Of a stretch of DNA of 64,000 nt, positions 1-64,000 are shown in pieces. Position numbers and translations under genes: made by a program. This DNA is from Spirochaetia bacterium. GTDB taxonomy: Bacteria > Spirochaetota > Spirochaetia > WTKD01 > G963693115. Under the pieces are notes generated by a model, which did not search any database, had not been told where the DNA came from, and saw only the letters and a list, made by a program, of their open reading frames with translations. Position 1 is the stretch's first letter. Each line of letters begins with the position of its first letter. The stretch covers positions 96,001 to 160,000 of the forward strand of contig CBDDCA010000005.1 in the NCBI GenBank assembly GCA_965226055.1. The letters run 5' to 3'.

Positions 1-87
1 TATAAAAATCGAAGTATCCCTTAAAAGAGTGCTAGCAGTGGATGCCATTTTTCTTGTGTACATAGAGAACATATAAATGAGAATCAA
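1..87 (-). CDS. 5' end of an unidentified gene running off the left edge (partial)
   Basis: Open minus-strand frame from TTG at 87 (overlapping the upstream gene's TGA) or ATG at 72 (MFSMYTRKMASTASTLLRDTSIFI) to the window edge; too short to assign. Confidence 0.3.
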   Translation of the reverse strand, partial: MILIYMFSMYTRKMASTASTLLRDTSIFI

Positions 88-683
88 TAATCAATAGTGT
101 TTATATGTGTAGTATGACTACCGTTCTTTTTCTGTAACATATCTATATAGTACTGTGGTTCTATAGCTTCTTTTTCTATGTGCAGTTCAGATAGTATATC
201 AAGTAAAATACGCTTCACAGAAGAAGCATTTACTACTGGGCTTTGTGAAGAGAGTGCTTCGTTATACTCCATTTCAATAAAATACCCTAATCCTTGTACT
301 TCTATTAGCTCTACAATAATAGAAACACCTTCTCTTTTCACTATATAAGAAAATCCTTTTTTTACTTTTTTAATGTATGTTTGAGGCCTAAGGTGAGTAA
401 AGATAGTATCCATAACCTTTGCATCTTGTACCTGTGTTTCGTACTCTATATTTTTTTCTATACCATCTTCAATACATTTTTCTTTAAAACTTACAATGTA
501 CAACTCATCATTACTCTCTCTCAAACGAATACTTACATCATGAGAAAACATATAGTATGTATCCTTTTTATGTACCAATTCTTTTTTAATACATATATGT
601 TCAAGTATTTTCTGTAACTTAAAGAAATTTTGTTCACTCACATGAGCTTTACATTCTATTTCATGCTGTACCATACAGGACAC
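84..683 (-). CDS. cyaB: CYTH-domain protein / class IV adenylate cyclase
   Basis: N-terminal EIECK (ExExK) motif, D-T-Y-Y, IRLR, EYET and GLGYFIEME motifs typical of CYTH; exact start uncertain. Confidence 0.75.
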   Translation of the reverse strand: MSCMVQHEIECKAHVSEQNFFKLQKILEHICIKKELVHKKDTYYMFSHDVSIRLRESNDELYIVSFKEKCIEDGIEKNIEYETQVQDAKVMDTIFTHLRPQTYIKKVKKGFSYIVKREGVSIIVELIEVQGLGYFIEMEYNEALSSQSPVVNASSVKRILLDILSELHIEKEAIEPQYYIDMLQKKNGSHTTHINTIDY

Positions 684-743
684 TACAATTAAACAGTATA
701 GAGCATTTCACAGTAAAAACAATACTACTCTGTACTATTATCA

Positions 744-1490
744 TTACTTTACTTTCCCTTGATTTGCTACTGATGCCATTGCAGCTTGTACTGCTTCCTC
801 ATCACCTAAATAGTAATGGTTTACTGCTTGCAACTGCTCATCAAGCTCGTATACTAAGGGTACTCCTGTAGGTATGTTTACTGACAAAATTTCTTCATCA
901 CTGAGGTTATCCAAATATTTCACTGCTGCTCGTAAACTATTGCCATGTGCAGCTATAATAACTTTCTTTCCTGACTGTATGGCAGGAGCAATAGTGTTTT
1001 TCCAATATGGCAAAAAACGATCAACCGTATCTTTCAAGCATTCACTCAGAGGAAGTTCTTGTTTAGACAACGATGCATACCGAATATCATTTCCTGGATA
1101 ACGAGCATCATCAGTACTCAATACAGGAGGAGGTACATCGTAGCTTCGCCTCCATATTTTTACTTGCTCTTCACTGTGCTTTTGTGCAGTTTCGGCTTTA
1201 TTCAATCCTTGTAAAGCTCCGTAATGTCTCTCGTTTAAGCGCCAGTTTTTCTCTACTGGTATCCAAAGGAGGTCCATTGTGTTTAATACACTTGTAAGCG
1301 TTAAAATCGCCCGCCTTAAGTAAGAGGTAAAGGCAACATCAAAACGATAGCCTTCTTTTCGTAAGGTCTCACCTGCCCGTACTGCTTCTTCCCTTCCTTT
1401 ATCTGATAAATCTACATCTTCCCATCCTGTAAATCTATTTTCTTTATTCCAGGTACTCTCACCATGTCTAATCATCACTACTTTATACAT
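744..1490 (-). CDS. gpmA: 2,3-bisphosphoglycerate-dependent phosphoglycerate mutase
   Basis: [29 protein letters not shown] motifs; start moved to ATG at 1490 ([10 protein letters not shown]), which follows an AAGGAGG Shine-Dalgarno. Confidence 0.97.
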
Positions 1491-1556
1491 AGCATCCTCC
1501 TTTTTTGTTACTATATTATTCTTATGTATACCATACAAACACTAAGAGTATCACTA

Positions 1557-2060
1557 CTACAAAGACATAGTTTCTAACAACATTGCCATAGTTTTCCATG
1601 CTAATAAAAAACAATAGCTACGAGAAAGACTCATTTTTCTTTGTAACACTGACATTGCTACTTGTAAATAATCATTGTCTTGTAGTGCTTCCTGCTGAGT
1701 ATGAGTAGGTACTGTATTTAGTATATACTGAACTGTATATTTAAAGCTACAAGTATCAAGATAGACAAAACTCTCACATAATAGCTCTGCCGAAGCATGT
1801 GCAAGAGCACAGTAGCTTCCACGATGAAATAATATTGTATTATTGCTTGTTGTTTTTATATGCTGATTATTGTTATTCTCAATCTCTTTTTGTAGCACCA
1901 TAAGCTGCATAGTATCAGCACAATACGGATTACTGTTGTGTGCTGTATGCAACATAGATTCTTTACTATACTCAAACCTTTCATCTGATATATAGTATTC
2001 TTTTTTTCGTGAATACTCTAAAAATTGATTATAAAGGTGATCCATGCTGACATATATCAA
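1557..2060 (-). CDS. sufU: SufU/NifU-N-type Fe-S scaffold or sulfur-transfer protein (divergent)
   Basis: Three Cys motifs NPYCAD, GSYCALAHASA and RSYCFLLAW match NPxCGD / GCAISxASA / RxxCxxLxW; directly downstream of sufS. Confidence 0.72.
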   Translation of the reverse strand: MIYVSMDHLYNQFLEYSRKKEYYISDERFEYSKESMLHTAHNSNPYCADTMQLMVLQKEIENNNNQHIKTTSNNTILFHRGSYCALAHASAELLCESFVYLDTCSFKYTVQYILNTVPTHTQQEALQDNDYLQVAMSVLQRKMSLSRSYCFLLAWKTMAMLLETMSL

Positions 2061-2078
2061 TCTATACTGATGTATTTT

Positions 2079-3308
2079 TTACATACTTTTATTAATTTCA
2101 TGTATTGTCTGTAACGCAGAAGTAAGTACCTGTATATCCTTAAGAGTATTGTAAAAATATGCTGAAATGCGTAAAATGTACTCTGTATGAAACACATGTA
2201 ATAAAGGTTGTGCGCATACATGTCCCGTTCTTACACAAATTTTCTTTGCATCAAGAATAAAACTCATATCTTGAGAGTGGATACTATCTGCTACTACTGC
2301 TATAGTTGCACTGGTAATCTGATCGTTGTTTCCAAGTATAGTAAAGCTATCAAGCGGAGCAAGCGCATCTAACATAGCTTTCCGAAGTACCTTATCGTGC
2401 TCTATGATATTTTCCATACCAACATGAGTAAGAAAATCAATGGCAGCAGCACATCCAATAGCACCTGCAATATGAGGAGTACCAGCCTCGTATCCTTCAG
2501 GACCATCTAAGAACTGTGTGTTATGCTCAGTTACTTTTACTATGGTCCCTCCTCCTGTTTTTACAAAAGGAAGCGTACGTAACCACTCTTTTCGAACACA
2601 CAACACTCCAATGCCTGTCGGGCCACACAGCTTATGAGCAGAAAAACACACTGCATCTACAGGCAGCTTTCGCAAAGAAATCTTACGATGTGCTGCTAAT
2701 TGTGCTGCATCAAGCAATACTTTTGCCCCATGTTTGTTACAAAGAGAAAGCAATTCTTTTACAGGAGGTTCATACCCAGTAACATTAGACATACCAGTAA
2801 TAGAAAGCACTGCTGCATCTTTTATTTTTTCTTCAGCACTGTTCATATCTAAACTGTTATCACGAGATACTCGTAAAACTCTAAACTCTTTTTGTAATCT
2901 CAAAGCACATTGTTGGAAAGGCACATATGAAGAGTGATGTTCAAAATCACTTACAAGAAACGCTTTTTTTTGTTGAGAAAGACTTGCATCAAACTGGTAC
3001 GCACTTGCAATAATATTTATGGCATCAGTAGTTCCTGCAGTAAAAATTATCTCATACTCATCATCAGCGTCTAAAAATAAACGCACAGTTTCACGTGCTT
3101 TTTCATATGCTTCGCTTGCACGTATACTTAACAAATAGTTTCCTCTATGAACATTAGCAGAGTAATCTTGATAGTATTCCTGTAATGCCTGTATTACAGA
3201 AATAGGCTTTAAGGCTGTTGCTGCGTTATCAAGATATACAAGAGGTACATCTTGATTAAGAATGGGAAAATACTTTCGTACTTGTTCTGGGAGAGCAAAA
3301 AAAGACAT
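2079..3308 (-). CDS. sufS: SufS-type (group II) cysteine desulfurase
   Basis: YLDNAAT, ANVHRG, FEHHS, DAAQ, SAHKLCGPTG (PLP lysine), EAGTP and RTGHVCAQP motifs. Confidence 0.92.
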   Translation of the reverse strand: MSFFALPEQVRKYFPILNQDVPLVYLDNAATALKPISVIQALQEYYQDYSANVHRGNYLLSIRASEAYEKARETVRLFLDADDEYEIIFTAGTTDAINIIASAYQFDASLSQQKKAFLVSDFEHHSSYVPFQQCALRLQKEFRVLRVSRDNSLDMNSAEEKIKDAAVLSITGMSNVTGYEPPVKELLSLCNKHGAKVLLDAAQLAAHRKISLRKLPVDAVCFSAHKLCGPTGIGVLCVRKEWLRTLPFVKTGGGTIVKVTEHNTQFLDGPEGYEAGTPHIAGAIGCAAAIDFLTHVGMENIIEHDKVLRKAMLDALAPLDSFTILGNNDQITSATIAVVADSIHSQDMSFILDAKKICVRTGHVCAQPLLHVFHTEYILRISAYFYNTLKDIQVLTSALQTIHEINKSM

Positions 3309-3422
3309 TACGATACCTTACGAGAAAAAATTATACATAACAATATACTGCAATGCTATATGCTTTATAGCATTGCGTATACAATAGAAATAATTATTTC
3401 TTATTATAAACAATCTCTCACT

Positions 3423-4025
3423 CTATATGAGAGTGAGGAGTAATTCGTTTACTCTTTCCCAGTTTATAATAGAAAAGAATGCTTCTATATAATCAGGTCT
3501 TTTGTTTTGATACCGTAAGTAGTATGCATGTTCCCATACATCTAATCCTAAAATAGGAGTAGCTCCTTGCATATAAGGAGAATCTTGATTAGCAGTACTG
3601 GTAATCAAAAGATTAGCATCTTTAACAATGAGCCATGCCCACCCACTCCCAAATCGAGTTGCGGCAGCAGTAGAAAACTGAGACTTAAAGTCATCAAAGG
3701 ACCCAAAAGCTTCATTTATCTTATTTACTATCTGCCCCGACGGCTTTTGCTTATCGGGACTGAGAATAGTCCAAAAAAGAGAATGATTTGCATGTCCTCC
3801 ACCATTATTGATTACTGCAGAACGAATACCTTCATCTACACTATCTATATTTTTGAGGATATCCTCTATTGCTTCATTTTCCCACTTTGTTCCCTCCACT
3901 GCTGCGTTAAGTTTAGCAACATATCCAGCATGGTGTTTTCCATGATGAATCTCCATTGTCTTCGCATCAATATGAGGCTCTAAAGCATCAAAAGAATATG
4001 ATAAATTAGGTAACATAAATGGCAT
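3423..4025 (-). CDS. sodA: Superoxide dismutase, Mn/Fe family (Mn-like)
   Basis: [31 protein letters not shown]; strong GGAGG Shine-Dalgarno. Confidence 0.93.
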
Positions 4026-4128
4026 ATAACCCTCCTAAAGTTTATATTGTTTATTTCAATTATAGCAAAAATACACAATTTAGTAACGACATTTTATATA
4101 TTTTTTTTCATTATAAACTGTATAAAAA

Positions 4129-5244
4129 TTACACTACTATTCTTTCTATAGAGGAAGATATGGTACAAATAAGTTCGTAGGGAATACTCCCCGAAACTCT
4201 TGCTTGTTCTTCTATTCTTACTGTATCATCTCCCCAAAACACTACTTCGTCTCCTGCTTTTACAAGATCATCTCCTACATCAACCATACACATATCCATT
4301 GTGATATTTCCCACTATTGGATATAACGTGTTGTTGATGCACACCTTTGCTCTATTGCCTAATGCCTTTAACAAGCCTTTCCCATACCCTATATTTATTA
4401 CTGCTATATTTGTATCTTTTGTTGTTTTGTAAAGAGAACCATATGAAATGCCATGATTGGCAGGATATCGTGCCACTCTACTTATATAACTTACGAGCTT
4501 CATTGCAGGCTTAATATGTAACTGGTGTTTTATATCTCTCTCTGAAGCGTACGAGCCATATAACAAAATACCCGGACGAAGCATATCAAAATAGGATTGT
4601 GACTGCCACACTAATGCACCACTATTTGCTGTATGCTCAATAAGAGGAGCATGGAGAGGGAGGTGCTTATACATTATTTTCTTAAAATAGGCATATCGCT
4701 CTAATTGTTGTTGTGTAACATTATCATCTTCAGATTGCGAAAAATGGGTACTCAACCCAACAACACGAATATCGTTACTTGATTGTAATAGTAAACAAAA
4801 TGCTTGTATATCTTTTTCAAGTAAGCCTAGTCGCCCCATACCTGTATCCAGTTGTATGTGTATTGATACTTTTTTCTGAAATAGCGATGAATAATAGAGT
4901 ATGTCTTTTAAGTACTCTATATCACCAACCATAAGCTCACAGTTATGATTTATTGCCAACTGTATATCCTGTTTTATTTGTTGAGTATACAGCAATATTT
5001 TTGGAGTGTATTGCCATCCTTGTATCACTTGTTGTATAGCACTAGCTTCTTCAACTGAAGAAATACCAAAGTACTCTATATGTTGATCCTTGACTATATG
5101 TACTATATTTGCAATGCCATGCCCATATGCATCAGACTTTATAGTAAGACATAATTTTTTTGAAGTTCCTATGTACTGACGAATGGCACTGATATTATGA
5201 AGAATATTATTTTTGATTATATAAATCTTTGGAGCATAAAACAT
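4129..5244 (-). CDS. alr: Alanine racemase
   Basis: IKSDAYGHG (PLP lysine), DTGMGRLG, ANSG, RPGILLYG, ISYG, MDMCMVD, IPYE. Confidence 0.93.
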   Translation of the reverse strand: MFYAPKIYIIKNNILHNISAIRQYIGTSKKLCLTIKSDAYGHGIANIVHIVKDQHIEYFGISSVEEASAIQQVIQGWQYTPKILLYTQQIKQDIQLAINHNCELMVGDIEYLKDILYYSSLFQKKVSIHIQLDTGMGRLGLLEKDIQAFCLLLQSSNDIRVVGLSTHFSQSEDDNVTQQQLERYAYFKKIMYKHLPLHAPLIEHTANSGALVWQSQSYFDMLRPGILLYGSYASERDIKHQLHIKPAMKLVSYISRVARYPANHGISYGSLYKTTKDTNIAVINIGYGKGLLKALGNRAKVCINNTLYPIVGNITMDMCMVDVGDDLVKAGDEVVFWGDDTVRIEEQARVSGSIPYELICTISSSIERIVV

Positions 5245-5341
5245 AACAATACATATATTGAAAATACATTAGTATTTTATATTATTATATAGCATTCTCT
5301 TATCTTATACAGAACATAGCCTTAAGCACATATCTTTGTTA

Positions 5342-6613
5342 CTACTTAAACAATACCCAAAAACGATGCCATAGCACTTTTAGTATATTTGCTTTTTCTA
5401 CTGCAGACTCAGTATACAGTTCTTTTTCCATAATGTTTATACTTCTTTCTTCATTATGTACCGAATACACTACAGAAGCCAATGCTGTATTTTTTTCTAT
5501 AGGAGCAAATATATGCTGTGTATCCGAATAATACTGCGTGTGTTTCTGTATGGTATTCACCCATAGAGCAGGAACACTGAGTAGAGTAGCATCAGCTCTC
5601 ATTTCTACTGTTTTCTTTTTTGCTCCCCATACTGGCATACTCTCCTTTATTGCAGGAAACTGTATCAATGAAAATACAACATAGGCAAAATCAATTAGTG
5701 CGATTGCTTCTTTACTACGTAATTGTATTCCTTTGCTAATACTCTCTGCTTGTATCCCTAACACTATAGCAAGCACCCTTCTCTTTTCTTTTTCTGCACT
5801 TGCTATCAAATTAAACCCTGCTGCACCAGTATACCCTGTTTTTAGTCCGTCCACATATGTATGTGTCTCAAGTAATCTATTAGTACTTTTACGATCTTGT
5901 TTCCAAAAAAAAGTACTTTGCGATGTATACGATACAATATCAAACTCCGAATGAGAGAGTATATATTGTGACAATAATGCGATATCTTCTGCTGTACTTT
6001 TATTTTTTTCTGATAATCCTGTAGGATCATCATAGTAAGTATTATGCAACCCTAATGCTTTTGCTTTAGCATTCATTGCTTGCACAAACCTTTCTACAGA
6101 GCCTGCTACTATATGTGCAAGGTATAGTGCAGCATCATTCCCTGAGATAACTAATAAGCCATGTAGTAGCTCTCTTCCTGAAGGAGTATCTCCTACTACT
6201 AAGCCCATACGTGAAGCATCGTATGGCAACGATGCAAACGATTCTGCACTTGTAACAGGATACTGCATATCCAAAGAAAACGCATGTTGCTTACTTCTTT
6301 CAAGTACTATCATAGCTGTCATCAATTTTGTCAATGAAGCTATACTCCGTACCTTTCTATGATTTTTTTTTAGTAATACTTGATTATTTTCACTTTCCAA
6401 TAACAAATAGCTTTCTGCAGTTATAACAGTAGAAAGTGCGGGATATTTAACACTATTACTCCATGTAGGATACACGAGGGCATCAATTTGTATATTATCA
6501 TCTGATTGTGCAGGGAGATTCCTTATATTCAAAAAAAATATAAGCATTATGATACCTACACCACACAATAGAGTTCTTTGCTTTACCCATGTAACAACAG
6601 AGAATACTTTCAT
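5342..6613 (-). CDS. D-alanyl-D-alanine carboxypeptidase (PBP5/DacA family, peptidase S11)
   Basis: SxxK (ASLTK), SGN and KTG motifs; N-terminal hydrophobic anchor. Confidence 0.9.
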   Translation of the reverse strand: MKVFSVVTWVKQRTLLCGVGIIMLIFFLNIRNLPAQSDDNIQIDALVYPTWSNSVKYPALSTVITAESYLLLESENNQVLLKKNHRKVRSIASLTKLMTAMIVLERSKQHAFSLDMQYPVTSAESFASLPYDASRMGLVVGDTPSGRELLHGLLVISGNDAALYLAHIVAGSVERFVQAMNAKAKALGLHNTYYDDPTGLSEKNKSTAEDIALLSQYILSHSEFDIVSYTSQSTFFWKQDRKSTNRLLETHTYVDGLKTGYTGAAGFNLIASAEKEKRRVLAIVLGIQAESISKGIQLRSKEAIALIDFAYVVFSLIQFPAIKESMPVWGAKKKTVEMRADATLLSVPALWVNTIQKHTQYYSDTQHIFAPIEKNTALASVVYSVHNEERSINIMEKELYTESAVEKANILKVLWHRFWVLFK

Positions 6614-6670
6614 ATATACTTCCTTTATACTATTTTTAGACTATCATACTACTTATGCTATACTACAACA

Positions 6671-7981
6671 TCATTCCAGTATTGTTATTTCTACCCGCCT
6701 ATTTTTTCCACGCCCTTCTTTTGTATCATTACTTGCAACCGGTTTTTCCGAACCGTATCCTTGTAACTCAAAATAGCTATCGTCCCATCCCAACTCATTC
6801 TGTAAATACTCTTTTACTACCCTTGCTCTTTGTACACTTAATTTCTTTTGTGTCGAAATACTTCCTACATCAGCAGTATGTCCTTCAATCAAAAGGTTTC
6901 GTGGAGCATATTTTTTAAGCACAGATACAATAGAATTAAGCATAACAGCAAGCGAGTCTACAGGAATATCAGTATTAGGATAGAACAATATATCTTCAAA
7001 AGATACTTGTATTCCTTTCTCATTTCTTTGTACTAACGATGTTGTATCCTGTGTACGCTCCGATGTTTCAACAGTATCTTCTAATGCTTCTCTCAACTCA
7101 TTTTCTATACGAGGCAACACTGTTGTATCAGTAGATGTTGTAGAAACAACGGGAAATACCTTAGAGGTAACTGTACCTTCTACTTGTATATTTTGTGTAT
7201 CTTGCATGCCATTATATATAAAATACATGATATAGTCTTCTGTATAAAATTCTGGACGATGATACAGATCGTTCCACCACATAAAAATTTCAAAAGAAGC
7301 ATTTATACGAACAAAAGATGCATCTCTCCTTTGTTGCTCTGGAGGATAGACATAATCATCAATAGTATATTGTATAAAAAATACAGGCAACTCTATCCCT
7401 GTATCCTTACTATCAGAAAAATAGCTTTGAGGAAGACTGTCATATCCAGCATAGGAATAGTATATTTTAATTGGAATAGGAACTTTTTGGTTCATAATAG
7501 GAATACTAAGATATTCAACACTGTCTCCTTTCCATGTATCTCCTTTTTGTATTGTAGTCTCAAGAAATACTGGAACATCCTTTACAAAACTTATATTTTT
7601 ATCGCCATTGGTACTTACTCTAAACCCTTGCTTATTTATTGTATACTGGTACTCATAATTGGCAGTCTTTATTCCTTTTTCAAAAAATTCAGTGTTTCCA
7701 TGTATAGATACTGTATCTGCAAGTCGCTGAGTAATAGTAATAAAAATAGTATTCTGTAATACATTATCTACCAGTATCAAGGCACCGTTTTGATATACTG
7801 TTTGTGTATTTTTTGATTCTATACGATACATATCGCTATCAGAAAAATCAAAAAAGAACACTTGTTTTTTTTCTGAATTCTGACTATTATTTTGAAGAGG
7901 TTGCTGAGAATATAATAAAAAACCATTTATTAGTAATATGTATACAATAAAGAAAAAAAACGAATATTGACGATAACTCAT
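6671..7981 (-). CDS. OmpA-family protein (C-terminal peptidoglycan-binding domain)
   Basis: Signal peptide; IEGHTAD, LSVQRA, GYGSEKPVASN, NRRVEI motifs. Confidence 0.88.
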   Translation of the reverse strand: MSYRQYSFFFFIVYILLINGFLLYSQQPLQNNSQNSEKKQVFFFDFSDSDMYRIESKNTQTVYQNGALILVDNVLQNTIFITITQRLADTVSIHGNTEFFEKGIKTANYEYQYTINKQGFRVSTNGDKNISFVKDVPVFLETTIQKGDTWKGDSVEYLSIPIMNQKVPIPIKIYYSYAGYDSLPQSYFSDSKDTGIELPVFFIQYTIDDYVYPPEQQRRDASFVRINASFEIFMWWNDLYHRPEFYTEDYIMYFIYNGMQDTQNIQVEGTVTSKVFPVVSTTSTDTTVLPRIENELREALEDTVETSERTQDTTSLVQRNEKGIQVSFEDILFYPNTDIPVDSLAVMLNSIVSVLKKYAPRNLLIEGHTADVGSISTQKKLSVQRARVVKEYLQNELGWDDSYFELQGYGSEKPVASNDTKEGRGKNRRVEITILE

Positions 7982-8015
7982 ATTATAAAGTATAATAAAA
8001 AACTAAAGGAGTAGC

Positions 8016-8525
8016 ATGGGAAAATACAAACATATTGATAATGCAGAATTTTTAGAAAAACAACTAAAAAATATTGTCAAAGAAGTACAAGAGATAGAGG
8101 ATCCTCATATTATCACAGAATACAAGCAATTTTTTAAGGAACATGTTAGCTTGTTTAGACGTAATTTTGTTGCAGCATATATCATCAAAAAATTCTTACA
8201 TGACAATGCCACACATACTACAAAAAAACAGAGAAAATACATACCACCACCAGATCGTTCTTTCAATAAAAAATACAATAACACAGAGCCTCAACAGAAA
8301 CATAGAAAGGTAATATTAAAAAACATTTCACAACATCAATGTACAAAAGAAGAGCTTCTCACCTTTTTAAGCTCTATTGATGGCGTTGAAAAGAAAGATA
8401 TTACACATATTACACTACAAGAAACAAAAACATTGGTATCCATTGCCCAACCAGCATTGAAGGCATTGACTAAAGGAATAAAAAACAAACCTTTTAAGAA
8501 CAAAAAGATTTATTATAGCTACTAA
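8016..8525 (+). CDS. Spirochaete-type DbpA RNA-binding-domain-like protein
   Basis: EDP..YKQFFKEHVSLFRRNFVAAYI N-terminal block and basic RRM-like C-terminus resemble spirochaete DbpA-domain proteins (recalled similarity); AAGGAG Shine-Dalgarno. Confidence 0.5.
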   Translation: MGKYKHIDNAEFLEKQLKNIVKEVQEIEDPHIITEYKQFFKEHVSLFRRNFVAAYIIKKFLHDNATHTTKKQRKYIPPPDRSFNKKYNNTEPQQKHRKVILKNISQHQCTKEELLTFLSSIDGVEKKDITHITLQETKTLVSIAQPALKALTKGIKNKPFKNKKIYYSY

Positions 8526-8556
8526 CATGTATCATAGCACAGAGATACAGACATAG

Positions 8557-8964
8557 CTACTGTTTTGTATCAATAACAATCCCTTTTAGCGATTCTTTAC
8601 TGAGGACAGATTGAGAATAAGATGTATCGCTGGATGTTGACATTGCTTTGAGAAGCGAGACTTTGTCTTGTACATCTCCTTGTTCCCCACTTACCATTTT
8701 CTGAATATGATTTCTCAATACATTCTGTTGCTGTGCATGAAGTGAAGCTATAAGAGAATTCATTGCTATTGCTTTTTGCATGCTCATGCCATTTTTAGAA
8801 TAACTTCCTTTGACATACCGCAAATTAAGATCTGTAAGTCCAGTACCTCGTATGTTTACTGTAATTTTCTTACTTGCTATTCCTTCATTCGTTTGCAGTA
8901 GATGTTTCAATTTATAATACCCAACATTGTTGGCATGTGATATATTTTGAAGTGATTGCAGCAT
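8557..8964 (-). CDS. Hypothetical protein
   Basis: 135-aa ORF with AGGAG Shine-Dalgarno, divergent from infA. Confidence 0.6.
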   Translation of the reverse strand: MLQSLQNISHANNVGYYKLKHLLQTNEGIASKKITVNIRGTGLTDLNLRYVKGSYSKNGMSMQKAIAMNSLIASLHAQQQNVLRNHIQKMVSGEQGDVQDKVSLLKAMSTSSDTSYSQSVLSKESLKGIVIDTKQ

Positions 8965-8992
8965 ATACTACTCCTGCTTTAAGTGTCGACTA

Positions 8993-9021
8993 TTGAAAAA
9001 AAAACTCAAGTAGTATATAAT
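8993..9021 (+). promoter_or_regulatory. Sigma70-type promoter of infA (probably leaderless transcript)
   Basis: TTGAAA (8993-8998), 17 bp, TATAAT (9016-9021); ATG begins 8 nt after the -10 box, no Shine-Dalgarno. Confidence 0.7.
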
Positions 9022-9028
9022 TCAAAAC

Positions 9029-9247
9029 ATGGCAAAAGAAGATGTAATAGAAACTGAAGGCGTGGTCAAAAAATCTCTCCCAAATACTATGTTTAAGGTT
9101 GAATTAAAAAATGGTCATGAAATTCTCGCACATTTAAGTGGAAAAATGAGAAATAATTATATACGTATTGTTCCCGGAGACACAGTAAAAGTGACCTTAT
9201 CCCCGTATGATCTCAGTAAAGGAAGAATTACATTTCGTGAAAGGTGA
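9029..9247 (+). CDS. infA: Translation initiation factor IF-1
   Basis: [13 protein letters not shown]...[44 protein letters not shown], canonical IF-1. Confidence 0.99.
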
Positions 9248-9299
9248 AAAATGAAAGATAAAAAATAATAGTATAAATATATATATAAACATTATATTG

Positions 9300-9372
9300 T
9301 ATAACATTTGTATAACATCATTTATATAACATCATGTTATATAACATTTGTATAACATCAGTTATATAACAT
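9300..9372. repeat. Imperfect tandem array of six TATAACAT units including the palindrome ATGTTATATAACAT
   Basis: TATAACAT at 9300, 9311, 9325, 9340, 9351, 9365; 14-bp palindrome at 9334-9347. Confidence 0.85.
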
Positions 9373-9410
9373 ATAGCGCAGATGTAATACGCTCTCTTCT
9401 TTTTGTGCTT

Positions 9411-10091
9411 CTACCATTGCGGTAACGATGGATTACGAATTTCATCTGATACCGTAAGAAAAAAAGTGTTGGTTTGTTTAATTGTTTCAAGATTTACAGG
9501 AACATCTTGTTCAATACCAGTTTCACTTTGAAGATTGCTCACTTCTTTGTCCTGTACTTGCTTAAAAATATCTGCATAGTTGCTCACTATTTCATAATTG
9601 ATACGATGAATATTGTTAGGATACAATATCAGCAGATCCCAAAAATAGGTAGCTGCCATACTGTACTCTTTTTCTAATAGATACAGTTCCCCTAACAAAG
9701 CTAATACTTTTTTTCGAAGCCCTTTACGTATGTTATTGTCCAATAAGCGTGTAAGCACATTCTTTGCTTGTTCACTATCATGTTCTGCTAGTTGTACGGC
9801 TCTATAGTAAGTGGTATAATTCTTAAAAATTGATAAAGGGAACAATTTCCTTTCCTCTTGTTTTTCTTGATCAATACCATATGTATCTGTATTGGCTTTT
9901 CCTGTTAATACAGTATATATAAACATATAATCAGGAGGAAAGAGTATAAATATACCTGTTAGTATTCCTATAAAGATATATAAAAAAAGATTTTTTTTCT
10001 TCTGATTTTTATGTTTCTGCACAGTCTTTTTCTTATTTATATGCTGTACAATAGTAGATCGTAGTTCCATCCTTTTCCTCATTAGTATCAT
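9411..10091 (-). CDS. Membrane-anchored TPR-like protein (Bat operon accessory)
   Basis: One TM segment, then helical TPR-like pattern (LLGELYLLEKEYSMAATYF); last gene of the moxR-vWA operon. Confidence 0.6.
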   Translation of the reverse strand: MILMRKRMELRSTIVQHINKKKTVQKHKNQKKKNLFLYIFIGILTGIFILFPPDYMFIYTVLTGKANTDTYGIDQEKQEERKLFPLSIFKNYTTYYRAVQLAEHDSEQAKNVLTRLLDNNIRKGLRKKVLALLGELYLLEKEYSMAATYFWDLLILYPNNIHRINYEIVSNYADIFKQVQDKEVSNLQSETGIEQDVPVNLETIKQTNTFFLTVSDEIRNPSLPQW

Positions 10092-10095
10092 TATA

Positions 10096-11037
10096 TTAGT
10101 TTTCTAGTAATATATATCCTAGTAATATTATAGCAACACAAAAACTGATAAGCCATGATACAAAATCATACTGCACAGTAGCCTTCGATGCAGTACGCAT
10201 AGTAAGAGATTGCTGAGCCTCTACATATTCGGCATTAAGCGTTTGAGCAATTTCTTTTGCTACGGTTGGCTGAGCAGTGGAATATGCCACATTTCCCTCT
10301 GTATCCCTTATAGGTACACCTTCTACAGTACGTACTATCTGTGCTTTATCAGAACCAACAAATACACAGAATATTGCATCATAATATTCCCTCAGTGTTC
10401 TAAAACGTAGCGCATTTACTTTTGTATGACTTTCCCAATCGGATAGTATTACAACATTTCCACGTGCTGGAAATAGTCCCTTATCACTCCTTTGTTCCAT
10501 CTGATAAAAAAGCTGTGCTATATCACTAGAACCTTGTATGAGAGGAGCTTTTATTATGCTATCAAGCGTATTAAATAAAAAAGCAGTATCACTCGTAAAA
10601 GGAATTACTTGCACAAGCGTATCAGTAAAAACAGAGAGAGCAAATTGGGTATCGTTGTTTGCTGTATTTTCTACTGTATTTTTTATAAGGGCAATAGCTT
10701 TAGCAATCCTGGTATCATCTGTTTCATACACATACATGCTCAACGAGACATCTAGTACAAAATGAATATATGTATCTGTATTTTGTGCATCTTGTGTAAC
10801 AGCAGTATTATTTGCCTTTGCTGCAGGATATAAGATATAGAGTAAGATTCCCAGTGCCATACTATTTATGAGTATATACTTAAAAAGAAACCCTCTTTGT
10901 ATGTTGTAATGCTGTAAAAATTGCAAGGTATATATTTGTAATAAAAAAGCTCTTTTTCGTTTATACAAACTCCATGTATACAATAGCAAAGGCAACATAA
11001 GTAATAAAGAATAATTTTGCAAATAAAAAAATGTCAT
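10096..11037 (-). CDS. vWA-domain membrane protein (BatB-like)
   Basis: N-terminal TMs, MIDAS DVSLSM, PFTSD, ILSDWE, C-terminal TM. Confidence 0.8.
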   Translation of the reverse strand: MTFFYLQNYSLLLMLPLLLYTWSLYKRKRAFLLQIYTLQFLQHYNIQRGFLFKYILINSMALGILLYILYPAAKANNTAVTQDAQNTDTYIHFVLDVSLSMYVYETDDTRIAKAIALIKNTVENTANNDTQFALSVFTDTLVQVIPFTSDTAFLFNTLDSIIKAPLIQGSSDIAQLFYQMEQRSDKGLFPARGNVVILSDWESHTKVNALRFRTLREYYDAIFCVFVGSDKAQIVRTVEGVPIRDTEGNVAYSTAQPTVAKEIAQTLNAEYVEAQQSLTMRTASKATVQYDFVSWLISFCVAIILLGYILLEN

Positions 11038-12035
11038 ATAGCCCTTAAAAATACAAGTTTAATAATAGCTGCTCCACATACCATAAATACAGCAATAAAA
11101 AATAATACGCGTGAGATATCCCTATAATCTGTTGTAGTAACATATGAGCTATTACTTACCACATTATAATAGATAGTGGAAAAAAATTCTCTCATATCTG
11201 CTTTTGATTCAGTCTGTTGATATTCTGCTTGTATTTTTTCTGAAAAAGGAAGCAATATATTAGTATTTACAGGCTCAATGTTTCCTATATGAGTGAGCTC
11301 ATCATTAGGAGAAGTATATACAAAATCAGATGCTTCGTTTGTACCAACATGTGCAATACTAAGCATAAGCGAACTATTGTTGATAACTTTTTCTGCACTT
11401 TGCATAGTGTTTATTCCACTGTTTTGAAGCCCGTCACTAATAATAACAAGGTGTCTTTTCTCAGATTGTATTACAGACAGTAGTTTCTGTGCGAAAATAA
11501 CTGCATCAGAAAAAGCAGTTCCTTCTCCCATTTGCCCTAGCCTAATAGAATGTATTGCCTCTTTAATAAAACGGTAATCGGTAGTAAAAGGAACAATAGT
11601 ACTCACATAATCAGAGAAAGCGACTACTGCAATATTAGCTTGTATATCTCTCTCTAAAAAAACTTGTAATTCCTCCTTTACTGCATCCCATCGCGATTGA
11701 TTATCTATATCTCTTACTGACATACTAGGAGAAATATCAAGTAAGAGCAAAATATGTACCGTAGTATCATCTTTTATTTTTCTTACATACGATAGCCTTG
11801 GTTGTAAAGAAGCAAATAGAAAGAACAAAAAAGCTAACAGCAATAAAGAAAAAAATAGTTTGTACAAAATTCGCAAATATAAGGGACTATTTAACGAGTA
11901 GTAATGTAGCTTTGTAATAAAACGAAGACGATATTGTTTACTATGCTTTCTAATGTAAATACATACTATACCTACAAAAAAAAGAGCAAGAGGCCATAAC
12001 CTCATCATTTCTATTTGAGTATTATAAAATTGCAT
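11034..12035 (-). CDS. vWA-domain membrane protein (BatA-like)
   Basis: N-terminal TMs, MIDAS DISPSM, PFTTDY, GTAFSDA, ISDG.QNSG, C-terminal TM. Confidence 0.85.
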   Translation of the reverse strand: MQFYNTQIEMMRLWPLALFFVGIVCIYIRKHSKQYRLRFITKLHYYSLNSPLYLRILYKLFFSLLLLAFLFFLFASLQPRLSYVRKIKDDTTVHILLLLDISPSMSVRDIDNQSRWDAVKEELQVFLERDIQANIAVVAFSDYVSTIVPFTTDYRFIKEAIHSIRLGQMGEGTAFSDAVIFAQKLLSVIQSEKRHLVIISDGLQNSGINTMQSAEKVINNSSLMLSIAHVGTNEASDFVYTSPNDELTHIGNIEPVNTNILLPFSEKIQAEYQQTESKADMREFFSTIYYNVVSNSSYVTTTDYRDISRVLFFIAVFMVCGAAIIKLVFLRAI

Positions 12036-12036
12036 A

Positions 12037-13023
12037 CTATCTGGTACACTCTATACACATATTTGTTGATAAAGATTGTGCTATAAAAGAATGTTTACTT
12101 CTTATCTCATAAGAAAATTTTTTACACTTTTCTAATAATTGTAATAAAAATTGACAATGTCTTTTTCTTACCTCTAAGGGATAGTGGAGTGTTCCGTATT
12201 CTGCTTCATACATAACAAAGAAAAAATCATGTAACTGTGATATAAAATACTGCTCTGTAATCTGTAGCTTGTCTAATAGTAAGCTCTCTATTTCAGCGTA
12301 TGTCATAGAGTTGGCATACGAAACTCCTAATAAAAACTGTAATCTTTTCCGTAAGATAGTATCGAGTGTTCTGTACAATTCTTTTGTGGTACATGTTACT
12401 CTCATTTTTGGGCTTCCTATTCTATTAAGAATTTTGAGCATTTTCTTAGTCTCATACACACTGTACAGGTGACTTATATAATTACGAATATGTATCCCCC
12501 ATCTTTTCAATAAAAACGACATATTCCAGACAATGCGTATTAACAGTACTATAGCATATACAAACACAATAATACTCACTATCCCATATACTATTATTCC
12601 TACTGGTTTTCCTGCAAGGAAAGATGTATAGCTACTAGTATCTTCAATACTAGATACTACTGTAACAACTGGCAAGGGAATTTTATAGTTATTTTCATAA
12701 ATAACAGGAAGATGTATTGTTCCACTTTTTTTTATCCTAAGACTCACTTCAATGTATTGTTTTCTCTGAACAATACGTCTTTGAATATGTATAAACTCTA
12801 CTGTATTTGTATTTGTGTAAGAATAATCATGTTTTAATGCACGCAAGCTAAAGTCTTCGGTAATGGCAATACGGATAACAAGCGTTTCTCCTACCTTAGG
12901 CAACACAGGTTGCAAAGATTCAACAGAACTAGAGAGAATAGTGGCTTGTGCTACTGATATGTGCATTGTCAAAAATAATACAATCAAGTAATAGATCTGT
13001 TTCATGGTATATATCATTTTCAT
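12037..13023 (-). CDS. Membrane protein of the Bat/MoxR operon
   Basis: Signal peptide, central TM helix; lies between DUF58 and BatA-like genes with overlapping ends. Confidence 0.6.
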   Translation of the reverse strand: MKMIYTMKQIYYLIVLFLTMHISVAQATILSSSVESLQPVLPKVGETLVIRIAITEDFSLRALKHDYSYTNTNTVEFIHIQRRIVQRKQYIEVSLRIKKSGTIHLPVIYENNYKIPLPVVTVVSSIEDTSSYTSFLAGKPVGIIVYGIVSIIVFVYAIVLLIRIVWNMSFLLKRWGIHIRNYISHLYSVYETKKMLKILNRIGSPKMRVTCTTKELYRTLDTILRKRLQFLLGVSYANSMTYAEIESLLLDKLQITEQYFISQLHDFFFVMYEAEYGTLHYPLEVRKRHCQFLLQLLEKCKKFSYEIRSKHSFIAQSLSTNMCIECTR

Positions 13024-13967
13024 ACTGTATGTTGATTTCTTAAAAAAGATGCAAGCGTATGTAACACAGAGTCGGTAGTTGATATATCAAAATACGAAGT
13101 TCCTTTTCTAAAATTAAAACGTTGCCAAAAAGACTTAAGCTGTGACTGATTTTCAATATATTGTTTTTTTACATAATTACTGGAAATAAGATGCTGTTTA
13201 GCGTTTTCAATATCGACTACATTCATAGAGATGCTATTGGGAAAATTGGCTTGCATATCAAAGAATACCCGTATAGCAAGCACATCATGAGAGTTTGCAA
13301 GAGTATTAAGCGTTTCAAAACAATTATCCATAAGAAAATCAGAAATAACAACAATTAAAGATCTTTGAAATAATATTTTCTTTGAAAAATACACAGCATG
13401 TTCTAAATCTGCAGTGCCTGAAGAAAAACGTGAGTGTTCCAGTACATAATACAAACGATGCACCAACGGTAATACATGGGCAGGAGGAATATACTGACGT
13501 ATATCTGAGTCAAAAATAACAGCTCCAATTTTATCTTTTTGTGAGAGTGCAAGAGAAGCTAATGTTAGCATTGTCTCCATAGCAATATCATATACTGATA
13601 CTGGAGCTCCTATATTCATAGAACTCGAACAATCAAACATAAACCATATAGTACGATTACGTTCTTCATGAAAATACTTTGTATGAAGTGCATTCATACG
13701 ACTACTAAGATTCCAATCTATATACCGAGAATCATCTCCATAATGATACGGGTTAGATTCAGCATATTCAATTCCTTGACTCTTAAATAAAGAATTATAT
13801 CGACCAGAACTAAGACCACGTATAAGCTTAGAAACATTAATTTGAGATCTTTTTAGTACTGGTGGAACGGAGGCAGAAAACTCTGTTGATGATCCTTTTA
13901 CCTTTTTTTCCATATACTTAGTGTTATTATGAGAAATATGGATAGCTTTATTTGGGAATTGAGACAT
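13020..13967 (-). CDS. DUF58 (vWA-like) protein
   Basis: G.Y.S.FKSQGIEY..SNPY..GDD.R.IDWN, FDCSSSM, VISDF; follows moxR. Confidence 0.88.
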   Translation of the reverse strand: MSQFPNKAIHISHNNTKYMEKKVKGSSTEFSASVPPVLKRSQINVSKLIRGLSSGRYNSLFKSQGIEYAESNPYHYGDDSRYIDWNLSSRMNALHTKYFHEERNRTIWFMFDCSSSMNIGAPVSVYDIAMETMLTLASLALSQKDKIGAVIFDSDIRQYIPPAHVLPLVHRLYYVLEHSRFSSGTADLEHAVYFSKKILFQRSLIVVISDFLMDNCFETLNTLANSHDVLAIRVFFDMQANFPNSISMNVVDIENAKQHLISSNYVKKQYIENQSQLKSFWQRFNFRKGTSYFDISTTDSVLHTLASFLRNQHTV

Positions 13968-14910
13968 TATTTAATATGTTTTCTAATACATAGTCAGGAC
14001 TTTGTTCATTTGCTATTGCATCAAAATGTAAGATAATTCTATGACGTAACACATCATATGCTACCTCTTTAATATCCTCTGGTGTAACATAATCACGTTG
14101 ATTAAAAAGTGCTACTACCCTAGCACAACGTAGCAATGCAATACTTGCTCTAGGCGATGCTCCATATTTTATGCTGAGATTATGTAACTGATTTCCTGCA
14201 TACCTATTTCTTGTTGCATCAACTATATTTACGATATAGCGAAGTATACTTTCTTCTACTCGAATTTTTTCAGAAAGATGCCCAATAAGAATAAAATCTT
14301 CTAAAGAACACACTTTTTTTGCTGTATCAATATGGATAGATTCCAATTTTTCAAGCATAGAAATTTCTTCTTCTTGACTAGGATACTCTACAAGAAGTTT
14401 GCATAAAAATCTGTCAAGCTGTGCCTCAGGTAATTCATATGTGCCTTCATGTTCTATAGGGTTTTGTGTTGCCATTACAAAAAAAGGTGCAGGGAGAGCA
14501 TATATTTCTTTTCCTAATGTTACCGTTCTTTCTTCCATTGCCTGTAATAAAGCAGATTGTACTTTAGCTGGGGCACGATTTACCTCATCTGCTAACACTA
14601 AATTTGCAAATACTGGTCCGTAATGAGCTTTAAATTTTTCCTCTTTCTGATTATAAATAAGCGTTCCTGTAATATCAGCAGGCAATAAATCAGGAGTAAA
14701 CTGTACACGTGAAAACTCGCTTCCTGTTACTTTGGAAATAAGTTTTATGATAGATGTTTTGGCAAGTCCTGGCAAGCCTTCCACTAGTACATGCCCTTGC
14801 ACACAGATAGCAATAATAATTTTGCGAATCAAGGCTTGTTGTCCAATAATACATTTATTCATCTCATCGTGTACTAACGTGAGTATGTTCTGCACATAAT
14901 TTGTATCCAT
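13948..14910 (-). CDS. moxR: MoxR-family AAA+ ATPase
   Basis: GHVLVEGLPGLAKT, RVQFTPDLLPADITG, DEVNRAPAKVQSALL, ATQNPIEHEGTYELPEAQLDRF, GASPRA. Confidence 0.95.
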   Translation of the reverse strand: MDTNYVQNILTLVHDEMNKCIIGQQALIRKIIIAICVQGHVLVEGLPGLAKTSIIKLISKVTGSEFSRVQFTPDLLPADITGTLIYNQKEEKFKAHYGPVFANLVLADEVNRAPAKVQSALLQAMEERTVTLGKEIYALPAPFFVMATQNPIEHEGTYELPEAQLDRFLCKLLVEYPSQEEEISMLEKLESIHIDTAKKVCSLEDFILIGHLSEKIRVEESILRYIVNIVDATRNRYAGNQLHNLSIKYGASPRASIALLRCARVVALFNQRDYVTPEDIKEVAYDVLRHRIILHFDAIANEQSPDYVLENILNNVSIPK

Positions 14911-15004
14911 ATATTTAATACTTTCCTTATTGCTTTTATTATATCACAAATAAAGGAGCATAGAATATCTAATATACAGCATGGCTATCATCATTTTTAT
15001 ATGT

Positions 15005-16228
15005 TTATGCGTCTTCGCATTTATATACTACCCCTCTCTTCATAACAAACGAAACATCAGACAGAGTATCAAGCTGTTGCAAAGGATTTTTTTTAGTAGC
15101 AATAATATTGGCGCTCACTCCTTTTTTAATAACTCCGCATTCATGGGATATGCCTAAATGCTTTGCTGCAACTGAGGTAATACCTTGTAGAGCAGTTTTT
15201 ATACTTGCTCCAAGCTGTTCAACTATAAGAGCTTCCTTATACACAAGACCATGGTACGCATCTGATCCTAAGGAAAAAGCGATACCACTATCAATAATAT
15301 ACTTCATAGATTGGGCAACGAAAGTTCTATGCTTACGAACTTTTGTAACTAAATCTTTATGACAGAAAGCCTCTCTGCTCTTATCAAGAAAAATTCCAGG
15401 AGTCAAGCAAAGTTTTATATCACTGTTCATCATTAAATCTACTTCTCTTCTTTCAACACAATATGCATGCTCTATCATATCAACACCATTTACAATACAT
15501 CTGTGCAATGCTTCACCGCCAATACAATGGGCAGTTACCATCTTACCTACTGCATGAGCTTCTGCTACAACGGCTTGTATCTCATCATGTGCCATAAAGC
15601 AAGGCACTATATTTCCTGACAAAGGTGGTATTCCAGGAGTAATAAATATCTTTAACCAATCTACCCCACATGCTAAATTTTCTCTGCTAGCTTTCCTATA
15701 TTCATAAGCACCAGTATAGCTTTTTCCAACATACCCATGTCCATGTATACTTTTCATACCAATACCAGACACTTTTAGATCTGGACCAATAACATCTCCT
15801 TTTTCCACTAAATCACGGAGAGCAACATCTAAATGATACCTATCCCCTAAAGAACGCACAGTAGTAATACCTGCCATAAGATCATCTTCAATATTTTTCA
15901 TAGCATAGACTGTTTGAACACATTCTTTTGTTTCCATCATAAACAAATGATTTTTGACACGAGCATCCAAAAAAAGATGAGAGTGGGTATCTATAAGACC
16001 AGGAAGCACAGTATATTTTTTAAGATCAATAGTGTGTATTGATGATACAGAACTATCTTTTAGTATCTTCTCACCATTATGAGCAATACGAAATATTCTA
16101 TCACTTGGCACAATATCAATAACAGTAGCATTTCTTATAATGATAGAGTGATCTTTAACAGGAATAAGCTCTTCTCCACAAAGAACAGTACTGGCACTTA
16201 TTACTGTATCACCTTTCAGTAATTTCAT
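15005..16228 (-). CDS. Metal-dependent amidohydrolase (Xaa-Pro dipeptidase-like subgroup)
   Basis: PGLIDTHSH (HxH), GITTVR, LKIF, AHCIG, IEHA, GSDA motifs. Confidence 0.85.
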   Translation of the reverse strand: MKLLKGDTVISASTVLCGEELIPVKDHSIIIRNATVIDIVPSDRIFRIAHNGEKILKDSSVSSIHTIDLKKYTVLPGLIDTHSHLFLDARVKNHLFMMETKECVQTVYAMKNIEDDLMAGITTVRSLGDRYHLDVALRDLVEKGDVIGPDLKVSGIGMKSIHGHGYVGKSYTGAYEYRKASRENLACGVDWLKIFITPGIPPLSGNIVPCFMAHDEIQAVVAEAHAVGKMVTAHCIGGEALHRCIVNGVDMIEHAYCVERREVDLMMNSDIKLCLTPGIFLDKSREAFCHKDLVTKVRKHRTFVAQSMKYIIDSGIAFSLGSDAYHGLVYKEALIVEQLGASIKTALQGITSVAAKHLGISHECGVIKKGVSANIIATKKNPLQQLDTLSDVSFVMKRGVVYKCEDA

Positions 16229-17751
16229 ATACGCTTTTTGTTCCTTTTTTTGTTCAATCTGTCCCGTACAAAAGGAAATAATAAAGAAACAATAGTGAGA
16301 AGTAAAAAGAAAAAAGTAACGGGTCTCATAAATATATCCAGCCAGTTATTTCCATAAATAGTCTTAGTAAGCATAATAGATTCTTCTAAAAGAGGGCCAA
16401 GCAACAGTGCCAACGCTACTGGAGCAAGCGGATAATTGTATTTTACCATACAATATCCAACTATTCCTGCAATAAACATCATTACCACATCAAACATATT
16501 TTGTTGTATAGAGAAAGAACCAACAACTGCAAGTACCACAATGACAACCGCTAAAATAGCTTTTGGCACTCTTAAAATATAGTTGGAAAACTTACATAGC
16601 CACCATCCAATAAACAATATAAAAACATTGATAAGAGCAAAGCCTACCAATACTGTGTATACCTTTCCTGCATTTTGAGTAAAAAGTAAGGGACCTGGTC
16701 GTAAGCCATGAATAATCATAGCACCAAGAAATATTGCTGCAGGCGCACTACCTGGTATACCAAGCGTTAGCAACGGTATAAGCGAACCGCCAGTCACTCC
16801 ATTATTAGCACTTTCAGAAGCCATTATACCTTCTATAGATCCTTTTCCATACAACTGCGGATTCTTTGAAGATTTTTTTGCTTCATTATAAGCAAAAAAT
16901 GATGCTATGTCTGGGCCTGCTGCAGGAATAATACCTATCCCTATTCCTATAGCAGAAGAGCGTAAAACATTGATGATATTTTTTCGTATTTCTTTTACAG
17001 AGAGTACTAGCTTACTGGGCTTTATCTCTTTTCCGTACTGATGTTGCTCTGTACTATCACCATTCACTCCTTTCTTCTGAGCTGTATGTTCTAATAGCTT
17101 TAGTACTTCTGGAATTGAAAACAGACCAATAAGGATAGAAACTACTTCAAGTCCTCCTGATAACTGATAGAACCCAAATGTAAATCGTGGATATCCCATT
17201 ACTGGATCTTGTCCTATAGTAGCAATAAGAAGTGAAATACTGCCTACAAAAATTCCTTTTATCATATTCCCTTTCGAAAGAGTACATACCACACTTAAGC
17301 CAAAAATTGCAATCATCATTTGCTCGGGAGGACCTATCTTTGTTGTTACTGCTGCTAACAAAGGAGCAAATACCAGAAGAACAATGGAGCTTATAAACCC
17401 TCCAACAGAAGATGCATATGTAACTGCAGCTAAGGATCTTCCTGATTGACCACTTTGTGTAAGAGCTTTTCCTTCCATAGCAGTAGGAAGAGAAGCAGGT
17501 GTTCCCGGTATCCCTAACAAAATAGCAGGAATAGAACCACCATATATGGCACCACAATATATACCACTTAACAGTAACAATGCCGCCTCAGCTTCCATGA
17601 CATACGAAAAAGGGACAAAAACAGCTACTCCCATTGTTGCTGAAAAACCAGGAAGAGCACCAAACACAATCCCTACTACAAGTCCTACAATACAGAATAA
17701 AATATTATAAAACCCAAAAACTTCACTTATACCAAGTATTACATGTTCCAA
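16225..17751 (-). CDS. tctA: Tripartite tricarboxylate transporter large permease TctA
   Basis: GALPG, YGGSIPAILLGIPGTP, ESANNG, PLLTLGIPG, GLRPGPLLF; multiple TMs. Confidence 0.93.
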   Translation of the reverse strand: MEHVILGISEVFGFYNILFCIVGLVVGIVFGALPGFSATMGVAVFVPFSYVMEAEAALLLLSGIYCGAIYGGSIPAILLGIPGTPASLPTAMEGKALTQSGQSGRSLAAVTYASSVGGFISSIVLLVFAPLLAAVTTKIGPPEQMMIAIFGLSVVCTLSKGNMIKGIFVGSISLLIATIGQDPVMGYPRFTFGFYQLSGGLEVVSILIGLFSIPEVLKLLEHTAQKKGVNGDSTEQHQYGKEIKPSKLVLSVKEIRKNIINVLRSSAIGIGIGIIPAAGPDIASFFAYNEAKKSSKNPQLYGKGSIEGIMASESANNGVTGGSLIPLLTLGIPGSAPAAIFLGAMIIHGLRPGPLLFTQNAGKVYTVLVGFALINVFILFIGWWLCKFSNYILRVPKAILAVVIVVLAVVGSFSIQQNMFDVVMMFIAGIVGYCMVKYNYPLAPVALALLLGPLLEESIMLTKTIYGNNWLDIFMRPVTFFFLLLTIVSLLFPFVRDRLNKKRNKKRI

Positions 17752-17763
17752 CTACATAGCTCC

Positions 17764-18282
17764 TTAAAAATACATATATATCCATTCTCCCGTAGGAAGA
17801 ATAATATGCAATATTTTAGAAAAAAACACATATACAATAGAGGTAACAAGGACTGGTAATAGCAACAAGAGAGGTTTATTGCGTATACCTTGAATAAACA
17901 ATGCGAAAAACATGTATAACACCGTTGCTAGTACATAGCTAATCTTTATGATAAGAAAAATATAAAGAAGTACAAGCAAACAAAAGATAAAAATCCTAAA
18001 TGACTGTTTTATAGTAGCATCATTCTCTCTATATCGTGGAAAAGTTCGCAATATAGTATAAAAGTGATAAAAAGCATTTCCTTTCGTCTGATTTGATGTC
18101 AAAGAAGAGGAGGCTTGTATAGATCGAAATAATAGAAACAAAACAAGTCCTCCACACAAAACAAGTAACATAAAAGGGTATACTCTTGCTTCCTGTGGTA
18201 TTGCACTAAATTGCAATGCAAAACCAATGAGAAACAATATAACAAAAAAGAGTCCTACATGTTCTCCCCAATTTCTACTCAT
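17764..18282 (-). CDS. tctB: Tripartite tricarboxylate transporter small subunit TctB
   Basis: Small 4-5 TM protein between tctC and tctA ending in F..ILHI.LP.G. Confidence 0.8.
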   Translation of the reverse strand: MSRNWGEHVGLFFVILFLIGFALQFSAIPQEARVYPFMLLVLCGGLVLFLLFRSIQASSSLTSNQTKGNAFYHFYTILRTFPRYRENDATIKQSFRIFIFCLLVLLYIFLIIKISYVLATVLYMFFALFIQGIRNKPLLLLLPVLVTSIVYVFFSKILHIILPTGEWIYMYF

Positions 18283-19238
18283 TATCTAGTGGCTTCTATT
18301 AACTTCTTATATGTTTCATGATTATCAAGATAAAATTGTGTAAACGCTTGATTATCTTTTAAGTCAATAAATATACCAGCTTTCTTTGCTTCTGCTTGAT
18401 ATTCTGTATTATTAAATGCTTTCTCAAATGCATCAGAAAGTGAAGCAACAACATCCGATGATACTCCAGATGGAGCAACAAGTCCTCTCCACATGGTATG
18501 AGTAAAATTAAAACCAGATTCTTGTACACTAGGAATATCAGATCGATTTTCAAAGCGATTAGCACTAGTAATAGCAATAGGAACAACATTGCCTGCCTCA
18601 ATTTGTGGCAATGCTTCTGCAACAAAGGGCACAGCAACCATACAATTATTTCCTGCCACAGCATTCACTGCTGCAGCCCCGCCTTGAAACACTAGCCGCT
18701 TAAATGTTATGCCTGCAGAATCTTCCAATGAAGCTCGTAAAAAATCATGACTTGTCCATGCTCCTCCAAGACCGAATGTAATTTCTCCAGGGTTTTCTTT
18801 TGCTTTTTGAATCAGAGCATCAATAGAAGTAATACCAGAATCTTTACTGGCAACAATAATATGAGGGTCTGCAGCATATTGAATCAATGGAGTAAATGAA
18901 TCTACAGTATACGAGATACCTTCAAAGAGTAAATTACCATTTGAATCAGGAGAAGAAAAATATCCAATAGTATATCCATCATTTTTAGAACGTGCTAATT
19001 TCGTATACCCAATAGTACCACTTCCACCAGTAACATTAGATACAACAATAGGTGAACCTAGTTCTTTTTCAGCATATTTAGCAAGCAGGCGAGTAGATAT
19101 ATCAGCTCCACCACCAGCCCCCCATGGAACTATCAATGTAATAGGTCTTGTTGGATAAGACGCTTCTTCATCCTGTGCACCAGCCCACACAGAATACGAT
19201 ATTAAAAAAACCAGAAAAAACAACAGTAATTTTTTCAT
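18282..19238 (-). CDS. tctC: Tripartite tricarboxylate transporter substrate-binding protein (TctC/Bug)
   Basis: YPTRPITLIVPWGAGGGAD, NVTGGSG, DGYT, WRGLVAP; signal peptide ending WAGAQDE. Confidence 0.92.
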   Translation of the reverse strand: MKKLLLFFLVFLISYSVWAGAQDEEASYPTRPITLIVPWGAGGGADISTRLLAKYAEKELGSPIVVSNVTGGSGTIGYTKLARSKNDGYTIGYFSSPDSNGNLLFEGISYTVDSFTPLIQYAADPHIIVASKDSGITSIDALIQKAKENPGEITFGLGGAWTSHDFLRASLEDSAGITFKRLVFQGGAAAVNAVAGNNCMVAVPFVAEALPQIEAGNVVPIAITSANRFENRSDIPSVQESGFNFTHTMWRGLVAPSGVSSDVVASLSDAFEKAFNNTEYQAEAKKAGIFIDLKDNQAFTQFYLDNHETYKKLIEATR

Positions 19239-19385
19239 AATACACTCCTTTTATTTTTTATAAATATAGTAATAATAAACAAATGCTTACTCTATTTAAT
19301 AAATTTAATTATAAAGCATATGAGAATAAATATCAAGAGATTTGGAATTAATCTTGTAGATTCAAATATTATATGCAGAAAGAAG

Positions 19386-19420
19386 AAAAAGGAATACAAG
19401 ATATTCTTGTATTCCTTTTT
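19386..19420. terminator. Rho-independent terminator (bidirectional) downstream of the 2559-aa lipoprotein gene
   Basis: Perfect 16-bp inverted repeat AAAAAGGAATACAAGA / TCTTGTATTCCTTTTT with 3-nt loop, 10 bp past the stop. Confidence 0.85.
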
Positions 19421-19430
19421 TTAATAGATG

Positions 19431-22400
19431 CTATATTCGTCTACAAAGGGGGTTTGTACGTATATTTAATATTGTTGGATATTGATTTTTCTTATTATAC
19501 ATAGGACTATCCTTAAACATATCTTTATCATCAACAGTACTACCAGGTTCTAAACATAAATTCCATTTTGATAAATTTTGATCAAATGCCCTTGCTTCCT
19601 CAAACATACTAGTAAATTTTACTCTATTATATACTACCCAAGCCGATATATCTTGATTAAATTTTAGAGCACCATAGAACATGGTAGTCAAATTTTGAAC
19701 ATTATTCACTACCCAAGTCGATATATCTTGATTAAATGTTTCAGCAGACACAAACATAGATGACATATTTTGAACATTACTTACATCCCAATCCGATATA
19801 TCTTGATTAAATTTTAGAGCACCATAGAACATTTGTTGCATATCTGTCACTTTACTTACATTCCATTTCGATATATCCTTATCAAATACAAAAGCTCTAT
19901 TGAATAATAATGACATATCCGTAACTTTACCTGTATTCCAATTTGAAATATCACTATTAAACACCTCTAACTCATGAAACATACCAAACATATCCGTAAC
20001 TTCACTTGTATTCCAATTTGAAATATCCCCATTAAATGTCTTCTTTCTTAAATTTCTATATACAAACTTATCTCGTGTATCAAATAAATTTTCCATATTA
20101 GTAATAGCACTGGTATCTATCATGTTAAGATTAGGAGCATTTCCTTGTGCCTTTACCTCTGCATCTATAATATCTCTCAACGCATTCTTTGTCGTTGGCC
20201 TATAGTAATTAGCTGCTTTTCCTTGTACTGCTTGTAGCCCTGTTTGTATTGTAATGCTACGCCTTTGCTGTCCTGCATGAGATCCTGTTCCTGTACATAC
20301 TAAAGTGTATTTATACTCTCTAATAAAAGGATCATGCTCATTTGATTTGTTAGGCTTGCCAGTGATACCATCTCTTACAGAAAATTGCAAGCCTGTCTCT
20401 TTCGTTAGTGCATCAATAGTACAGCTAAACGTTGCATTGCTTGGATCTTTTGTTATCGTTATTGGCGTAATAGCAGTACCTACTGTATATGTACTATTAC
20501 TATTTTGCAACTCTATAGTAAAGGTTGCGGTGGTAACACTTTCTGCAGAAGTAGGGGCAGATCTATTGTTTATAATGCTATTTACTGCCTCTACGGTAAT
20601 AAAGTACTTCTGTCCTTTGTTGAGATTGCCTAGTACATATATTGCTTTCGATGTTACATCAGTTTTTACTCCTCCTACTTTTGCATCTTGATTGCTTCCT
20701 TTTGCTTGCTCTGCCTGTGCTTGTGTTTTTACCTGTGCTGCTGTCAAGGTACTTGTCGATGCATAGTAGTATAATGTATAGTTTAGCTCATCCTCTGTCA
20801 ATCCTGTACCATCTGTCTTTGTTCCTCTAAAACTCGGTGCAGTAACATCTACCTCTATTGTATTGCCATTTGCTTCTAGTGCTACAGTAGGGGTATTAGG
20901 CGCTGCTCCTTGTGCTGTCTTAAACTCTGCTCTCTTACCATCTGACATTTTTGTGGTATCGGTACTGTTTACTGCTTGTACTACTACTTCGTAATTTACT
21001 CCTGCTTTAAGGCTTGTCAATCCTGCTGTCTTTACATTTGCTCCTATTGTCATAGGACTACTATCTGCTGCTTTAATCTGTGCTACTGTTCTTGCTGTTG
21101 CTCCTTTTTCCGCATGATACACTTTATATGACACTTGACTGGCTTGCAATGCTGTCCCTGCCTTGTTCTTATAATTATTCCCTAATGTAGGCGCATCCCA
21201 TTGCACCGTTGCCGTGCCATTTGCTCCCCCTGAAATTGAAGTAAAAGTAATAGCATTTACCTCAGCAGGAACAAGGGTATCTACAAGAATACTTTCCACA
21301 TCTGACACTACCTTTACATCAAGATCTGTTTTTACTGCTATTTGAAATACAAAATGATATCGCTTTCCTTTAATAGAAGCTCCGCCTACTGTTGAAAGTG
21401 CATTTAGTGTATATTTTCCTCCTGTTATTGTAGATCCACTTAGTGTAGGAAGTGCTATTTCTGATCCCTTATCTATCACTTCTTGTGCAGCAGGCACTGT
21501 ATCCTGTTGAAGACCAAATACCCTATATACTAACTTATTATTATCGTATATATTACGTCCACCTCTTTCTTGTGTTTCTACTCTATCTAATCCAGAGCCA
21601 TAAGAAAATGTAGACAGTTGTGTCAATACTAGCTTTATCGCTCCTATTGGGGATGACTGTGATACTGCTAACTTATTTACAATCAATGCCTTATGGGGAG
21701 CTCGTGCCTGTGATACACTTTTTGTTGAGGTAGCCTCTTTTACATTGCTATATACTACTTTTGTTGCATCTGTTAGTATTGCTACTTCTACCACAAAATG
21801 ATACTTCGTTGCTGATTCCAAAGCAAAGGAGAAAGAATTAGCAAAAAGGGATATTCCTTGCTGAAGAGGCCTTAGGTTTATTTCTGTTCCCTGACGAACT
21901 TCTGTTGCTGTTGGCACACTTCCTGTATCTTTTAGCATATATACTTTGTATCCAAGATCTCCATTTGCAGTTACAGATGTTCCATCAAATTTCTTTGCAC
22001 CAGTAAATGCAGTAGCCAGAGTAACTTCGAGGCTAATACCACCTCCCCCTATACCAGCATTTGTTGTTAGTGTGAGGTTATCTGCTATCACTGATTGATT
22101 TAGAGGGGCTGCTTGAGACACTGTTATCCTTTGTACCGTACTGTATACTCTTTTTCCTGGTGCTCTTGCTATTGCTACCTCTGCCACAAAATGATACTTC
22201 TTGCCTCCATCTAGGTCTATTTGTGCTGCTGAATCGCTTGTTAGCCCTAGCTTATCCAACGCTTCCACTGTGTACTTGCCTCCACTTACTGTGCCTATGG
22301 CTATTTTTCTTCCATTGCTTACTATCTCTTGCACATTTGCTGGGTTCGTATCTTTCTGTAAGCCGTACACGGTATATACAAGATCACTGTTATCTGTTAT

Positions 22401-25400
22401 TGTTTGTCCTGTACTGTCTTTTGCATTCGTAAACTGTGTCAGTTGTGTGAGCTCTAGCTTTAATTTTTCTACTGTACTTGATTGTCCCAACGATAGTATA
22501 TTGTTCACTAAGGATTGTTCTGGCGGTACTGCTGGTGATACTGTAATGCTCTCTATAGTACTCAATACTTTTTTTGTCTTGTCTGTTGCCACTGCTACCT
22601 CTGCTACAAAATGATACTGCTTGCCTACTACAAGCGATACTTGTGCTGCTGAATCGCTTGTTAATCCTAGCTTATCCAATGCTTCTACTGTGTATACTCC
22701 TGCAGTGTTTGCTCCACTGGCACTGCCTATGGCTACTTTTCTTCCATTGCTTACTACTTCTTGTGCATTTGCTGGGTTCGTATCTTTCTGTAAGCCGTAC
22801 ACTGTGTAGCTCAGCCCTGTGTTATCGTTTATCGCTGCTCCTGTGTCTGCTTTGAGTCCCGTAAAACTTGTCAATCTTCGTAATGTGAGCTTTACGGCTC
22901 CTGTGCTACTTGATTGTTCCATAGAAAAATTACCAGACAATGCCCCTGCTGATGGTGCTACTGCTTCTGAATCTGTCGTCACACTTTCTACATTGCCTAC
23001 TACTTTCTTGGTCATATCTGTTGCTACTGCTACCTCTACTACAAAATGATATTGCTTATTGCCAAGTATCCCTACTTGTGCTGAAGAGTCTGTAGTAAGC
23101 CCTAACTTATCTAAGCTATTGACTGTATACTTGCCTGCACTTACTGTGCCTATGGCTACTTTCCTTCCTGCAAGTACTTCATTTTTCGTAGGTGTGGTAT
23201 CTTTCTGTAAGCCGTACACTGTGTAGCTCAGCCCTGTGTTATCGTTTATCGCTGCTCCTGTGTCTGCTTTGAGTCCTGTAAAGCTCGTGAGTACTGTTAC
23301 TTCTAGCTTTACTTCTCCTACTGTTGTCGATTTACTCACTGCTAATATATCGTTCACTGAGGACTGCTGAGGTGCTACTGCTTTTGACGCTGTCTTTACT
23401 GTCTCTACAGTACTGTACACTTTCTTTGTTGTATCTGTTTTTACTGCTACTTCTGCGACAAAATAGTAATCTCTGTTGCCTTGTATCGTTTCTACTGAGG
23501 GACTTGCTCCGAGTGTTGTGAGTGCATTGATTGTATACTTTCCGCCACTTACTGACCCTAATGCTACTTTCTTGTTATTGTTTACTATATCCTGTATACT
23601 TGGGGCTGTTCCTGTCTTTTGTAGTCCATATACTGTATAGATAAGTCCTGCATTGCTAGTAATATCTACTCCTACATCATCTTTTGCATTCGTAAATTGC
23701 GTCAATACTGTGAGATCTACTTTTACTGCTCCTACTGTTGTTGATTTACCTACCACTAATATATCGTTCACTAAGGACTGCGCAGGTGCTACTGCTTTTG
23801 ATGACAGTACTACCGTCTTTATTGTTCCTACTACTTTCTTTGCCACATCTGTCTTTATTGCTACTTCTACTACAAAATGATACTGCTTTCTCTCTACTAT
23901 ATCTATTTGTCCTCCTGCATCTGTGGTAAGCCCTAACTTACTCAAGCCAGAGACTGTATACTTACCACCTCTTGCACTTCCTATAGCTACTTTTCTCCCG
24001 TTTGTTATTACTTCTTGCCTATTTGCTGGGTTCGTATCTTTCTGTAAGCCATATACCGTATATACCAGTCCTGCATTACTGGTGATTGCTGTTCCTGTAT
24101 CGTCTTTTGCTTGTGCACTTGCAAAGTTTGTCAACTCTGTGAGTTCCAAGTCTATCGTGCCTGTTGGTATTGGGTTTGTTTCCTCTACTGTCAAGAGCGG
24201 GTTTATTGCAATTTGTAGCGGTGCTTTTGCTTGCGAGCCTGTTGTCACACTTTCTACTGCTCCGTATACTTTCTTGGTCGTATCTGTTTTTACTGCTACT
24301 TCTACCACAAAATGATATTGCGCTTTCCCTTTTATTGCTATTTGTACCTTTGGCGTTTCGCTTGTCAAGCCTAATTTATCTACTCCATCCTGGGTATACT
24401 TGCCTCCACTTGCACTTCCTATGGCTACTTTTCTTCCATTGCTTACTACTTCTTGTGCATTTGCTGGGTTCGTATCTTTTTGCAAGCCATATACGGTATA
24501 TACCAGCCCGTCATTATTGGTTATCGGATTTCCTGACGCATCTATTGCATTGGTAAATGCTGTCAACTCGGTCACTTCTATTTTTATTGTCCCTTCTCTT
24601 GTCAGTGACTTACTCACTGCTAAGATATCATTCACTAAGGACTGGGCTGGCGGTACTGCTTGTACTCCTTCCATTGTCAGCTTCTTTATTGTTCCTGCTG
24701 TTCCGCTTGCCACTTTTGTGCTATTGAGTGTATTTATCGCTGCTACTCCTACCGTATAGGTCTTTTTGTCTTCTCCTGCAAAGGTGATGCTGTGCTTGGT
24801 CGCACTATTGCTTCCTTGTACCACACGGCTTCTTACTCCGCTTTCTGCTTGTATTTCGTCTAGGGTGCTATGGTCTCCTTCTGCTATGTACACTCTATAC
24901 TCTACTTGTGATTGTGATAACTCCGTCCCTGCTGGTGTTTTATACGATGCTCCAAATGTTCCTATACTAAACTCATAGATCCCCTTAAATGATTGTGCTT
25001 CTTTCAAGGTTGCTGCACTGGGCATAGGTGGGGCTGTCGATACACTATCCCATACTTTGAGCTTTGTGCTTGCTATGTCTGTTGCGGGACTTACTTGCCC
25101 GCCTTTTATTTCTATTAGAAAAAACCCATACTCTTTTGCTGTTCCTTCTGTGCTTGCTACTTCTAGGCCATCTGCTATCCCAAAGTATACTTCTTTTGTA
25201 CTTCCTGTTATGCTCTTTTCTGCTATAACTGTTGCTCCTTCGTTCATCCTTACTCGATAATAAATACTACTTCCAGGGCCTGTCTTAAATGCTACCTTTG
25301 CTCTTATTGCTCCGCTCTTATCAAGCGTAATCCCTTCTACTCCATCCTTTGAGGGGGCCGCCAGTGCTGCTGGTACTGTCACCTCTGCTGTTTTTTCACT

Positions 25401-27110
25401 CTCGTTTCCTGCATAATCTTTACTCAATATCTTTACTTCGTAGGTCTTTCCTGATTCTAAACTTGCTATTTCTTTATAGAAACGGGTCGCTGGATACTTC
25501 ACTGCTGTCGATGGCAACACTTCGGTATTGGGGGCTTCTTTCTCTGCTACACTTACTAGATATTCTTTTATGTCTTGATTTTTCGCAAGTGTAGTATTTG
25601 GTGCTCCCCACTCTATACGCAACGCTTTCTTGCCTCCTGAAAGTACTACTTTACTGGTGATACTTCCTACGGCATCAGGTGCTTCTGTATCTGCATTTGT
25701 GAGCGTTGTCACTTCTTTTTCTGCTGCTGCTCCTTCGTTATCAGCACTATCAAGCGATACGACTTTCACCTTGTATTTTGTTGCTGCTTCCAAGCCTGTT
25801 ATTTCGGCATTCCTTACACTACTGCTCCTTATCGTCTCTGTCTTTACTACTGTTATCCCTTGCATTACTGTTATCTTTACTCCTGCATAATCTCCTACTT
25901 GCGGTGCTTGCCAGCTTACTATCACTCTAGTTTGCCCTGCTACTACTCCCACATTTGTTACTGTTTCTGTCTGCTTATCGGTGGTTGTTCCTTCTTTCTC
26001 TACTGCCGTATAGTATCTCCCGTTCTTATAGGGTCGCACTATCGCTTTGTAGCTCTGTACTCCATAGAGCTTGGTTACTGCTACGCCATTCTGCCCTACA
26101 TACAGCATCCCTTTTTCTTCTGTCGCATTTGCTACTTGGGCAACACTGTTTTTTGTCACACGGGCATCTGCTACTACTTGTCCCGTGCTTGTCTCTACCA
26201 CTACCAACAGTTCTACTTCACCGCTTACATCGTAATTCCCCCATGTAATAAGCAGACTCTCATCTGCTGCTGCTCCTGTTTTATCTTTTGCTTCTACTTT
26301 TACATTTGATGCTTGTAACGCAGGCACTGCTTCTCCGAGCTTTGAGGGATCTATATCTGTCAATTCTTCTTTTATGCTTGCTTTGTTGCCATTGATATCT
26401 TCATAGACTATCTTTACATCGTAGCGTACATTACTGCTTGTCGCTACCGAAAACGCAAGTTCTCCGCTCTCTATATTGGTTATTTCTTTTTTCGCTACTA
26501 CCTCTCCTGATGCATTTTCTATTTGCACTTCTGCTTTGCTTATATCGGTTTTGCCTTTCCCTAGCCTCTTTGTGTCCCATACTACTTTGAGCTGGTTGTC
26601 TCCTGCTTTCTCTACTCCTACATGAAAAAAGCCATCTTGCGGGGCAGTGGTATCCGCTGCGGTAATAATTTCTTGCGATACCTTTGACGACTTCTGACTT
26701 CCTGATTGCGCTTCTACCTCTATCGTATAGGCGGTATGCTCTTTCAAGCCTTTTAGCTCGTATTTTAGCCTTCCCAAAAAGAGTTCTTTATATTCCTGTG
26801 CGGGTACTGTTACGCTAAAAGACTGCCCTGTAGTGCCTACGGGACTTGCGGTGATGACCACACTGTCTGCTGCTACTGGTGCTTCCCAGCTGAGCTCTAG
26901 TGATCCATTATCTGATACTGATGTTATTGATAAATCTGATACTGACCCAAGTGTTGTCGGTGTCGGTGGAGTAGGATCAGACCCTCCTCCTGATGAACTG
27001 CTACTACTATCTGTACATGCTATGAGTATAGCAGCTATCACTATATATACGAGAAAAGAGAGTTTACCCCCCCCCCCCCACATTTTTTGTGTTATATTAT
27101 TTCTTATCAT
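19431..27110 (-). CDS. Giant surface lipoprotein: FN3-like domains, ~8 copies of a ~135-aa repeat, Ig-like linker, C-terminal DUF285/BspA-like repeats
   Basis: Lipobox ILIA-C followed by S/G/P linker; FN3 patterns (LSWEAP, VSWQAP, ITGLEAATKYKVKV); YTVYGLQKD...YHFV.EVA repeats; (F.QDIS.W.VS.V..M..MF)n at the C-terminus; AAGGAG Shine-Dalgarno. Confidence 0.9.
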   Translation of the reverse strand: MIRNNITQKMWGGGGKLSFLVYIVIAAILIACTDSSSSSSGGGSDPTPPTPTTLGSVSDLSITSVSDNGSLELSWEAPVAADSVVITASPVGTTGQSFSVTVPAQEYKELFLGRLKYELKGLKEHTAYTIEVEAQSGSQKSSKVSQEIITAADTTAPQDGFFHVGVEKAGDNQLKVVWDTKRLGKGKTDISKAEVQIENASGEVVAKKEITNIESGELAFSVATSSNVRYDVKIVYEDINGNKASIKEELTDIDPSKLGEAVPALQASNVKVEAKDKTGAAADESLLITWGNYDVSGEVELLVVVETSTGQVVADARVTKNSVAQVANATEEKGMLYVGQNGVAVTKLYGVQSYKAIVRPYKNGRYYTAVEKEGTTTDKQTETVTNVGVVAGQTRVIVSWQAPQVGDYAGVKITVMQGITVVKTETIRSSSVRNAEITGLEAATKYKVKVVSLDSADNEGAAAEKEVTTLTNADTEAPDAVGSITSKVVLSGGKKALRIEWGAPNTTLAKNQDIKEYLVSVAEKEAPNTEVLPSTAVKYPATRFYKEIASLESGKTYEVKILSKDYAGNESEKTAEVTVPAALAAPSKDGVEGITLDKSGAIRAKVAFKTGPGSSIYYRVRMNEGATVIAEKSITGSTKEVYFGIADGLEVASTEGTAKEYGFFLIEIKGGQVSPATDIASTKLKVWDSVSTAPPMPSAATLKEAQSFKGIYEFSIGTFGASYKTPAGTELSQSQVEYRVYIAEGDHSTLDEIQAESGVRSRVVQGSNSATKHSITFAGEDKKTYTVGVAAINTLNSTKVASGTAGTIKKLTMEGVQAVPPAQSLVNDILAVSKSLTREGTIKIEVTELTAFTNAIDASGNPITNNDGLVYTVYGLQKDTNPANAQEVVSNGRKVAIGSASGGKYTQDGVDKLGLTSETPKVQIAIKGKAQYHFVVEVAVKTDTTKKVYGAVESVTTGSQAKAPLQIAINPLLTVEETNPIPTGTIDLELTELTNFASAQAKDDTGTAITSNAGLVYTVYGLQKDTNPANRQEVITNGRKVAIGSARGGKYTVSGLSKLGLTTDAGGQIDIVERKQYHFVVEVAIKTDVAKKVVGTIKTVVLSSKAVAPAQSLVNDILVVGKSTTVGAVKVDLTVLTQFTNAKDDVGVDITSNAGLIYTVYGLQKTGTAPSIQDIVNNNKKVALGSVSGGKYTINALTTLGASPSVETIQGNRDYYFVAEVAVKTDTTKKVYSTVETVKTASKAVAPQQSSVNDILAVSKSTTVGEVKLEVTVLTSFTGLKADTGAAINDNTGLSYTVYGLQKDTTPTKNEVLAGRKVAIGTVSAGKYTVNSLDKLGLTTDSSAQVGILGNKQYHFVVEVAVATDMTKKVVGNVESVTTDSEAVAPSAGALSGNFSMEQSSSTGAVKLTLRRLTSFTGLKADTGAAINDNTGLSYTVYGLQKDTNPANAQEVVSNGRKVAIGSASGANTAGVYTVEALDKLGLTSDSAAQVSLVVGKQYHFVAEVAVATDKTKKVLSTIESITVSPAVPPEQSLVNNILSLGQSSTVEKLKLELTQLTQFTNAKDSTGQTITDNSDLVYTVYGLQKDTNPANVQEIVSNGRKIAIGTVSGGKYTVEALDKLGLTSDSAAQIDLDGGKKYHFVAEVAIARAPGKRVYSTVQRITVSQAAPLNQSVIADNLTLTTNAGIGGGGISLEVTLATAFTGAKKFDGTSVTANGDLGYKVYMLKDTGSVPTATEVRQGTEINLRPLQQGISLFANSFSFALESATKYHFVVEVAILTDATKVVYSNVKEATSTKSVSQARAPHKALIVNKLAVSQSSPIGAIKLVLTQLSTFSYGSGLDRVETQERGGRNIYDNNKLVYRVFGLQQDTVPAAQEVIDKGSEIALPTLSGSTITGGKYTLNALSTVGGASIKGKRYHFVFQIAVKTDLDVKVVSDVESILVDTLVPAEVNAITFTSISGGANGTATVQWDAPTLGNNYKNKAGTALQASQVSYKVYHAEKGATARTVAQIKAADSSPMTIGANVKTAGLTSLKAGVNYEVVVQAVNSTDTTKMSDGKRAEFKTAQGAAPNTPTVALEANGNTIEVDVTAPSFRGTKTDGTGLTEDELNYTLYYYASTSTLTAAQVKTQAQAEQAKGSNQDAKVGGVKTDVTSKAIYVLGNLNKGQKYFITVEAVNSIINNRSAPTSAESVTTATFTIELQNSNSTYTVGTAITPITITKDPSNATFSCTIDALTKETGLQFSVRDGITGKPNKSNEHDPFIREYKYTLVCTGTGSHAGQQRRSITIQTGLQAVQGKAANYYRPTTKNALRDIIDAEVKAQGNAPNLNMIDTSAITNMENLFDTRDKFVYRNLRKKTFNGDISNWNTSEVTDMFGMFHELEVFNSDISNWNTGKVTDMSLLFNRAFVFDKDISKWNVSKVTDMQQMFYGALKFNQDISDWDVSNVQNMSSMFVSAETFNQDISTWVVNNVQNLTTMFYGALKFNQDISAWVVYNRVKFTSMFEEARAFDQNLSKWNLCLEPGSTVDDKDMFKDSPMYNKKNQYPTILNIRTNPLCRRI
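21280..24660 (-). repeat. Intragenic tandem repeats of ~400-420 bp (six close copies and two divergent)
   Basis: Recurring AV.P.QS.VN.IL...YTVYGLQKDTNPAN.QEV..NGRKVAIG...YHFV.EVA.TD..KKV; identical 80-bp blocks at 22780-22859 and 23197-23276; boundaries approximate. Confidence 0.85.
27067..27079 (-). repeat. G13 homopolymer in signal-peptide coding region (putative phase-variation tract)
   Basis: C13 on + strand; coding strand reads ATG TGG GGG GGG GGG GGT AAA. Confidence 0.9.
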
Positions 27111-27150
27111 ACATCACTCCTTATGATATAATTTTATTTTTATCATTTAC

Positions 27151-27200
27151 ATTATACATATTATTTCCTATTTTGTCAATATAGATAAAAAAAAAAAAAA
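27151..27200 (-). promoter_or_regulatory. Consensus sigma70 promoter with upstream T14 tract
   Basis: Minus strand TTGACA (27179-27174), 17 bp, TATAAT (27156-27151); A14 on + strand at 27187-27200, 7 bp upstream of the -35. Confidence 0.8.
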
Positions 27201-27327
27201 TACACTTTTTTTTATCGCGTTTAATATTTTTGAACCTGACTTCCTTCTTCAACAGAAAGATTAGTATTGTTACCATAGAAAAATTTCAAAAAAATGGAAT
27301 TTCCAAGTAAAAACACTATTTCCACTT

Positions 27328-27356
27328 TTGCCAATAAAATACAGTTATGCTATACT
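27328..27356 (+). promoter_or_regulatory. Sigma70 promoter of leuCD-ilvD
   Basis: TTGCCA, 17 bp, extended -10 TGcTATACT. Confidence 0.6.
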
Positions 27357-27400
27357 ATAGAAATAACTATAATAATAGAAAATAATTATTAGGAGAATAT

Positions 27401-28804
27401 ATGGCACATAACACCTTATTAGATAAAGTATGGAATTTACATAAAGTGAATGAACTTCCAAGTGGAGAAGATCAGCTGTTTATTGGATTACATCTCATTC
27501 ATGAGGTTACTTCGCCTCAAGCGTTTCAAATGATACGAGAAAAGGGCTTACCAGTAAAATATCCTTCCCGTACCTTTGCTACAGTAGATCACATTGTCCC
27601 GACTAATACAGTAGCACGTCCCTTTTCTGATGCTATGGCCGAAAACATGATGAAAGAGCTGGAAAAAAACACGGTAGAGTTTGGCATTCCTTTTTTCAAT
27701 CATCAAACAAACAAACAGGGAATCGTACATGTTATTGGCCCTGAACTTGGACTTACACAGCCGGGCATGACCATTGCATGCGGAGACAGCCATACATCCA
27801 CCCACGGAGCATTTGGTTCTATTGGGCTTGGTATTGGTACATCTCAAGTACGCGATGTATTTGCCACACAATGTATTTCAATAAAAAAACCAAAAGTAAG
27901 AAAAATACAAGTCGATGGAACATTACAAGATGGCGTATATGCAAAAGATATTATTCTTGCTATTATTTCAAAACTAGGAGTAATGGGAGGACTTGGCTTT
28001 GCCTATGAGTATGCAGGAACAGCTATAGAAAAACTAAGCATGGAAGAGCGCATGACTATATGTAATATGAGCATTGAAGGAGGAGCGAGAGTTGGGTATG
28101 TAAATCCAGATGAAATAACATTTTCTTACATAGAAGGACGACAATATGCTCCTAAAGGAGAAGAGTTTGAGGCAGCAAAAAAATACTGGAAAGAGATAGC
28201 GTCTACAACAAACTCAGAATATGATGATATATTTTCCCTTGATGCAAATACACTGACTCCAATGCTCACATGGGGCATTACTCCTGGACAAGCTATGCCC
28301 ATCAATGAAACTACCCCTGCATTAGATACTCTTGACGAAGATACAAGACAGCTTACAGAAAAAGCCTTGCAACATATGAAATTCAAAGAAAAAGAAAGTC
28401 TTTTGGGGAAAAAAATTGATGTAGCGTTTATTGGTTCTTGTACAAATGGACGTTTAAGCGATCTTCGTGAAGCAGCAAAAATACTAAAAAATAAAAAAGT
28501 GCATAATACTGTGCATGCGTTTGTAGTTCCCGGTTCGCAGCAAGTAGCAAAAGCTGCTGAAGCCGAAGGCTTACATGAAATTTTTATGTCGTCAGGCTTT
28601 GAATGGAGAGGATCAGGCTGTTCTATTTGTTTAGGTATGAACACTGACAAATTAAAAGGAGACGAACTGTGTGTAAGCTCATCAAATAGAAATTTTATAG
28701 GAAGACAAGGTTCTCCCACAGGACGCACAGTACTTATGAGTCCTTCAATGGTAGCGACCGCAGCTATTTATGGAAAGATAGAAGATGTAAGAAACATACT
28801 TTAA
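27401..28804 (+). CDS. leuC: 3-isopropylmalate dehydratase large subunit
   Basis: [62 protein letters not shown]. Confidence 0.96.
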
Positions 28805-28832
28805 TACAGTAAACTATAGAAGGAGCGTTACA

Positions 28833-29444
28833 ATGAGTAAAATATTACATGTTAAGGGATATGGAATAGTAGTACGAGGAAATGATATTGATACTGACCA
28901 AATTATTCCTGCCCGATTTTTGAAAGCAATAACCTTTACAGGAATTGAAAAATATGCATTTTATGATCTACGATATAATGAAGATGGGAGCAAAAAAGAT
29001 CATCCCTTTAATGATGAAAAATATGCAAAAAGCAATATTATGATAGTGAACAATAACTTTGGTTGTGGTTCATCACGAGAACATGCCCCTCAAACATTAC
29101 AAAGGCATGGCATAGACGCTATTATTGGAGAATCATTTGCCGAAATCTTTGCTGGTAACTGTACCGCTCTTGGCGTTCCAATACTCATTCTTAGCCGAAA
29201 AGAAATACATGAAATCCAAGATATGATAGAAAATGATCCGTCTATTCCTATAGAGATTAGCATAGACAAGGCACACATTACTATTGGAAAAACGGTATAT
29301 ACTTCTTCTATAAAAAAGGAAATACAAACAACATTCTTACAAGGCACATGGGATAACACTACACTCATGCTATCATTCAATGAAAAAATTGAAGAAACAT
29401 ATAATCGTCTTCCTTATATTCAACATTTTAAGGGGTATAAATAG
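28833..29444 (+). CDS. leuD: 3-isopropylmalate dehydratase small subunit
   Basis: [31 protein letters not shown]. Confidence 0.96.
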
Positions 29445-29452
29445 GTATACAT

Positions 29453-31141
29453 ATGGCAGAGATGACAGGAAAAAATTCTTATAGTAAAACAATGACAGAA
29501 GGAGTAGCAAGAACTCCTAATCGTGCTATGCTTCGTGCTATTGGCATGAAAGATGAAGATTTTAAGAAGCCTCTTGTGGGTATTGCAAGCGCTGGAAGTG
29601 AAGTGAGTCCTTGTAATTTTCACCTTAATGCTATATCTGAAATATCAAAAGAAACACTAAAAACATTAGGGAGCTACCCTATGCTCTTTAATACTTTTGT
29701 GGTAACTGATGGTGAAGCTATGGGACACGAAGGAATGAAAGCGTCTCTTGTTTCACGAGATACTATTGCGGACGTTATAGAGCTTGTAGTGTACGGTCAT
29801 CAAATGGATGCTGTATTAGGCGTTGGAGGATGTGATAAAACTATTCCTGGCACAGTTATGGGCATAGCTCGTATGAACAGACCTTCTGTATTTGTATACG
29901 GAGGCACTATTCGTGCTGGCATATGGCATGGCAAAAAACTCGACATTGTTTCTGCCTTTGAAGCGGTAGGAGCGTACAGTGCAGGAAAAATTACCGAAGA
30001 AGAGCGTTACGAAATAGAATGCCATGCATGTCCTGCTGCAGGTGCTTGTGGAGGAATGTACACTGCCAATACTATGGCTTCTGCTATGGAAGCAATAGGC
30101 ATAAGCATTACAGGAAGTGCCTCAGTGCCTGCAATAAGTGATGAAAGAACACATATTATGCAAGCATCTGCTGAAGCCCTTGCCATTTGTATAGAAAAAA
30201 ATATTACCCCTAACAAAATTTTAACACGAAAAGCATTTGAAAATGCTATACGTACCACAATGGCATTAGGAGGATCTACAAACGCAGTACTGCATTTACT
30301 AGCTATTGCAAACGAAATGCAAATATGCCTTGATATTGATGATTTCAATACTTTTTATGATAGCACTCCTATACTTACTAATATGAAACCAGCAGGCAAG
30401 TATGTCATGGAAGATCTCCACAGCATTGGTGGTGTACCTATCGTTATGAAAATGCTTCTTGACAAAGGGTTGCTTCATGGTGATTGTCTCACGGTAAATG
30501 GAAAAACTATTGAAGAGAATTTAAGCTCTGTCACTGTTCCTCCAGTACAAGAAGATGGGGTAGTAACATCATTTAAGAAACCTGAACGAACAAAAGGCCC
30601 TATTGCTGTATTAAAAGGCAATCTTGCTCCTGAAGGAGCAGTACTAAAAATGTGTGGGTCTCACTCAGAAATTGATCATAATGGTCCTGCGAGAGTATTT
30701 GACAGTGAAGAAACTGCATTAGATGCAATATTGAACAATCGTATTACTAAAGGAGATGTTGTAGTCATACGCTACGAAGGACCAAAAGGTGGGCCGGGCA
30801 TGAGAGAAATGCTATCTCCTACTGCTGCAATAGCAGGGGCAGGTCTCCAAAAAGATGTAGCACTCATTACTGATGGTCGTTTTTCTGGAGGGAGTCATGG
30901 CATAGTAGTAGGCCATATTGCTCCTGAAGCTCAAAGCGGAGGTGTTATTGCACTGCTTAAAGATGGAGATATTATTCGTATTCAGTCATCAAATAAAACT
31001 ATAAGCGTAGATATCTCAGAAGAAGAACTCACACAAAGAAGAAGCAATTTGCAAACTCCAAAAGAACGCTTTACAAAAGGAGTTTTTAAGAAATACTATA
31101 ATTCGGTACAATCAGCAAGTAAAGGAGCTATCACAAGCTAG
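29453..31141 (+). CDS. ilvD: Dihydroxy-acid dehydratase
   Basis: [55 protein letters not shown]. Confidence 0.94.
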
Positions 31142-31202
31142 CTCCTTCTTAAAAAAAAAGTTATTGTTCCTTTTTTATTTTTACATTTACTTCTCTTACT
31201 AC

Positions 31203-31907
31203 TTATACAGAAACAGTAGTACATAGTGTACACTGTGGATGTGTATGTATAACATGAGCTGCAGGATACAGTACTGTGGTATTGGGATCAAGCACATTTT
31301 TTATCATCTCACGTTTATCTTCTCCAGGTACATAAAAAAACGCGTGCTGAAATGCAGAAAGAGCATGAAAAGTAAGCGATACTCTTACATAGCCTACATG
31401 TGCGGTATCGCTCATAAAGACATAGTGTGATGAAGAAGGTGATACATGTTCTTTTGTTTGAGGAAAGATAGATGCAGTGTGACCATCCCCTCCCATCCCA
31501 AGTAACGCTATTGCTGCAACATATTGTTGCGGAGCATCTAATAATGATACCATAGTATGTTGATACTGCTCTGCAGCATCCGATGCTTGTACTGGAATAG
31601 GAAAAAAAGTAGCTCCATAAGACAGCAATCTTTCACAGCTCTGTTGGATCATGTTTTGGTTGCTATCTTTATGAGTAGGAGATACAACCCTATCATCCAC
31701 TTGTACTAACACAAGACGTTCTGCAAAAGAAATAACAGTATCGTTATGCGATAATGCTGTAAGTAATTTTTTAGGACTATTTCCTCCTGACAGAGCAATG
31801 AGCAATTTTTTATCAGTATGCTTGTCTGCTATTACCTGTAACAGCGTAGCAATGGTATCACTACAACGAGTGTCTACTGTTTGACTATCATATGTTAAGC
31901 GTTCCAT
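31203..31907 (-). CDS. pgl: 6-phosphogluconolactonase
   Basis: ALSGGNSP, VDDRVV, DSN, LLGMGGDGHTASIFP; operonic with zwf. Confidence 0.9.
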   Translation of the reverse strand: MERLTYDSQTVDTRCSDTIATLLQVIADKHTDKKLLIALSGGNSPKKLLTALSHNDTVISFAERLVLVQVDDRVVSPTHKDSNQNMIQQSCERLLSYGATFFPIPVQASDAAEQYQHTMVSLLDAPQQYVAAIALLGMGGDGHTASIFPQTKEHVSPSSSHYVFMSDTAHVGYVRVSLTFHALSAFQHAFFYVPGEDKREMIKNVLDPNTTVLYPAAHVIHTHPQCTLCTTVSV

Positions 31908-33400
31908 TGTCGTTTATCCTTTTCAAGCAACTGCAATGCTTCAACAGGTCCTGCAGAGCCTGTAGTATAGGTATATAAAGGAATTTTTCGTCTTGATTTT
32001 TTCCATGTATGAAGAATAGAATCAGCAAAACGCCACTGCGAAAATAATTCATCACTTGACAAAAATAATGAAGCATCATTTATCATAGCACTAAACAATA
32101 TTCTATCGTAGCCATTACTATAGTCTATGTCCTTAAATGCATCTTCATAAGGAAAATTCAAATCAGTAGGAATAATTTGTAATGTATTACCGGGTATTTT
32201 TGTTTGAACATTCAAACGAATAAATGTTTCGGGCTGAATACGAAATACAAGCCTGTTAGCGTCCAAGTGTATTTTCTCATTATCAGCAGTATTACGAAAA
32301 ATATTATGAGGAACTTCCTTAAAATACACAACAAGCTCCGTACATTTCTCCTGAAGTGCTTTTCCTGAACGTATATAAATAGGCACTCCTGACCAACGCC
32401 AGTTATCGACATATGTTTTCAATGCAATAAATGTTTCTGTTTTAGAATCTTCTGGGACACCTTTTTCTTGTAAATACCCTTCATATTGAGCACGAATAAC
32501 ATTTGTTATGACTTCATTTGCATTGTTATATATACGCAAACTTGAGAGTACTTTATGCTTCTCATTGCGTACACTCTGTGCAGAAAAATCCTTTGGAGGT
32601 TCCATAAGAGCCAACGCAAGCATTTGTAATGCATGGCTCTGTACCATATCCTTTAACATACCCGAAGAATCAAAGTAGCCCGCTCTATTTTCCACACGAA
32701 TTTTCTCATTCAATGATAACTGAATATGATCAATATATCGTGAGTTCCATAAATTCTCAAATAGAGAGTTTGCAAAACGGAAAAATAAAATATTTTGTAC
32801 AGGTTCTTTGCCTAAATAATGATCTATAGAATATATTTGAGCTGGATCAAATATATTTGTAATAAAACGATTAAGTTTGACAGCAGAGATATAATCTTCA
32901 CCAAAAGGTTTTTCAAGAACAATTCTTGTATAGGGTTGTTGTCCAATTTTAGTATGAGCAAACTCCTTTCCTCCTGAATTTTTAGTAATAAGTGAAGATT
33001 CTTTTAAGGCTTTGCTTACATTTCTAAACTCTCCCGGAGGCAAGGATAGATAAAAAATACGATTAAGAGATTGATTTGGAACAACCGATAATATATTTTT
33101 TATCTCAGGACATACTGCGTACTGTCCTGAAACATAATGTACAATATCAAGAAATTGAGCATCGTATTTTTTTGTCTTACATAGTTCTTCTTTGTAGCTT
33201 TCTGTTGTAAATTTAGTGCGTCCATAACAAATAATATGAATAGGATCTGGCAATAAACGCGAAACATACAAAGCATGTAACGAAGGAAGCAATTTTTTCT
33301 TAGCGAGATCCCCTGAAGCCCCAAAAATGATAAGACTTACTCCTTTATGAGGACTGACCTGTTCATCAAAATTAGCAACTAAATGTGTATCGGTTGACAT
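31895..33400 (-). CDS. zwf: Glucose-6-phosphate 1-dehydrogenase
   Basis: IFGASGDLAKKKL, EKPFG, IDHYLGKE, DMVQSH, WRWSGVPIYIRSGK. Confidence 0.96.
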   Translation of the reverse strand: MSTDTHLVANFDEQVSPHKGVSLIIFGASGDLAKKKLLPSLHALYVSRLLPDPIHIICYGRTKFTTESYKEELCKTKKYDAQFLDIVHYVSGQYAVCPEIKNILSVVPNQSLNRIFYLSLPPGEFRNVSKALKESSLITKNSGGKEFAHTKIGQQPYTRIVLEKPFGEDYISAVKLNRFITNIFDPAQIYSIDHYLGKEPVQNILFFRFANSLFENLWNSRYIDHIQLSLNEKIRVENRAGYFDSSGMLKDMVQSHALQMLALALMEPPKDFSAQSVRNEKHKVLSSLRIYNNANEVITNVIRAQYEGYLQEKGVPEDSKTETFIALKTYVDNWRWSGVPIYIRSGKALQEKCTELVVYFKEVPHNIFRNTADNEKIHLDANRLVFRIQPETFIRLNVQTKIPGNTLQIIPTDLNFPYEDAFKDIDYSNGYDRILFSAMINDASLFLSSDELFSQWRFADSILHTWKKSRRKIPLYTYTTGSAGPVEALQLLEKDKRQWNA

Positions 33401-33420
33401 GTTTTTCTTACTCCACTACC

Positions 33421-34827
33421 CTACAAGGATTCCCACTCAGTATGAAAATCTCCTTCCTTATCAATTCTCTTATATGTGTGTGCGCCAAAAAAATCTCGCT
33501 GTGCTTGAATAAGGTTTGCTGGCAAATGCTTTGTTCGTAAACCTTCTAAATACCATAAGGACGTTCCTAGTGCAGTTGCTGGCAATGCATTTTCAACACA
33601 AAGAGCAAGCACCTTTCTTACATGTGCAAGATTATCGCGCACCCGTGTTAAGAAAAAATTATCCTGTAACAGAGTAATTACATTTTTGTCTTTTAATGCA
33701 CGAGACATTTCATCAAGCATAGTTGAACGGATAATACATCCATTACGCCAAATTTCTGCAATAGCAGAGTAGTTTAAGCCAAAATTATATTCTTCATCTG
33801 CTTGACGTAGCATATAAAATCCTTGTGCATATGCAAGAATTTTTCCAGCCAGCAATGTCTTTTCTAAAAGTGAAAAAATTTCTTCTTTTGATGGAATAGG
33901 AACTTGTACTGTTTCTTCCTTGAATAAGGCACTAACAATATCACGTAATTCTCGACTACTAGAAATATAGCGACTATCAAGAGCAGCAGAAATAGCAGGA
34001 AGCGGTGCTCCTAAACGTGCGGCTTCTTGAATTGTCCACATTCCTGTCCCTTTCCCTTTTGCTTCATCTTTTATTTTATCTACTAATATATCCCCTGTTT
34101 CTTCATCTTTTACCGTAAGAATTTTTCGTGTAATATCAATAAGGTAAGAATTTAAGTCAGTAGTACTAAAATAATCAAATAGCTCTACTTGTTCTTGCGG
34201 AGTAAACTTAAAGACATGCTTTGCTATGTCATATATTTCAGCAATAAGTTGCATATCAGCATATTCAATGCCATTATGTACCATCTTTACAAAATGTCCT
34301 GCTCCCCCTGTTCCCATAAAATCTACACATGGAGCTGGATCTTGAGCTGCTACTTTTAATAAATACGGAGCAAGCTCATCATATACTTCTTTTGCTCCAC
34401 CAGGCATAAGAGATGGTCCTTCAAGAGCTCCTCTTTCTCCCCCAGATACTCCCATCCCTAGAAATCGAATATTTTTTTTCTTAAGTTCAGCTTCACGTCT
34501 GATACTGTCACTAAAAAATGAATTTCCTCCATCAATAATAATGTCATCATTTTCAAGGTACGGTACTATATTCTCAATCATAGCGTCTACAGCAGTACCT
34601 GCTTGTACAAGTAAAATAATTTTTCTAGGACGCTCTATTAACTGAACAAATTCCTCCATCGTCTTTCCACCAAAAATTGGTTTTTCTGAATTTTCCGCAA
34701 CAAATTTTTCCATCTTTGATGTGGTTCTATTGAACACTGCTATTGGGATACCTTTGTTGGCAAAGTTTAATACAAGATTTTGCCCCATGACCGCTAACCC
34801 AATAAGTCCTATTTTCGCTTGTGACAT
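33421..34827 (-). CDS. gnd: 6-phosphogluconate dehydrogenase (decarboxylating)
   Basis: GLAVMGQNL, IDGGNS, GVSGGE, VKMVHNGIEY, KGTG, QAQRDFFGAHTY. Confidence 0.97.
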   Translation of the reverse strand: MSQAKIGLIGLAVMGQNLVLNFANKGIPIAVFNRTTSKMEKFVAENSEKPIFGGKTMEEFVQLIERPRKIILLVQAGTAVDAMIENIVPYLENDDIIIDGGNSFFSDSIRREAELKKKNIRFLGMGVSGGERGALEGPSLMPGGAKEVYDELAPYLLKVAAQDPAPCVDFMGTGGAGHFVKMVHNGIEYADMQLIAEIYDIAKHVFKFTPQEQVELFDYFSTTDLNSYLIDITRKILTVKDEETGDILVDKIKDEAKGKGTGMWTIQEAARLGAPLPAISAALDSRYISSSRELRDIVSALFKEETVQVPIPSKEEIFSLLEKTLLAGKILAYAQGFYMLRQADEEYNFGLNYSAIAEIWRNGCIIRSTMLDEMSRALKDKNVITLLQDNFFLTRVRDNLAHVRKVLALCVENALPATALGTSLWYLEGLRTKHLPANLIQAQRDFFGAHTYKRIDKEGDFHTEWESL

Positions 34828-34978
34828 ACATACTCCTTATATAATTATATTTCTCAATAAATATAGTATACCATGAATATACAGTATCCTTCAAGTGTAG
34901 TTTTGAAATTTTAGAAATTTTACGGAATACTGATTTTACCAAAAGAGATCATACGAAATGGTAAAAGTACATTTTTTA

Positions 34979-35012
34979 AGGAGCTATTATCTCACATAAG
35001 ACAATAGCTCCT
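34979..35012 (-). terminator. Stem-loop 3' of the second giant lipoprotein gene
   Basis: 14-bp stem AGGAGCTATTGTCT / AGATAATAGCTCCT on the minus strand (one G-U pair), 6-nt loop; lacks a clear U-tract. Confidence 0.5.
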
Positions 35013-35037
35013 CCATATCCAAGAGTATACTTATGCT

Positions 35038-38000
35038 CTATTTAGAAGATGGTCCTGTATAGGTTCCTCCTGCCCAATCTGGTGTCTTATGTCTTATAGC
35101 AGTACCAGCAAATGCATTTGTCGCATTAACCTTTTTTGATCCAAAATGATCTTTCCATTCATAGAGATCTCTATCAAATGCTGTTGCACCAGCAAACATC
35201 TCAAACATATTAGTAAGACTGCTGACATCCCACCCTGCTATATTCCTATTAAACGCATGATTGTCATAAAACATACCTTTCATATTTTCAACTTTACTTA
35301 CATTCCAGCCTGATATATTCGCACTAAATGGCCGATAGTACAACCCATAGGATGAAAACATATATGCCATATTCGTAACATTACTTACATCCCAGCCTCC
35401 TATACGACTATTAAAACCATCTGTGTTTGAAAACATATAGCTCATATCTGTCACTTTCCCTACCTTCCAGTCTTTTATATCTCCCCTAAATGATGAACCA
35501 TGAAACATATCTCCCATATCGGTAACATTACTCACATTCCACCTTGATATATCTCCATTAAATTTCGATCCACGAAACATATCTCGCATAGTGGTAACAT
35601 TACTTACATCCCAATTTGATATATCCTTATTAAAACTCGAACTATAAAACAGACCTTTCATACTTGTCACATTCCCTACCTTCCAGTCTGATATATCTCC
35701 ATTAAATCTTGAATTACGAAACATACCATACATAAATTTCACATTATCTACCTTCCATTTCGATATATTCCCCTTAAATGATGTATTAAGAAACATATTA
35801 CTCATATCGGTAACATTACTCACATCCCACCCCGATATATCTCCCTTAAATGATGATGTATGAAACATACCTCCCATATCGGTAACATTACTCACATTCC
35901 AACCTGATATATCCCCATTAAATTTCGATTTATAAAACATACCTCTCATATTTGTCACTTTATCTACCTTCCAACCCGATATATCTCCGTTAAATGACGA
36001 TGTACTAAACATACTTTCCATATCTTCTACTTTATCTACCTTCCAGCCCGATATATCTCCGTTAAATGATGTATCAAGAAACATATTACTCATATCGGTA
36101 ACATTACTCACATTCCACCTTGATATATCTCCAGTAAATTTCGATGCCTGAAACATTTCTTTCATGGTTGTAACATTACTCACATCCCACCTTGCTATAT
36201 TCCCATTAAAATTCCTCAAAAAAGGATCATTAAATACCTTACTCATATCCCTAATATTTCCTGTGTATATGACATTCAAATCTGCTCTATTATTAGTAGA
36301 TATCATCTGCCTTATTGCTTTTATCAATTCTGCTTTATTCGTAGGTTGATATTGATATGTCCAGCTTGGTATTTTATCATTAGGTATCTTAGTCTTATCA
36401 AATATCCCTGGTATGTTTATTTTCCTTCCTGCTACATGCTCTCCCCATGATTCCAAATCTTGATTAAACTCTGTTGCTCCGTTAAACATATATTCCATAG
36501 TAGTTACTGTATCAACTGCCCAGCCCGATATATCTTGATTAAAGGCAGTTGCCTTGTAAAACATATAATCCGTATCGGTAACTTTCTTTACATTCCACCT
36601 TGATATATCTCCATTAAATTGCGCATAGGCAAACATAAAGTACATAGTAGTAACATTACCGACATCCCAACCCGATATATCTTTAGTAAATGGCGAATCA
36701 TAAAACATTGCTTCCATATCAGTAACATTACTTACATCCCATTTCGATATATCCCCATTAAATTGCGATTTATAAAACATATGTTTCATATTACCAACAC
36801 TACTTACATCCCAATCTGATATATCCCCATTAAATTGCGATTCACGGAACATCCAATACATCTGTTCTACATCACTTACATCCCAGCTTGATATATCTCC
36901 AGTAAACTGCGATTTATAAAACATACCTTGCATATAGCTCACATTGCTTACATCCCAGCTTGATATATCTCCAGTAAATTGACTCTCCTTAAACAAATTT
37001 CGCATATTGACAACATTACTTACATCCCAGCCCGATATATCCCCATTAAAACTTTTCAAAGCACTGTCATAAAATACCTCACGCATATCTGTTATGTATC
37101 CTGTATATATTCCATTCAAGTCTGCTGTGTTCCCATCAGGGTTACCATCCCCATCAGCATCTGCTGCCATCACTGTTTTTATATTTGCTATCAAAGCATT
37201 CTTTGTTTTTGGGTAATATGTATATGTACCACTACCGTCATGTATGTGTATGGTAAACTCTTTTGTACGCCTTTTTCCTGCATAATCACCAGTCCCTGTA
37301 AACACAATTATATATTTTCTCAGTGCAAGTGCTTTTGTAGGACTTCCGCTTATCAATCCACTAGCTCCACTTCCTCCACTAAATGTCAAGCCTGTGTCTG
37401 CAGTAAAGGTACTTGGCAGTATACTATAGTCCCCTGTCGCATTAAATGTACTCACTCCAGTATTAGTCAATGGAATACTAATGTTCTGTTGCCCTTTTAC
37501 CATAGTAAATAATGAAGCAACATTGCCTCCATATGTCTGTGATATGCTATATATCCAGCTTGGTATATTTTCATCAGAAACATTAGCATCGGTAAATATA
37601 TTTCCCTTATCCACTGTTCTTCCTGCTATATGCTCTCCCCATGCTTCTAAATCTTGATCAAACGCTGTTGTTTTGCGAAACATATTTTTTATAGTAGTTA
37701 CACTATCAACTGCCCACCCTGCTATATCTCCATTAAATTGCGAAAACCAAAACATGCCATACATATTCCTCACATTACTTACCTTCCACCTTGATATATC
37801 TCCAGTAAATTGCGACTTATAAAACATTGTGTCCATATCGATAACATTACTTACATCCCATTCCGATATATCTCCATTAAATGGCGTACCCCAAAACATA
37901 TGTCTCATATTACCAACACTACTTACATCCCATTCTGATATGTCTCCAGTAAATGGCGTTTCATAAAACATTGCTTCCATATCAGTAACATTACTTACAT

Positions 38001-41000
38001 CCCATTTCGATATATCCCCATTAAATGGCGTTCTATAAAACATATAGCGCATAATAGTAACATTACTTACATCCCAACCCGATATATCCCCATTAAATTT
38101 TGATTGATAAAACATTGTTCGCATAGTGGTAACATTACTTACATCCCAATTTGATATATCTCCATTAAATGACGAATCATAAAACATAGATCGCATGGTT
38201 GTAACATTACTTACATCCCATTTCGATATATCCCCATTAAAACTTGTTAAGTCATCACTAAATAACTCACGCATATCTGTAATATTCCCCGTGTAGATGA
38301 CATTCAAATCGGCACTGTTATCATTAGGACTCCCATCATCATTAGTATCCATCACATCCTTTATCGCTGCTATCAACTCCGCTTTATTGGTAGGAGAGTA
38401 ACTATACTTTCCTGCTGCTACTGTCATGATAAATGGTATCTCATAGCTTTTGCTTGCATAGTCTCCTGTTCCACTAAAGAGCAGTGTATAGCTTTTTGTA
38501 CTTTGTACTTTTGTTGGACTCCCACTTATCGCTCCTGTACTTGCATCTAAGCTAAGCCCTATATCTGTTATGCTCGGAGAGATAGTATAACTCCCCACTG
38601 CCGTAGTAGGCAATTTCTTACTTACTGTTATTGCACCATCTGCTTCTATGGCTTTGCCTACAAACCCACTTATAGTACTGCTTTCGGTTCCTCCAACTGT
38701 AAGCACAAAATCGTAGAGCCATGTAGGTATGTTTTTATCAGAGAGTATCACTCCACTATTATCTGCGGTATTGAATATTTTATCAGTATTTACTGTTCTT
38801 TCTGCTATATGCTCTCCCCATGCTTCTAAATCCTTATCAAAGGCTGTTGCCCCTTGAAACATTGACTCCATAGTAGTCACAACATCAACTGCCCAGCTTG
38901 ATATATCTTGATTAAATGCTCCTGTTTCACTAAACATCTGTTTCATAGTAGCTACCTTGCTTACATTCCAATAGGATATGTCCTTATCAAATGCTGTGTT
39001 CTTATAAAACATTAATTCCATATCTGCAACATTTCGAACATCCCATAGGGTTATATCATTGTTATACGCTGTTTCTCGAAACATCTCGTTCATAGTTGTG
39101 ACATTCCTTACATCCCAGCCTGATATATCCCCTGCATATGACGACTTCTTAAACATATCATTCATATCTGTTATGTTCCCTACATCCCAACTTGTTATGT
39201 CTCCATTTTCTCCTGTAAACTTCGATTCTTCAAACATACTGTCCATCGTAGTTACATTACTGACATCCCAGCCCGATATATCCCCATTAAAATTTCTCAA
39301 GGCACTCTCATTAAATATCCCACTCATATCTGTTATATACCCTGTATATATGACATTCAAGTCTGCTGTATTCCCATCAGGGTTACCATCTCCATCAGCA
39401 TCTGCTGCCATCACCGTTTTTATATCTGCTATCAAAGCTGCATTTGTTTTAGGGGTATAAGTATAAGCACTCACATCCTGTATCGTGAGAGTGAGAGGGG
39501 TACTTTTTTTCCTGCCAACATACCCTCCATTTCCTGTAAATGTTATGGTATACTCTTTTGTAGCCAATGCTACCGTAGGAGAACCACTTATCTCTCCAGT
39601 TGCTGTATCAAATATCAACCCTGTATCTGTAGTAAATGTAGTGGGTACTACACTATAAGTTCCTGTTGCTGCTTTTGGTGTTTTGTCAATAGACAGAACA
39701 ATATTTTTATCACTCGTAGTGAACACTTTCTTATTTACTGTAACGCCTGTATCTTTGTACACAAGAGTATATACCCATGATGGAATTTTTTCATCAGGCA
39801 AATGAGAAAATATGCCTGTTATATCCAGTGGTTTTCCTGATTCTGTTATCTCTGGTATATGCTCTCCCCATGCTTCTAAATCTTGATCAAACGATTTTGC
39901 ACTATTAAACATCTCCTCCATAGTAGTGACTTTCTCAACATTCCACCCTGATATATTTTGATTAAAAGATTTTGCTGATGCAAACATTTTCTTCATCCGT
40001 GTAACATCACGCACATCCCACTTTGATACATCTCCATTAAATGGCGAAGCATAAAACATATATCCCATATCGGTAACATTACTTACATCCCAATCCGATA
40101 TATCTCCATTAAATTGCGAAAGCCAAAACATGCCATACATATCCCTCACATTACTTACCTTCCACCTTGATATATCTCCAGTAAATTGCGATTCATTAAA
40201 CATACCATTCATAGCTATTACATTACTTACATCCCAATCCGATATATCTCCAGTAAATGGCGAACCCCAAAACATAAATCTCATATCACTAACACTACTT
40301 ACATCCCAGCCCGATATATCTCCATTAAATTGCGAATTCATAAACATTGATTCCATAATGGCAACATTACTTACCTTCCACCTTGATATATCTCCAGTAA
40401 ATTGCGAGCCACGAAACATATTACTCATACTTGTTACTTTGCTTACCTTCCAGTTTGATATATTGCCATTAAATGATGTACCAAAAAACATATATTTCAT
40501 AGTAGTTACATTACTTACATCCCAACCCGATATATCCCCATTAAATTGCGATTTATAAAACATGGCGTACATGTTTGTAACATTACTTACATCCCAACCC
40601 GATATATCCCCATTAAAACTTCTCAAGACACTGCCATGAAAAACAGCACTCATATCTGTAATATTCCCTGTATAGATGATATTCAAGTCTGCTTTATTAT
40701 CATCTGGCGTCCCATCACCGTTTATATCCATTACCTTTTTTATTGCTGCTATCAATTCTGTTTTGTTATTAGGGAAATATGCATATTTCCCTTGATTTGC
40801 CTTTACTTCTAATGAAAATGGGATAACAAGACTCTTGCCTTGAAACTTAGCGTCTCCAGTAAAAGTAATTGTATATGCTTTTTTTGCTACTTCTTGTGTT
40901 GCTATTCCTTTTATTATTCCCTTTTGTGCATCAAATGATAATCCTGTATCTGCGGTAAATGTATTAGGTGCTATACTATATTGTCCTGTCGCATGTGATG

Positions 41001-42750
41001 GAAATTGCTTTTTAATCCTCACTACTATGTTTTGATACTGCAACACAGTAAGATCGTTTATGCTTGCTTCTTGATATACCACATCAAACACATATGCCCA
41101 TGTAGGTATCTTTTCATCAGATACACTAGAGCTATCAAATATATCTGTTTTATCTACTGTCCTTCCTGCTATATGCTCTCCCCATGCTTCCAAATCTTGA
41201 TCAAATGCTTTTGTTGAATTAAACATATTCTCCATAGTAGTTACCGCATCAACTGCCCAGCCTGATATATCCTGATTAAAGGCAGTTGCTCCTTCAAACA
41301 TACCATCCATAATGGTAACTTTCTTTACATCCCATTGCGATATATCGCTATTAAATTGTGCAGTATGAAACATCTCTTTCATATCTCTCACGTTACTCAC
41401 AACCCAAATTGATATATTTCCATTAAATCGCGATCCACGAAACATCTCTTTCATTTCTCTTACATTACTGACGTCCCAACTTGATATGTCCCCAGTAAAT
41501 TGTGAATCACGAAACATACTATTCATTTCTCTCACATTACTTACATCCCAGCCTGATATATTTCCATTAAACTTTGATCCTCGGAACATCTCATTCATAT
41601 ATTTCACTTTACTGACATCCCAGCCCGATATATCTCCAGTAAAATGTTTCAGCATACTATCATTAAATATACCACTCATATCAGTAATGGCACTGACATC
41701 AATGCTATTGAGATCTGCTGTAGCATTATCAATAATCCCATTCCCATCAGCATCTACTATCACTTTTATGAGTGCTATCAGCTCTGCTTTTGTCTTAGGT
41801 TGTGTCGAATAATCCTTCACTGATACCGATACAGCTGCTTGCACATTTTTATTTACTGCTTTATCAAATTCTCCTGTCCCATTAAAAGTAACAGTAAACC
41901 TGTGAGGACTTCCCTTTGTTATCGTCTTAAGGTCTCCTGCATTTGCTGTTATTGTCCCTGTCGTGCCATCAAAATTCATCCCTGTTGGAAGTACATCTCT
42001 CCCTGCCAACACTGGGAGTAATGCAAATGTTCCTGTTGTTGTTACTGGCCACCGAGTGATAGACACATTCACTGCCCGCCCTACTATTGCCACCACTACC
42101 TTTGGCTCTAACAGCACCTCTAATGTCAACCATCTGGGATCCTCAGTAACCCCCGAATTCTTAAATACATCTTTACTCACTTTACTTACCGCAGGTGCTA
42201 CTGCCCATTGCTTCAGATCCTGAGTAAAAGCAGCTGTTCCTTCAAACATGCTGTTGATCTGTTTTACATTACTTACATCCCAGCCTGATATATCCCCATT
42301 AAATTTGGTCGCTCCCTTAAACATAGTATTCATGTTTGTTACTTTGCTTACATCCCACCTTGATATCCCTCCACGAAACTCTGTCACTCCTTCAAACATA
42401 CCACTCATATTTGTTACATGGCTTACATCCCACTCCGACACATTGCCACTAAAGGTAGGAAACTGGACAAACAAATTACTCATATCAGCAACCTTACTTA
42501 CATCTATATCGTTTAAGTCTGCTGCCATATCTTTACTTAATCGCTCAGAGATAAGCTGTAATAATTGCGACTTTGAGCTAGGCTGTACCTTTCCTCCACC
42601 CCCTCCAGGAGCAGGAGAAGATCCTCCACTAGAGCCCCCTCCTGGATCTTCACAGCCCAGTAATAGTAGTACTAGTACCAATAGTAGCATTACCCCCCCC
42701 CCCCCCATATATACAGCATTGCTATGTATAAACAAATTATTTTTTCTCAT
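35038..42750 (-). CDS. Giant surface lipoprotein with seven DUF285/BspA-like repeat modules separated by Ig-like linkers
   Basis: Lipobox LLLG-C plus G/S/P linker; dozens of 22-aa units F.GDIS.WDVSNV..M..MF; start placed at ATG 42750 (MRKNN) after AAGGAG rather than the ORF-track start at 42774. Confidence 0.92.
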   Translation of the reverse strand: MRKNNLFIHSNAVYMGGGGVMLLLVLVLLLLGCEDPGGGSSGGSSPAPGGGGGKVQPSSKSQLLQLISERLSKDMAADLNDIDVSKVADMSNLFVQFPTFSGNVSEWDVSHVTNMSGMFEGVTEFRGGISRWDVSKVTNMNTMFKGATKFNGDISGWDVSNVKQINSMFEGTAAFTQDLKQWAVAPAVSKVSKDVFKNSGVTEDPRWLTLEVLLEPKVVVAIVGRAVNVSITRWPVTTTGTFALLPVLAGRDVLPTGMNFDGTTGTITANAGDLKTITKGSPHRFTVTFNGTGEFDKAVNKNVQAAVSVSVKDYSTQPKTKAELIALIKVIVDADGNGIIDNATADLNSIDVSAITDMSGIFNDSMLKHFTGDISGWDVSKVKYMNEMFRGSKFNGNISGWDVSNVREMNSMFRDSQFTGDISSWDVSNVREMKEMFRGSRFNGNISIWVVSNVRDMKEMFHTAQFNSDISQWDVKKVTIMDGMFEGATAFNQDISGWAVDAVTTMENMFNSTKAFDQDLEAWGEHIAGRTVDKTDIFDSSSVSDEKIPTWAYVFDVVYQEASINDLTVLQYQNIVVRIKKQFPSHATGQYSIAPNTFTADTGLSFDAQKGIIKGIATQEVAKKAYTITFTGDAKFQGKSLVIPFSLEVKANQGKYAYFPNNKTELIAAIKKVMDINGDGTPDDNKADLNIIYTGNITDMSAVFHGSVLRSFNGDISGWDVSNVTNMYAMFYKSQFNGDISGWDVSNVTTMKYMFFGTSFNGNISNWKVSKVTSMSNMFRGSQFTGDISRWKVSNVAIMESMFMNSQFNGDISGWDVSSVSDMRFMFWGSPFTGDISDWDVSNVIAMNGMFNESQFTGDISRWKVSNVRDMYGMFWLSQFNGDISDWDVSNVTDMGYMFYASPFNGDVSKWDVRDVTRMKKMFASAKSFNQNISGWNVEKVTTMEEMFNSAKSFDQDLEAWGEHIPEITESGKPLDITGIFSHLPDEKIPSWVYTLVYKDTGVTVNKKVFTTSDKNIVLSIDKTPKAATGTYSVVPTTFTTDTGLIFDTATGEISGSPTVALATKEYTITFTGNGGYVGRKKSTPLTLTIQDVSAYTYTPKTNAALIADIKTVMAADADGDGNPDGNTADLNVIYTGYITDMSGIFNESALRNFNGDISGWDVSNVTTMDSMFEESKFTGENGDITSWDVGNITDMNDMFKKSSYAGDISGWDVRNVTTMNEMFRETAYNNDITLWDVRNVADMELMFYKNTAFDKDISYWNVSKVATMKQMFSETGAFNQDISSWAVDVVTTMESMFQGATAFDKDLEAWGEHIAERTVNTDKIFNTADNSGVILSDKNIPTWLYDFVLTVGGTESSTISGFVGKAIEADGAITVSKKLPTTAVGSYTISPSITDIGLSLDASTGAISGSPTKVQSTKSYTLLFSGTGDYASKSYEIPFIMTVAAGKYSYSPTNKAELIAAIKDVMDTNDDGSPNDNSADLNVIYTGNITDMRELFSDDLTSFNGDISKWDVSNVTTMRSMFYDSSFNGDISNWDVSNVTTMRTMFYQSKFNGDISGWDVSNVTIMRYMFYRTPFNGDISKWDVSNVTDMEAMFYETPFTGDISEWDVSSVGNMRHMFWGTPFNGDISEWDVSNVIDMDTMFYKSQFTGDISRWKVSNVRNMYGMFWFSQFNGDIAGWAVDSVTTIKNMFRKTTAFDQDLEAWGEHIAGRTVDKGNIFTDANVSDENIPSWIYSISQTYGGNVASLFTMVKGQQNISIPLTNTGVSTFNATGDYSILPSTFTADTGLTFSGGSGASGLISGSPTKALALRKYIIVFTGTGDYAGKRRTKEFTIHIHDGSGTYTYYPKTKNALIANIKTVMAADADGDGNPDGNTADLNGIYTGYITDMREVFYDSALKSFNGDISGWDVSNVVNMRNLFKESQFTGDISSWDVSNVSYMQGMFYKSQFTGDISSWDVSDVEQMYWMFRESQFNGDISDWDVSSVGNMKHMFYKSQFNGDISKWDVSNVTDMEAMFYDSPFTKDISGWDVGNVTTMYFMFAYAQFNGDISRWNVKKVTDTDYMFYKATAFNQDISGWAVDTVTTMEYMFNGATEFNQDLESWGEHVAGRKINIPGIFDKTKIPNDKIPSWTYQYQPTNKAELIKAIRQMISTNNRADLNVIYTGNIRDMSKVFNDPFLRNFNGNIARWDVSNVTTMKEMFQASKFTGDISRWNVSNVTDMSNMFLDTSFNGDISGWKVDKVEDMESMFSTSSFNGDISGWKVDKVTNMRGMFYKSKFNGDISGWNVSNVTDMGGMFHTSSFKGDISGWDVSNVTDMSNMFLNTSFKGNISKWKVDNVKFMYGMFRNSRFNGDISDWKVGNVTSMKGLFYSSSFNKDISNWDVSNVTTMRDMFRGSKFNGDISRWNVSNVTDMGDMFHGSSFRGDIKDWKVGKVTDMSYMFSNTDGFNSRIGGWDVSNVTNMAYMFSSYGLYYRPFSANISGWNVSKVENMKGMFYDNHAFNRNIAGWDVSSLTNMFEMFAGATAFDRDLYEWKDHFGSKKVNATNAFAGTAIRHKTPDWAGGTYTGPSSK
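35160..42510 (-). repeat. Intragenic arrays of ~66-75-bp units (DUF285 repeats)
   Basis: Many near-identical ACATTACTTACATCCCA...GATATATC(T/C)CCA(T/G)TAAA...AAACAT units on the + strand; boundaries approximate. Confidence 0.9.
42693..42706 (-). repeat. G14 homopolymer in signal-peptide coding region (putative phase-variation tract)
   Basis: C14 on + strand; coding strand reads ATG GGG GGG GGG GGG GTA ATG. Confidence 0.9.
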
Positions 42751-42860
42751 ATGTATCTCCTTACTTTTTTTCAAAAATATTCAATATTGTATATAATAAA
42801 CTATATTACATAATATTACAATACTGTTTCTGCGATCACCACGAGTTCAAGGACTAAATA

Positions 42861-43448
42861 CTACTTATAGGCGTTCTGTTCTTCTACTGCTTTATCAATA
42901 GAAATGCCATCAAAATATACACCTTTAATCCTCGCTTTTCCATCTCTTATAAAAATACTAGCATATACTTCTTTGCTTTCCTGATATAACTGCTCTGCTT
43001 TTTGAACTTCATCTTCGTTCATATACCAGCTGGTAATAGGAAACACAATATTACTATGATTATCTCCATCCTCTGACAGATATGGACGACTATCAATAAT
43101 AGTCTTTAAGAAATCTTTAGTATGTTCAGGACATTCTGTTTCTACCAAAGACAAAGATGCAAAGCCATCCTCAGCTACATCATATTGTACATACACTGGA
43201 GTTCCTGCCTCATAGGGAGTAGAAGGATAATAAGTAATGGCTCTGTCATCATAATTAAGATATAAGTATTTTCCACGAAAAATATCAGCAGGATCTTTTA
43301 CAATCAGCTTAAACTTATACTCTGTACCGTTTTTTAACACAGAAACACTAGAGAGTACCATAAAAAGTACAACCCCTAATTGTAAAAAGGAACACAGAAT
43401 AAAGAACAATACTCTAATTATTTTTTTATTAACATTTTTCATCATCAC
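42861..43448 (-). CDS. GDYXXLXY-domain membrane-anchored protein
   Basis: N-terminal TM, then DPADIFRGKYLYLNY; this family is usually paired with DUF2157. Confidence 0.8.
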   Translation of the reverse strand: MMMKNVNKKIIRVLFFILCSFLQLGVVLFMVLSSVSVLKNGTEYKFKLIVKDPADIFRGKYLYLNYDDRAITYYPSTPYEAGTPVYVQYDVAEDGFASLSLVETECPEHTKDFLKTIIDSRPYLSEDGDNHSNIVFPITSWYMNEDEVQKAEQLYQESKEVYASIFIRDGKARIKGVYFDGISIDKAVEEQNAYK

Positions 43449-43479
43449 ATCTCATATTAATATATTACAAAAGAATAAT

Positions 43480-44949
43480 TTATACCTCTTTTGCTATACG
43501 CCTTTCTTTTGCTCTTAGAAAAAATATATTGATTTGTAGAAATACTATACCCAATAGAATAAATACTATTCCTCGAGTAAAATAACTAAAATCCGTATTC
43601 AAAAACTGCTGTACTATCCATATACAAATAATGCATACAGAAAAATTAAGTTGCCGAATATTTACCACGCTATGTTTTTTTACGGACTGTAATAACATAA
43701 ACATAGCACTCATAAGAATAAGCACATTAAAGATAACAGTGCTAACAGCATATACTCTCATCATATACTGTTCGCCTCCTCTTATTACTGCTTGATAGGC
43801 ACTTTCTCGCATTATTAGAGCAACAAGAAACGACATACAAAGTATTGCAAAGAAATCAATAGTAACAGAAATATTTTCTTTCTTCTTTTTATGTATAGAA
43901 CGAGATACAATAAAGATATGCACCACTAAAGACAAAACAAGAATGATACCCAAAAATACAATACTCTGTTGTGTTGCTTCTCTACTATGGGTACTATACA
44001 TATTATAAAAATTAGAATCAATTACATAAAACACCACTACAAGCATTCCAAACATACCTACTATTTTATACGCATTCAATAGTACCCCTGTATGCGAATA
44101 TACTCTACTTCCAAATAAATATAGTATCTGAAAAAATAGACTATACCCAATAACCCACACGCTAGAAATAATAAACGCTGCAGAATCTATCATTGAAAGT
44201 ATCAACGATACCCCTAACCAACAAGCAATAACAATACACCAATTTTGTATTGCTACAATAAAAGATACTCTTTTGAGAGAAACAATAGATTTTTGAAATT
44301 GAATATAAAAAGGAAGAGAAATAACAAGTGGAGTAAGGTATACTAAGGACTTCAATTTATACAAATTTGAGTAGTTGGAATAAAAAAACAGTATATCGGC
44401 ATCGTAAAAAACATGTATCAAAAGCCAAATGATAGTAACAATAAACAACAAAGATAATGTAGGGCTACGAAAAATATACAAAACAGGAAGTATAAGTATA
44501 AGTACAATAAAAAGAAACTGAGAAAGTTCTGCAGGAATATGATATATTTGAGAAATAAAAGCAATAGATGCACCAAGGGAAAGCAATAAAAAACAAACGC
44601 TTCCTTCACGCCATGCAGAAGATTGCTTTTTTTGTATAAGGGTAACACCACACAGTATTTGTGCAGTAACTAAAAGCACAAAAGCAATAGATATTTTTAC
44701 TCCACTTGATAGTATATCCCAGTTGTGAGCAAAAATAAGCACGATACCAACACCAACACATAAAGCTCCAAACACCGAGAATAATACAGTCAGTATAGTT
44801 CTCTTTTTATCATGAGTGCTTTGTAATGTACTGTCTGCCATCTCCTGTTCAGCATAATATGCTTGTATTGATCTTGCAGTATCCTTATCAATGACAGCAG
44901 CATCTACGAGCTTTTGAATATCAGCTTCCATCCCTTTTTGGTTGTGCAT
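43480..44949 (-). CDS. DUF2157-domain polytopic membrane protein
   Basis: LVDAAVID..TA..I..YY, GALCVGVGIVLIFAHNWD, GASIAFISQIYHI; many TMs. Confidence 0.82.
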   Translation of the reverse strand: MHNQKGMEADIQKLVDAAVIDKDTARSIQAYYAEQEMADSTLQSTHDKKRTILTVLFSVFGALCVGVGIVLIFAHNWDILSSGVKISIAFVLLVTAQILCGVTLIQKKQSSAWREGSVCFLLLSLGASIAFISQIYHIPAELSQFLFIVLILILPVLYIFRSPTLSLLFIVTIIWLLIHVFYDADILFFYSNYSNLYKLKSLVYLTPLVISLPFYIQFQKSIVSLKRVSFIVAIQNWCIVIACWLGVSLILSMIDSAAFIISSVWVIGYSLFFQILYLFGSRVYSHTGVLLNAYKIVGMFGMLVVVFYVIDSNFYNMYSTHSREATQQSIVFLGIILVLSLVVHIFIVSRSIHKKKKENISVTIDFFAILCMSFLVALIMRESAYQAVIRGGEQYMMRVYAVSTVIFNVLILMSAMFMLLQSVKKHSVVNIRQLNFSVCIICIWIVQQFLNTDFSYFTRGIVFILLGIVFLQINIFFLRAKERRIAKEV

Positions 44950-45001
44950 ATATATCCCCTATATTATAGATTGCAAAAAATATACTTTACAAACATAAAG
45001 T

Positions 45002-45084
45002 TGCGGTAGAAAGGACTTGAACCTTCACGGCCTAGGGCCACTAGCCCCTCAAGCTAGCGTGTCTACCAATTCCACCACTACCGC
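45002..45084 (-). tRNA. tRNA-Leu (anticodon GAG)
   Basis: GCGGTAG acceptor stem, GGAATTGGTAGAC D-arm, CTAGC-TTGAGGG-GCTAG anticodon arm, long variable arm, GGTTCAAGTCC T-arm; CCA not encoded. Confidence 0.96.
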
Positions 45085-45094
45085 AGATATATGT

Positions 45095-45123
45095 AGTGTA
45101 GTAAATATACATACTTATGTCAA
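45095..45123 (-). promoter_or_regulatory. Sigma70 promoter of tRNA-Leu
   Basis: Minus strand TTGACA (45123-45118), 17 bp, TACACT (45100-45095). Confidence 0.7.
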
Positions 45124-45309
45124 TTTTCTTATATAACATTTTTTGATTCAAACATTACATGCAACATAAAAGATTTTCACAAAATGGTAAAATTCCAAAA
45201 AAAGTATTATATATCTACTTGAAAAACACTCAAGCATATACTACTATATAGTAAGTCTATATCCCTTGTAATAACTACATAATCATATGATATAGGCAAG
45301 GAGTAAATT

Positions 45310-46104
45310 ATGAAAAAAATATTGATTATATGTCTGCTACTTAGTATGAGTACAGCTCTCTTCTCACAAGAACCAGTGCAAGAAACTGTAACTGTCATTC
45401 AAGCAAAACGTACTATCCCTCCTAAATTTTTATTAGGACTTGGCTTTGATCTTCTTTTTGGTACTGATACCACGACACAATCAACATCAAAATCAGGTGA
45501 TGCTAATACATTCACAGAATCTAACCCAAAAAACGATAGTTATGATGCTGGTATTATAGGAGATTTTTATGTTGCGTTAGGAACACGTATACTCAGAAGT
45601 CTTGATATATACGGGAGATTAGGGGTAAACTATGCATTTATCCATCAGGATATTGAATTGAAAACAGATGGAAAAAATAACTTTATTTGGTATAACCGAT
45701 TCGATTTTAATATAGATGCAAATACACGATATACTTTCCCTCTTGGTTCATTTGGTGGTCCTTATGTTGGATTAGGGCTAGGACTTGCATTTAATATGTC
45801 AGAGGATATACAGTGGTTTCAGTACGATAAGGATAGTGATAAATTTGAGGTAACAACACTCAGAAATAATAACAAAAGAGCAAAAGTACATGGTTACACT
45901 AACTTTGGGCTTGGATTTTTATTTAAGACATATGACGATACTGCGTTTTCATTAGGATATAGTATGCGCTTCTACTTTTCTTCTTTATTCAACGAAGATG
46001 GAGACAAAATCTTGAAAAAAAGCAATGGAGAAACAGCAAAAATAAAATTTGGCAACAATCAATTACTGCATGGTATTAACCTTGAATTTTCAACTGCATT
46101 TTAA
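45310..46104 (+). CDS. Putative outer-membrane beta-barrel protein
   Basis: Cleavable signal peptide, alternating amphipathic strands (GPYVGLGLGLAF, FSLGYSMRFY), C-terminal Phe. Confidence 0.65.
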   Translation: MKKILIICLLLSMSTALFSQEPVQETVTVIQAKRTIPPKFLLGLGFDLLFGTDTTTQSTSKSGDANTFTESNPKNDSYDAGIIGDFYVALGTRILRSLDIYGRLGVNYAFIHQDIELKTDGKNNFIWYNRFDFNIDANTRYTFPLGSFGGPYVGLGLGLAFNMSEDIQWFQYDKDSDKFEVTTLRNNNKRAKVHGYTNFGLGFLFKTYDDTAFSLGYSMRFYFSSLFNEDGDKILKKSNGETAKIKFGNNQLLHGINLEFSTAF

Positions 46105-46122
46105 TACTCCATAGATACTACC

Positions 46123-47169
46123 ATGATACAAACATATACCATTCAGAATACCTTAGGAACAACACTCACACTCTGTAATCTTGGTGCTAGTATTCTCTCA
46201 TTTAAGAATAAGGAAGGCATGGAATGTATTGTAGGTGATAAAGATCCACATTATATTACTGCTGAGAACTATCCGTATTTCGGTCTTACTGTAGGACCTC
46301 TTGCAGGAAGAACACGTACCACTCCATTTAGAGTAAACAAAAAAAGCTATACAGTACCAGCAAATGAAAACAAGGATGTTAGTCTCCATGGAGGAGCAAC
46401 AAGACAAGATATTAGCAATAATAACAGCCCTGCACTTAGCTTTTGTGAGTGGGAGCATACCGAGTTAGAACATACTTCGATGCAAGGATATATTTTCCAC
46501 ACCACTGTCAATGCATATGATACAAAAGCATCAATACAATGTCTTATTGCTCTCAAAAACAAAGAAAACACTATCCATATTGAATACAAAGTTAGTGCAG
46601 ATTCCTCGTTCCCTATAAACCTCACTAATCATAGCTACTTTAATCTTGGAGAAAATACTATTCTTAATCATACTATCAGTATTCCTGCTTCCTATATATA
46701 TAGAGTTAATGCACTTGGACTTGCTACAGGAGAACTCATGTATGTACGTAATAGTCCGCTTGATGTACATCCTTCCACTGCCCCTGCTTTTCTGCTAAAA
46801 GACTGTATTGATGCACTAAAACATGATAGAAACGGCTTAGATCATACCTTTAAGATAGACCATAATGCAGAAAAACACAATGCCGCCATAGCTTTGGAGA
46901 ATACTAACCGTATTCTCCACTTGGCTGGTACTCTTACTCTGCACAATTATAGATTACGCACCTTTACTACCTGTCCTGCGGTAGTATGCTATACTGGTAA
47001 TTTCCTTAACAAGTACACAGCAGGAGAAAAAGCCTACAGCCAATACGAAGCAATATGCTTTGAAACACAATATCCATCAGGCTTTACTCATATCCCAACA
47101 TTTCCACAAAGTGTTGCCGATACAAAAAAACCGTGGGTGCAATGTACTGAGTACGTATTTGATGTGTAA
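46123..47169 (+). CDS. galM: Aldose 1-epimerase (GalM family)
   Basis: PYFGLTVG..AGR, LHGG, NLTNHSYFNL, GLDH, YTGNFL, ICFETQ. Confidence 0.88.
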   Translation: MIQTYTIQNTLGTTLTLCNLGASILSFKNKEGMECIVGDKDPHYITAENYPYFGLTVGPLAGRTRTTPFRVNKKSYTVPANENKDVSLHGGATRQDISNNNSPALSFCEWEHTELEHTSMQGYIFHTTVNAYDTKASIQCLIALKNKENTIHIEYKVSADSSFPINLTNHSYFNLGENTILNHTISIPASYIYRVNALGLATGELMYVRNSPLDVHPSTAPAFLLKDCIDALKHDRNGLDHTFKIDHNAEKHNAAIALENTNRILHLAGTLTLHNYRLRTFTTCPAVVCYTGNFLNKYTAGEKAYSQYEAICFETQYPSGFTHIPTFPQSVADTKKPWVQCTEYVFDV

Positions 47170-47303
47170 AACAATAGCATAGCAAGCATACCTTCCTTCT
47201 ATTTACAACCTCCTCATCATCAAGACAATTTTTACAAATTTTTATATAATAGTTATAGATACCATTTATATATCTAATTTACATAAATAACTGAGGAGAT
47301 ACT

Positions 47304-49178
47304 ATGAAAAAAATAAGACTCACCTGTTCTCAAGCACTTGTTCAGTTTCTTGATAAACAATATATTGAGTATGATGGAAAGCAACAAAAGTTTGTTGAAG
47401 GAATGGTAGGCATATTTGGACATGGGAGTGTACTTGGTATTGGGGATGCCTTACAACTCGACAATCATTCTTTACGATTTTATCGTGCTAATAATGAACA
47501 AGGGGCAGGACATATTGCAATGGGCTTCGCAAAACAACACAACAGAAAAAAAATACTGTGTGCGTTCAGTTCCATTGGCCCTGGTGCTATGAATATGATA
47601 ACAGCTGCAGCAACTGCCACAGCTAATCGTATTCCTGTATTGTTTATACCTGGAGATATTTTTGCTACTCGGCAACCCGACCCTGTACTACAACAAATAG
47701 AACAAGAACACGACTACACTATCAGCAGTAACGATGCGTTTCGTCCTGTCAGTAAATACTGGGATCGCATATCACGTCCCGAACAGATAATGTCCGCTGC
47801 CATCCATGCAATGCGAGTACTCACTGACCCTGCCACTACTGGAGCAGTTACCTTAAGCCTCCCTCAAGATACAGCAGCAGAAGCCTATGATTATCCTCTC
47901 TCCTTTTTTAAGAAAAGAATTCATCGTATACAGAGACGCCCTCTTGCACCAGAGCTTGCCGAAGAAATAGCTACAAAGATTGTAAAAAAGAAAAAACCTC
48001 TCATCATTGTTGGAGGCGGAGTACGATACTCTGAAGCATGGAAAGAAGTGGAAGCGTTTGCTCAAAAGTATGCTATTCCTTTTGCTGAGACACAGGCAGG
48101 AAAAGGCGTAATACTATCCCATAACCCACTGAACCTTGGAGGCGTTGGCACTACAGGGACCGAATGTGCAAACAAATACGCAGCCACCACAGATTGCCTC
48201 ATTGCTATAGGCACACGACTAAACGATTTTCATACTGCATCAAAATGGGCATTTAGAAATACTACTCTTGAAGTACTTTCCATAAATGTAAACAGCATGG
48301 ATGCCTACAAACTAAATGGCACTCCCTATATAGCAGATGCGAAACTTGCAATACAAGAAATTGATATTGCATTACAAAAAAAGAATTATAGCACCACTCC
48401 CGCTGTGCAACAAACAGTAAGCACCCTCAAAGCAAAATGGGATAAGGAAGTAGATACTCTCTATGCAAAAAAGCATACAGAACTCCTTACACAAACCCAA
48501 ATTTTAGGAGAACTCAACGAAGGTACTATAGTGCCAGATTCTGCAATCATTGTATGTGCGTCTGGGAGTCTTCCTTCAGACTTAGAACGTGTATGGCGTA
48601 CAAAATCTCTTCATAGCTATCATTTAGAATATGGATATTCATGTATGGGCTATGAAATAGCAGGTGCTATTGGAGCAAAAATAGCAGAGCCAAAACGAGA
48701 TGTATACGCTCTTGTAGGCGATGGAGCCTATCTTATGCTTCATCAAGAAATTGTTATGGCTATTGAAGAAAATATCAAAATTACTATTGTGTTGGTGGAT
48801 AACGGTGGATGGCAATGCATTGATAACTTGCAGACTGGATCGGGTATTCCACGTTTTGGCTGTGAACTACGTTTTCGCAACCCTACAACAAAACGACTTG
48901 ACGGAGACTATGTTCCCATAGATTTTGCACAAAATGCACAAAGCTATGGTGCAGACACATGGACTGTGTGCAACGAAACAGAGTTACAACAAGCCCTTAC
49001 AGCATCACAGAAAAGCAAGAAGCTCTGTCTTATAGCCTGTAAAAGTGTAGTAAAATCTATGACACAAGGATATGCCACATGGTGGCGTGCTGGCACTCCC
49101 GAAGTTTCGGAATACTCAGCAGTAAAAAAAGCCACTCATACCATGCATAAACATATACAAGAAGCAAAAGAATTTTAA
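47304..49178 (+). CDS. iolD: 3D-(3,5/4)-trihydroxycyclohexane-1,2-dione acylhydrolase
   Basis: RLTCSQALVQFL, GIFGHG, SIGPGA.NM, RQPDPVLQQIE, YHLEYGYSCMGYE, TPP motif GDGAYLM. Confidence 0.95.
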   Translation: MKKIRLTCSQALVQFLDKQYIEYDGKQQKFVEGMVGIFGHGSVLGIGDALQLDNHSLRFYRANNEQGAGHIAMGFAKQHNRKKILCAFSSIGPGAMNMITAAATATANRIPVLFIPGDIFATRQPDPVLQQIEQEHDYTISSNDAFRPVSKYWDRISRPEQIMSAAIHAMRVLTDPATTGAVTLSLPQDTAAEAYDYPLSFFKKRIHRIQRRPLAPELAEEIATKIVKKKKPLIIVGGGVRYSEAWKEVEAFAQKYAIPFAETQAGKGVILSHNPLNLGGVGTTGTECANKYAATTDCLIAIGTRLNDFHTASKWAFRNTTLEVLSINVNSMDAYKLNGTPYIADAKLAIQEIDIALQKKNYSTTPAVQQTVSTLKAKWDKEVDTLYAKKHTELLTQTQILGELNEGTIVPDSAIIVCASGSLPSDLERVWRTKSLHSYHLEYGYSCMGYEIAGAIGAKIAEPKRDVYALVGDGAYLMLHQEIVMAIEENIKITIVLVDNGGWQCIDNLQTGSGIPRFGCELRFRNPTTKRLDGDYVPIDFAQNAQSYGADTWTVCNETELQQALTASQKSKKLCLIACKSVVKSMTQGYATWWRAGTPEVSEYSAVKKATHTMHKHIQEAKEF

Positions 49179-49182
49179 TATA

Positions 49183-50241
49183 ATGGAGGAAACGAAAGAA
49201 AGCAATACAAACACAGTCATACAAAACCTCTTTGATTTCGAAACAACACAAAAAGAACATGCTATTGAGAAAACCATTGATTGCATTACCATAGGAAGAG
49301 CAAATGTTGATCTCTACCCTCCTGTAGAAGAACATTTAGATTTTGCTCGAAGCTATGAAGCGTTTGTAGGAGGATCTCCAGCTAATATTGCTGCAGGCAT
49401 TTCCTGTCTCGGGCTTAGCAGTGCTATTATTACCCGAGTAGCAAACGATCTTCATGGAAAGTTTGTAGTAAACTATTTGAGTAAAACATGTAATGTCGAT
49501 TGTTCTATGGTACAATACGATAATAGTGATGCTAAAACATCCCTCGCTTTTGCCGAACGCTGCCCTGACGCATCAACAATAATGTATCGAAATAATTGTG
49601 CAGATTTGTATCTTGATTACACCGAAATTCATCCCAAAGATATAGCAAAAAGTCGTAGTATTTGTATATCAGGAACAGCCCTCACTTCACAGCATTCAAG
49701 AAAAGCAGTGCTTTGGATACTCAATATTGCAAAACAATGCAAGATACCCTGCATTATTGATATTGATTATCGACCCTATGGATGGAAATCTTATGCTGAG
49801 GCTGCTGGAGTACTTTCTACTGTCGCTAAAATGTGTGACATTGTCATAGGAACAGAAGAAGAATTTACGATAGCAAATGCGCTAGTCGAGTCAGTAGAAA
49901 AAAAAGGCTTTACCGATGAACAGCTAGCACAAGGATTATTTAAGGAAGAATGCAAGATGGCTATTATTAAATATGGTGCAGAAGGTTCTGTATGCTATGT
50001 AAAAGATCATGCTACTATTGATGGGTTTGTGTTTAATGTAGATCCAATCAAGCCATGGGGTGCAGGAGATGCCTTTGCAAGTGCCTTTATTTCTTATTTA
50101 ATACTTGGAGAAGATATTGAAAAAGCCTTAGAAGCAGGAGCAGCTTCAGCAGCAATAAATATTACTGGACTTTCTTGTACGGAGGCTATGCCAACTCGTC
50201 AAGAATTACGTGACTTTATAAAAAAATATAGAAACAAATAA
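49183..50241 (+). CDS. iolC: 5-dehydro-2-deoxygluconokinase
   Basis: IGRANVDLYP, GGSPANIA, YRNNCAD, DIDYRP, GAGDAF (PfkB family); iol context. Confidence 0.92.
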   Translation: MEETKESNTNTVIQNLFDFETTQKEHAIEKTIDCITIGRANVDLYPPVEEHLDFARSYEAFVGGSPANIAAGISCLGLSSAIITRVANDLHGKFVVNYLSKTCNVDCSMVQYDNSDAKTSLAFAERCPDASTIMYRNNCADLYLDYTEIHPKDIAKSRSICISGTALTSQHSRKAVLWILNIAKQCKIPCIIDIDYRPYGWKSYAEAAGVLSTVAKMCDIVIGTEEEFTIANALVESVEKKGFTDEQLAQGLFKEECKMAIIKYGAEGSVCYVKDHATIDGFVFNVDPIKPWGAGDAFASAFISYLILGEDIEKALEAGAASAAINITGLSCTEAMPTRQELRDFIKKYRNK

Positions 50242-50304
50242 TGCATATGAGAAATACATGTATTTTTTCAATTATGCCTGCATATAAAAAGGAGTATTTA
50301 TACT

Positions 50305-51150
50305 ATGCCAGCACATATCCCCTATTATAACAACAATAACAATGCTATTATTGATGATACAAATCATATGGTAGACCGTAGCTACCTTAATAGAGTAGTG
50401 CTACAAAAAGGAGACAACTATGTCCATGCACTAGACGGCTATGAGAGTTGCTGTACTGTTGTAGCAGGTACTTGTACCATACAAACAGCTACCAATACAT
50501 ACACATCCGTAGGAGAAAGAACAGCACTATTTGAAGGCAAACCTGATTCTGTATACATACCTTTAGGTGACAGTGCTACCATAACAGCAGATAGCAATAC
50601 AGTCGAAGTGTTTATTGCTGCAGGAAAAGCAACAAAGCAATACACTAGCTTTCGTGTTTCTCCCCAAGAAGTAGACACAGTGCAGTATGGCAGTGATGAC
50701 ACAAAAACGCATAGAAAAATCTATCATATACTGGGACAAAAACAAGAAGGCATGGTAGACAAGCTATTGCTAAGTGAACTATTTACCGTAGGAGCAGGAG
50801 GCTGGTCGGGGTTTCCTCCGCATAAACATCATGTCGATAAAGAAGGAATAGAAAGCGATCATGAAGAGCTATACTTATTTAAGTTTAATCCATCACATGG
50901 CTTTGGAGCACAGTTTGCCTATGTAAACGATAACGATTTTGGACCAGTGTATCATATCAAAGATAATTCAGTTATTATACTCGATAAAAGCTATCATCCT
51001 GTTGTTGCTGCACCTGGCTATGAGATGTATTATTTTACCATTCTTGTGGGAAAAACACAGCGTCCACTGGTACAATATTTTCAACCACAACATAGCTACC
51101 AGCTGGAAACTATCCCTGGCATAAAAGACATGATACGCAAATTTAAATAA
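50305..51150 (+). CDS. iolB: 5-deoxy-glucuronate isomerase
   Basis: GGWSGFPPHKH, HEELY.F, YHPVVAAPGYEMYY. Confidence 0.92.
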   Translation: MPAHIPYYNNNNNAIIDDTNHMVDRSYLNRVVLQKGDNYVHALDGYESCCTVVAGTCTIQTATNTYTSVGERTALFEGKPDSVYIPLGDSATITADSNTVEVFIAAGKATKQYTSFRVSPQEVDTVQYGSDDTKTHRKIYHILGQKQEGMVDKLLLSELFTVGAGGWSGFPPHKHHVDKEGIESDHEELYLFKFNPSHGFGAQFAYVNDNDFGPVYHIKDNSVIILDKSYHPVVAAPGYEMYYFTILVGKTQRPLVQYFQPQHSYQLETIPGIKDMIRKFK

Positions 51151-51173
51151 TTAGCATTCTATAGGAAACTGTT

Positions 51174-52025
51174 ATGCTAGTAAATTTACAAAACATATTG
51201 CCTGATGCACAGAGAAATAACTATGCTATAGCAGGCTTTAATATTTTCAGTCTTGCATGGGCAGAAGCAGTCATACAAGCGGCAAGTGATGCTTCTTGTC
51301 CTACCATTATCATGTGTAACAAAGCAATGATGGACTCGTTTCCTCCCTCTGTTATTGGCATAGCACTCTCTCGCTTAGCAGAAAAAGCAACAGTTCCTGT
51401 ATGTGTGCATTTAGATCATTGCTCTGATATTACGCGTATTCAAGAAGCTATAGAAAACGGCTTTACATCAGTCATGTACGATGGTTCGTCTCTGCCTTTT
51501 GAACAAAATCTAAAAAACACTCAGTCGGTAGTGCAGTTTGCCCATAGTAAAGGAGTATCAGTAGAAGCAGAACTAGGAACAGTAGCGTATAGCGATATGC
51601 CACACTCAACAGGCTCACTCAGCAAGCCTCAAGAAGTAGAACAGTTTACTCATGCCTGTGCAGTAGATGCTCTTGCTATCTCTATAGGAAATATACATCG
51701 TCTTACCGAAAAAACCGCTACTATTGATTTCAGTTTACTAAAAGCTATAGAACAAAAGACACAGACTCCCTTAGTGATTCACGGAACAAGTGGCATTACC
51801 GAACAAGACATAAAAACACTGTTATCAAGTTCCGTTTCAAAATTTAATATAGGAACAGCACTTCGCATGGCATTTGCAAAGTCCTTACGTACTACATTAC
51901 AAGAACATCCTGCTTTATTCGATTGGCTGCAAATTGAAAAACAATGTATACAATCAGTGTATGAAGCAGCGTATTATCATCTTGTATTACTCTCTCATAC
52001 AGAACATAACGGAGAAAAAACATGA
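51174..52025 (+). CDS. iolJ: Class II aldolase, probable 6-phospho-5-dehydro-2-deoxy-D-gluconate aldolase
   Basis: VHLDH, GFTSVMYDGS, VEAELG, LAISIGNIH, LVIHG.SG, KFNIGT; iol context. Confidence 0.75.
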   Translation: MLVNLQNILPDAQRNNYAIAGFNIFSLAWAEAVIQAASDASCPTIIMCNKAMMDSFPPSVIGIALSRLAEKATVPVCVHLDHCSDITRIQEAIENGFTSVMYDGSSLPFEQNLKNTQSVVQFAHSKGVSVEAELGTVAYSDMPHSTGSLSKPQEVEQFTHACAVDALAISIGNIHRLTEKTATIDFSLLKAIEQKTQTPLVIHGTSGITEQDIKTLLSSSVSKFNIGTALRMAFAKSLRTTLQEHPALFDWLQIEKQCIQSVYEAAYYHLVLLSHTEHNGEKT

Positions 52026-52852
52026 AATATGCATTACATGGAATGCTTACAAAACACTCAAACTTACTTTCAGATATAACCTTAGCGGCTACAGAGACCT
52101 ATGATGCTATAGAAATACACACCGATAAGCTATGGCGTTACTTAGAGGCAGGATATACTGCACATACCTTAAAAACAGCACTCAATACAAAAAACATGAA
52201 AGTTTCAGCTATAGATATTATAGGGAATGTAGAATGTCCACGAAAAAATAATTTTGCTAGCATATTGACACAGGCTCAAACACTTATTGATCTTGCAAGC
52301 ACTGTTGGATGTAACACTATACAGCTCAATGCGTTTAATGAACTTGATGGACTGGATATTACAAGCGTCATAAAGCTCACTGCAAAAAATATCCGCAAAA
52401 TAGCGTTGTTAGGACAGAAAAAAAATATTTCTTTTCAATATGAGGGTGCTGCATGGACTCCCATACATAGCTTGAAAGATTGCTTGCACCTTGTAGAAGA
52501 AGTTGCATGTGATAACTTTGGCTTAGTCATAGATTACTGGCATTTTTGGGCTTCTGGAAAAACAAGTCCAGACGATATTGCAAGGCTTGACAAAAAACTT
52601 ATATACAATGTGCATTGTTGTGGAGGAAATAAGCCTGCCAATACTACACTATGGCCTGATGAGAGTACTTTACGCGACTGCTTTCCTTTAGAGGGAGCTT
52701 TGCCTGCACAGGAGTGGACTGACGCAATAAAAGCAACAGGCTACACTGGGTATGTCTCAGGTGAGTTGCTGGGAGCTACATGTTGGGAGCATAGCCATTC
52801 TTATAATGCACATACAATGCTCAATATACTAAAAACATTGTTTAAGGACTAA
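52022..52852 (+). CDS. Sugar-phosphate isomerase/epimerase (TIM barrel; IolI/IolH-like)
   Basis: YDAIE, YEGAAW, NFGLVIDYWHF, GYTGYVSGEL; last gene of the iol operon. Confidence 0.75.
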   Translation: MKYALHGMLTKHSNLLSDITLAATETYDAIEIHTDKLWRYLEAGYTAHTLKTALNTKNMKVSAIDIIGNVECPRKNNFASILTQAQTLIDLASTVGCNTIQLNAFNELDGLDITSVIKLTAKNIRKIALLGQKKNISFQYEGAAWTPIHSLKDCLHLVEEVACDNFGLVIDYWHFWASGKTSPDDIARLDKKLIYNVHCCGGNKPANTTLWPDESTLRDCFPLEGALPAQEWTDAIKATGYTGYVSGELLGATCWEHSHSYNAHTMLNILKTLFKD

Positions 52853-52928
52853 TGCTCTCCTACATATAGTATAGCACATACTCTCATCTTTTGTGTTAGT
52901 CCTAAAGCTGTTATTACCACTGTCTTTA

Positions 52929-53750
52929 CTACACTGTATAGAAAAAAAGCCCCCATGCAATACTGCTGACAATACACAGAACACTCAGCCCTATCATGCT
53001 TTTTTTGGTATCATAGCTTGCACGGTGCATGCCACGAGAAGCAGAAGCAGTGGTATTTGATTGCTTCTGTGTCTGTTGCAGATGATATTTTTCTAATACA
53101 TTACAGAGAAACATATCTACTTTTACAAACAGAGGGACTGATGGAGAGTGCTGTTGTGCTTGTATCATTTCTGTGTCTTTTTGATCATCAGATGGAGACG
53201 ATTGCGATACTATTGTATCTTTACTTTCAAACAGCAGGGCAAACAAACGTAAGCTCACAGAAAGCACTTTTCCTCCATAGCCTGGCAATGATAAATGAGG
53301 ACTTATAGCCCATAAAGAGAGAAACACATAGGCACTCAATGTGATACCTCGAAACACTCCTTCTTCCAATGCTCCCTGAGTAATACGTAATGGCCCTATA
53401 GTATAGAGGAGCTTACCGCTTGGCAGCAATAGAGAGAAAAACACAATAGAAGCTATAAAAAATATGTAGTAGGAAATTCGTACGCGTTTCTGTGATGATG
53501 CAAGTATATAAAATATACCTACTAATATCAATCTCCCATATAACGAGGCTTGAAAGAGAAATGCAAAAAAATTTACAGCTCCCATAAAGAGCAATACAAC
53601 AGGATGCACTGCAGACAGAGTAGAAGAAAGAAAGGAAGCAATAGCTCCCCTCCTCTTATGTACTCTTTTTTGTGAAGCATTTTTACGATGCTTGTTAGTA
53701 AAGAACATGCAGTATTCCTTATCATGTTCCTTTTGCAAGTGAATGAGCAT
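52929..53750 (-). CDS. Membrane protein (ECF T-component-like fragment) paired with Gx transporter
   Basis: Several TMs, PSGKLLYTIGPLRITQGALEEG; overlaps the upstream Gx-family gene; start uncertain. Confidence 0.5.
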   Translation of the reverse strand: MLIHLQKEHDKEYCMFFTNKHRKNASQKRVHKRRGAIASFLSSTLSAVHPVVLLFMGAVNFFAFLFQASLYGRLILVGIFYILASSQKRVRISYYIFFIASIVFFSLLLPSGKLLYTIGPLRITQGALEEGVFRGITLSAYVFLSLWAISPHLSLPGYGGKVLSVSLRLFALLFESKDTIVSQSSPSDDQKDTEMIQAQQHSPSVPLFVKVDMFLCNVLEKYHLQQTQKQSNTTASASRGMHRASYDTKKSMIGLSVLCIVSSIAWGLFFYTV

Positions 53751-54300
53751 ACTGCTGATACAACAAACCTAAAAACTGAGAATTACGATAATAATATTCT
53801 GCAATCAAGCCTACCACTATCCCTGAGATACATCCCAACAATAACAAGTATGGAGCAATAATAATAGAGCTTGTGCCAAATATAAACAATACAGAAAAGA
53901 TAACCTGTACTGTATTACTGGTAGCAGCACCAATAATACTAATGCCTAGCAACCCTACCCTCTGTTTCAGCAATGTAATAACTATCCACTGCATACATAC
54001 AGCACTGATAGCACCACTCAAGGAAAATAAAAACACATAGGAAGCAATAGTACCATGCAGTATTCCAGTGGCAAATACACGTAGTATAAGCACAAAAAAT
54101 ATATCAGAAACCTTAAAATTACGTAAAATAAGCAAAATAACGATATTTGACAAACCAAAACGAAAAAAAGGCACTGGTCGAGGAAATAAATATTCTATAG
54201 AAGACAAAAAGAGACTACACGCAATACAGAATGCCAGTATTTCCTGTTTTGTAAGAGAAGAAATACTATTCTTATAGGGAGTATGTGGAAAATGCGACAT
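53722..54300 (-). CDS. Gx transporter / heptaprenyl diphosphate synthase component I family membrane protein
   Basis: LSSIEYLFPRPVPFFRFGLSN, FSLSGA, GISIIGA..SN..Q. Confidence 0.8.
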   Translation of the reverse strand: MSHFPHTPYKNSISSLTKQEILAFCIACSLFLSSIEYLFPRPVPFFRFGLSNIVILLILRNFKVSDIFFVLILRVFATGILHGTIASYVFLFSLSGAISAVCMQWIVITLLKQRVGLLGISIIGAATSNTVQVIFSVLFIFGTSSIIIAPYLLLLGCISGIVVGLIAEYYYRNSQFLGLLYQQYAHSLAKGT

Positions 54301-54358
54301 ATCTATAGTATACTTTAATTTTTCATCTTTACTGCTTGAACTCGTGGCTCATCCTCCG

Positions 54359-55745
54359 TGCAGATTCCAGAATCAAATGCGACATACAAGGCTTTCGCAA
54401 AATGAATATTACATAATGGCTATATTGCTATACTATATATTAGATGAGCAAACAAGAAAAAAAAGAATCTACTGTTTTAACAAAAAAAACTCCCTCCTTA
54501 CGCTTCAAGCAGGACGATGGCTCTGATTTTCCCGATTGGGAAGAGAGGAGGCTGGGGGATATTGGAGAAACATTTAGTGGTTTATCTGGTAAGACAAAAG
54601 ATGATTTTGGTAAAGGAAAACCCTTTATTCAATATATGCAAATATTCAGTTCGGCTATAATAAACACTTCAAATTTTGGGCTTGTTAGAATACGAAATGG
54701 CGAAAAGCAGACTAAAGTTCGATTAGGAGATATTTTGTTTACAACCTCTTCTGAGACAGCAGAGGAAATAGGATGCTCTTCTGTTTTAATTGAAAATGTA
54801 GAGGAAGTGTACTTAAATAGCTTTTGTTTTGGGTATCGTCCTTATTCTTTGAGTCAGCTATATCCAAATTTTTCAGCATATCTTTTTAGAAGTGAACTAT
54901 TTAGAAAAAAGATTATAAAATTAGCTCAAGGAAGTACTCGCTATAATATGTCAAAGGTTCAACTAATGAACATCCATGTTAATATACCAGTAATTGAAGA
55001 GCAACAAAAAATAGGCTCTTTTCTGCAGAGTGTAGACACAAAAATACAGCTCCTTGAAAGAAAAGTAACACTGTTGCAGTCGTACAAAAAGGGTGTCATG
55101 CAAAAACTTTTTTCACAGGAGCTACGCTTTAAAGACGAGCAAGGAAACGAGTATCCCGATTGGGAATTTTTGAGAGGAGATGAGATATTTAAAAGCATTT
55201 CAAATAGAGATCATAATTCTGATTTGCCAATATTAGCCATTTCTCAAGAATATGGAGCTATTCCAAGAGAATTTATTGATTTGGAAATTATTGTATCAGA
55301 AAATAGCATAAGTACATATAAAGTTGTAGAAAAAGGTGATTTCATAATTAGTTTGAGATCATTTCAAGGAGGTATTGAATATTCTAATTACAAAGGTATC
55401 TGTAGTCCTGCCTACATTATTCTTAGATCAATTATAAAAATTAACGATTATTACTTTAAGTCATATTTCAAAACTTTTAAGTATATTCAAGAATTAAACA
55501 AAAAATTGGAAGGGATTCGAGATGGTAAAATGATTAGCTACAAATACTTTTCTGAAATAAAATTACCAGTTCCTTCCCTCCCCGAACAACAAAAGATAGC
55601 CTCTTTTCTGCAGAGCCTCGATACAAAAATATCGCTCACACAGAAACAAGTAGCACTTACAAAGCAGTATAAGAAAGGCTTATTACAAAGGATGTTTGTA
55701 TAAAAAATTGCAGATTCAAGAACTAAGTGCAACAGCAAAAGCCTT
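54359..55745 (+). repeat. Imperfect direct repeats (54359-54395 and 55709-55745) flanking hsdS
   Basis: TGCAGATTCCAGAATCAAATGCGACA vs TGCAGATTCAAGAACTAAGTGCAACA, 21/26 identical by manual alignment, 27/37 when extended. Confidence 0.55.
54444..55703 (+). CDS. hsdS: Type I restriction-modification specificity subunit (orphan in this window)
   Basis: PSLRFK...DWEE, TRD1, P..EEQQKI.SFLQS.D.KI...KKG.MQKLFSQELRFKD...PDWE, TRD2, repeated C-terminal conserved region ending KKGLLQRMFV. Confidence 0.93.
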   Translation: MSKQEKKESTVLTKKTPSLRFKQDDGSDFPDWEERRLGDIGETFSGLSGKTKDDFGKGKPFIQYMQIFSSAIINTSNFGLVRIRNGEKQTKVRLGDILFTTSSETAEEIGCSSVLIENVEEVYLNSFCFGYRPYSLSQLYPNFSAYLFRSELFRKKIIKLAQGSTRYNMSKVQLMNIHVNIPVIEEQQKIGSFLQSVDTKIQLLERKVTLLQSYKKGVMQKLFSQELRFKDEQGNEYPDWEFLRGDEIFKSISNRDHNSDLPILAISQEYGAIPREFIDLEIIVSENSISTYKVVEKGDFIISLRSFQGGIEYSNYKGICSPAYIILRSIIKINDYYFKSYFKTFKYIQELNKKLEGIRDGKMISYKYFSEIKLPVPSLPEQQKIASFLQSLDTKISLTQKQVALTKQYKKGLLQRMFV

Positions 55746-55897
55746 TATTCTTTCTATTTTGCTCTTTTGTCGTATTTAATATTTGAACTTGTGTTTAATA
55801 AAAAACAAGAAACAATCAAATGTATTTTTACCTCTGACGAAGGCGAATTAGTAGGTATTTATGAACGCTAGTTAGTTTTTTGCTTTATAGTATATCG

Positions 55898-56356
55898 TTA
55901 TATTCCAAATACTTTAGCTATAAAAATGCCTATAAAAGTACCTATAACTACAAATACAATCGGTAGTACTAATTGATTTAAAAAATAAGATTTTTTTATT
56001 CTATTTGAAAGTTGTTGACTCTTTAAGAGCTCTCTTCCTGATAGCGTTAGATGTCCTGAATAATGTAGTATATTATTCATCTCGTCATATGATGTACAAT
56101 GAAAATATTTATCGTTTATTAACTCTCTCATACTTATATTAAAATATTTTTCTAAACCTTCATATTCTCCGTTAAGACAAGTAATGTTTATACATACTCC
56201 TCCAGAAGAACGAGACATTTCATCCAAAATTATAGGCTTAGTGTATTCAATCATTTGAGAGGTATTCTTTTTTGTTTTCATTTTTTCTATTTTCTTAGCT
56301 ATTCTTCTGCGTCGTTTTTCTTCTTGTTTTCTGGTAAGTCTTTTATTCCATATCAT
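55898..56356 (-). CDS. Hypothetical protein, possible winged-helix fold with C-terminal TM helix
   Basis: AAGGAG Shine-Dalgarno; basic N-terminus, HLTLSGRELL wing-like motif, hydrophobic C-terminal helix. Confidence 0.65.
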   Translation of the reverse strand: MIWNKRLTRKQEEKRRRRIAKKIEKMKTKKNTSQMIEYTKPIILDEMSRSSGGVCINITCLNGEYEGLEKYFNISMRELINDKYFHCTSYDEMNNILHYSGHLTLSGRELLKSQQLSNRIKKSYFLNQLVLPIVFVVIGTFIGIFIAKVFGI

Positions 56357-56510
56357 TTTAGTTTCTCCTTTTCATCTATTTATATCTAGTTTATACTAAC
56401 TTAAGTTTGACTGTATGTACAGTTTAGTTTCTTAAAATTAAAATTTTTTGACCTAATAAAATAGTCAATCTTTGGCTACTTTGTATATAATTCCCAGAAT
56501 TGCTCATATA

Positions 56511-56539
56511 TTGCAATAATAAATAAAATCAATTATTAT
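56511..56539 (+). promoter_or_regulatory. Sigma70 promoter of the OLD-type gene (probably leaderless)
   Basis: TTGCAA (56511-56516), 17 bp, TATTAT (56534-56539); ATG at 56547, no Shine-Dalgarno. Confidence 0.55.
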
Positions 56540-56546
56540 ATATAGT

Positions 56547-58484
56547 ATGGAAAGCAAAGAAAAACACAAACAACCATTTGTAACACTGGATAAAGTAATC
56601 ATTCAAGGCTTTCGTTCTATAGAATATATGGAGCTTGCTATTCCTAAAGGCGAACCAGTAATACTCACAGGCAAAAATGAATGCGGTAAATCCAATATTC
56701 TAAAAGCAATAGAGCTTTTGAATACTCAAGATTTTACTATTGATGATAAAAAACAAGGATATGAAAAACAAGATAATTGTGTAAAGTTTGAATGTACTGT
56801 TAATTGGGAGAATATAGTTCTTGAAAATGCTATACGTGAAGCTATACACTTTACTGATAAAGACAATAACAGTATTTCAAAAAAAGACATAGATACTTTT
56901 ATATCATATATAATTATGACAATAACAGACATGATAGAACAAACTACAGTAATTATAAAACCTAAAAAAACATTACAGATTACACCTAAAGTCTTAAAAC
57001 TTAATATATATAAACTCACAAAAACAGAAGCACAGCTTAATAACTATTCGTATTCATACGAAACAGATAACAATGATACTATTACTGACATAATTCTCAA
57101 CAAAGAAAAAAATGGAAAAAAAACAATACCTTTCAGCAAACTAACACAAAAAATAGCAGTACAGATACTCAAAGAAAAATTACCCAAAATCATATTATGG
57201 AACTATGATAATATTGATAATTCCTATTCCATAGATATAGAACAGTTTACAACAAATCCTGATCGTTACAATCATTACACTCTCCTCAAAAACTTATTTT
57301 TAATGGCTGGTATTCCACAAGAAACCTATAGAAACACAGATAATTGGTTATCTTCAGATAATAGAGTAGTAGCAAAAAACAAGACAGAATTAGAAAAAGT
57401 CAACAAAATATTAAATGAATATATTAAAAATAGCTGGAAAGAATACGCAGAAAAAGAACATAAAACACCTGAAAAAGAATATAAATTACCTGAATTTGAG
57501 CTATACCTCACACCATCAAAATATTTCACAATAATAATTAAAGATGAAAATAACTTTACATTTAATGCACGCAGTGATGGATTTAAAAAATTTATACATC
57601 TGCTATTAACAACTATCGCCCCCATTGAAAAAAAACATACCAACAGACAAACTGTACTTCTTATTGATGAGCCAGAAACCAGCTTACATCCCAGTGCAGC
57701 AAAAGATTTACACAATAAGTTAAAAGAGCTTGCCAAGAAAACTCCAGTTATATATGCCACTCATTCCATATCAATGGTAGACACTATCACTATTAGTAAC
57801 AATAAAATAGTGAAAAAAATAGGCGAAAATACAAAAATACCATTAGACGAAGAAGAAGCAAGAGATAAAATATATCCCCCAGATCTTGTATACGAAGCTA
57901 TGGGCTTTTCAATACTTGATATACTAAAACCACAAAATATCATCTTTGAAGGTCATTATGATAGAAAATTATTTGAGATAATTATGAAAGGAAATACAGA
58001 TTGGGACAGTATAGGAAAATGTGTTATGAATGGAGTAAGGAACATTGAATTCTATATGCCCTTCTTTGAATTAAGTTCAACAAGGTATATCATTATATCA
58101 GATGCAGATGATGTAGCATACGAAGAAAAAAGAAAATTTGAAAAAAACTATGGTGAAGGCATGTGGTATACCTATAAAGATTTAGGACTAGACCATATAA
58201 CAGGAGAAGACTTTCTCAAAAATACATACATACAAGAACGGCTACAGATAACAGATGAGATACCAAAGTATAACAAAATGGCAACAATACAAAAACAACT
58301 AGAAAATATAAAAAGCAAAATTCCAAATATAACAAAAAAAAACGATTGTAAAGATCAACTATGGGCTAAATTTACAAAAGATGTACATATAGAAGAAGTA
58401 AAAGAATACATACATATAGATGAAGTACAAAAAGTACTAAACAAAATCAAAGAAAAACTAAAAGCACAGATACTAACAGTATGA
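56547..58484 (+). CDS. OLD-family-like ABC ATPase with TOPRIM domain (putative anti-phage nuclease)
   Basis: IQGFRSI, Walker A GKNECGKS, signature-like RSDGFKKF, Walker B LLIDEPETSLHP, H-loop ATHS, TOPRIM FEGHYD and ISDAD. Confidence 0.82.
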   Translation: MESKEKHKQPFVTLDKVIIQGFRSIEYMELAIPKGEPVILTGKNECGKSNILKAIELLNTQDFTIDDKKQGYEKQDNCVKFECTVNWENIVLENAIREAIHFTDKDNNSISKKDIDTFISYIIMTITDMIEQTTVIIKPKKTLQITPKVLKLNIYKLTKTEAQLNNYSYSYETDNNDTITDIILNKEKNGKKTIPFSKLTQKIAVQILKEKLPKIILWNYDNIDNSYSIDIEQFTTNPDRYNHYTLLKNLFLMAGIPQETYRNTDNWLSSDNRVVAKNKTELEKVNKILNEYIKNSWKEYAEKEHKTPEKEYKLPEFELYLTPSKYFTIIIKDENNFTFNARSDGFKKFIHLLLTTIAPIEKKHTNRQTVLLIDEPETSLHPSAAKDLHNKLKELAKKTPVIYATHSISMVDTITISNNKIVKKIGENTKIPLDEEEARDKIYPPDLVYEAMGFSILDILKPQNIIFEGHYDRKLFEIIMKGNTDWDSIGKCVMNGVRNIEFYMPFFELSSTRYIIISDADDVAYEEKRKFEKNYGEGMWYTYKDLGLDHITGEDFLKNTYIQERLQITDEIPKYNKMATIQKQLENIKSKIPNITKKNDCKDQLWAKFTKDVHIEEVKEYIHIDEVQKVLNKIKEKLKAQILTV

Positions 58485-59110
58485 CTTCCTTATTTCCCCC
58501 TATTATTCTTGCCTCTAGTTCCCCTCGCAGAAAAGATATTCTCTCGCAAATGCGTATTCAGTATACATGCATATCCCCTGACATACACGAGCATAGTATA
58601 CACAAAGATCCCGTAGCTTTTTGTAGCGACATAGCAGCACAAAAAGCCTCTGCAGTACAACAGTACATACAAAACAACACCGTAAAGAACGCACAACAAC
58701 TACAAAAGTATCGCTACATACTCTCTGCCGATACCATAGTGTATTGCAACACATCACTCTTACAGAAACCAGCAACAGTACAAGAAGCAAAAGAAATGCT
58801 CAGCATGCTTTCAGACACACAGCATACTGTATACAGCGCCCTATGTCTTCTTGACATGCACAATCACTCACGGGCAGTACACTGTGCCTCTGCAAAAGTA
58901 CAGTTTGCCCCCATCACTCCCCAAGAGCGAGACACATATCTTGCAAGCAACGAATGGCAAGGGGTAGCGGGAGGCTATCGTATACAAGGACTAGGAGCAT
59001 GCTTTATCACCTCCATTGAAGGAGAATATTCTACCGTACAGGGCTTGCCTATTCGATTACTTTATGATATACTTATATCTGTAGTTGCTAAGGATAATAC
59101 TATACTGTAG
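58481..59110 (+). CDS. maf: Maf-family nucleoside triphosphate pyrophosphatase
   Basis: ILASSSPRRKDIL, SADTIV, QKP, AGGYRIQG, VQGLP. Confidence 0.93.
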   Translation: MTSLFPPIILASSSPRRKDILSQMRIQYTCISPDIHEHSIHKDPVAFCSDIAAQKASAVQQYIQNNTVKNAQQLQKYRYILSADTIVYCNTSLLQKPATVQEAKEMLSMLSDTQHTVYSALCLLDMHNHSRAVHCASAKVQFAPITPQERDTYLASNEWQGVAGGYRIQGLGACFITSIEGEYSTVQGLPIRLLYDILISVVAKDNTIL

Positions 59111-59245
59111 AATGTATACCATAAAATTTACACGTAGCATTATCCCAACTACATATTTTCCGGTATATTATACAAAAGTATCGCTACTAAAGTATAATGA
59201 CTGAGTACAAAGAGAAGGAATACTATTTAATAGAATGGAGGAACT
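59085..59245 (+). promoter_or_regulatory. rpsB promoter and ~125-nt leader (possible S2 autoregulatory element)
   Basis: TTGCTA (59085-59090), 17 bp, TAGAAT (59108-59113); long untranslated leader before GGAGG; the structured-leader role is inferred from position only. Confidence 0.45.
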
Positions 59246-60142
59246 ATGGCAATGGTTACAATGAAAGATCTTCTTGAAGCAGGAGTGCATTTTGGGCATC
59301 AAGTAAAAAAATGGAATCCTAAAATGAAACGATTCATATACTCTTCAAGAAACAGTATACATATAATAAATCTTCAAAAGACAATACTATGTATTAAAGA
59401 TGCCTTTGATGCAGTACGCAAAACAATACTTGAAGGAAAACATATCCTCTTTGTTGGAACAAAAAAACAAGCACAGGATATAGTAAAAGAATCAGCTGAA
59501 AAATGCGAAATGCACTACATTACCCATCACTGGATGGGAGGCTTGCTCACTAACTTCAATACCATAAAGCAAACTGTCTCGCGACTAAAGCGTCTCGAAA
59601 AGATGCAAGCCGATGGCACTCTTGATCAGCTTACAAAAAAAGAACGCTCTCTCTATCTTAAAGACATAGAAAGACTCAATAAGCGTTTTGGAGGCATTAA
59701 GAGCATGGATAAAATTCCTGGCATGCTTTTTATTATAGATGTTCGTCTTGATGCTATAGCAATAGCCGAAGCAAAACGTCTCAATATTCCTATTGTAGCC
59801 GTAGTTGACACTAATAGCGATCCCACAAATATAGACTATCCTATTCCGGGCAACGATGATGCCATCAAAGCAATAGCTCTCTATACAAACATCATTTCAC
59901 AAGCTGTCCTTGAAGCAGACAAAGAAGTTAGTCTAGAATTTAACGCTGAAGAAGACTTTAAGGAACAGCTAGATAATCAAGATATATCAGGAATAGCAGA
60001 AGATCAATATACTGCTTACGAAGTAGAAGATTATTCAAACTATAAAGCAAACGAAGACAAAGAAATTACAGAAGAGCAATCTCAAGAAGAAGAAATTGCT
60101 CGTAAATCTGGAATAGAAGAAGATACTTTATATAAGTACTAA
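59246..60142 (+). CDS. rpsB: 30S ribosomal protein S2
   Basis: LLEAGVHFGHQ..KWNPKM, FVGTKKQA, W.GG.LTN, VDTN.DP, IPGNDDA; acidic C-terminal tail. Confidence 0.98.
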   Translation: MAMVTMKDLLEAGVHFGHQVKKWNPKMKRFIYSSRNSIHIINLQKTILCIKDAFDAVRKTILEGKHILFVGTKKQAQDIVKESAEKCEMHYITHHWMGGLLTNFNTIKQTVSRLKRLEKMQADGTLDQLTKKERSLYLKDIERLNKRFGGIKSMDKIPGMLFIIDVRLDAIAIAEAKRLNIPIVAVVDTNSDPTNIDYPIPGNDDAIKAIALYTNIISQAVLEADKEVSLEFNAEEDFKEQLDNQDISGIAEDQYTAYEVEDYSNYKANEDKEITEEQSQEEEIARKSGIEEDTLYKY

Positions 60143-60168
60143 ACACATATATTAAAGAGGTATAACAC

Positions 60169-61008
60169 ATGTCAGTGTCAATGGAAGATATAAAAAAACT
60201 CCGTGCAAAAACAGGTGCAGGATTTGCAATCTGTAAAGAAGCATTGGAAAAACATAACAACAATTTTGATGAAGCTGTTACGCATCTACAAAAAATAGGA
60301 ATGGCAGAAGTAGCAAAACGTCGTGGTCGCTCAACAAGTGAAGGAAGCATTTTTACTAAAATTGAAGGCAACATTGCGGTCATACTAGAGCTTAGCTGTG
60401 AAACAGATTTCGTTGCACGCAATAAAGATTTTGTCGCATTAGGCAACGATTTAGCTACTACTATTCTTGAAAAAAAGCCTAGCAGTATTACAGATGAACT
60501 CAGATCAAAAGTAGAACGCACCATAGCCACTATCAAAGAAAACATGGAACTCCGCCGTTTCCAAATAATTGAAAAAAAAGAGTCAGAGATATTTGCACAT
60601 TATACGCACGGTGCTCCAGCAAAACTCGGTACTATTGTAATACTCTCAGTAGAAAATGGTGATGCTAACACTGAACTGATCAAAAAGTTTGCTCATAATA
60701 CCGCATTGCATGCAGTGGCAAAACTCCCCCTCTTTCTTACAAAAGACAGTGTGGATGAAACCTACAAAAATTCACAACTTGAAATTTTTAGGGAACAAGC
60801 TGCCCAAACAGGAAAATCAGGAGACATTGCAGAAAAAATTGTTATGGGAAAATGGAATAAGCTCTTAAACGAAGTATGTTTTATACAACAGCCGTGGGTG
60901 TTTGATGAAAAAAGCACAGTAGCAAAAGAGTTAGAAACAATACAAAAAGAATCTGGAGCAACAATCACCATTTCTCAATTTTTAATATACACACTAGGGT
61001 CAGATTAG
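60169..61008 (+). CDS. tsf: Elongation factor Ts
   Basis: IKKLRAKTGAG...CKEAL, ELSCETDFVARN, IKENM.LRR. Confidence 0.97.
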   Translation: MSVSMEDIKKLRAKTGAGFAICKEALEKHNNNFDEAVTHLQKIGMAEVAKRRGRSTSEGSIFTKIEGNIAVILELSCETDFVARNKDFVALGNDLATTILEKKPSSITDELRSKVERTIATIKENMELRRFQIIEKKESEIFAHYTHGAPAKLGTIVILSVENGDANTELIKKFAHNTALHAVAKLPLFLTKDSVDETYKNSQLEIFREQAAQTGKSGDIAEKIVMGKWNKLLNEVCFIQQPWVFDEKSTVAKELETIQKESGATITISQFLIYTLGSD

Positions 61009-61013
61009 GAGCA

Positions 61014-61577
61014 ATGATGACAACACATGATATTATATCCCAAGCAAAAGAGAAAATGCAAAAAAGCATTCATGCATTTCAAGAAAAACTGGCAACACTG
61101 CGTACAGGAAGAGCCTCAATACACCAGTTTGAAAACATTCAAGTAGAATGCTATGGTACAGCAAGCCCATTAAAACAGCTCGCTAATATTAACTCTCCTG
61201 AACCAAGACTCATTACTATACAAGCGTGGGATACTTCTATCTTAGGAGATATTGAAAAAGCCATACAAAAAACAATGGTCTCTATCAACCCTCAAAACGA
61301 TGGAAAAATACTGCGTATACATATACCCCCTCTCACAGATGAAACAAGACAGCAAAACATTAAGCTATCAAAAAGCTATGAAGAAGAAGCGAAAGTTGCT
61401 ATTCGAAACATCCGAAGAGAAGCAAATGACAAATTAAAAAAGCTAGAACAAAGCAGTGAAATAAGTAAAGACGAACTTGCTACCCACGAGCAAGAAATAC
61501 AAAAACTCACTGATGAAGATATTAAGCAACTTGATACAATACAAGCAAAAAAAGCAAAAGAAATAATTGATGATTAA
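61014..61577 (+). CDS. frr: Ribosome recycling factor
   Basis: LRTGRAS, YG..SPL.Q.A, IEKAI, NPQNDG, PPLT.ETR, AKVAIRNIRR. Confidence 0.97.
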   Translation: MMTTHDIISQAKEKMQKSIHAFQEKLATLRTGRASIHQFENIQVECYGTASPLKQLANINSPEPRLITIQAWDTSILGDIEKAIQKTMVSINPQNDGKILRIHIPPLTDETRQQNIKLSKSYEEEAKVAIRNIRREANDKLKKLEQSSEISKDELATHEQEIQKLTDEDIKQLDTIQAKKAKEIIDD

Positions 61578-62371
61578 TGACACTAAAGTCTTCCTCTCCA
61601 CTTTCTACCATACACCATAACAGCTCTCAAACAGACATTCCTCTTTCAAAAAAAAATGAAAAAAAGACCTTTCATACATTACCTCAGCATGTTGCCATTA
61701 TCATGGATGGCAACGGAAGATGGGCAAAACAAAAAAAACTAAAGCGCGAAAAAGGACATGAAAATGGCGTAAATCCAGTAAAAGCAAGTATTTTAGAATG
61801 CATACAGCTAGGCATCCCCTATCTTTCTGTGTATGTTTTTTCTACAGAAAATTGGAAACGCCCTAGACATGAAGTATCCTTTATCATGCAAATGCTCAGC
61901 AAGCGGCTCAGAAATAACTACGATTTCTATCGACAAAATAACATACGTATAGTACACTCAGGAAACCGTGAAGCATTAAACAAAAGCACCTTAAAAGAAA
62001 TTGATAAAGTGGTAAACGAAACCAAGCATAACACTGCAGTCACTCTCAACATGGCATGCAACTATGGAGGAAAAGACGAAATTATCAGAGGCATTAAGAA
62101 TTTTTTTTCACAAGGAAACACGTTGTCTCAGCTTAACGAACACGAATTTACTAAATATCTTGACACTCCTGAGCTACCTGATATTGATTTATTGATTCGT
62201 ACTGGAGGACATGCACGATTAAGCAATTTTTTCTTATGGAAAGTTGCATATGCAGAATTATATTTTACCAATGTACTGTGGCCTGATTGGTCAAAAGAAA
62301 ATTTTCTTGACGCTATACAATTTTATCAATCAGTAAAAAGAAAGTTTGGTGCATTAAAGGAAAATTTTTAG
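61577..62371 (+). CDS. uppS: Undecaprenyl diphosphate synthase
   Basis: PQHVAIIMDGNGRWA, FSTENWKRP, NYGGKDEI, DLLIRTGG..RLSNF, LWPD. Confidence 0.96.
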   Translation: MTLKSSSPLSTIHHNSSQTDIPLSKKNEKKTFHTLPQHVAIIMDGNGRWAKQKKLKREKGHENGVNPVKASILECIQLGIPYLSVYVFSTENWKRPRHEVSFIMQMLSKRLRNNYDFYRQNNIRIVHSGNREALNKSTLKEIDKVVNETKHNTAVTLNMACNYGGKDEIIRGIKNFFSQGNTLSQLNEHEFTKYLDTPELPDIDLLIRTGGHARLSNFFLWKVAYAELYFTNVLWPDWSKENFLDAIQFYQSVKRKFGALKENF

Positions 62372-62374
62372 TGT

Positions 62375-63265
62375 ATGCCAATATTATCTAACAAAGTACA
62401 AAGAACCATTATCACTCTCTTTGGTATCAGCATTACTTTCATACTGTTTGCTATCCCCTATTTTGATTACATAACAGTAAAAATAGCCTATTTTATTGTA
62501 CTAACACTCAGTATAGTAGAACTACATTCAATACTGCCAAAATCACTGCAGTTTCATTCCCCTATTACTGCTATACTTATAGGAAGTTTCAGCTCCATAC
62601 TCACTTTTCTCAGTCACTACTATGTATTCTTTCTGTATATATCAAATGTGTTACTCAACACAAGGACACTTTTTTTCATTATCATGATGCTGATATGCTT
62701 AAATTTCATGGCAGTACAGAAAAAGCAAGATCATATTTTTAAGACAATATTCAAATGCACATTTTTTCTCATCTATCCAGGAACTATGTTTTCGTTTATT
62801 CTTTCTATACTCACTATCAAACCGTATCCTCTTCTTCATCTGTATATAGTGGTCTTTACAGTATACATAGCAGATGGATTTTCTTATTTAACAGGAATTA
62901 TATTACGCCCTAAACATTCAATGCTTCCGCACTCCATCCATGCTATCAGCCCAAAAAAAACATTGATTGGCTACATAGGTGGCACAGTATTTGCTCTATA
63001 CTTTATGTTTTTAACAAGGCATACAGAACCTTCACTATTTCCATTTTCATTACCACTCTTTGTATTATTTGCTATGATGGTCATTTTTAGCACATTTATT
63101 GGTGATTTATTTGAATCTACACTAAAAAGAAAATTAAACATAAAAGACAGTGGCACATTGATGCTAGGACGTGGCGGAGTACTTGATTCTTTTGATTCAC
63201 TCTATTTTGCTGCTCCAACCTACTATCTACTGTACACATTGTTTGCTACATTATTTTCACAATAA
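62375..63265 (+). CDS. cdsA: Phosphatidate cytidylyltransferase
   Basis: ISPKKT, GDLFES.LKR...IKDSG.LM.GRGGVLDSFDS; multiple TMs. Confidence 0.93.
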   Translation: MPILSNKVQRTIITLFGISITFILFAIPYFDYITVKIAYFIVLTLSIVELHSILPKSLQFHSPITAILIGSFSSILTFLSHYYVFFLYISNVLLNTRTLFFIIMMLICLNFMAVQKKQDHIFKTIFKCTFFLIYPGTMFSFILSILTIKPYPLLHLYIVVFTVYIADGFSYLTGIILRPKHSMLPHSIHAISPKKTLIGYIGGTVFALYFMFLTRHTEPSLFPFSLPLFVLFAMMVIFSTFIGDLFESTLKRKLNIKDSGTLMLGRGGVLDSFDSLYFAAPTYYLLYTLFATLFSQ

Positions 63266-63293
63266 CAATATACTAAACACTAGGAGAACTATT

Positions 63294-64000
63294 ATGCTAC
63301 TTATTGGATTACTATGCATTGGAGTTATCATCACAGTCCATGAATTTGGACATTATTTTTTCGCAAAATTATTTTCAGTAAGCGTCCATGAATTTGCTAT
63401 TGGCATAGGACCAAAACTCTATTCTCGTCAAGGAAAGCATACATTGTTTACATTACGAGCATTTCCTCTGGGAGGCTTCTGTAAACTTGAGAGTTTTGAT
63501 ACGCAAGCACTCGAACAACTCAGTCCTGCACAGAAAAAACAACCTATACGTTTTATACAAGGCTCTCTTTACGCAGTATCATATGGAAAAAGAGTTCTTA
63601 TTCTACTCGGTGGCATTATCGCAAACATAGTATTTTTCTACTTATTATTTTTTCTTTTATTCATATTTCAATATAAACAAAATGCTTTTCGTCCAGATAT
63701 AGAACCAATAGAAAACTCCCCTGCCATTGAAGCAGGCTTACAAACAGGAGACACTATCACTGCAATAAATACAATGACAGTACAGAGCTTTGAAGAAATA
63801 CGCAGTACTCTTGAGAAGTTTGCAGGAGAATCTGTTACCATATACTATACACGCAACAACGCTTCCTTTTCCACTATTGCTACTCTTAATGCACAGCCTC
63901 CCGTGTTAGGCATACGCCCCTTTGTAGCCCCAGTCATATATACCTTTGATGCATCATCTAAAGCCTCTCTCACCCGCATAAAAGAAGGAGATACCATACA
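63294..64000 (+). CDS. rseP: RseP / site-2 (M50) metalloprotease, partial (runs off the window)
   Basis: ATG at 63294 after AGGAG: MLLIGLLCIGVIITVHEFGHYFFAK (HExxH), FAIGIGPKL, FPLGGFC, PDZ-like SPAIEAGLQTGD; absent from the ORF track because there is no stop in the window. Confidence 0.92.
   Translation, partial: MLLIGLLCIGVIITVHEFGHYFFAKLFSVSVHEFAIGIGPKLYSRQGKHTLFTLRAFPLGGFCKLESFDTQALEQLSPAQKKQPIRFIQGSLYAVSYGKRVLILLGGIIANIVFFYLLFFLLFIFQYKQNAFRPDIEPIENSPAIEAGLQTGDTITAINTMTVQSFEEIRSTLEKFAGESVTIYYTRNNASFSTIATLNAQPPVLGIRPFVAPVIYTFDASSKASLTRIKEGDTI

Follow-up and report, generated by a model that had tools for sequence, protein, structure and literature searches.

How does a bacterium come to carry, in two of its largest genes, a long and uninterrupted run of guanines in the middle of the signal peptide, with a stop codon directly behind the run in another register? 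The genes in question lie within a 64-kb stretch of spirochaete DNA (35.7% G+C), all of which was analysed and which we refer to as ‘the window’. Both are on the minus strand, and so their runs of 13 and 14 Gs read as C13 and C14 on the plus strand. No other G/C run in the window exceeds 6 bases, in keeping with the sequence-only reading that preceded this work, which had seen no other run of comparable length. We think it likely that both genes are translational phase-variation (contingency) loci, turned on and off by slipped-strand mispairing. The mechanism itself is known, its closest counterpart being found among the PARCEL lipoproteins of Mycoplasma; the lineage is new.

Gene 1 (19431..27110, minus strand) encodes a protein of 2559 amino acids (272 kDa). 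FN3 domains occupy its N-terminal part, eight tandem modules of ~140 amino acids the middle, and a PARCEL/DUF285 block the C-terminal part. The central modules have an FN3-like look (model pLDDT 91), although their fold matches to FN3 are weak (E of at least 0.015). Gene 2 (35038..42750, minus strand) encodes 2570 amino acids (286 kDa), in which PARCEL/DUF285 blocks (21 matched stretches) alternate with He_PIG Ig-like domains. We place its start at the ATG at 42750, 6 bases behind the sequence AAGGAG, rather than at the TTG at 42774 given in the list of open reading frames. The sequence-only reading had taken both proteins to be very large and of the DUF285 type, and curated profiles bear this out: gene 1 scores 292.8 bits against PF03382 (cut-off 25) and 61.3 bits against TIGR02167 (cut-off 30), and gene 2 scores 1657.9 and 515.2 bits, respectively.

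The beginnings of the two genes are built alike. Each has the ribosome-binding site AAGGAG (27117..27122, 6 nt 5′ of the ATG, for gene 1; 42757..42762 for gene 2; both minus strand) and, further upstream, a promoter-like site. That of gene 1, TTGACA-17-TATAAT (27151..27179, minus strand), matches all 12 consensus bases; that of gene 2, TTGTAA-17-TATTAT (42793..42821, minus strand), matches 9 of 12 and is conserved across its leader family. The leader of gene 1 reads MIRNNITQKMW-GGGG-KLSFLVYIVIAAILIAC and that of gene 2 reads MRKNNLFIHSNAVYM-GGGG-VMLLLVLVLLLLGC. In both, the run separates a charged n-region (R3, K9 and K16 in gene 1; R2 and K3 in gene 2) from a hydrophobic core, and the signal peptide (27015..27110 and 42652..42750, minus strand) ends in what we take to be a lipobox, by the usual rule (a Cys within the first ~35 residues) applied by eye: LIAC in gene 1 and LLGC in gene 2, with Cys32 and Cys33, respectively, predicted to be lipidated. 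The genes for the enzymes Lgt and LspA are present in the source genome, above their profile cut-offs.

Both reading frames are open through the run, that is, both genes are ON as assembled. The G13 of gene 1 (27067..27079, minus strand) reads as four glycines, with TAA behind it in the +1 register; the G14 of gene 2 (42693..42706, minus strand) reads as four glycines plus the first base of a valine codon, here with TAA behind the run in the −1 register. When lengths within two bases of the present ones are computed, gene 1 meets TAA at once at G14 and TAG after 8 further codons at G12, and gene 2 meets TAA at once at G13 and TGA at the lipobox at G15. The position of the runs between n-region and h-region, their in-frame state and all four of these outcomes had been read correctly from the sequence beforehand. 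Both runs exceed the ~7–8 G/C bases looked for in a contingency locus, and a shift into either wrong register leads to a stop 0–13 codons after the run.

From this anatomy the working of the locus may be pictured as follows. A sigma-70-like promoter would start transcription, and the ATG behind AAGGAG translation, and the ribosome would meet the run of 13–14 Gs 10–15 codons later. In register, a linker of four glycines would join the charged n-region to the hydrophobic core of the lipoprotein signal peptide, and the product would leave the cytoplasm, receive its lipid at Cys32 or Cys33, and end up on the surface as a PARCEL/FN3/Ig-type protein of ~270–285 kDa. Slipped-strand mispairing at replication would gain or lose one G. 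In one wrong register TAA would then follow at once, and in the other TAG or TGA 8–13 codons on; since these stops precede the lipobox, no export would be expected in either. A further slip would reverse the switch, and genes 1 and 2 would switch independently of one another. A second start codon for gene 2, an ATG at −13 that restores the frame at G12 or G15, was considered and is unlikely: it is without a ribosome-binding site, and its n-region is uncharged.

The two runs belong to a large class. Within the source genome (2.25 Mb) there are 32 G/C runs of 9–20 bases, with a mode of 14–15 (23 of the 32), and in a genome-wide count these form a group apart from the smooth fall-off in length that ends at 8–9 bases. 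Twenty-one of them lie in lipoprotein signal-peptide leaders, which fall into three families; the leader runs are G13–G20, and the proteins behind them are 1500–2570 amino acids long. Among the relatives compared, the habit is confined to the genus. Runs of at least 11 bases number 31 in the source genome and 42 in a sister genome of the same genus, and 0–4 in each of 39 other relatives. A census of the phylum turned up a few other spirochaete genomes rich in runs: in one (G059; loci sampled at 15 of 83 places) the runs sit in a different, intergenic hairpin cassette, and in another (G423; 15 of 63 places) they occur in mixed contexts, some of them at contig ends. Loss of mismatch repair, considered as the cause of the runs, we reject. 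MutS1 and MutL score above their cut-offs and are without stops in both the source genome and its sister, and so raised slippage cannot be attributed to such a loss.

The sequence-only reading had supposed that genes 1 and 2 share one export leader, possibly a cassette found throughout the genome. The second part stands, in that the device occurs throughout the genome and is particular to the genus; the first does not. The leaders of genes 1 and 2 are two different families, with three copies each in the source genome, and the main leader family (family A, 15 copies) includes neither. A leader common to both genes is rejected: leader searches retrieved their own family only, and matches across families, ~30 bases long, comprise the G run and its immediate flanks. 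All that the leaders of genes 1 and 2 have in common is a T-G(n)-TAA core.

Comparison of related assemblies reveals runs that differ in length among paralogues and between sister genomes, within flanks that are conserved. The gene 1 family has five copies in the two genomes, with runs of G13, G15, G15, G18 and G15 and flanks 87–96% identical. Three of the five are out of frame, and all five keep open frames of 2522–2559 amino acids. The run-bearing copies of the gene 2 family all carry G14 (3 of 3), and two of the three are out of frame. Out-of-frame copies of either type are defective only at the run, behind which 2473–2552 codons stay open. A syntenic, orthologous pair in family A has G13 in the source genome and G16 in the sister. 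Altogether, 20 leader runs could be scored, of which 5 are ON in the assembly consensus and 15 out of frame; these calls rest on metagenome-assembled consensus from few contigs, in which homopolymer lengths may be off by one base. From these differences in length at the DNA level it follows that DNA slippage occurs over evolutionary time, and we infer that it takes place in living populations as well.

Might the runs act instead on RNA, or at the ribosome? Stuttering or frameshifting would then give every cell a fixed, small, in-frame fraction of product, and expression would be low and graded rather than switched. Long homopolymers are sites of RNA polymerase slippage, best documented for A/T runs, and this lends the idea some plausibility. 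So does the intactness of the long frames behind the 15 out-of-frame leader runs, which fits a constant leak. ‘Riboshifting’ has also been put forward as an alternative for a poly-G lipoprotein of M. agalactiae (PMC2824730). We regard this reading as very unlikely nonetheless. The lengths differ between copies and genomes in the DNA itself, and TAA directly after the run leaves no space for recovery of the frame in one register. The two mechanisms, slippage of DNA and slippage at the level of RNA or ribosome, could act together.

Less credible again, and in our judgement highly unlikely, is that run lengths and ON/OFF states are assembly noise, and the genes constitutive lipoproteins with a glycine linker. 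Homopolymers of 13–20 bases are difficult on every sequencing platform, and the tight clustering of lengths, with most runs at 14–15, could be read as an artifact. Four public sequencing runs were examined as Logan contigs only, which cannot show minority lengths, and contigs from several of them stop at or near poly-G: a piece from run X4 ends at 27065 and another starts at 42718, and pieces from X6 start at 27314 and 42808. One contig from X2, which may be the source sample, matches the C13 of gene 1 exactly. One from X4 has an additional CC at 27066 and is indistinguishable from the G15 paralogue at C4:62955. No change of length at the gene 2 run was found in the public contigs examined. 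Against noise, two independent assemblies and one public contig have the runs at matching positions, and the other genes of the window have no frameshifts. Nor does a linker account for the runs. The run-free paralogues and the syntenic orthologue do without the glycines, and so export does not depend on a linker. A glycine linker, moreover, needs no pure GGG; in six window genes that codon accounts for only 7–28% of the glycine codons, and an unbroken run of G is thus not ordinary coding.

It is extremely unlikely that the out-of-frame members are decaying pseudogenes, and the runs mutational scars of a shrinking accessory family, since, although many copies are out of frame, one in-frame family-A copy ends after 543 amino acids, and the genes are located at synteny breaks, every OFF copy of the gene 1 and gene 2 types has just the one defect ahead of its long open frame, both window genes are in frame, and the positions of the runs are conserved across families and genomes.

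If the genes are contingency loci, as we favour, where do their runs come from? The gene 2 family is instructive. In six of its nine leaders there is no homopolymer: nothing of the kind is present in four, and in the other two the G-rich stretch is interrupted. All six are in frame. The syntenic orthologue of gene 2 in the sister genome has no run, its leader being MRKNNFFIHSKGVILLLILAVLLGC. Over its 5′ module (−109 to +1351), gene 2 is 97% identical to two paralogues, versus 87% to its own syntenic orthologue and 78% to the latter in the 301 bases surrounding the leader. Recombination therefore probably spreads run-bearing 5′ modules among paralogues. On the gene 1 side, synteny with the sister breaks at ~27322, and an IS30-like transposase lies at the break in the sister; no run-bearing syntenic orthologue of gene 1 or gene 2 was found in that genome. 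Among four further loci checked for synteny, one is an orthologous pair and three lose synteny at the run-bearing gene.

The immediate surroundings of the runs are also peculiar. The flanks pyrimidine-G(n)-TA enclose 31 of the 32 long runs in the source genome and all 42 listed in the sister. TA follows only 9–19% of shorter G runs, and A, which precedes 34–57% of shorter runs, precedes none of the 32. This signature occurs in at least eight unrelated contexts, among them the three lipoprotein leader families, hsdS N-termini (on the opposite strand), the tails of glycosyltransferase genes, a methylase and intergenic sites. The gene 1 leaders and those of the main family agree at eight of the nine bases directly after the run, but read them in different frames. 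The genus may conceivably install its poly-G runs, either as a small portable DNA module or by a sequence-specific process that seeds and maintains runs of ~14–15 Gs. We consider this unlikely; were it true, new contingency loci would arise by copying and not by chance.

Frame switches of poly-G within signal peptides are textbook in Neisseria, and have been proposed for the PARCEL lipoproteins of Mycoplasma. Translation of pilC in N. gonorrhoeae is switched by poly-G in the part of the gene that encodes the signal peptide, and Campylobacter jejuni has tens of poly-G/C contingency genes per genome; to our knowledge, Campylobacter is without repair of the MutS1/MutL type. The proteins and lineages are unrelated to those described here, in which MutS1 and MutL are intact. 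The documented poly-G switches of spirochaetes are, as far as we know, the promoter tracts of Treponema pallidum. These belong to tprE, tprG and tprJ, tprL and tp0126, and fragment-length analysis has shown the tract lengths to be heterogeneous within isolates (PMC7864442). T. pallidum resembles our organism in being a spirochaete with variable poly-G at genes for putative surface proteins. Its runs are G7–G11, however, are found within promoters or next to them and affect transcription, and its targets are Tpr beta-barrels and an OmpW homologue; here, the runs fall within the sequence that encodes the signal peptide, work through the reading frame, and concern lipoproteins.

The likeness to Mycoplasma is closer. 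Two PARCEL/DUF285 lipoproteins of M. agalactiae, MAG1330 and MAG3260, have poly-G in the 5′ coding region (PMC2996958). The same is described of the P48-like lipoprotein MAGa1620 and of M. bovis P68, and in the P48-like gene a difference of one G determines whether the signal peptide with its lipobox is in frame (PMC2824730). A 5′ coding poly-G, surface lipoproteins and the PARCEL/DUF285 family are thus common to both groups. Mycoplasma, though, is a wall-less Mollicute with runs of G8–G13, whereas here a spirochaete with an outer membrane has runs of G13–G20, at least three leader families, 21 genes per genome and proteins of 1500–2570 amino acids; one of the leader families adds a promoter-side poly-T.

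This poly-T, a second variable run of which the sequence-only reading had made no mention, is T14 in gene 1 (27187..27200, minus strand), 7 nt upstream of the −35 hexamer. The three copies in the source genome have T14, T17 and T20, and those in the sister T15 and T19, at 7–11 nt on the upstream side of the −35 hexamer. The promoter-like site itself is present in all five copies, with its second hexamer slightly altered. In the Vlp genes of Mycoplasma hyorhinis, a poly-A between −35 and −10 alters promoter spacing. Neisseria porA, too, has a promoter poly-G switch (PMC7864442). In all of these a variable homopolymer adjoins the promoter of surface-protein genes, although the Vlp and porA runs lie inside the −35/−10 interval, and that of gene 1 outside it. 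The spacer of gene 1 is 17 nt, and by eye the same in the other four copies; a Vlp-type spacer switch is accordingly ruled out for the poly-T. With the spacer constant and the run upstream of −35, any effect of the poly-T would be exerted through upstream contacts or DNA bending; as a second slippery run it probably tunes transcription.

An uncultured spirochaete lineage thus has, in each genome, ~20 giant lipoprotein genes with poly-G in the coding region; its runs (G13–G20) are unusually long despite intact mismatch repair, and one gene family stacks a second, promoter-side run upon the first. The gene 2 family, in which run-free, interrupted and full-length forms occur together and the orthologue is run-free, offers a natural series for the birth, spread and locking of contingency loci. 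For metagenomics the consequence is a practical one: automatic annotation will label most such genes frameshifted pseudogenes. Gene 2 has a short homopolymer of its own outside the coding region, an A7 run in the 5′ untranslated region (42765..42771, minus strand). Contigs of sequencing runs X2, X6 and X7 have one base more, those of X4 two more, and the two paralogues have A9.

The two giant PARCEL/DUF285 lipoprotein genes of the window, gene 1 (19431..27110, minus strand; 2559 aa, 272 kDa) and gene 2 (35038..42750, minus strand; 2570 aa, 286 kDa), are both open through a homopolymer in the signal-peptide leader. On the plus strand these runs are C13 at 27067–27079 and C14 at 42693–42706; because both genes lie on the minus strand, they read as G13 and G14 in the coding direction, and TAA follows each directly. 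The sequence-only reading had described the runs, the TAA and the open frames as we find them, and was right that the window holds no comparable G/C run, the next longest being 6 bases. Both leaders have the same order: a charged n-region is followed by the run, which encodes a Gly4 linker, and then by a hydrophobic core and a lipobox. The N-termini are MIRNNITQKMW-GGGG-KLSFLVYIVIAAILIAC (gene 1) and MRKNNLFIHSNAVYM-GGGG-VMLLLVLVLLLLGC (gene 2), and the lipobox cysteines are presumably Cys32 and Cys33, respectively, by the lipobox rule applied by eye. The four frame outcomes claimed earlier came out identically on recomputation. In gene 1, G14 brings in TAA at once and G12 gives eight codons and then TAG; in gene 2, G13 brings in TAA at once and G15 stays open as far as TGA at the lipobox. 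A second ATG in gene 2 (42710–42722, minus strand), 13 bases before the run and in a different frame, would lead into the lipoprotein frame if the run were G12 or G15; it is without a ribosome-binding site or a charged n-region, and is absent from the paralogues.

The best reading of these sequences is probably slipped-strand translational phase variation, by which the two giant lipoproteins would switch independently of each other, and gene 1 may have a second, transcriptional layer. RNA-level or ribosomal slippage, which would make expression leaky and graded, is an unlikely substitute for phase variation but compatible with it, as the two can coexist. The mechanism is already known; the lineage is new, and the scale large. 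The closest precedent is Mycoplasma. As described by Nouvel et al. (PMC2824730), a P48-like lipoprotein has a G10 run in which a one-base change restores signal peptide and lipobox, and the M. bovis P68 case is given there also. In Treponema pallidum, within-isolate variation has been shown for poly-G runs of 7–11 (PMC7864442); those runs lie in promoters, whereas the G13 and G14 of the window genes lie in leaders. Full-text searches of open-access papers gave no description of leader-located poly-G in spirochaete lipoproteins.

G/C run lengths in the window's own genome (G000) decay smoothly up to 8–9 bases, beyond which 32 runs of 9–20 form a class of their own (G9, G11, G12, three G13, 13 G14, 10 G15, G16, G18 and G20). 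Sorted by flanking sequence, these comprise a main leader family of 15 (…KKI-G(n)-VHSRYKQNL…LVGC; proteins of ~1550–1600 aa), three gene 1 leaders, three gene 2 leaders, four HsdS-like genes with poly-C shortly after the start, two runs where duplicated genes end, two pairs in short-ORF or intergenic surroundings, and one run after a methylase-like frame. Five of the 20 evaluable leader runs are in frame (2/14, 2/3 and 1/3 in the main, gene 1 and gene 2 families). The sequence-only reading, which had suggested this genome-wide search, was largely right in its interpretation: the long runs do recur genome-wide, but the two window leaders belong to separate families and not to one shared cassette. 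TA directly follows 31 of the 32 runs, and all 42 of those listed in G001, the one congeneric genome searched. A precedes none of the 32; among G runs of 3–8 bases, TA follows 9–19% and A precedes 34–57%. This flank signature, a point of continuing interest, occurs in unrelated contexts and on both strands, and the gene 1 and main families have 8 of 9 post-run bases in common in different frames. Stop-codon selection accounts for only part of it.

How the run arose and spread in the gene 2 family is a second such point. Among the family's nine leaders across the two genomes, three have G14 (all in G000), two have an interrupted G-rich stretch (GTGGGAGGA and GGGGAGGGG), and four have no G stretch; the six without a homopolymer are all in frame. 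The syntenic orthologue of gene 2 in G001 (2617 aa), which likewise has gnd on one flank and the ORFs of 195 and 489 aa on the opposite flank, reads MRKNNFFIHSKGVILLLILAVLLGC and has no run. Relative to the window copy, both run-bearing paralogues have a one-base difference upstream (AATCTG vs AATGCTG), which puts them out of frame at an identical G14. The gene 2 5' module (−109 to +1351) shares 97% identity with these paralogues and 87% with its own orthologue (78% over 301 bases around the leader), and the adjacent housekeeping DNA of the two genomes agrees at 97%. Exchange of the run-bearing module among G000 paralogues follows from these identities. One G001 gene (L035/L126, contig C1 at about 1733 kb) is a mosaic: its promoter, with a T17 run and TTGACA, is of gene 1 type, and its leader, in frame and with the interrupted G run GGGGAGGGG, is of gene 2 type.

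Synteny with G001 was checked at four further run-bearing loci of G000. One keeps its orthologue there, the run being G13 in G000 and G16 in G001, both in frame; at the remaining three, synteny stops at the run-bearing gene itself. Six public sequencing runs from three studies, all as assembled contigs, cover most of the region, and several contigs end near the G runs. The gene 1 run is unchanged in one contig of X2, which may be the source sample, and has two extra C's in one contig of X4, possibly originating from a G15 paralogue; no contig of these runs has a length change in the gene 2 run. That the runs are an ordinary Gly linker overlaid with assembly noise we consider improbable, somewhat more so than slippage at the RNA level or on the ribosome. 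The 5' untranslated region of gene 2 has an A7 run (42765–42771) that is A9 in the two paralogues, longer by one base in contigs of three public runs and by two in a fourth.

The gene 1 family has five copies, three in G000 and two in G001, 87–96% identical across promoter, leader and gene. Homology extends from ~20 nt ahead of a poly-T run to ~50 nt beyond the stop codon, and the unit is therefore a discrete cassette of ~7.8 kb. Its G run measures 13, 15, 15, 18 and 15 in the five copies, followed directly by TAA in G000 and TAG in G001. Two are in frame, three are out, and all five keep frames of 2522–2559 aa; pseudogene decay is very improbable. Every copy has poly-T (T14, T17 and T20 in G000; T15 and T19 in G001) 7–11 nt upstream of TTGACA-17-TATAAT, which the promoter-like site of the window gene (27179..27151) matches at 12/12 positions. 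A Vlp-type spacer switch was ruled out for this poly-T, because the spacer length is constant. The leuC side of gene 1 is syntenic with G001 at 97% identity; synteny is lost just upstream of leuC, at ~27322 (window about 27220–27322), where G001 (L127:1000–1420) has in place of gene 1 an apparent C-terminal part of an IS30-like transposase, labelled by eye. G000 has 29 poly-T runs of 12–30 bases (e.g. C5:246055, C5:320404, C5:660788 and C6:818031), most of which closely precede the same conserved promoter-like cassette (…cagatataacacaaaaaatagtattttt.ctataat…). These make up a second family of slippery runs, on the transcription side; of the 29, only the three gene 1-type copies have poly-G within the next 170 bases.

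Both proteins score over the curated DUF285/PARCEL cut-offs of Pfam and NCBIfam. In gene 2, PARCEL blocks (21 matched stretches) and He_PIG Ig-like domains alternate. In gene 1, FN3 domains at the N-terminus and a PARCEL block at the C-terminus enclose eight tandem modules of ~140 aa without a Pfam match; a confident model from the eight-module alignment (pLDDT 91) finds weak matches in the PDB (E 0.015 or worse, TM 0.3–0.45), mostly FN3 domains. The surrounding housekeeping genes are leuCD, ilvD, pgl, zwf and gnd. G000 (2.25 Mb, six contigs, 35% G+C) encodes lgt and lspA, and three FlaA genes vs none in 14 control genomes. Its RpoB is closest to uncultured Spirochaetia MAGs, the best named record being 67% identical. 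The FlaA genes and RpoB identify G000 as a spirochaete. MutS1 and MutL are intact in G000 and G001. In G017, a complete 2.3-Mb genome of the same class with four poly-G runs of 15–20 bases, both fall below cut-off (best E 6.8e-24 and 8.3e-6).

In a pattern search of 40 relatives, G001 has 42 runs of 11 or more, vs 0–4 in each of the 39 others; in a phylum-wide sample of 400 further genomes, the majority have 0–5 and a few have many. The two richest were sampled at 15 places each: in G423 contexts are mixed, part of the runs lying at contig ends, and in G059 the runs occupy a different, intergenic cassette, a poly-G system that differs from that of G000. G059, a distant spirochaete, has 83 runs of 11 or more, many in tandem arrays with 1.2–2 kb spacing (e.g. 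C1 226727–238681, loci L138–L150), and at the places sampled a conserved hairpin-plus-T-run cassette (…ggagcgatcaactccgatttttt…) follows most runs.

Outside the window, the G15 at G000:C6:565977–565991 follows the methylase-like frame (…GRQYIGIEQ…), out of register in the assembly; the frame would be ~100 residues longer at G13 or G16, and its run-bearing part is without a G001 counterpart. The four HsdS-like genes (C1:13372–13389, C3:96327–96340, C4:27722–27736 and C6:662400–662419), with poly-C of 14–20 a few codons past the start, encode proteins of ~380–390 aa, labelled by eye (N-terminus MSKQDKK…P(n)…IRFKQDDGS.FPDWEERRLG). In appearance they are phase-variable specificity subunits of type I restriction systems; one of the four is out of frame and the other three are in frame.
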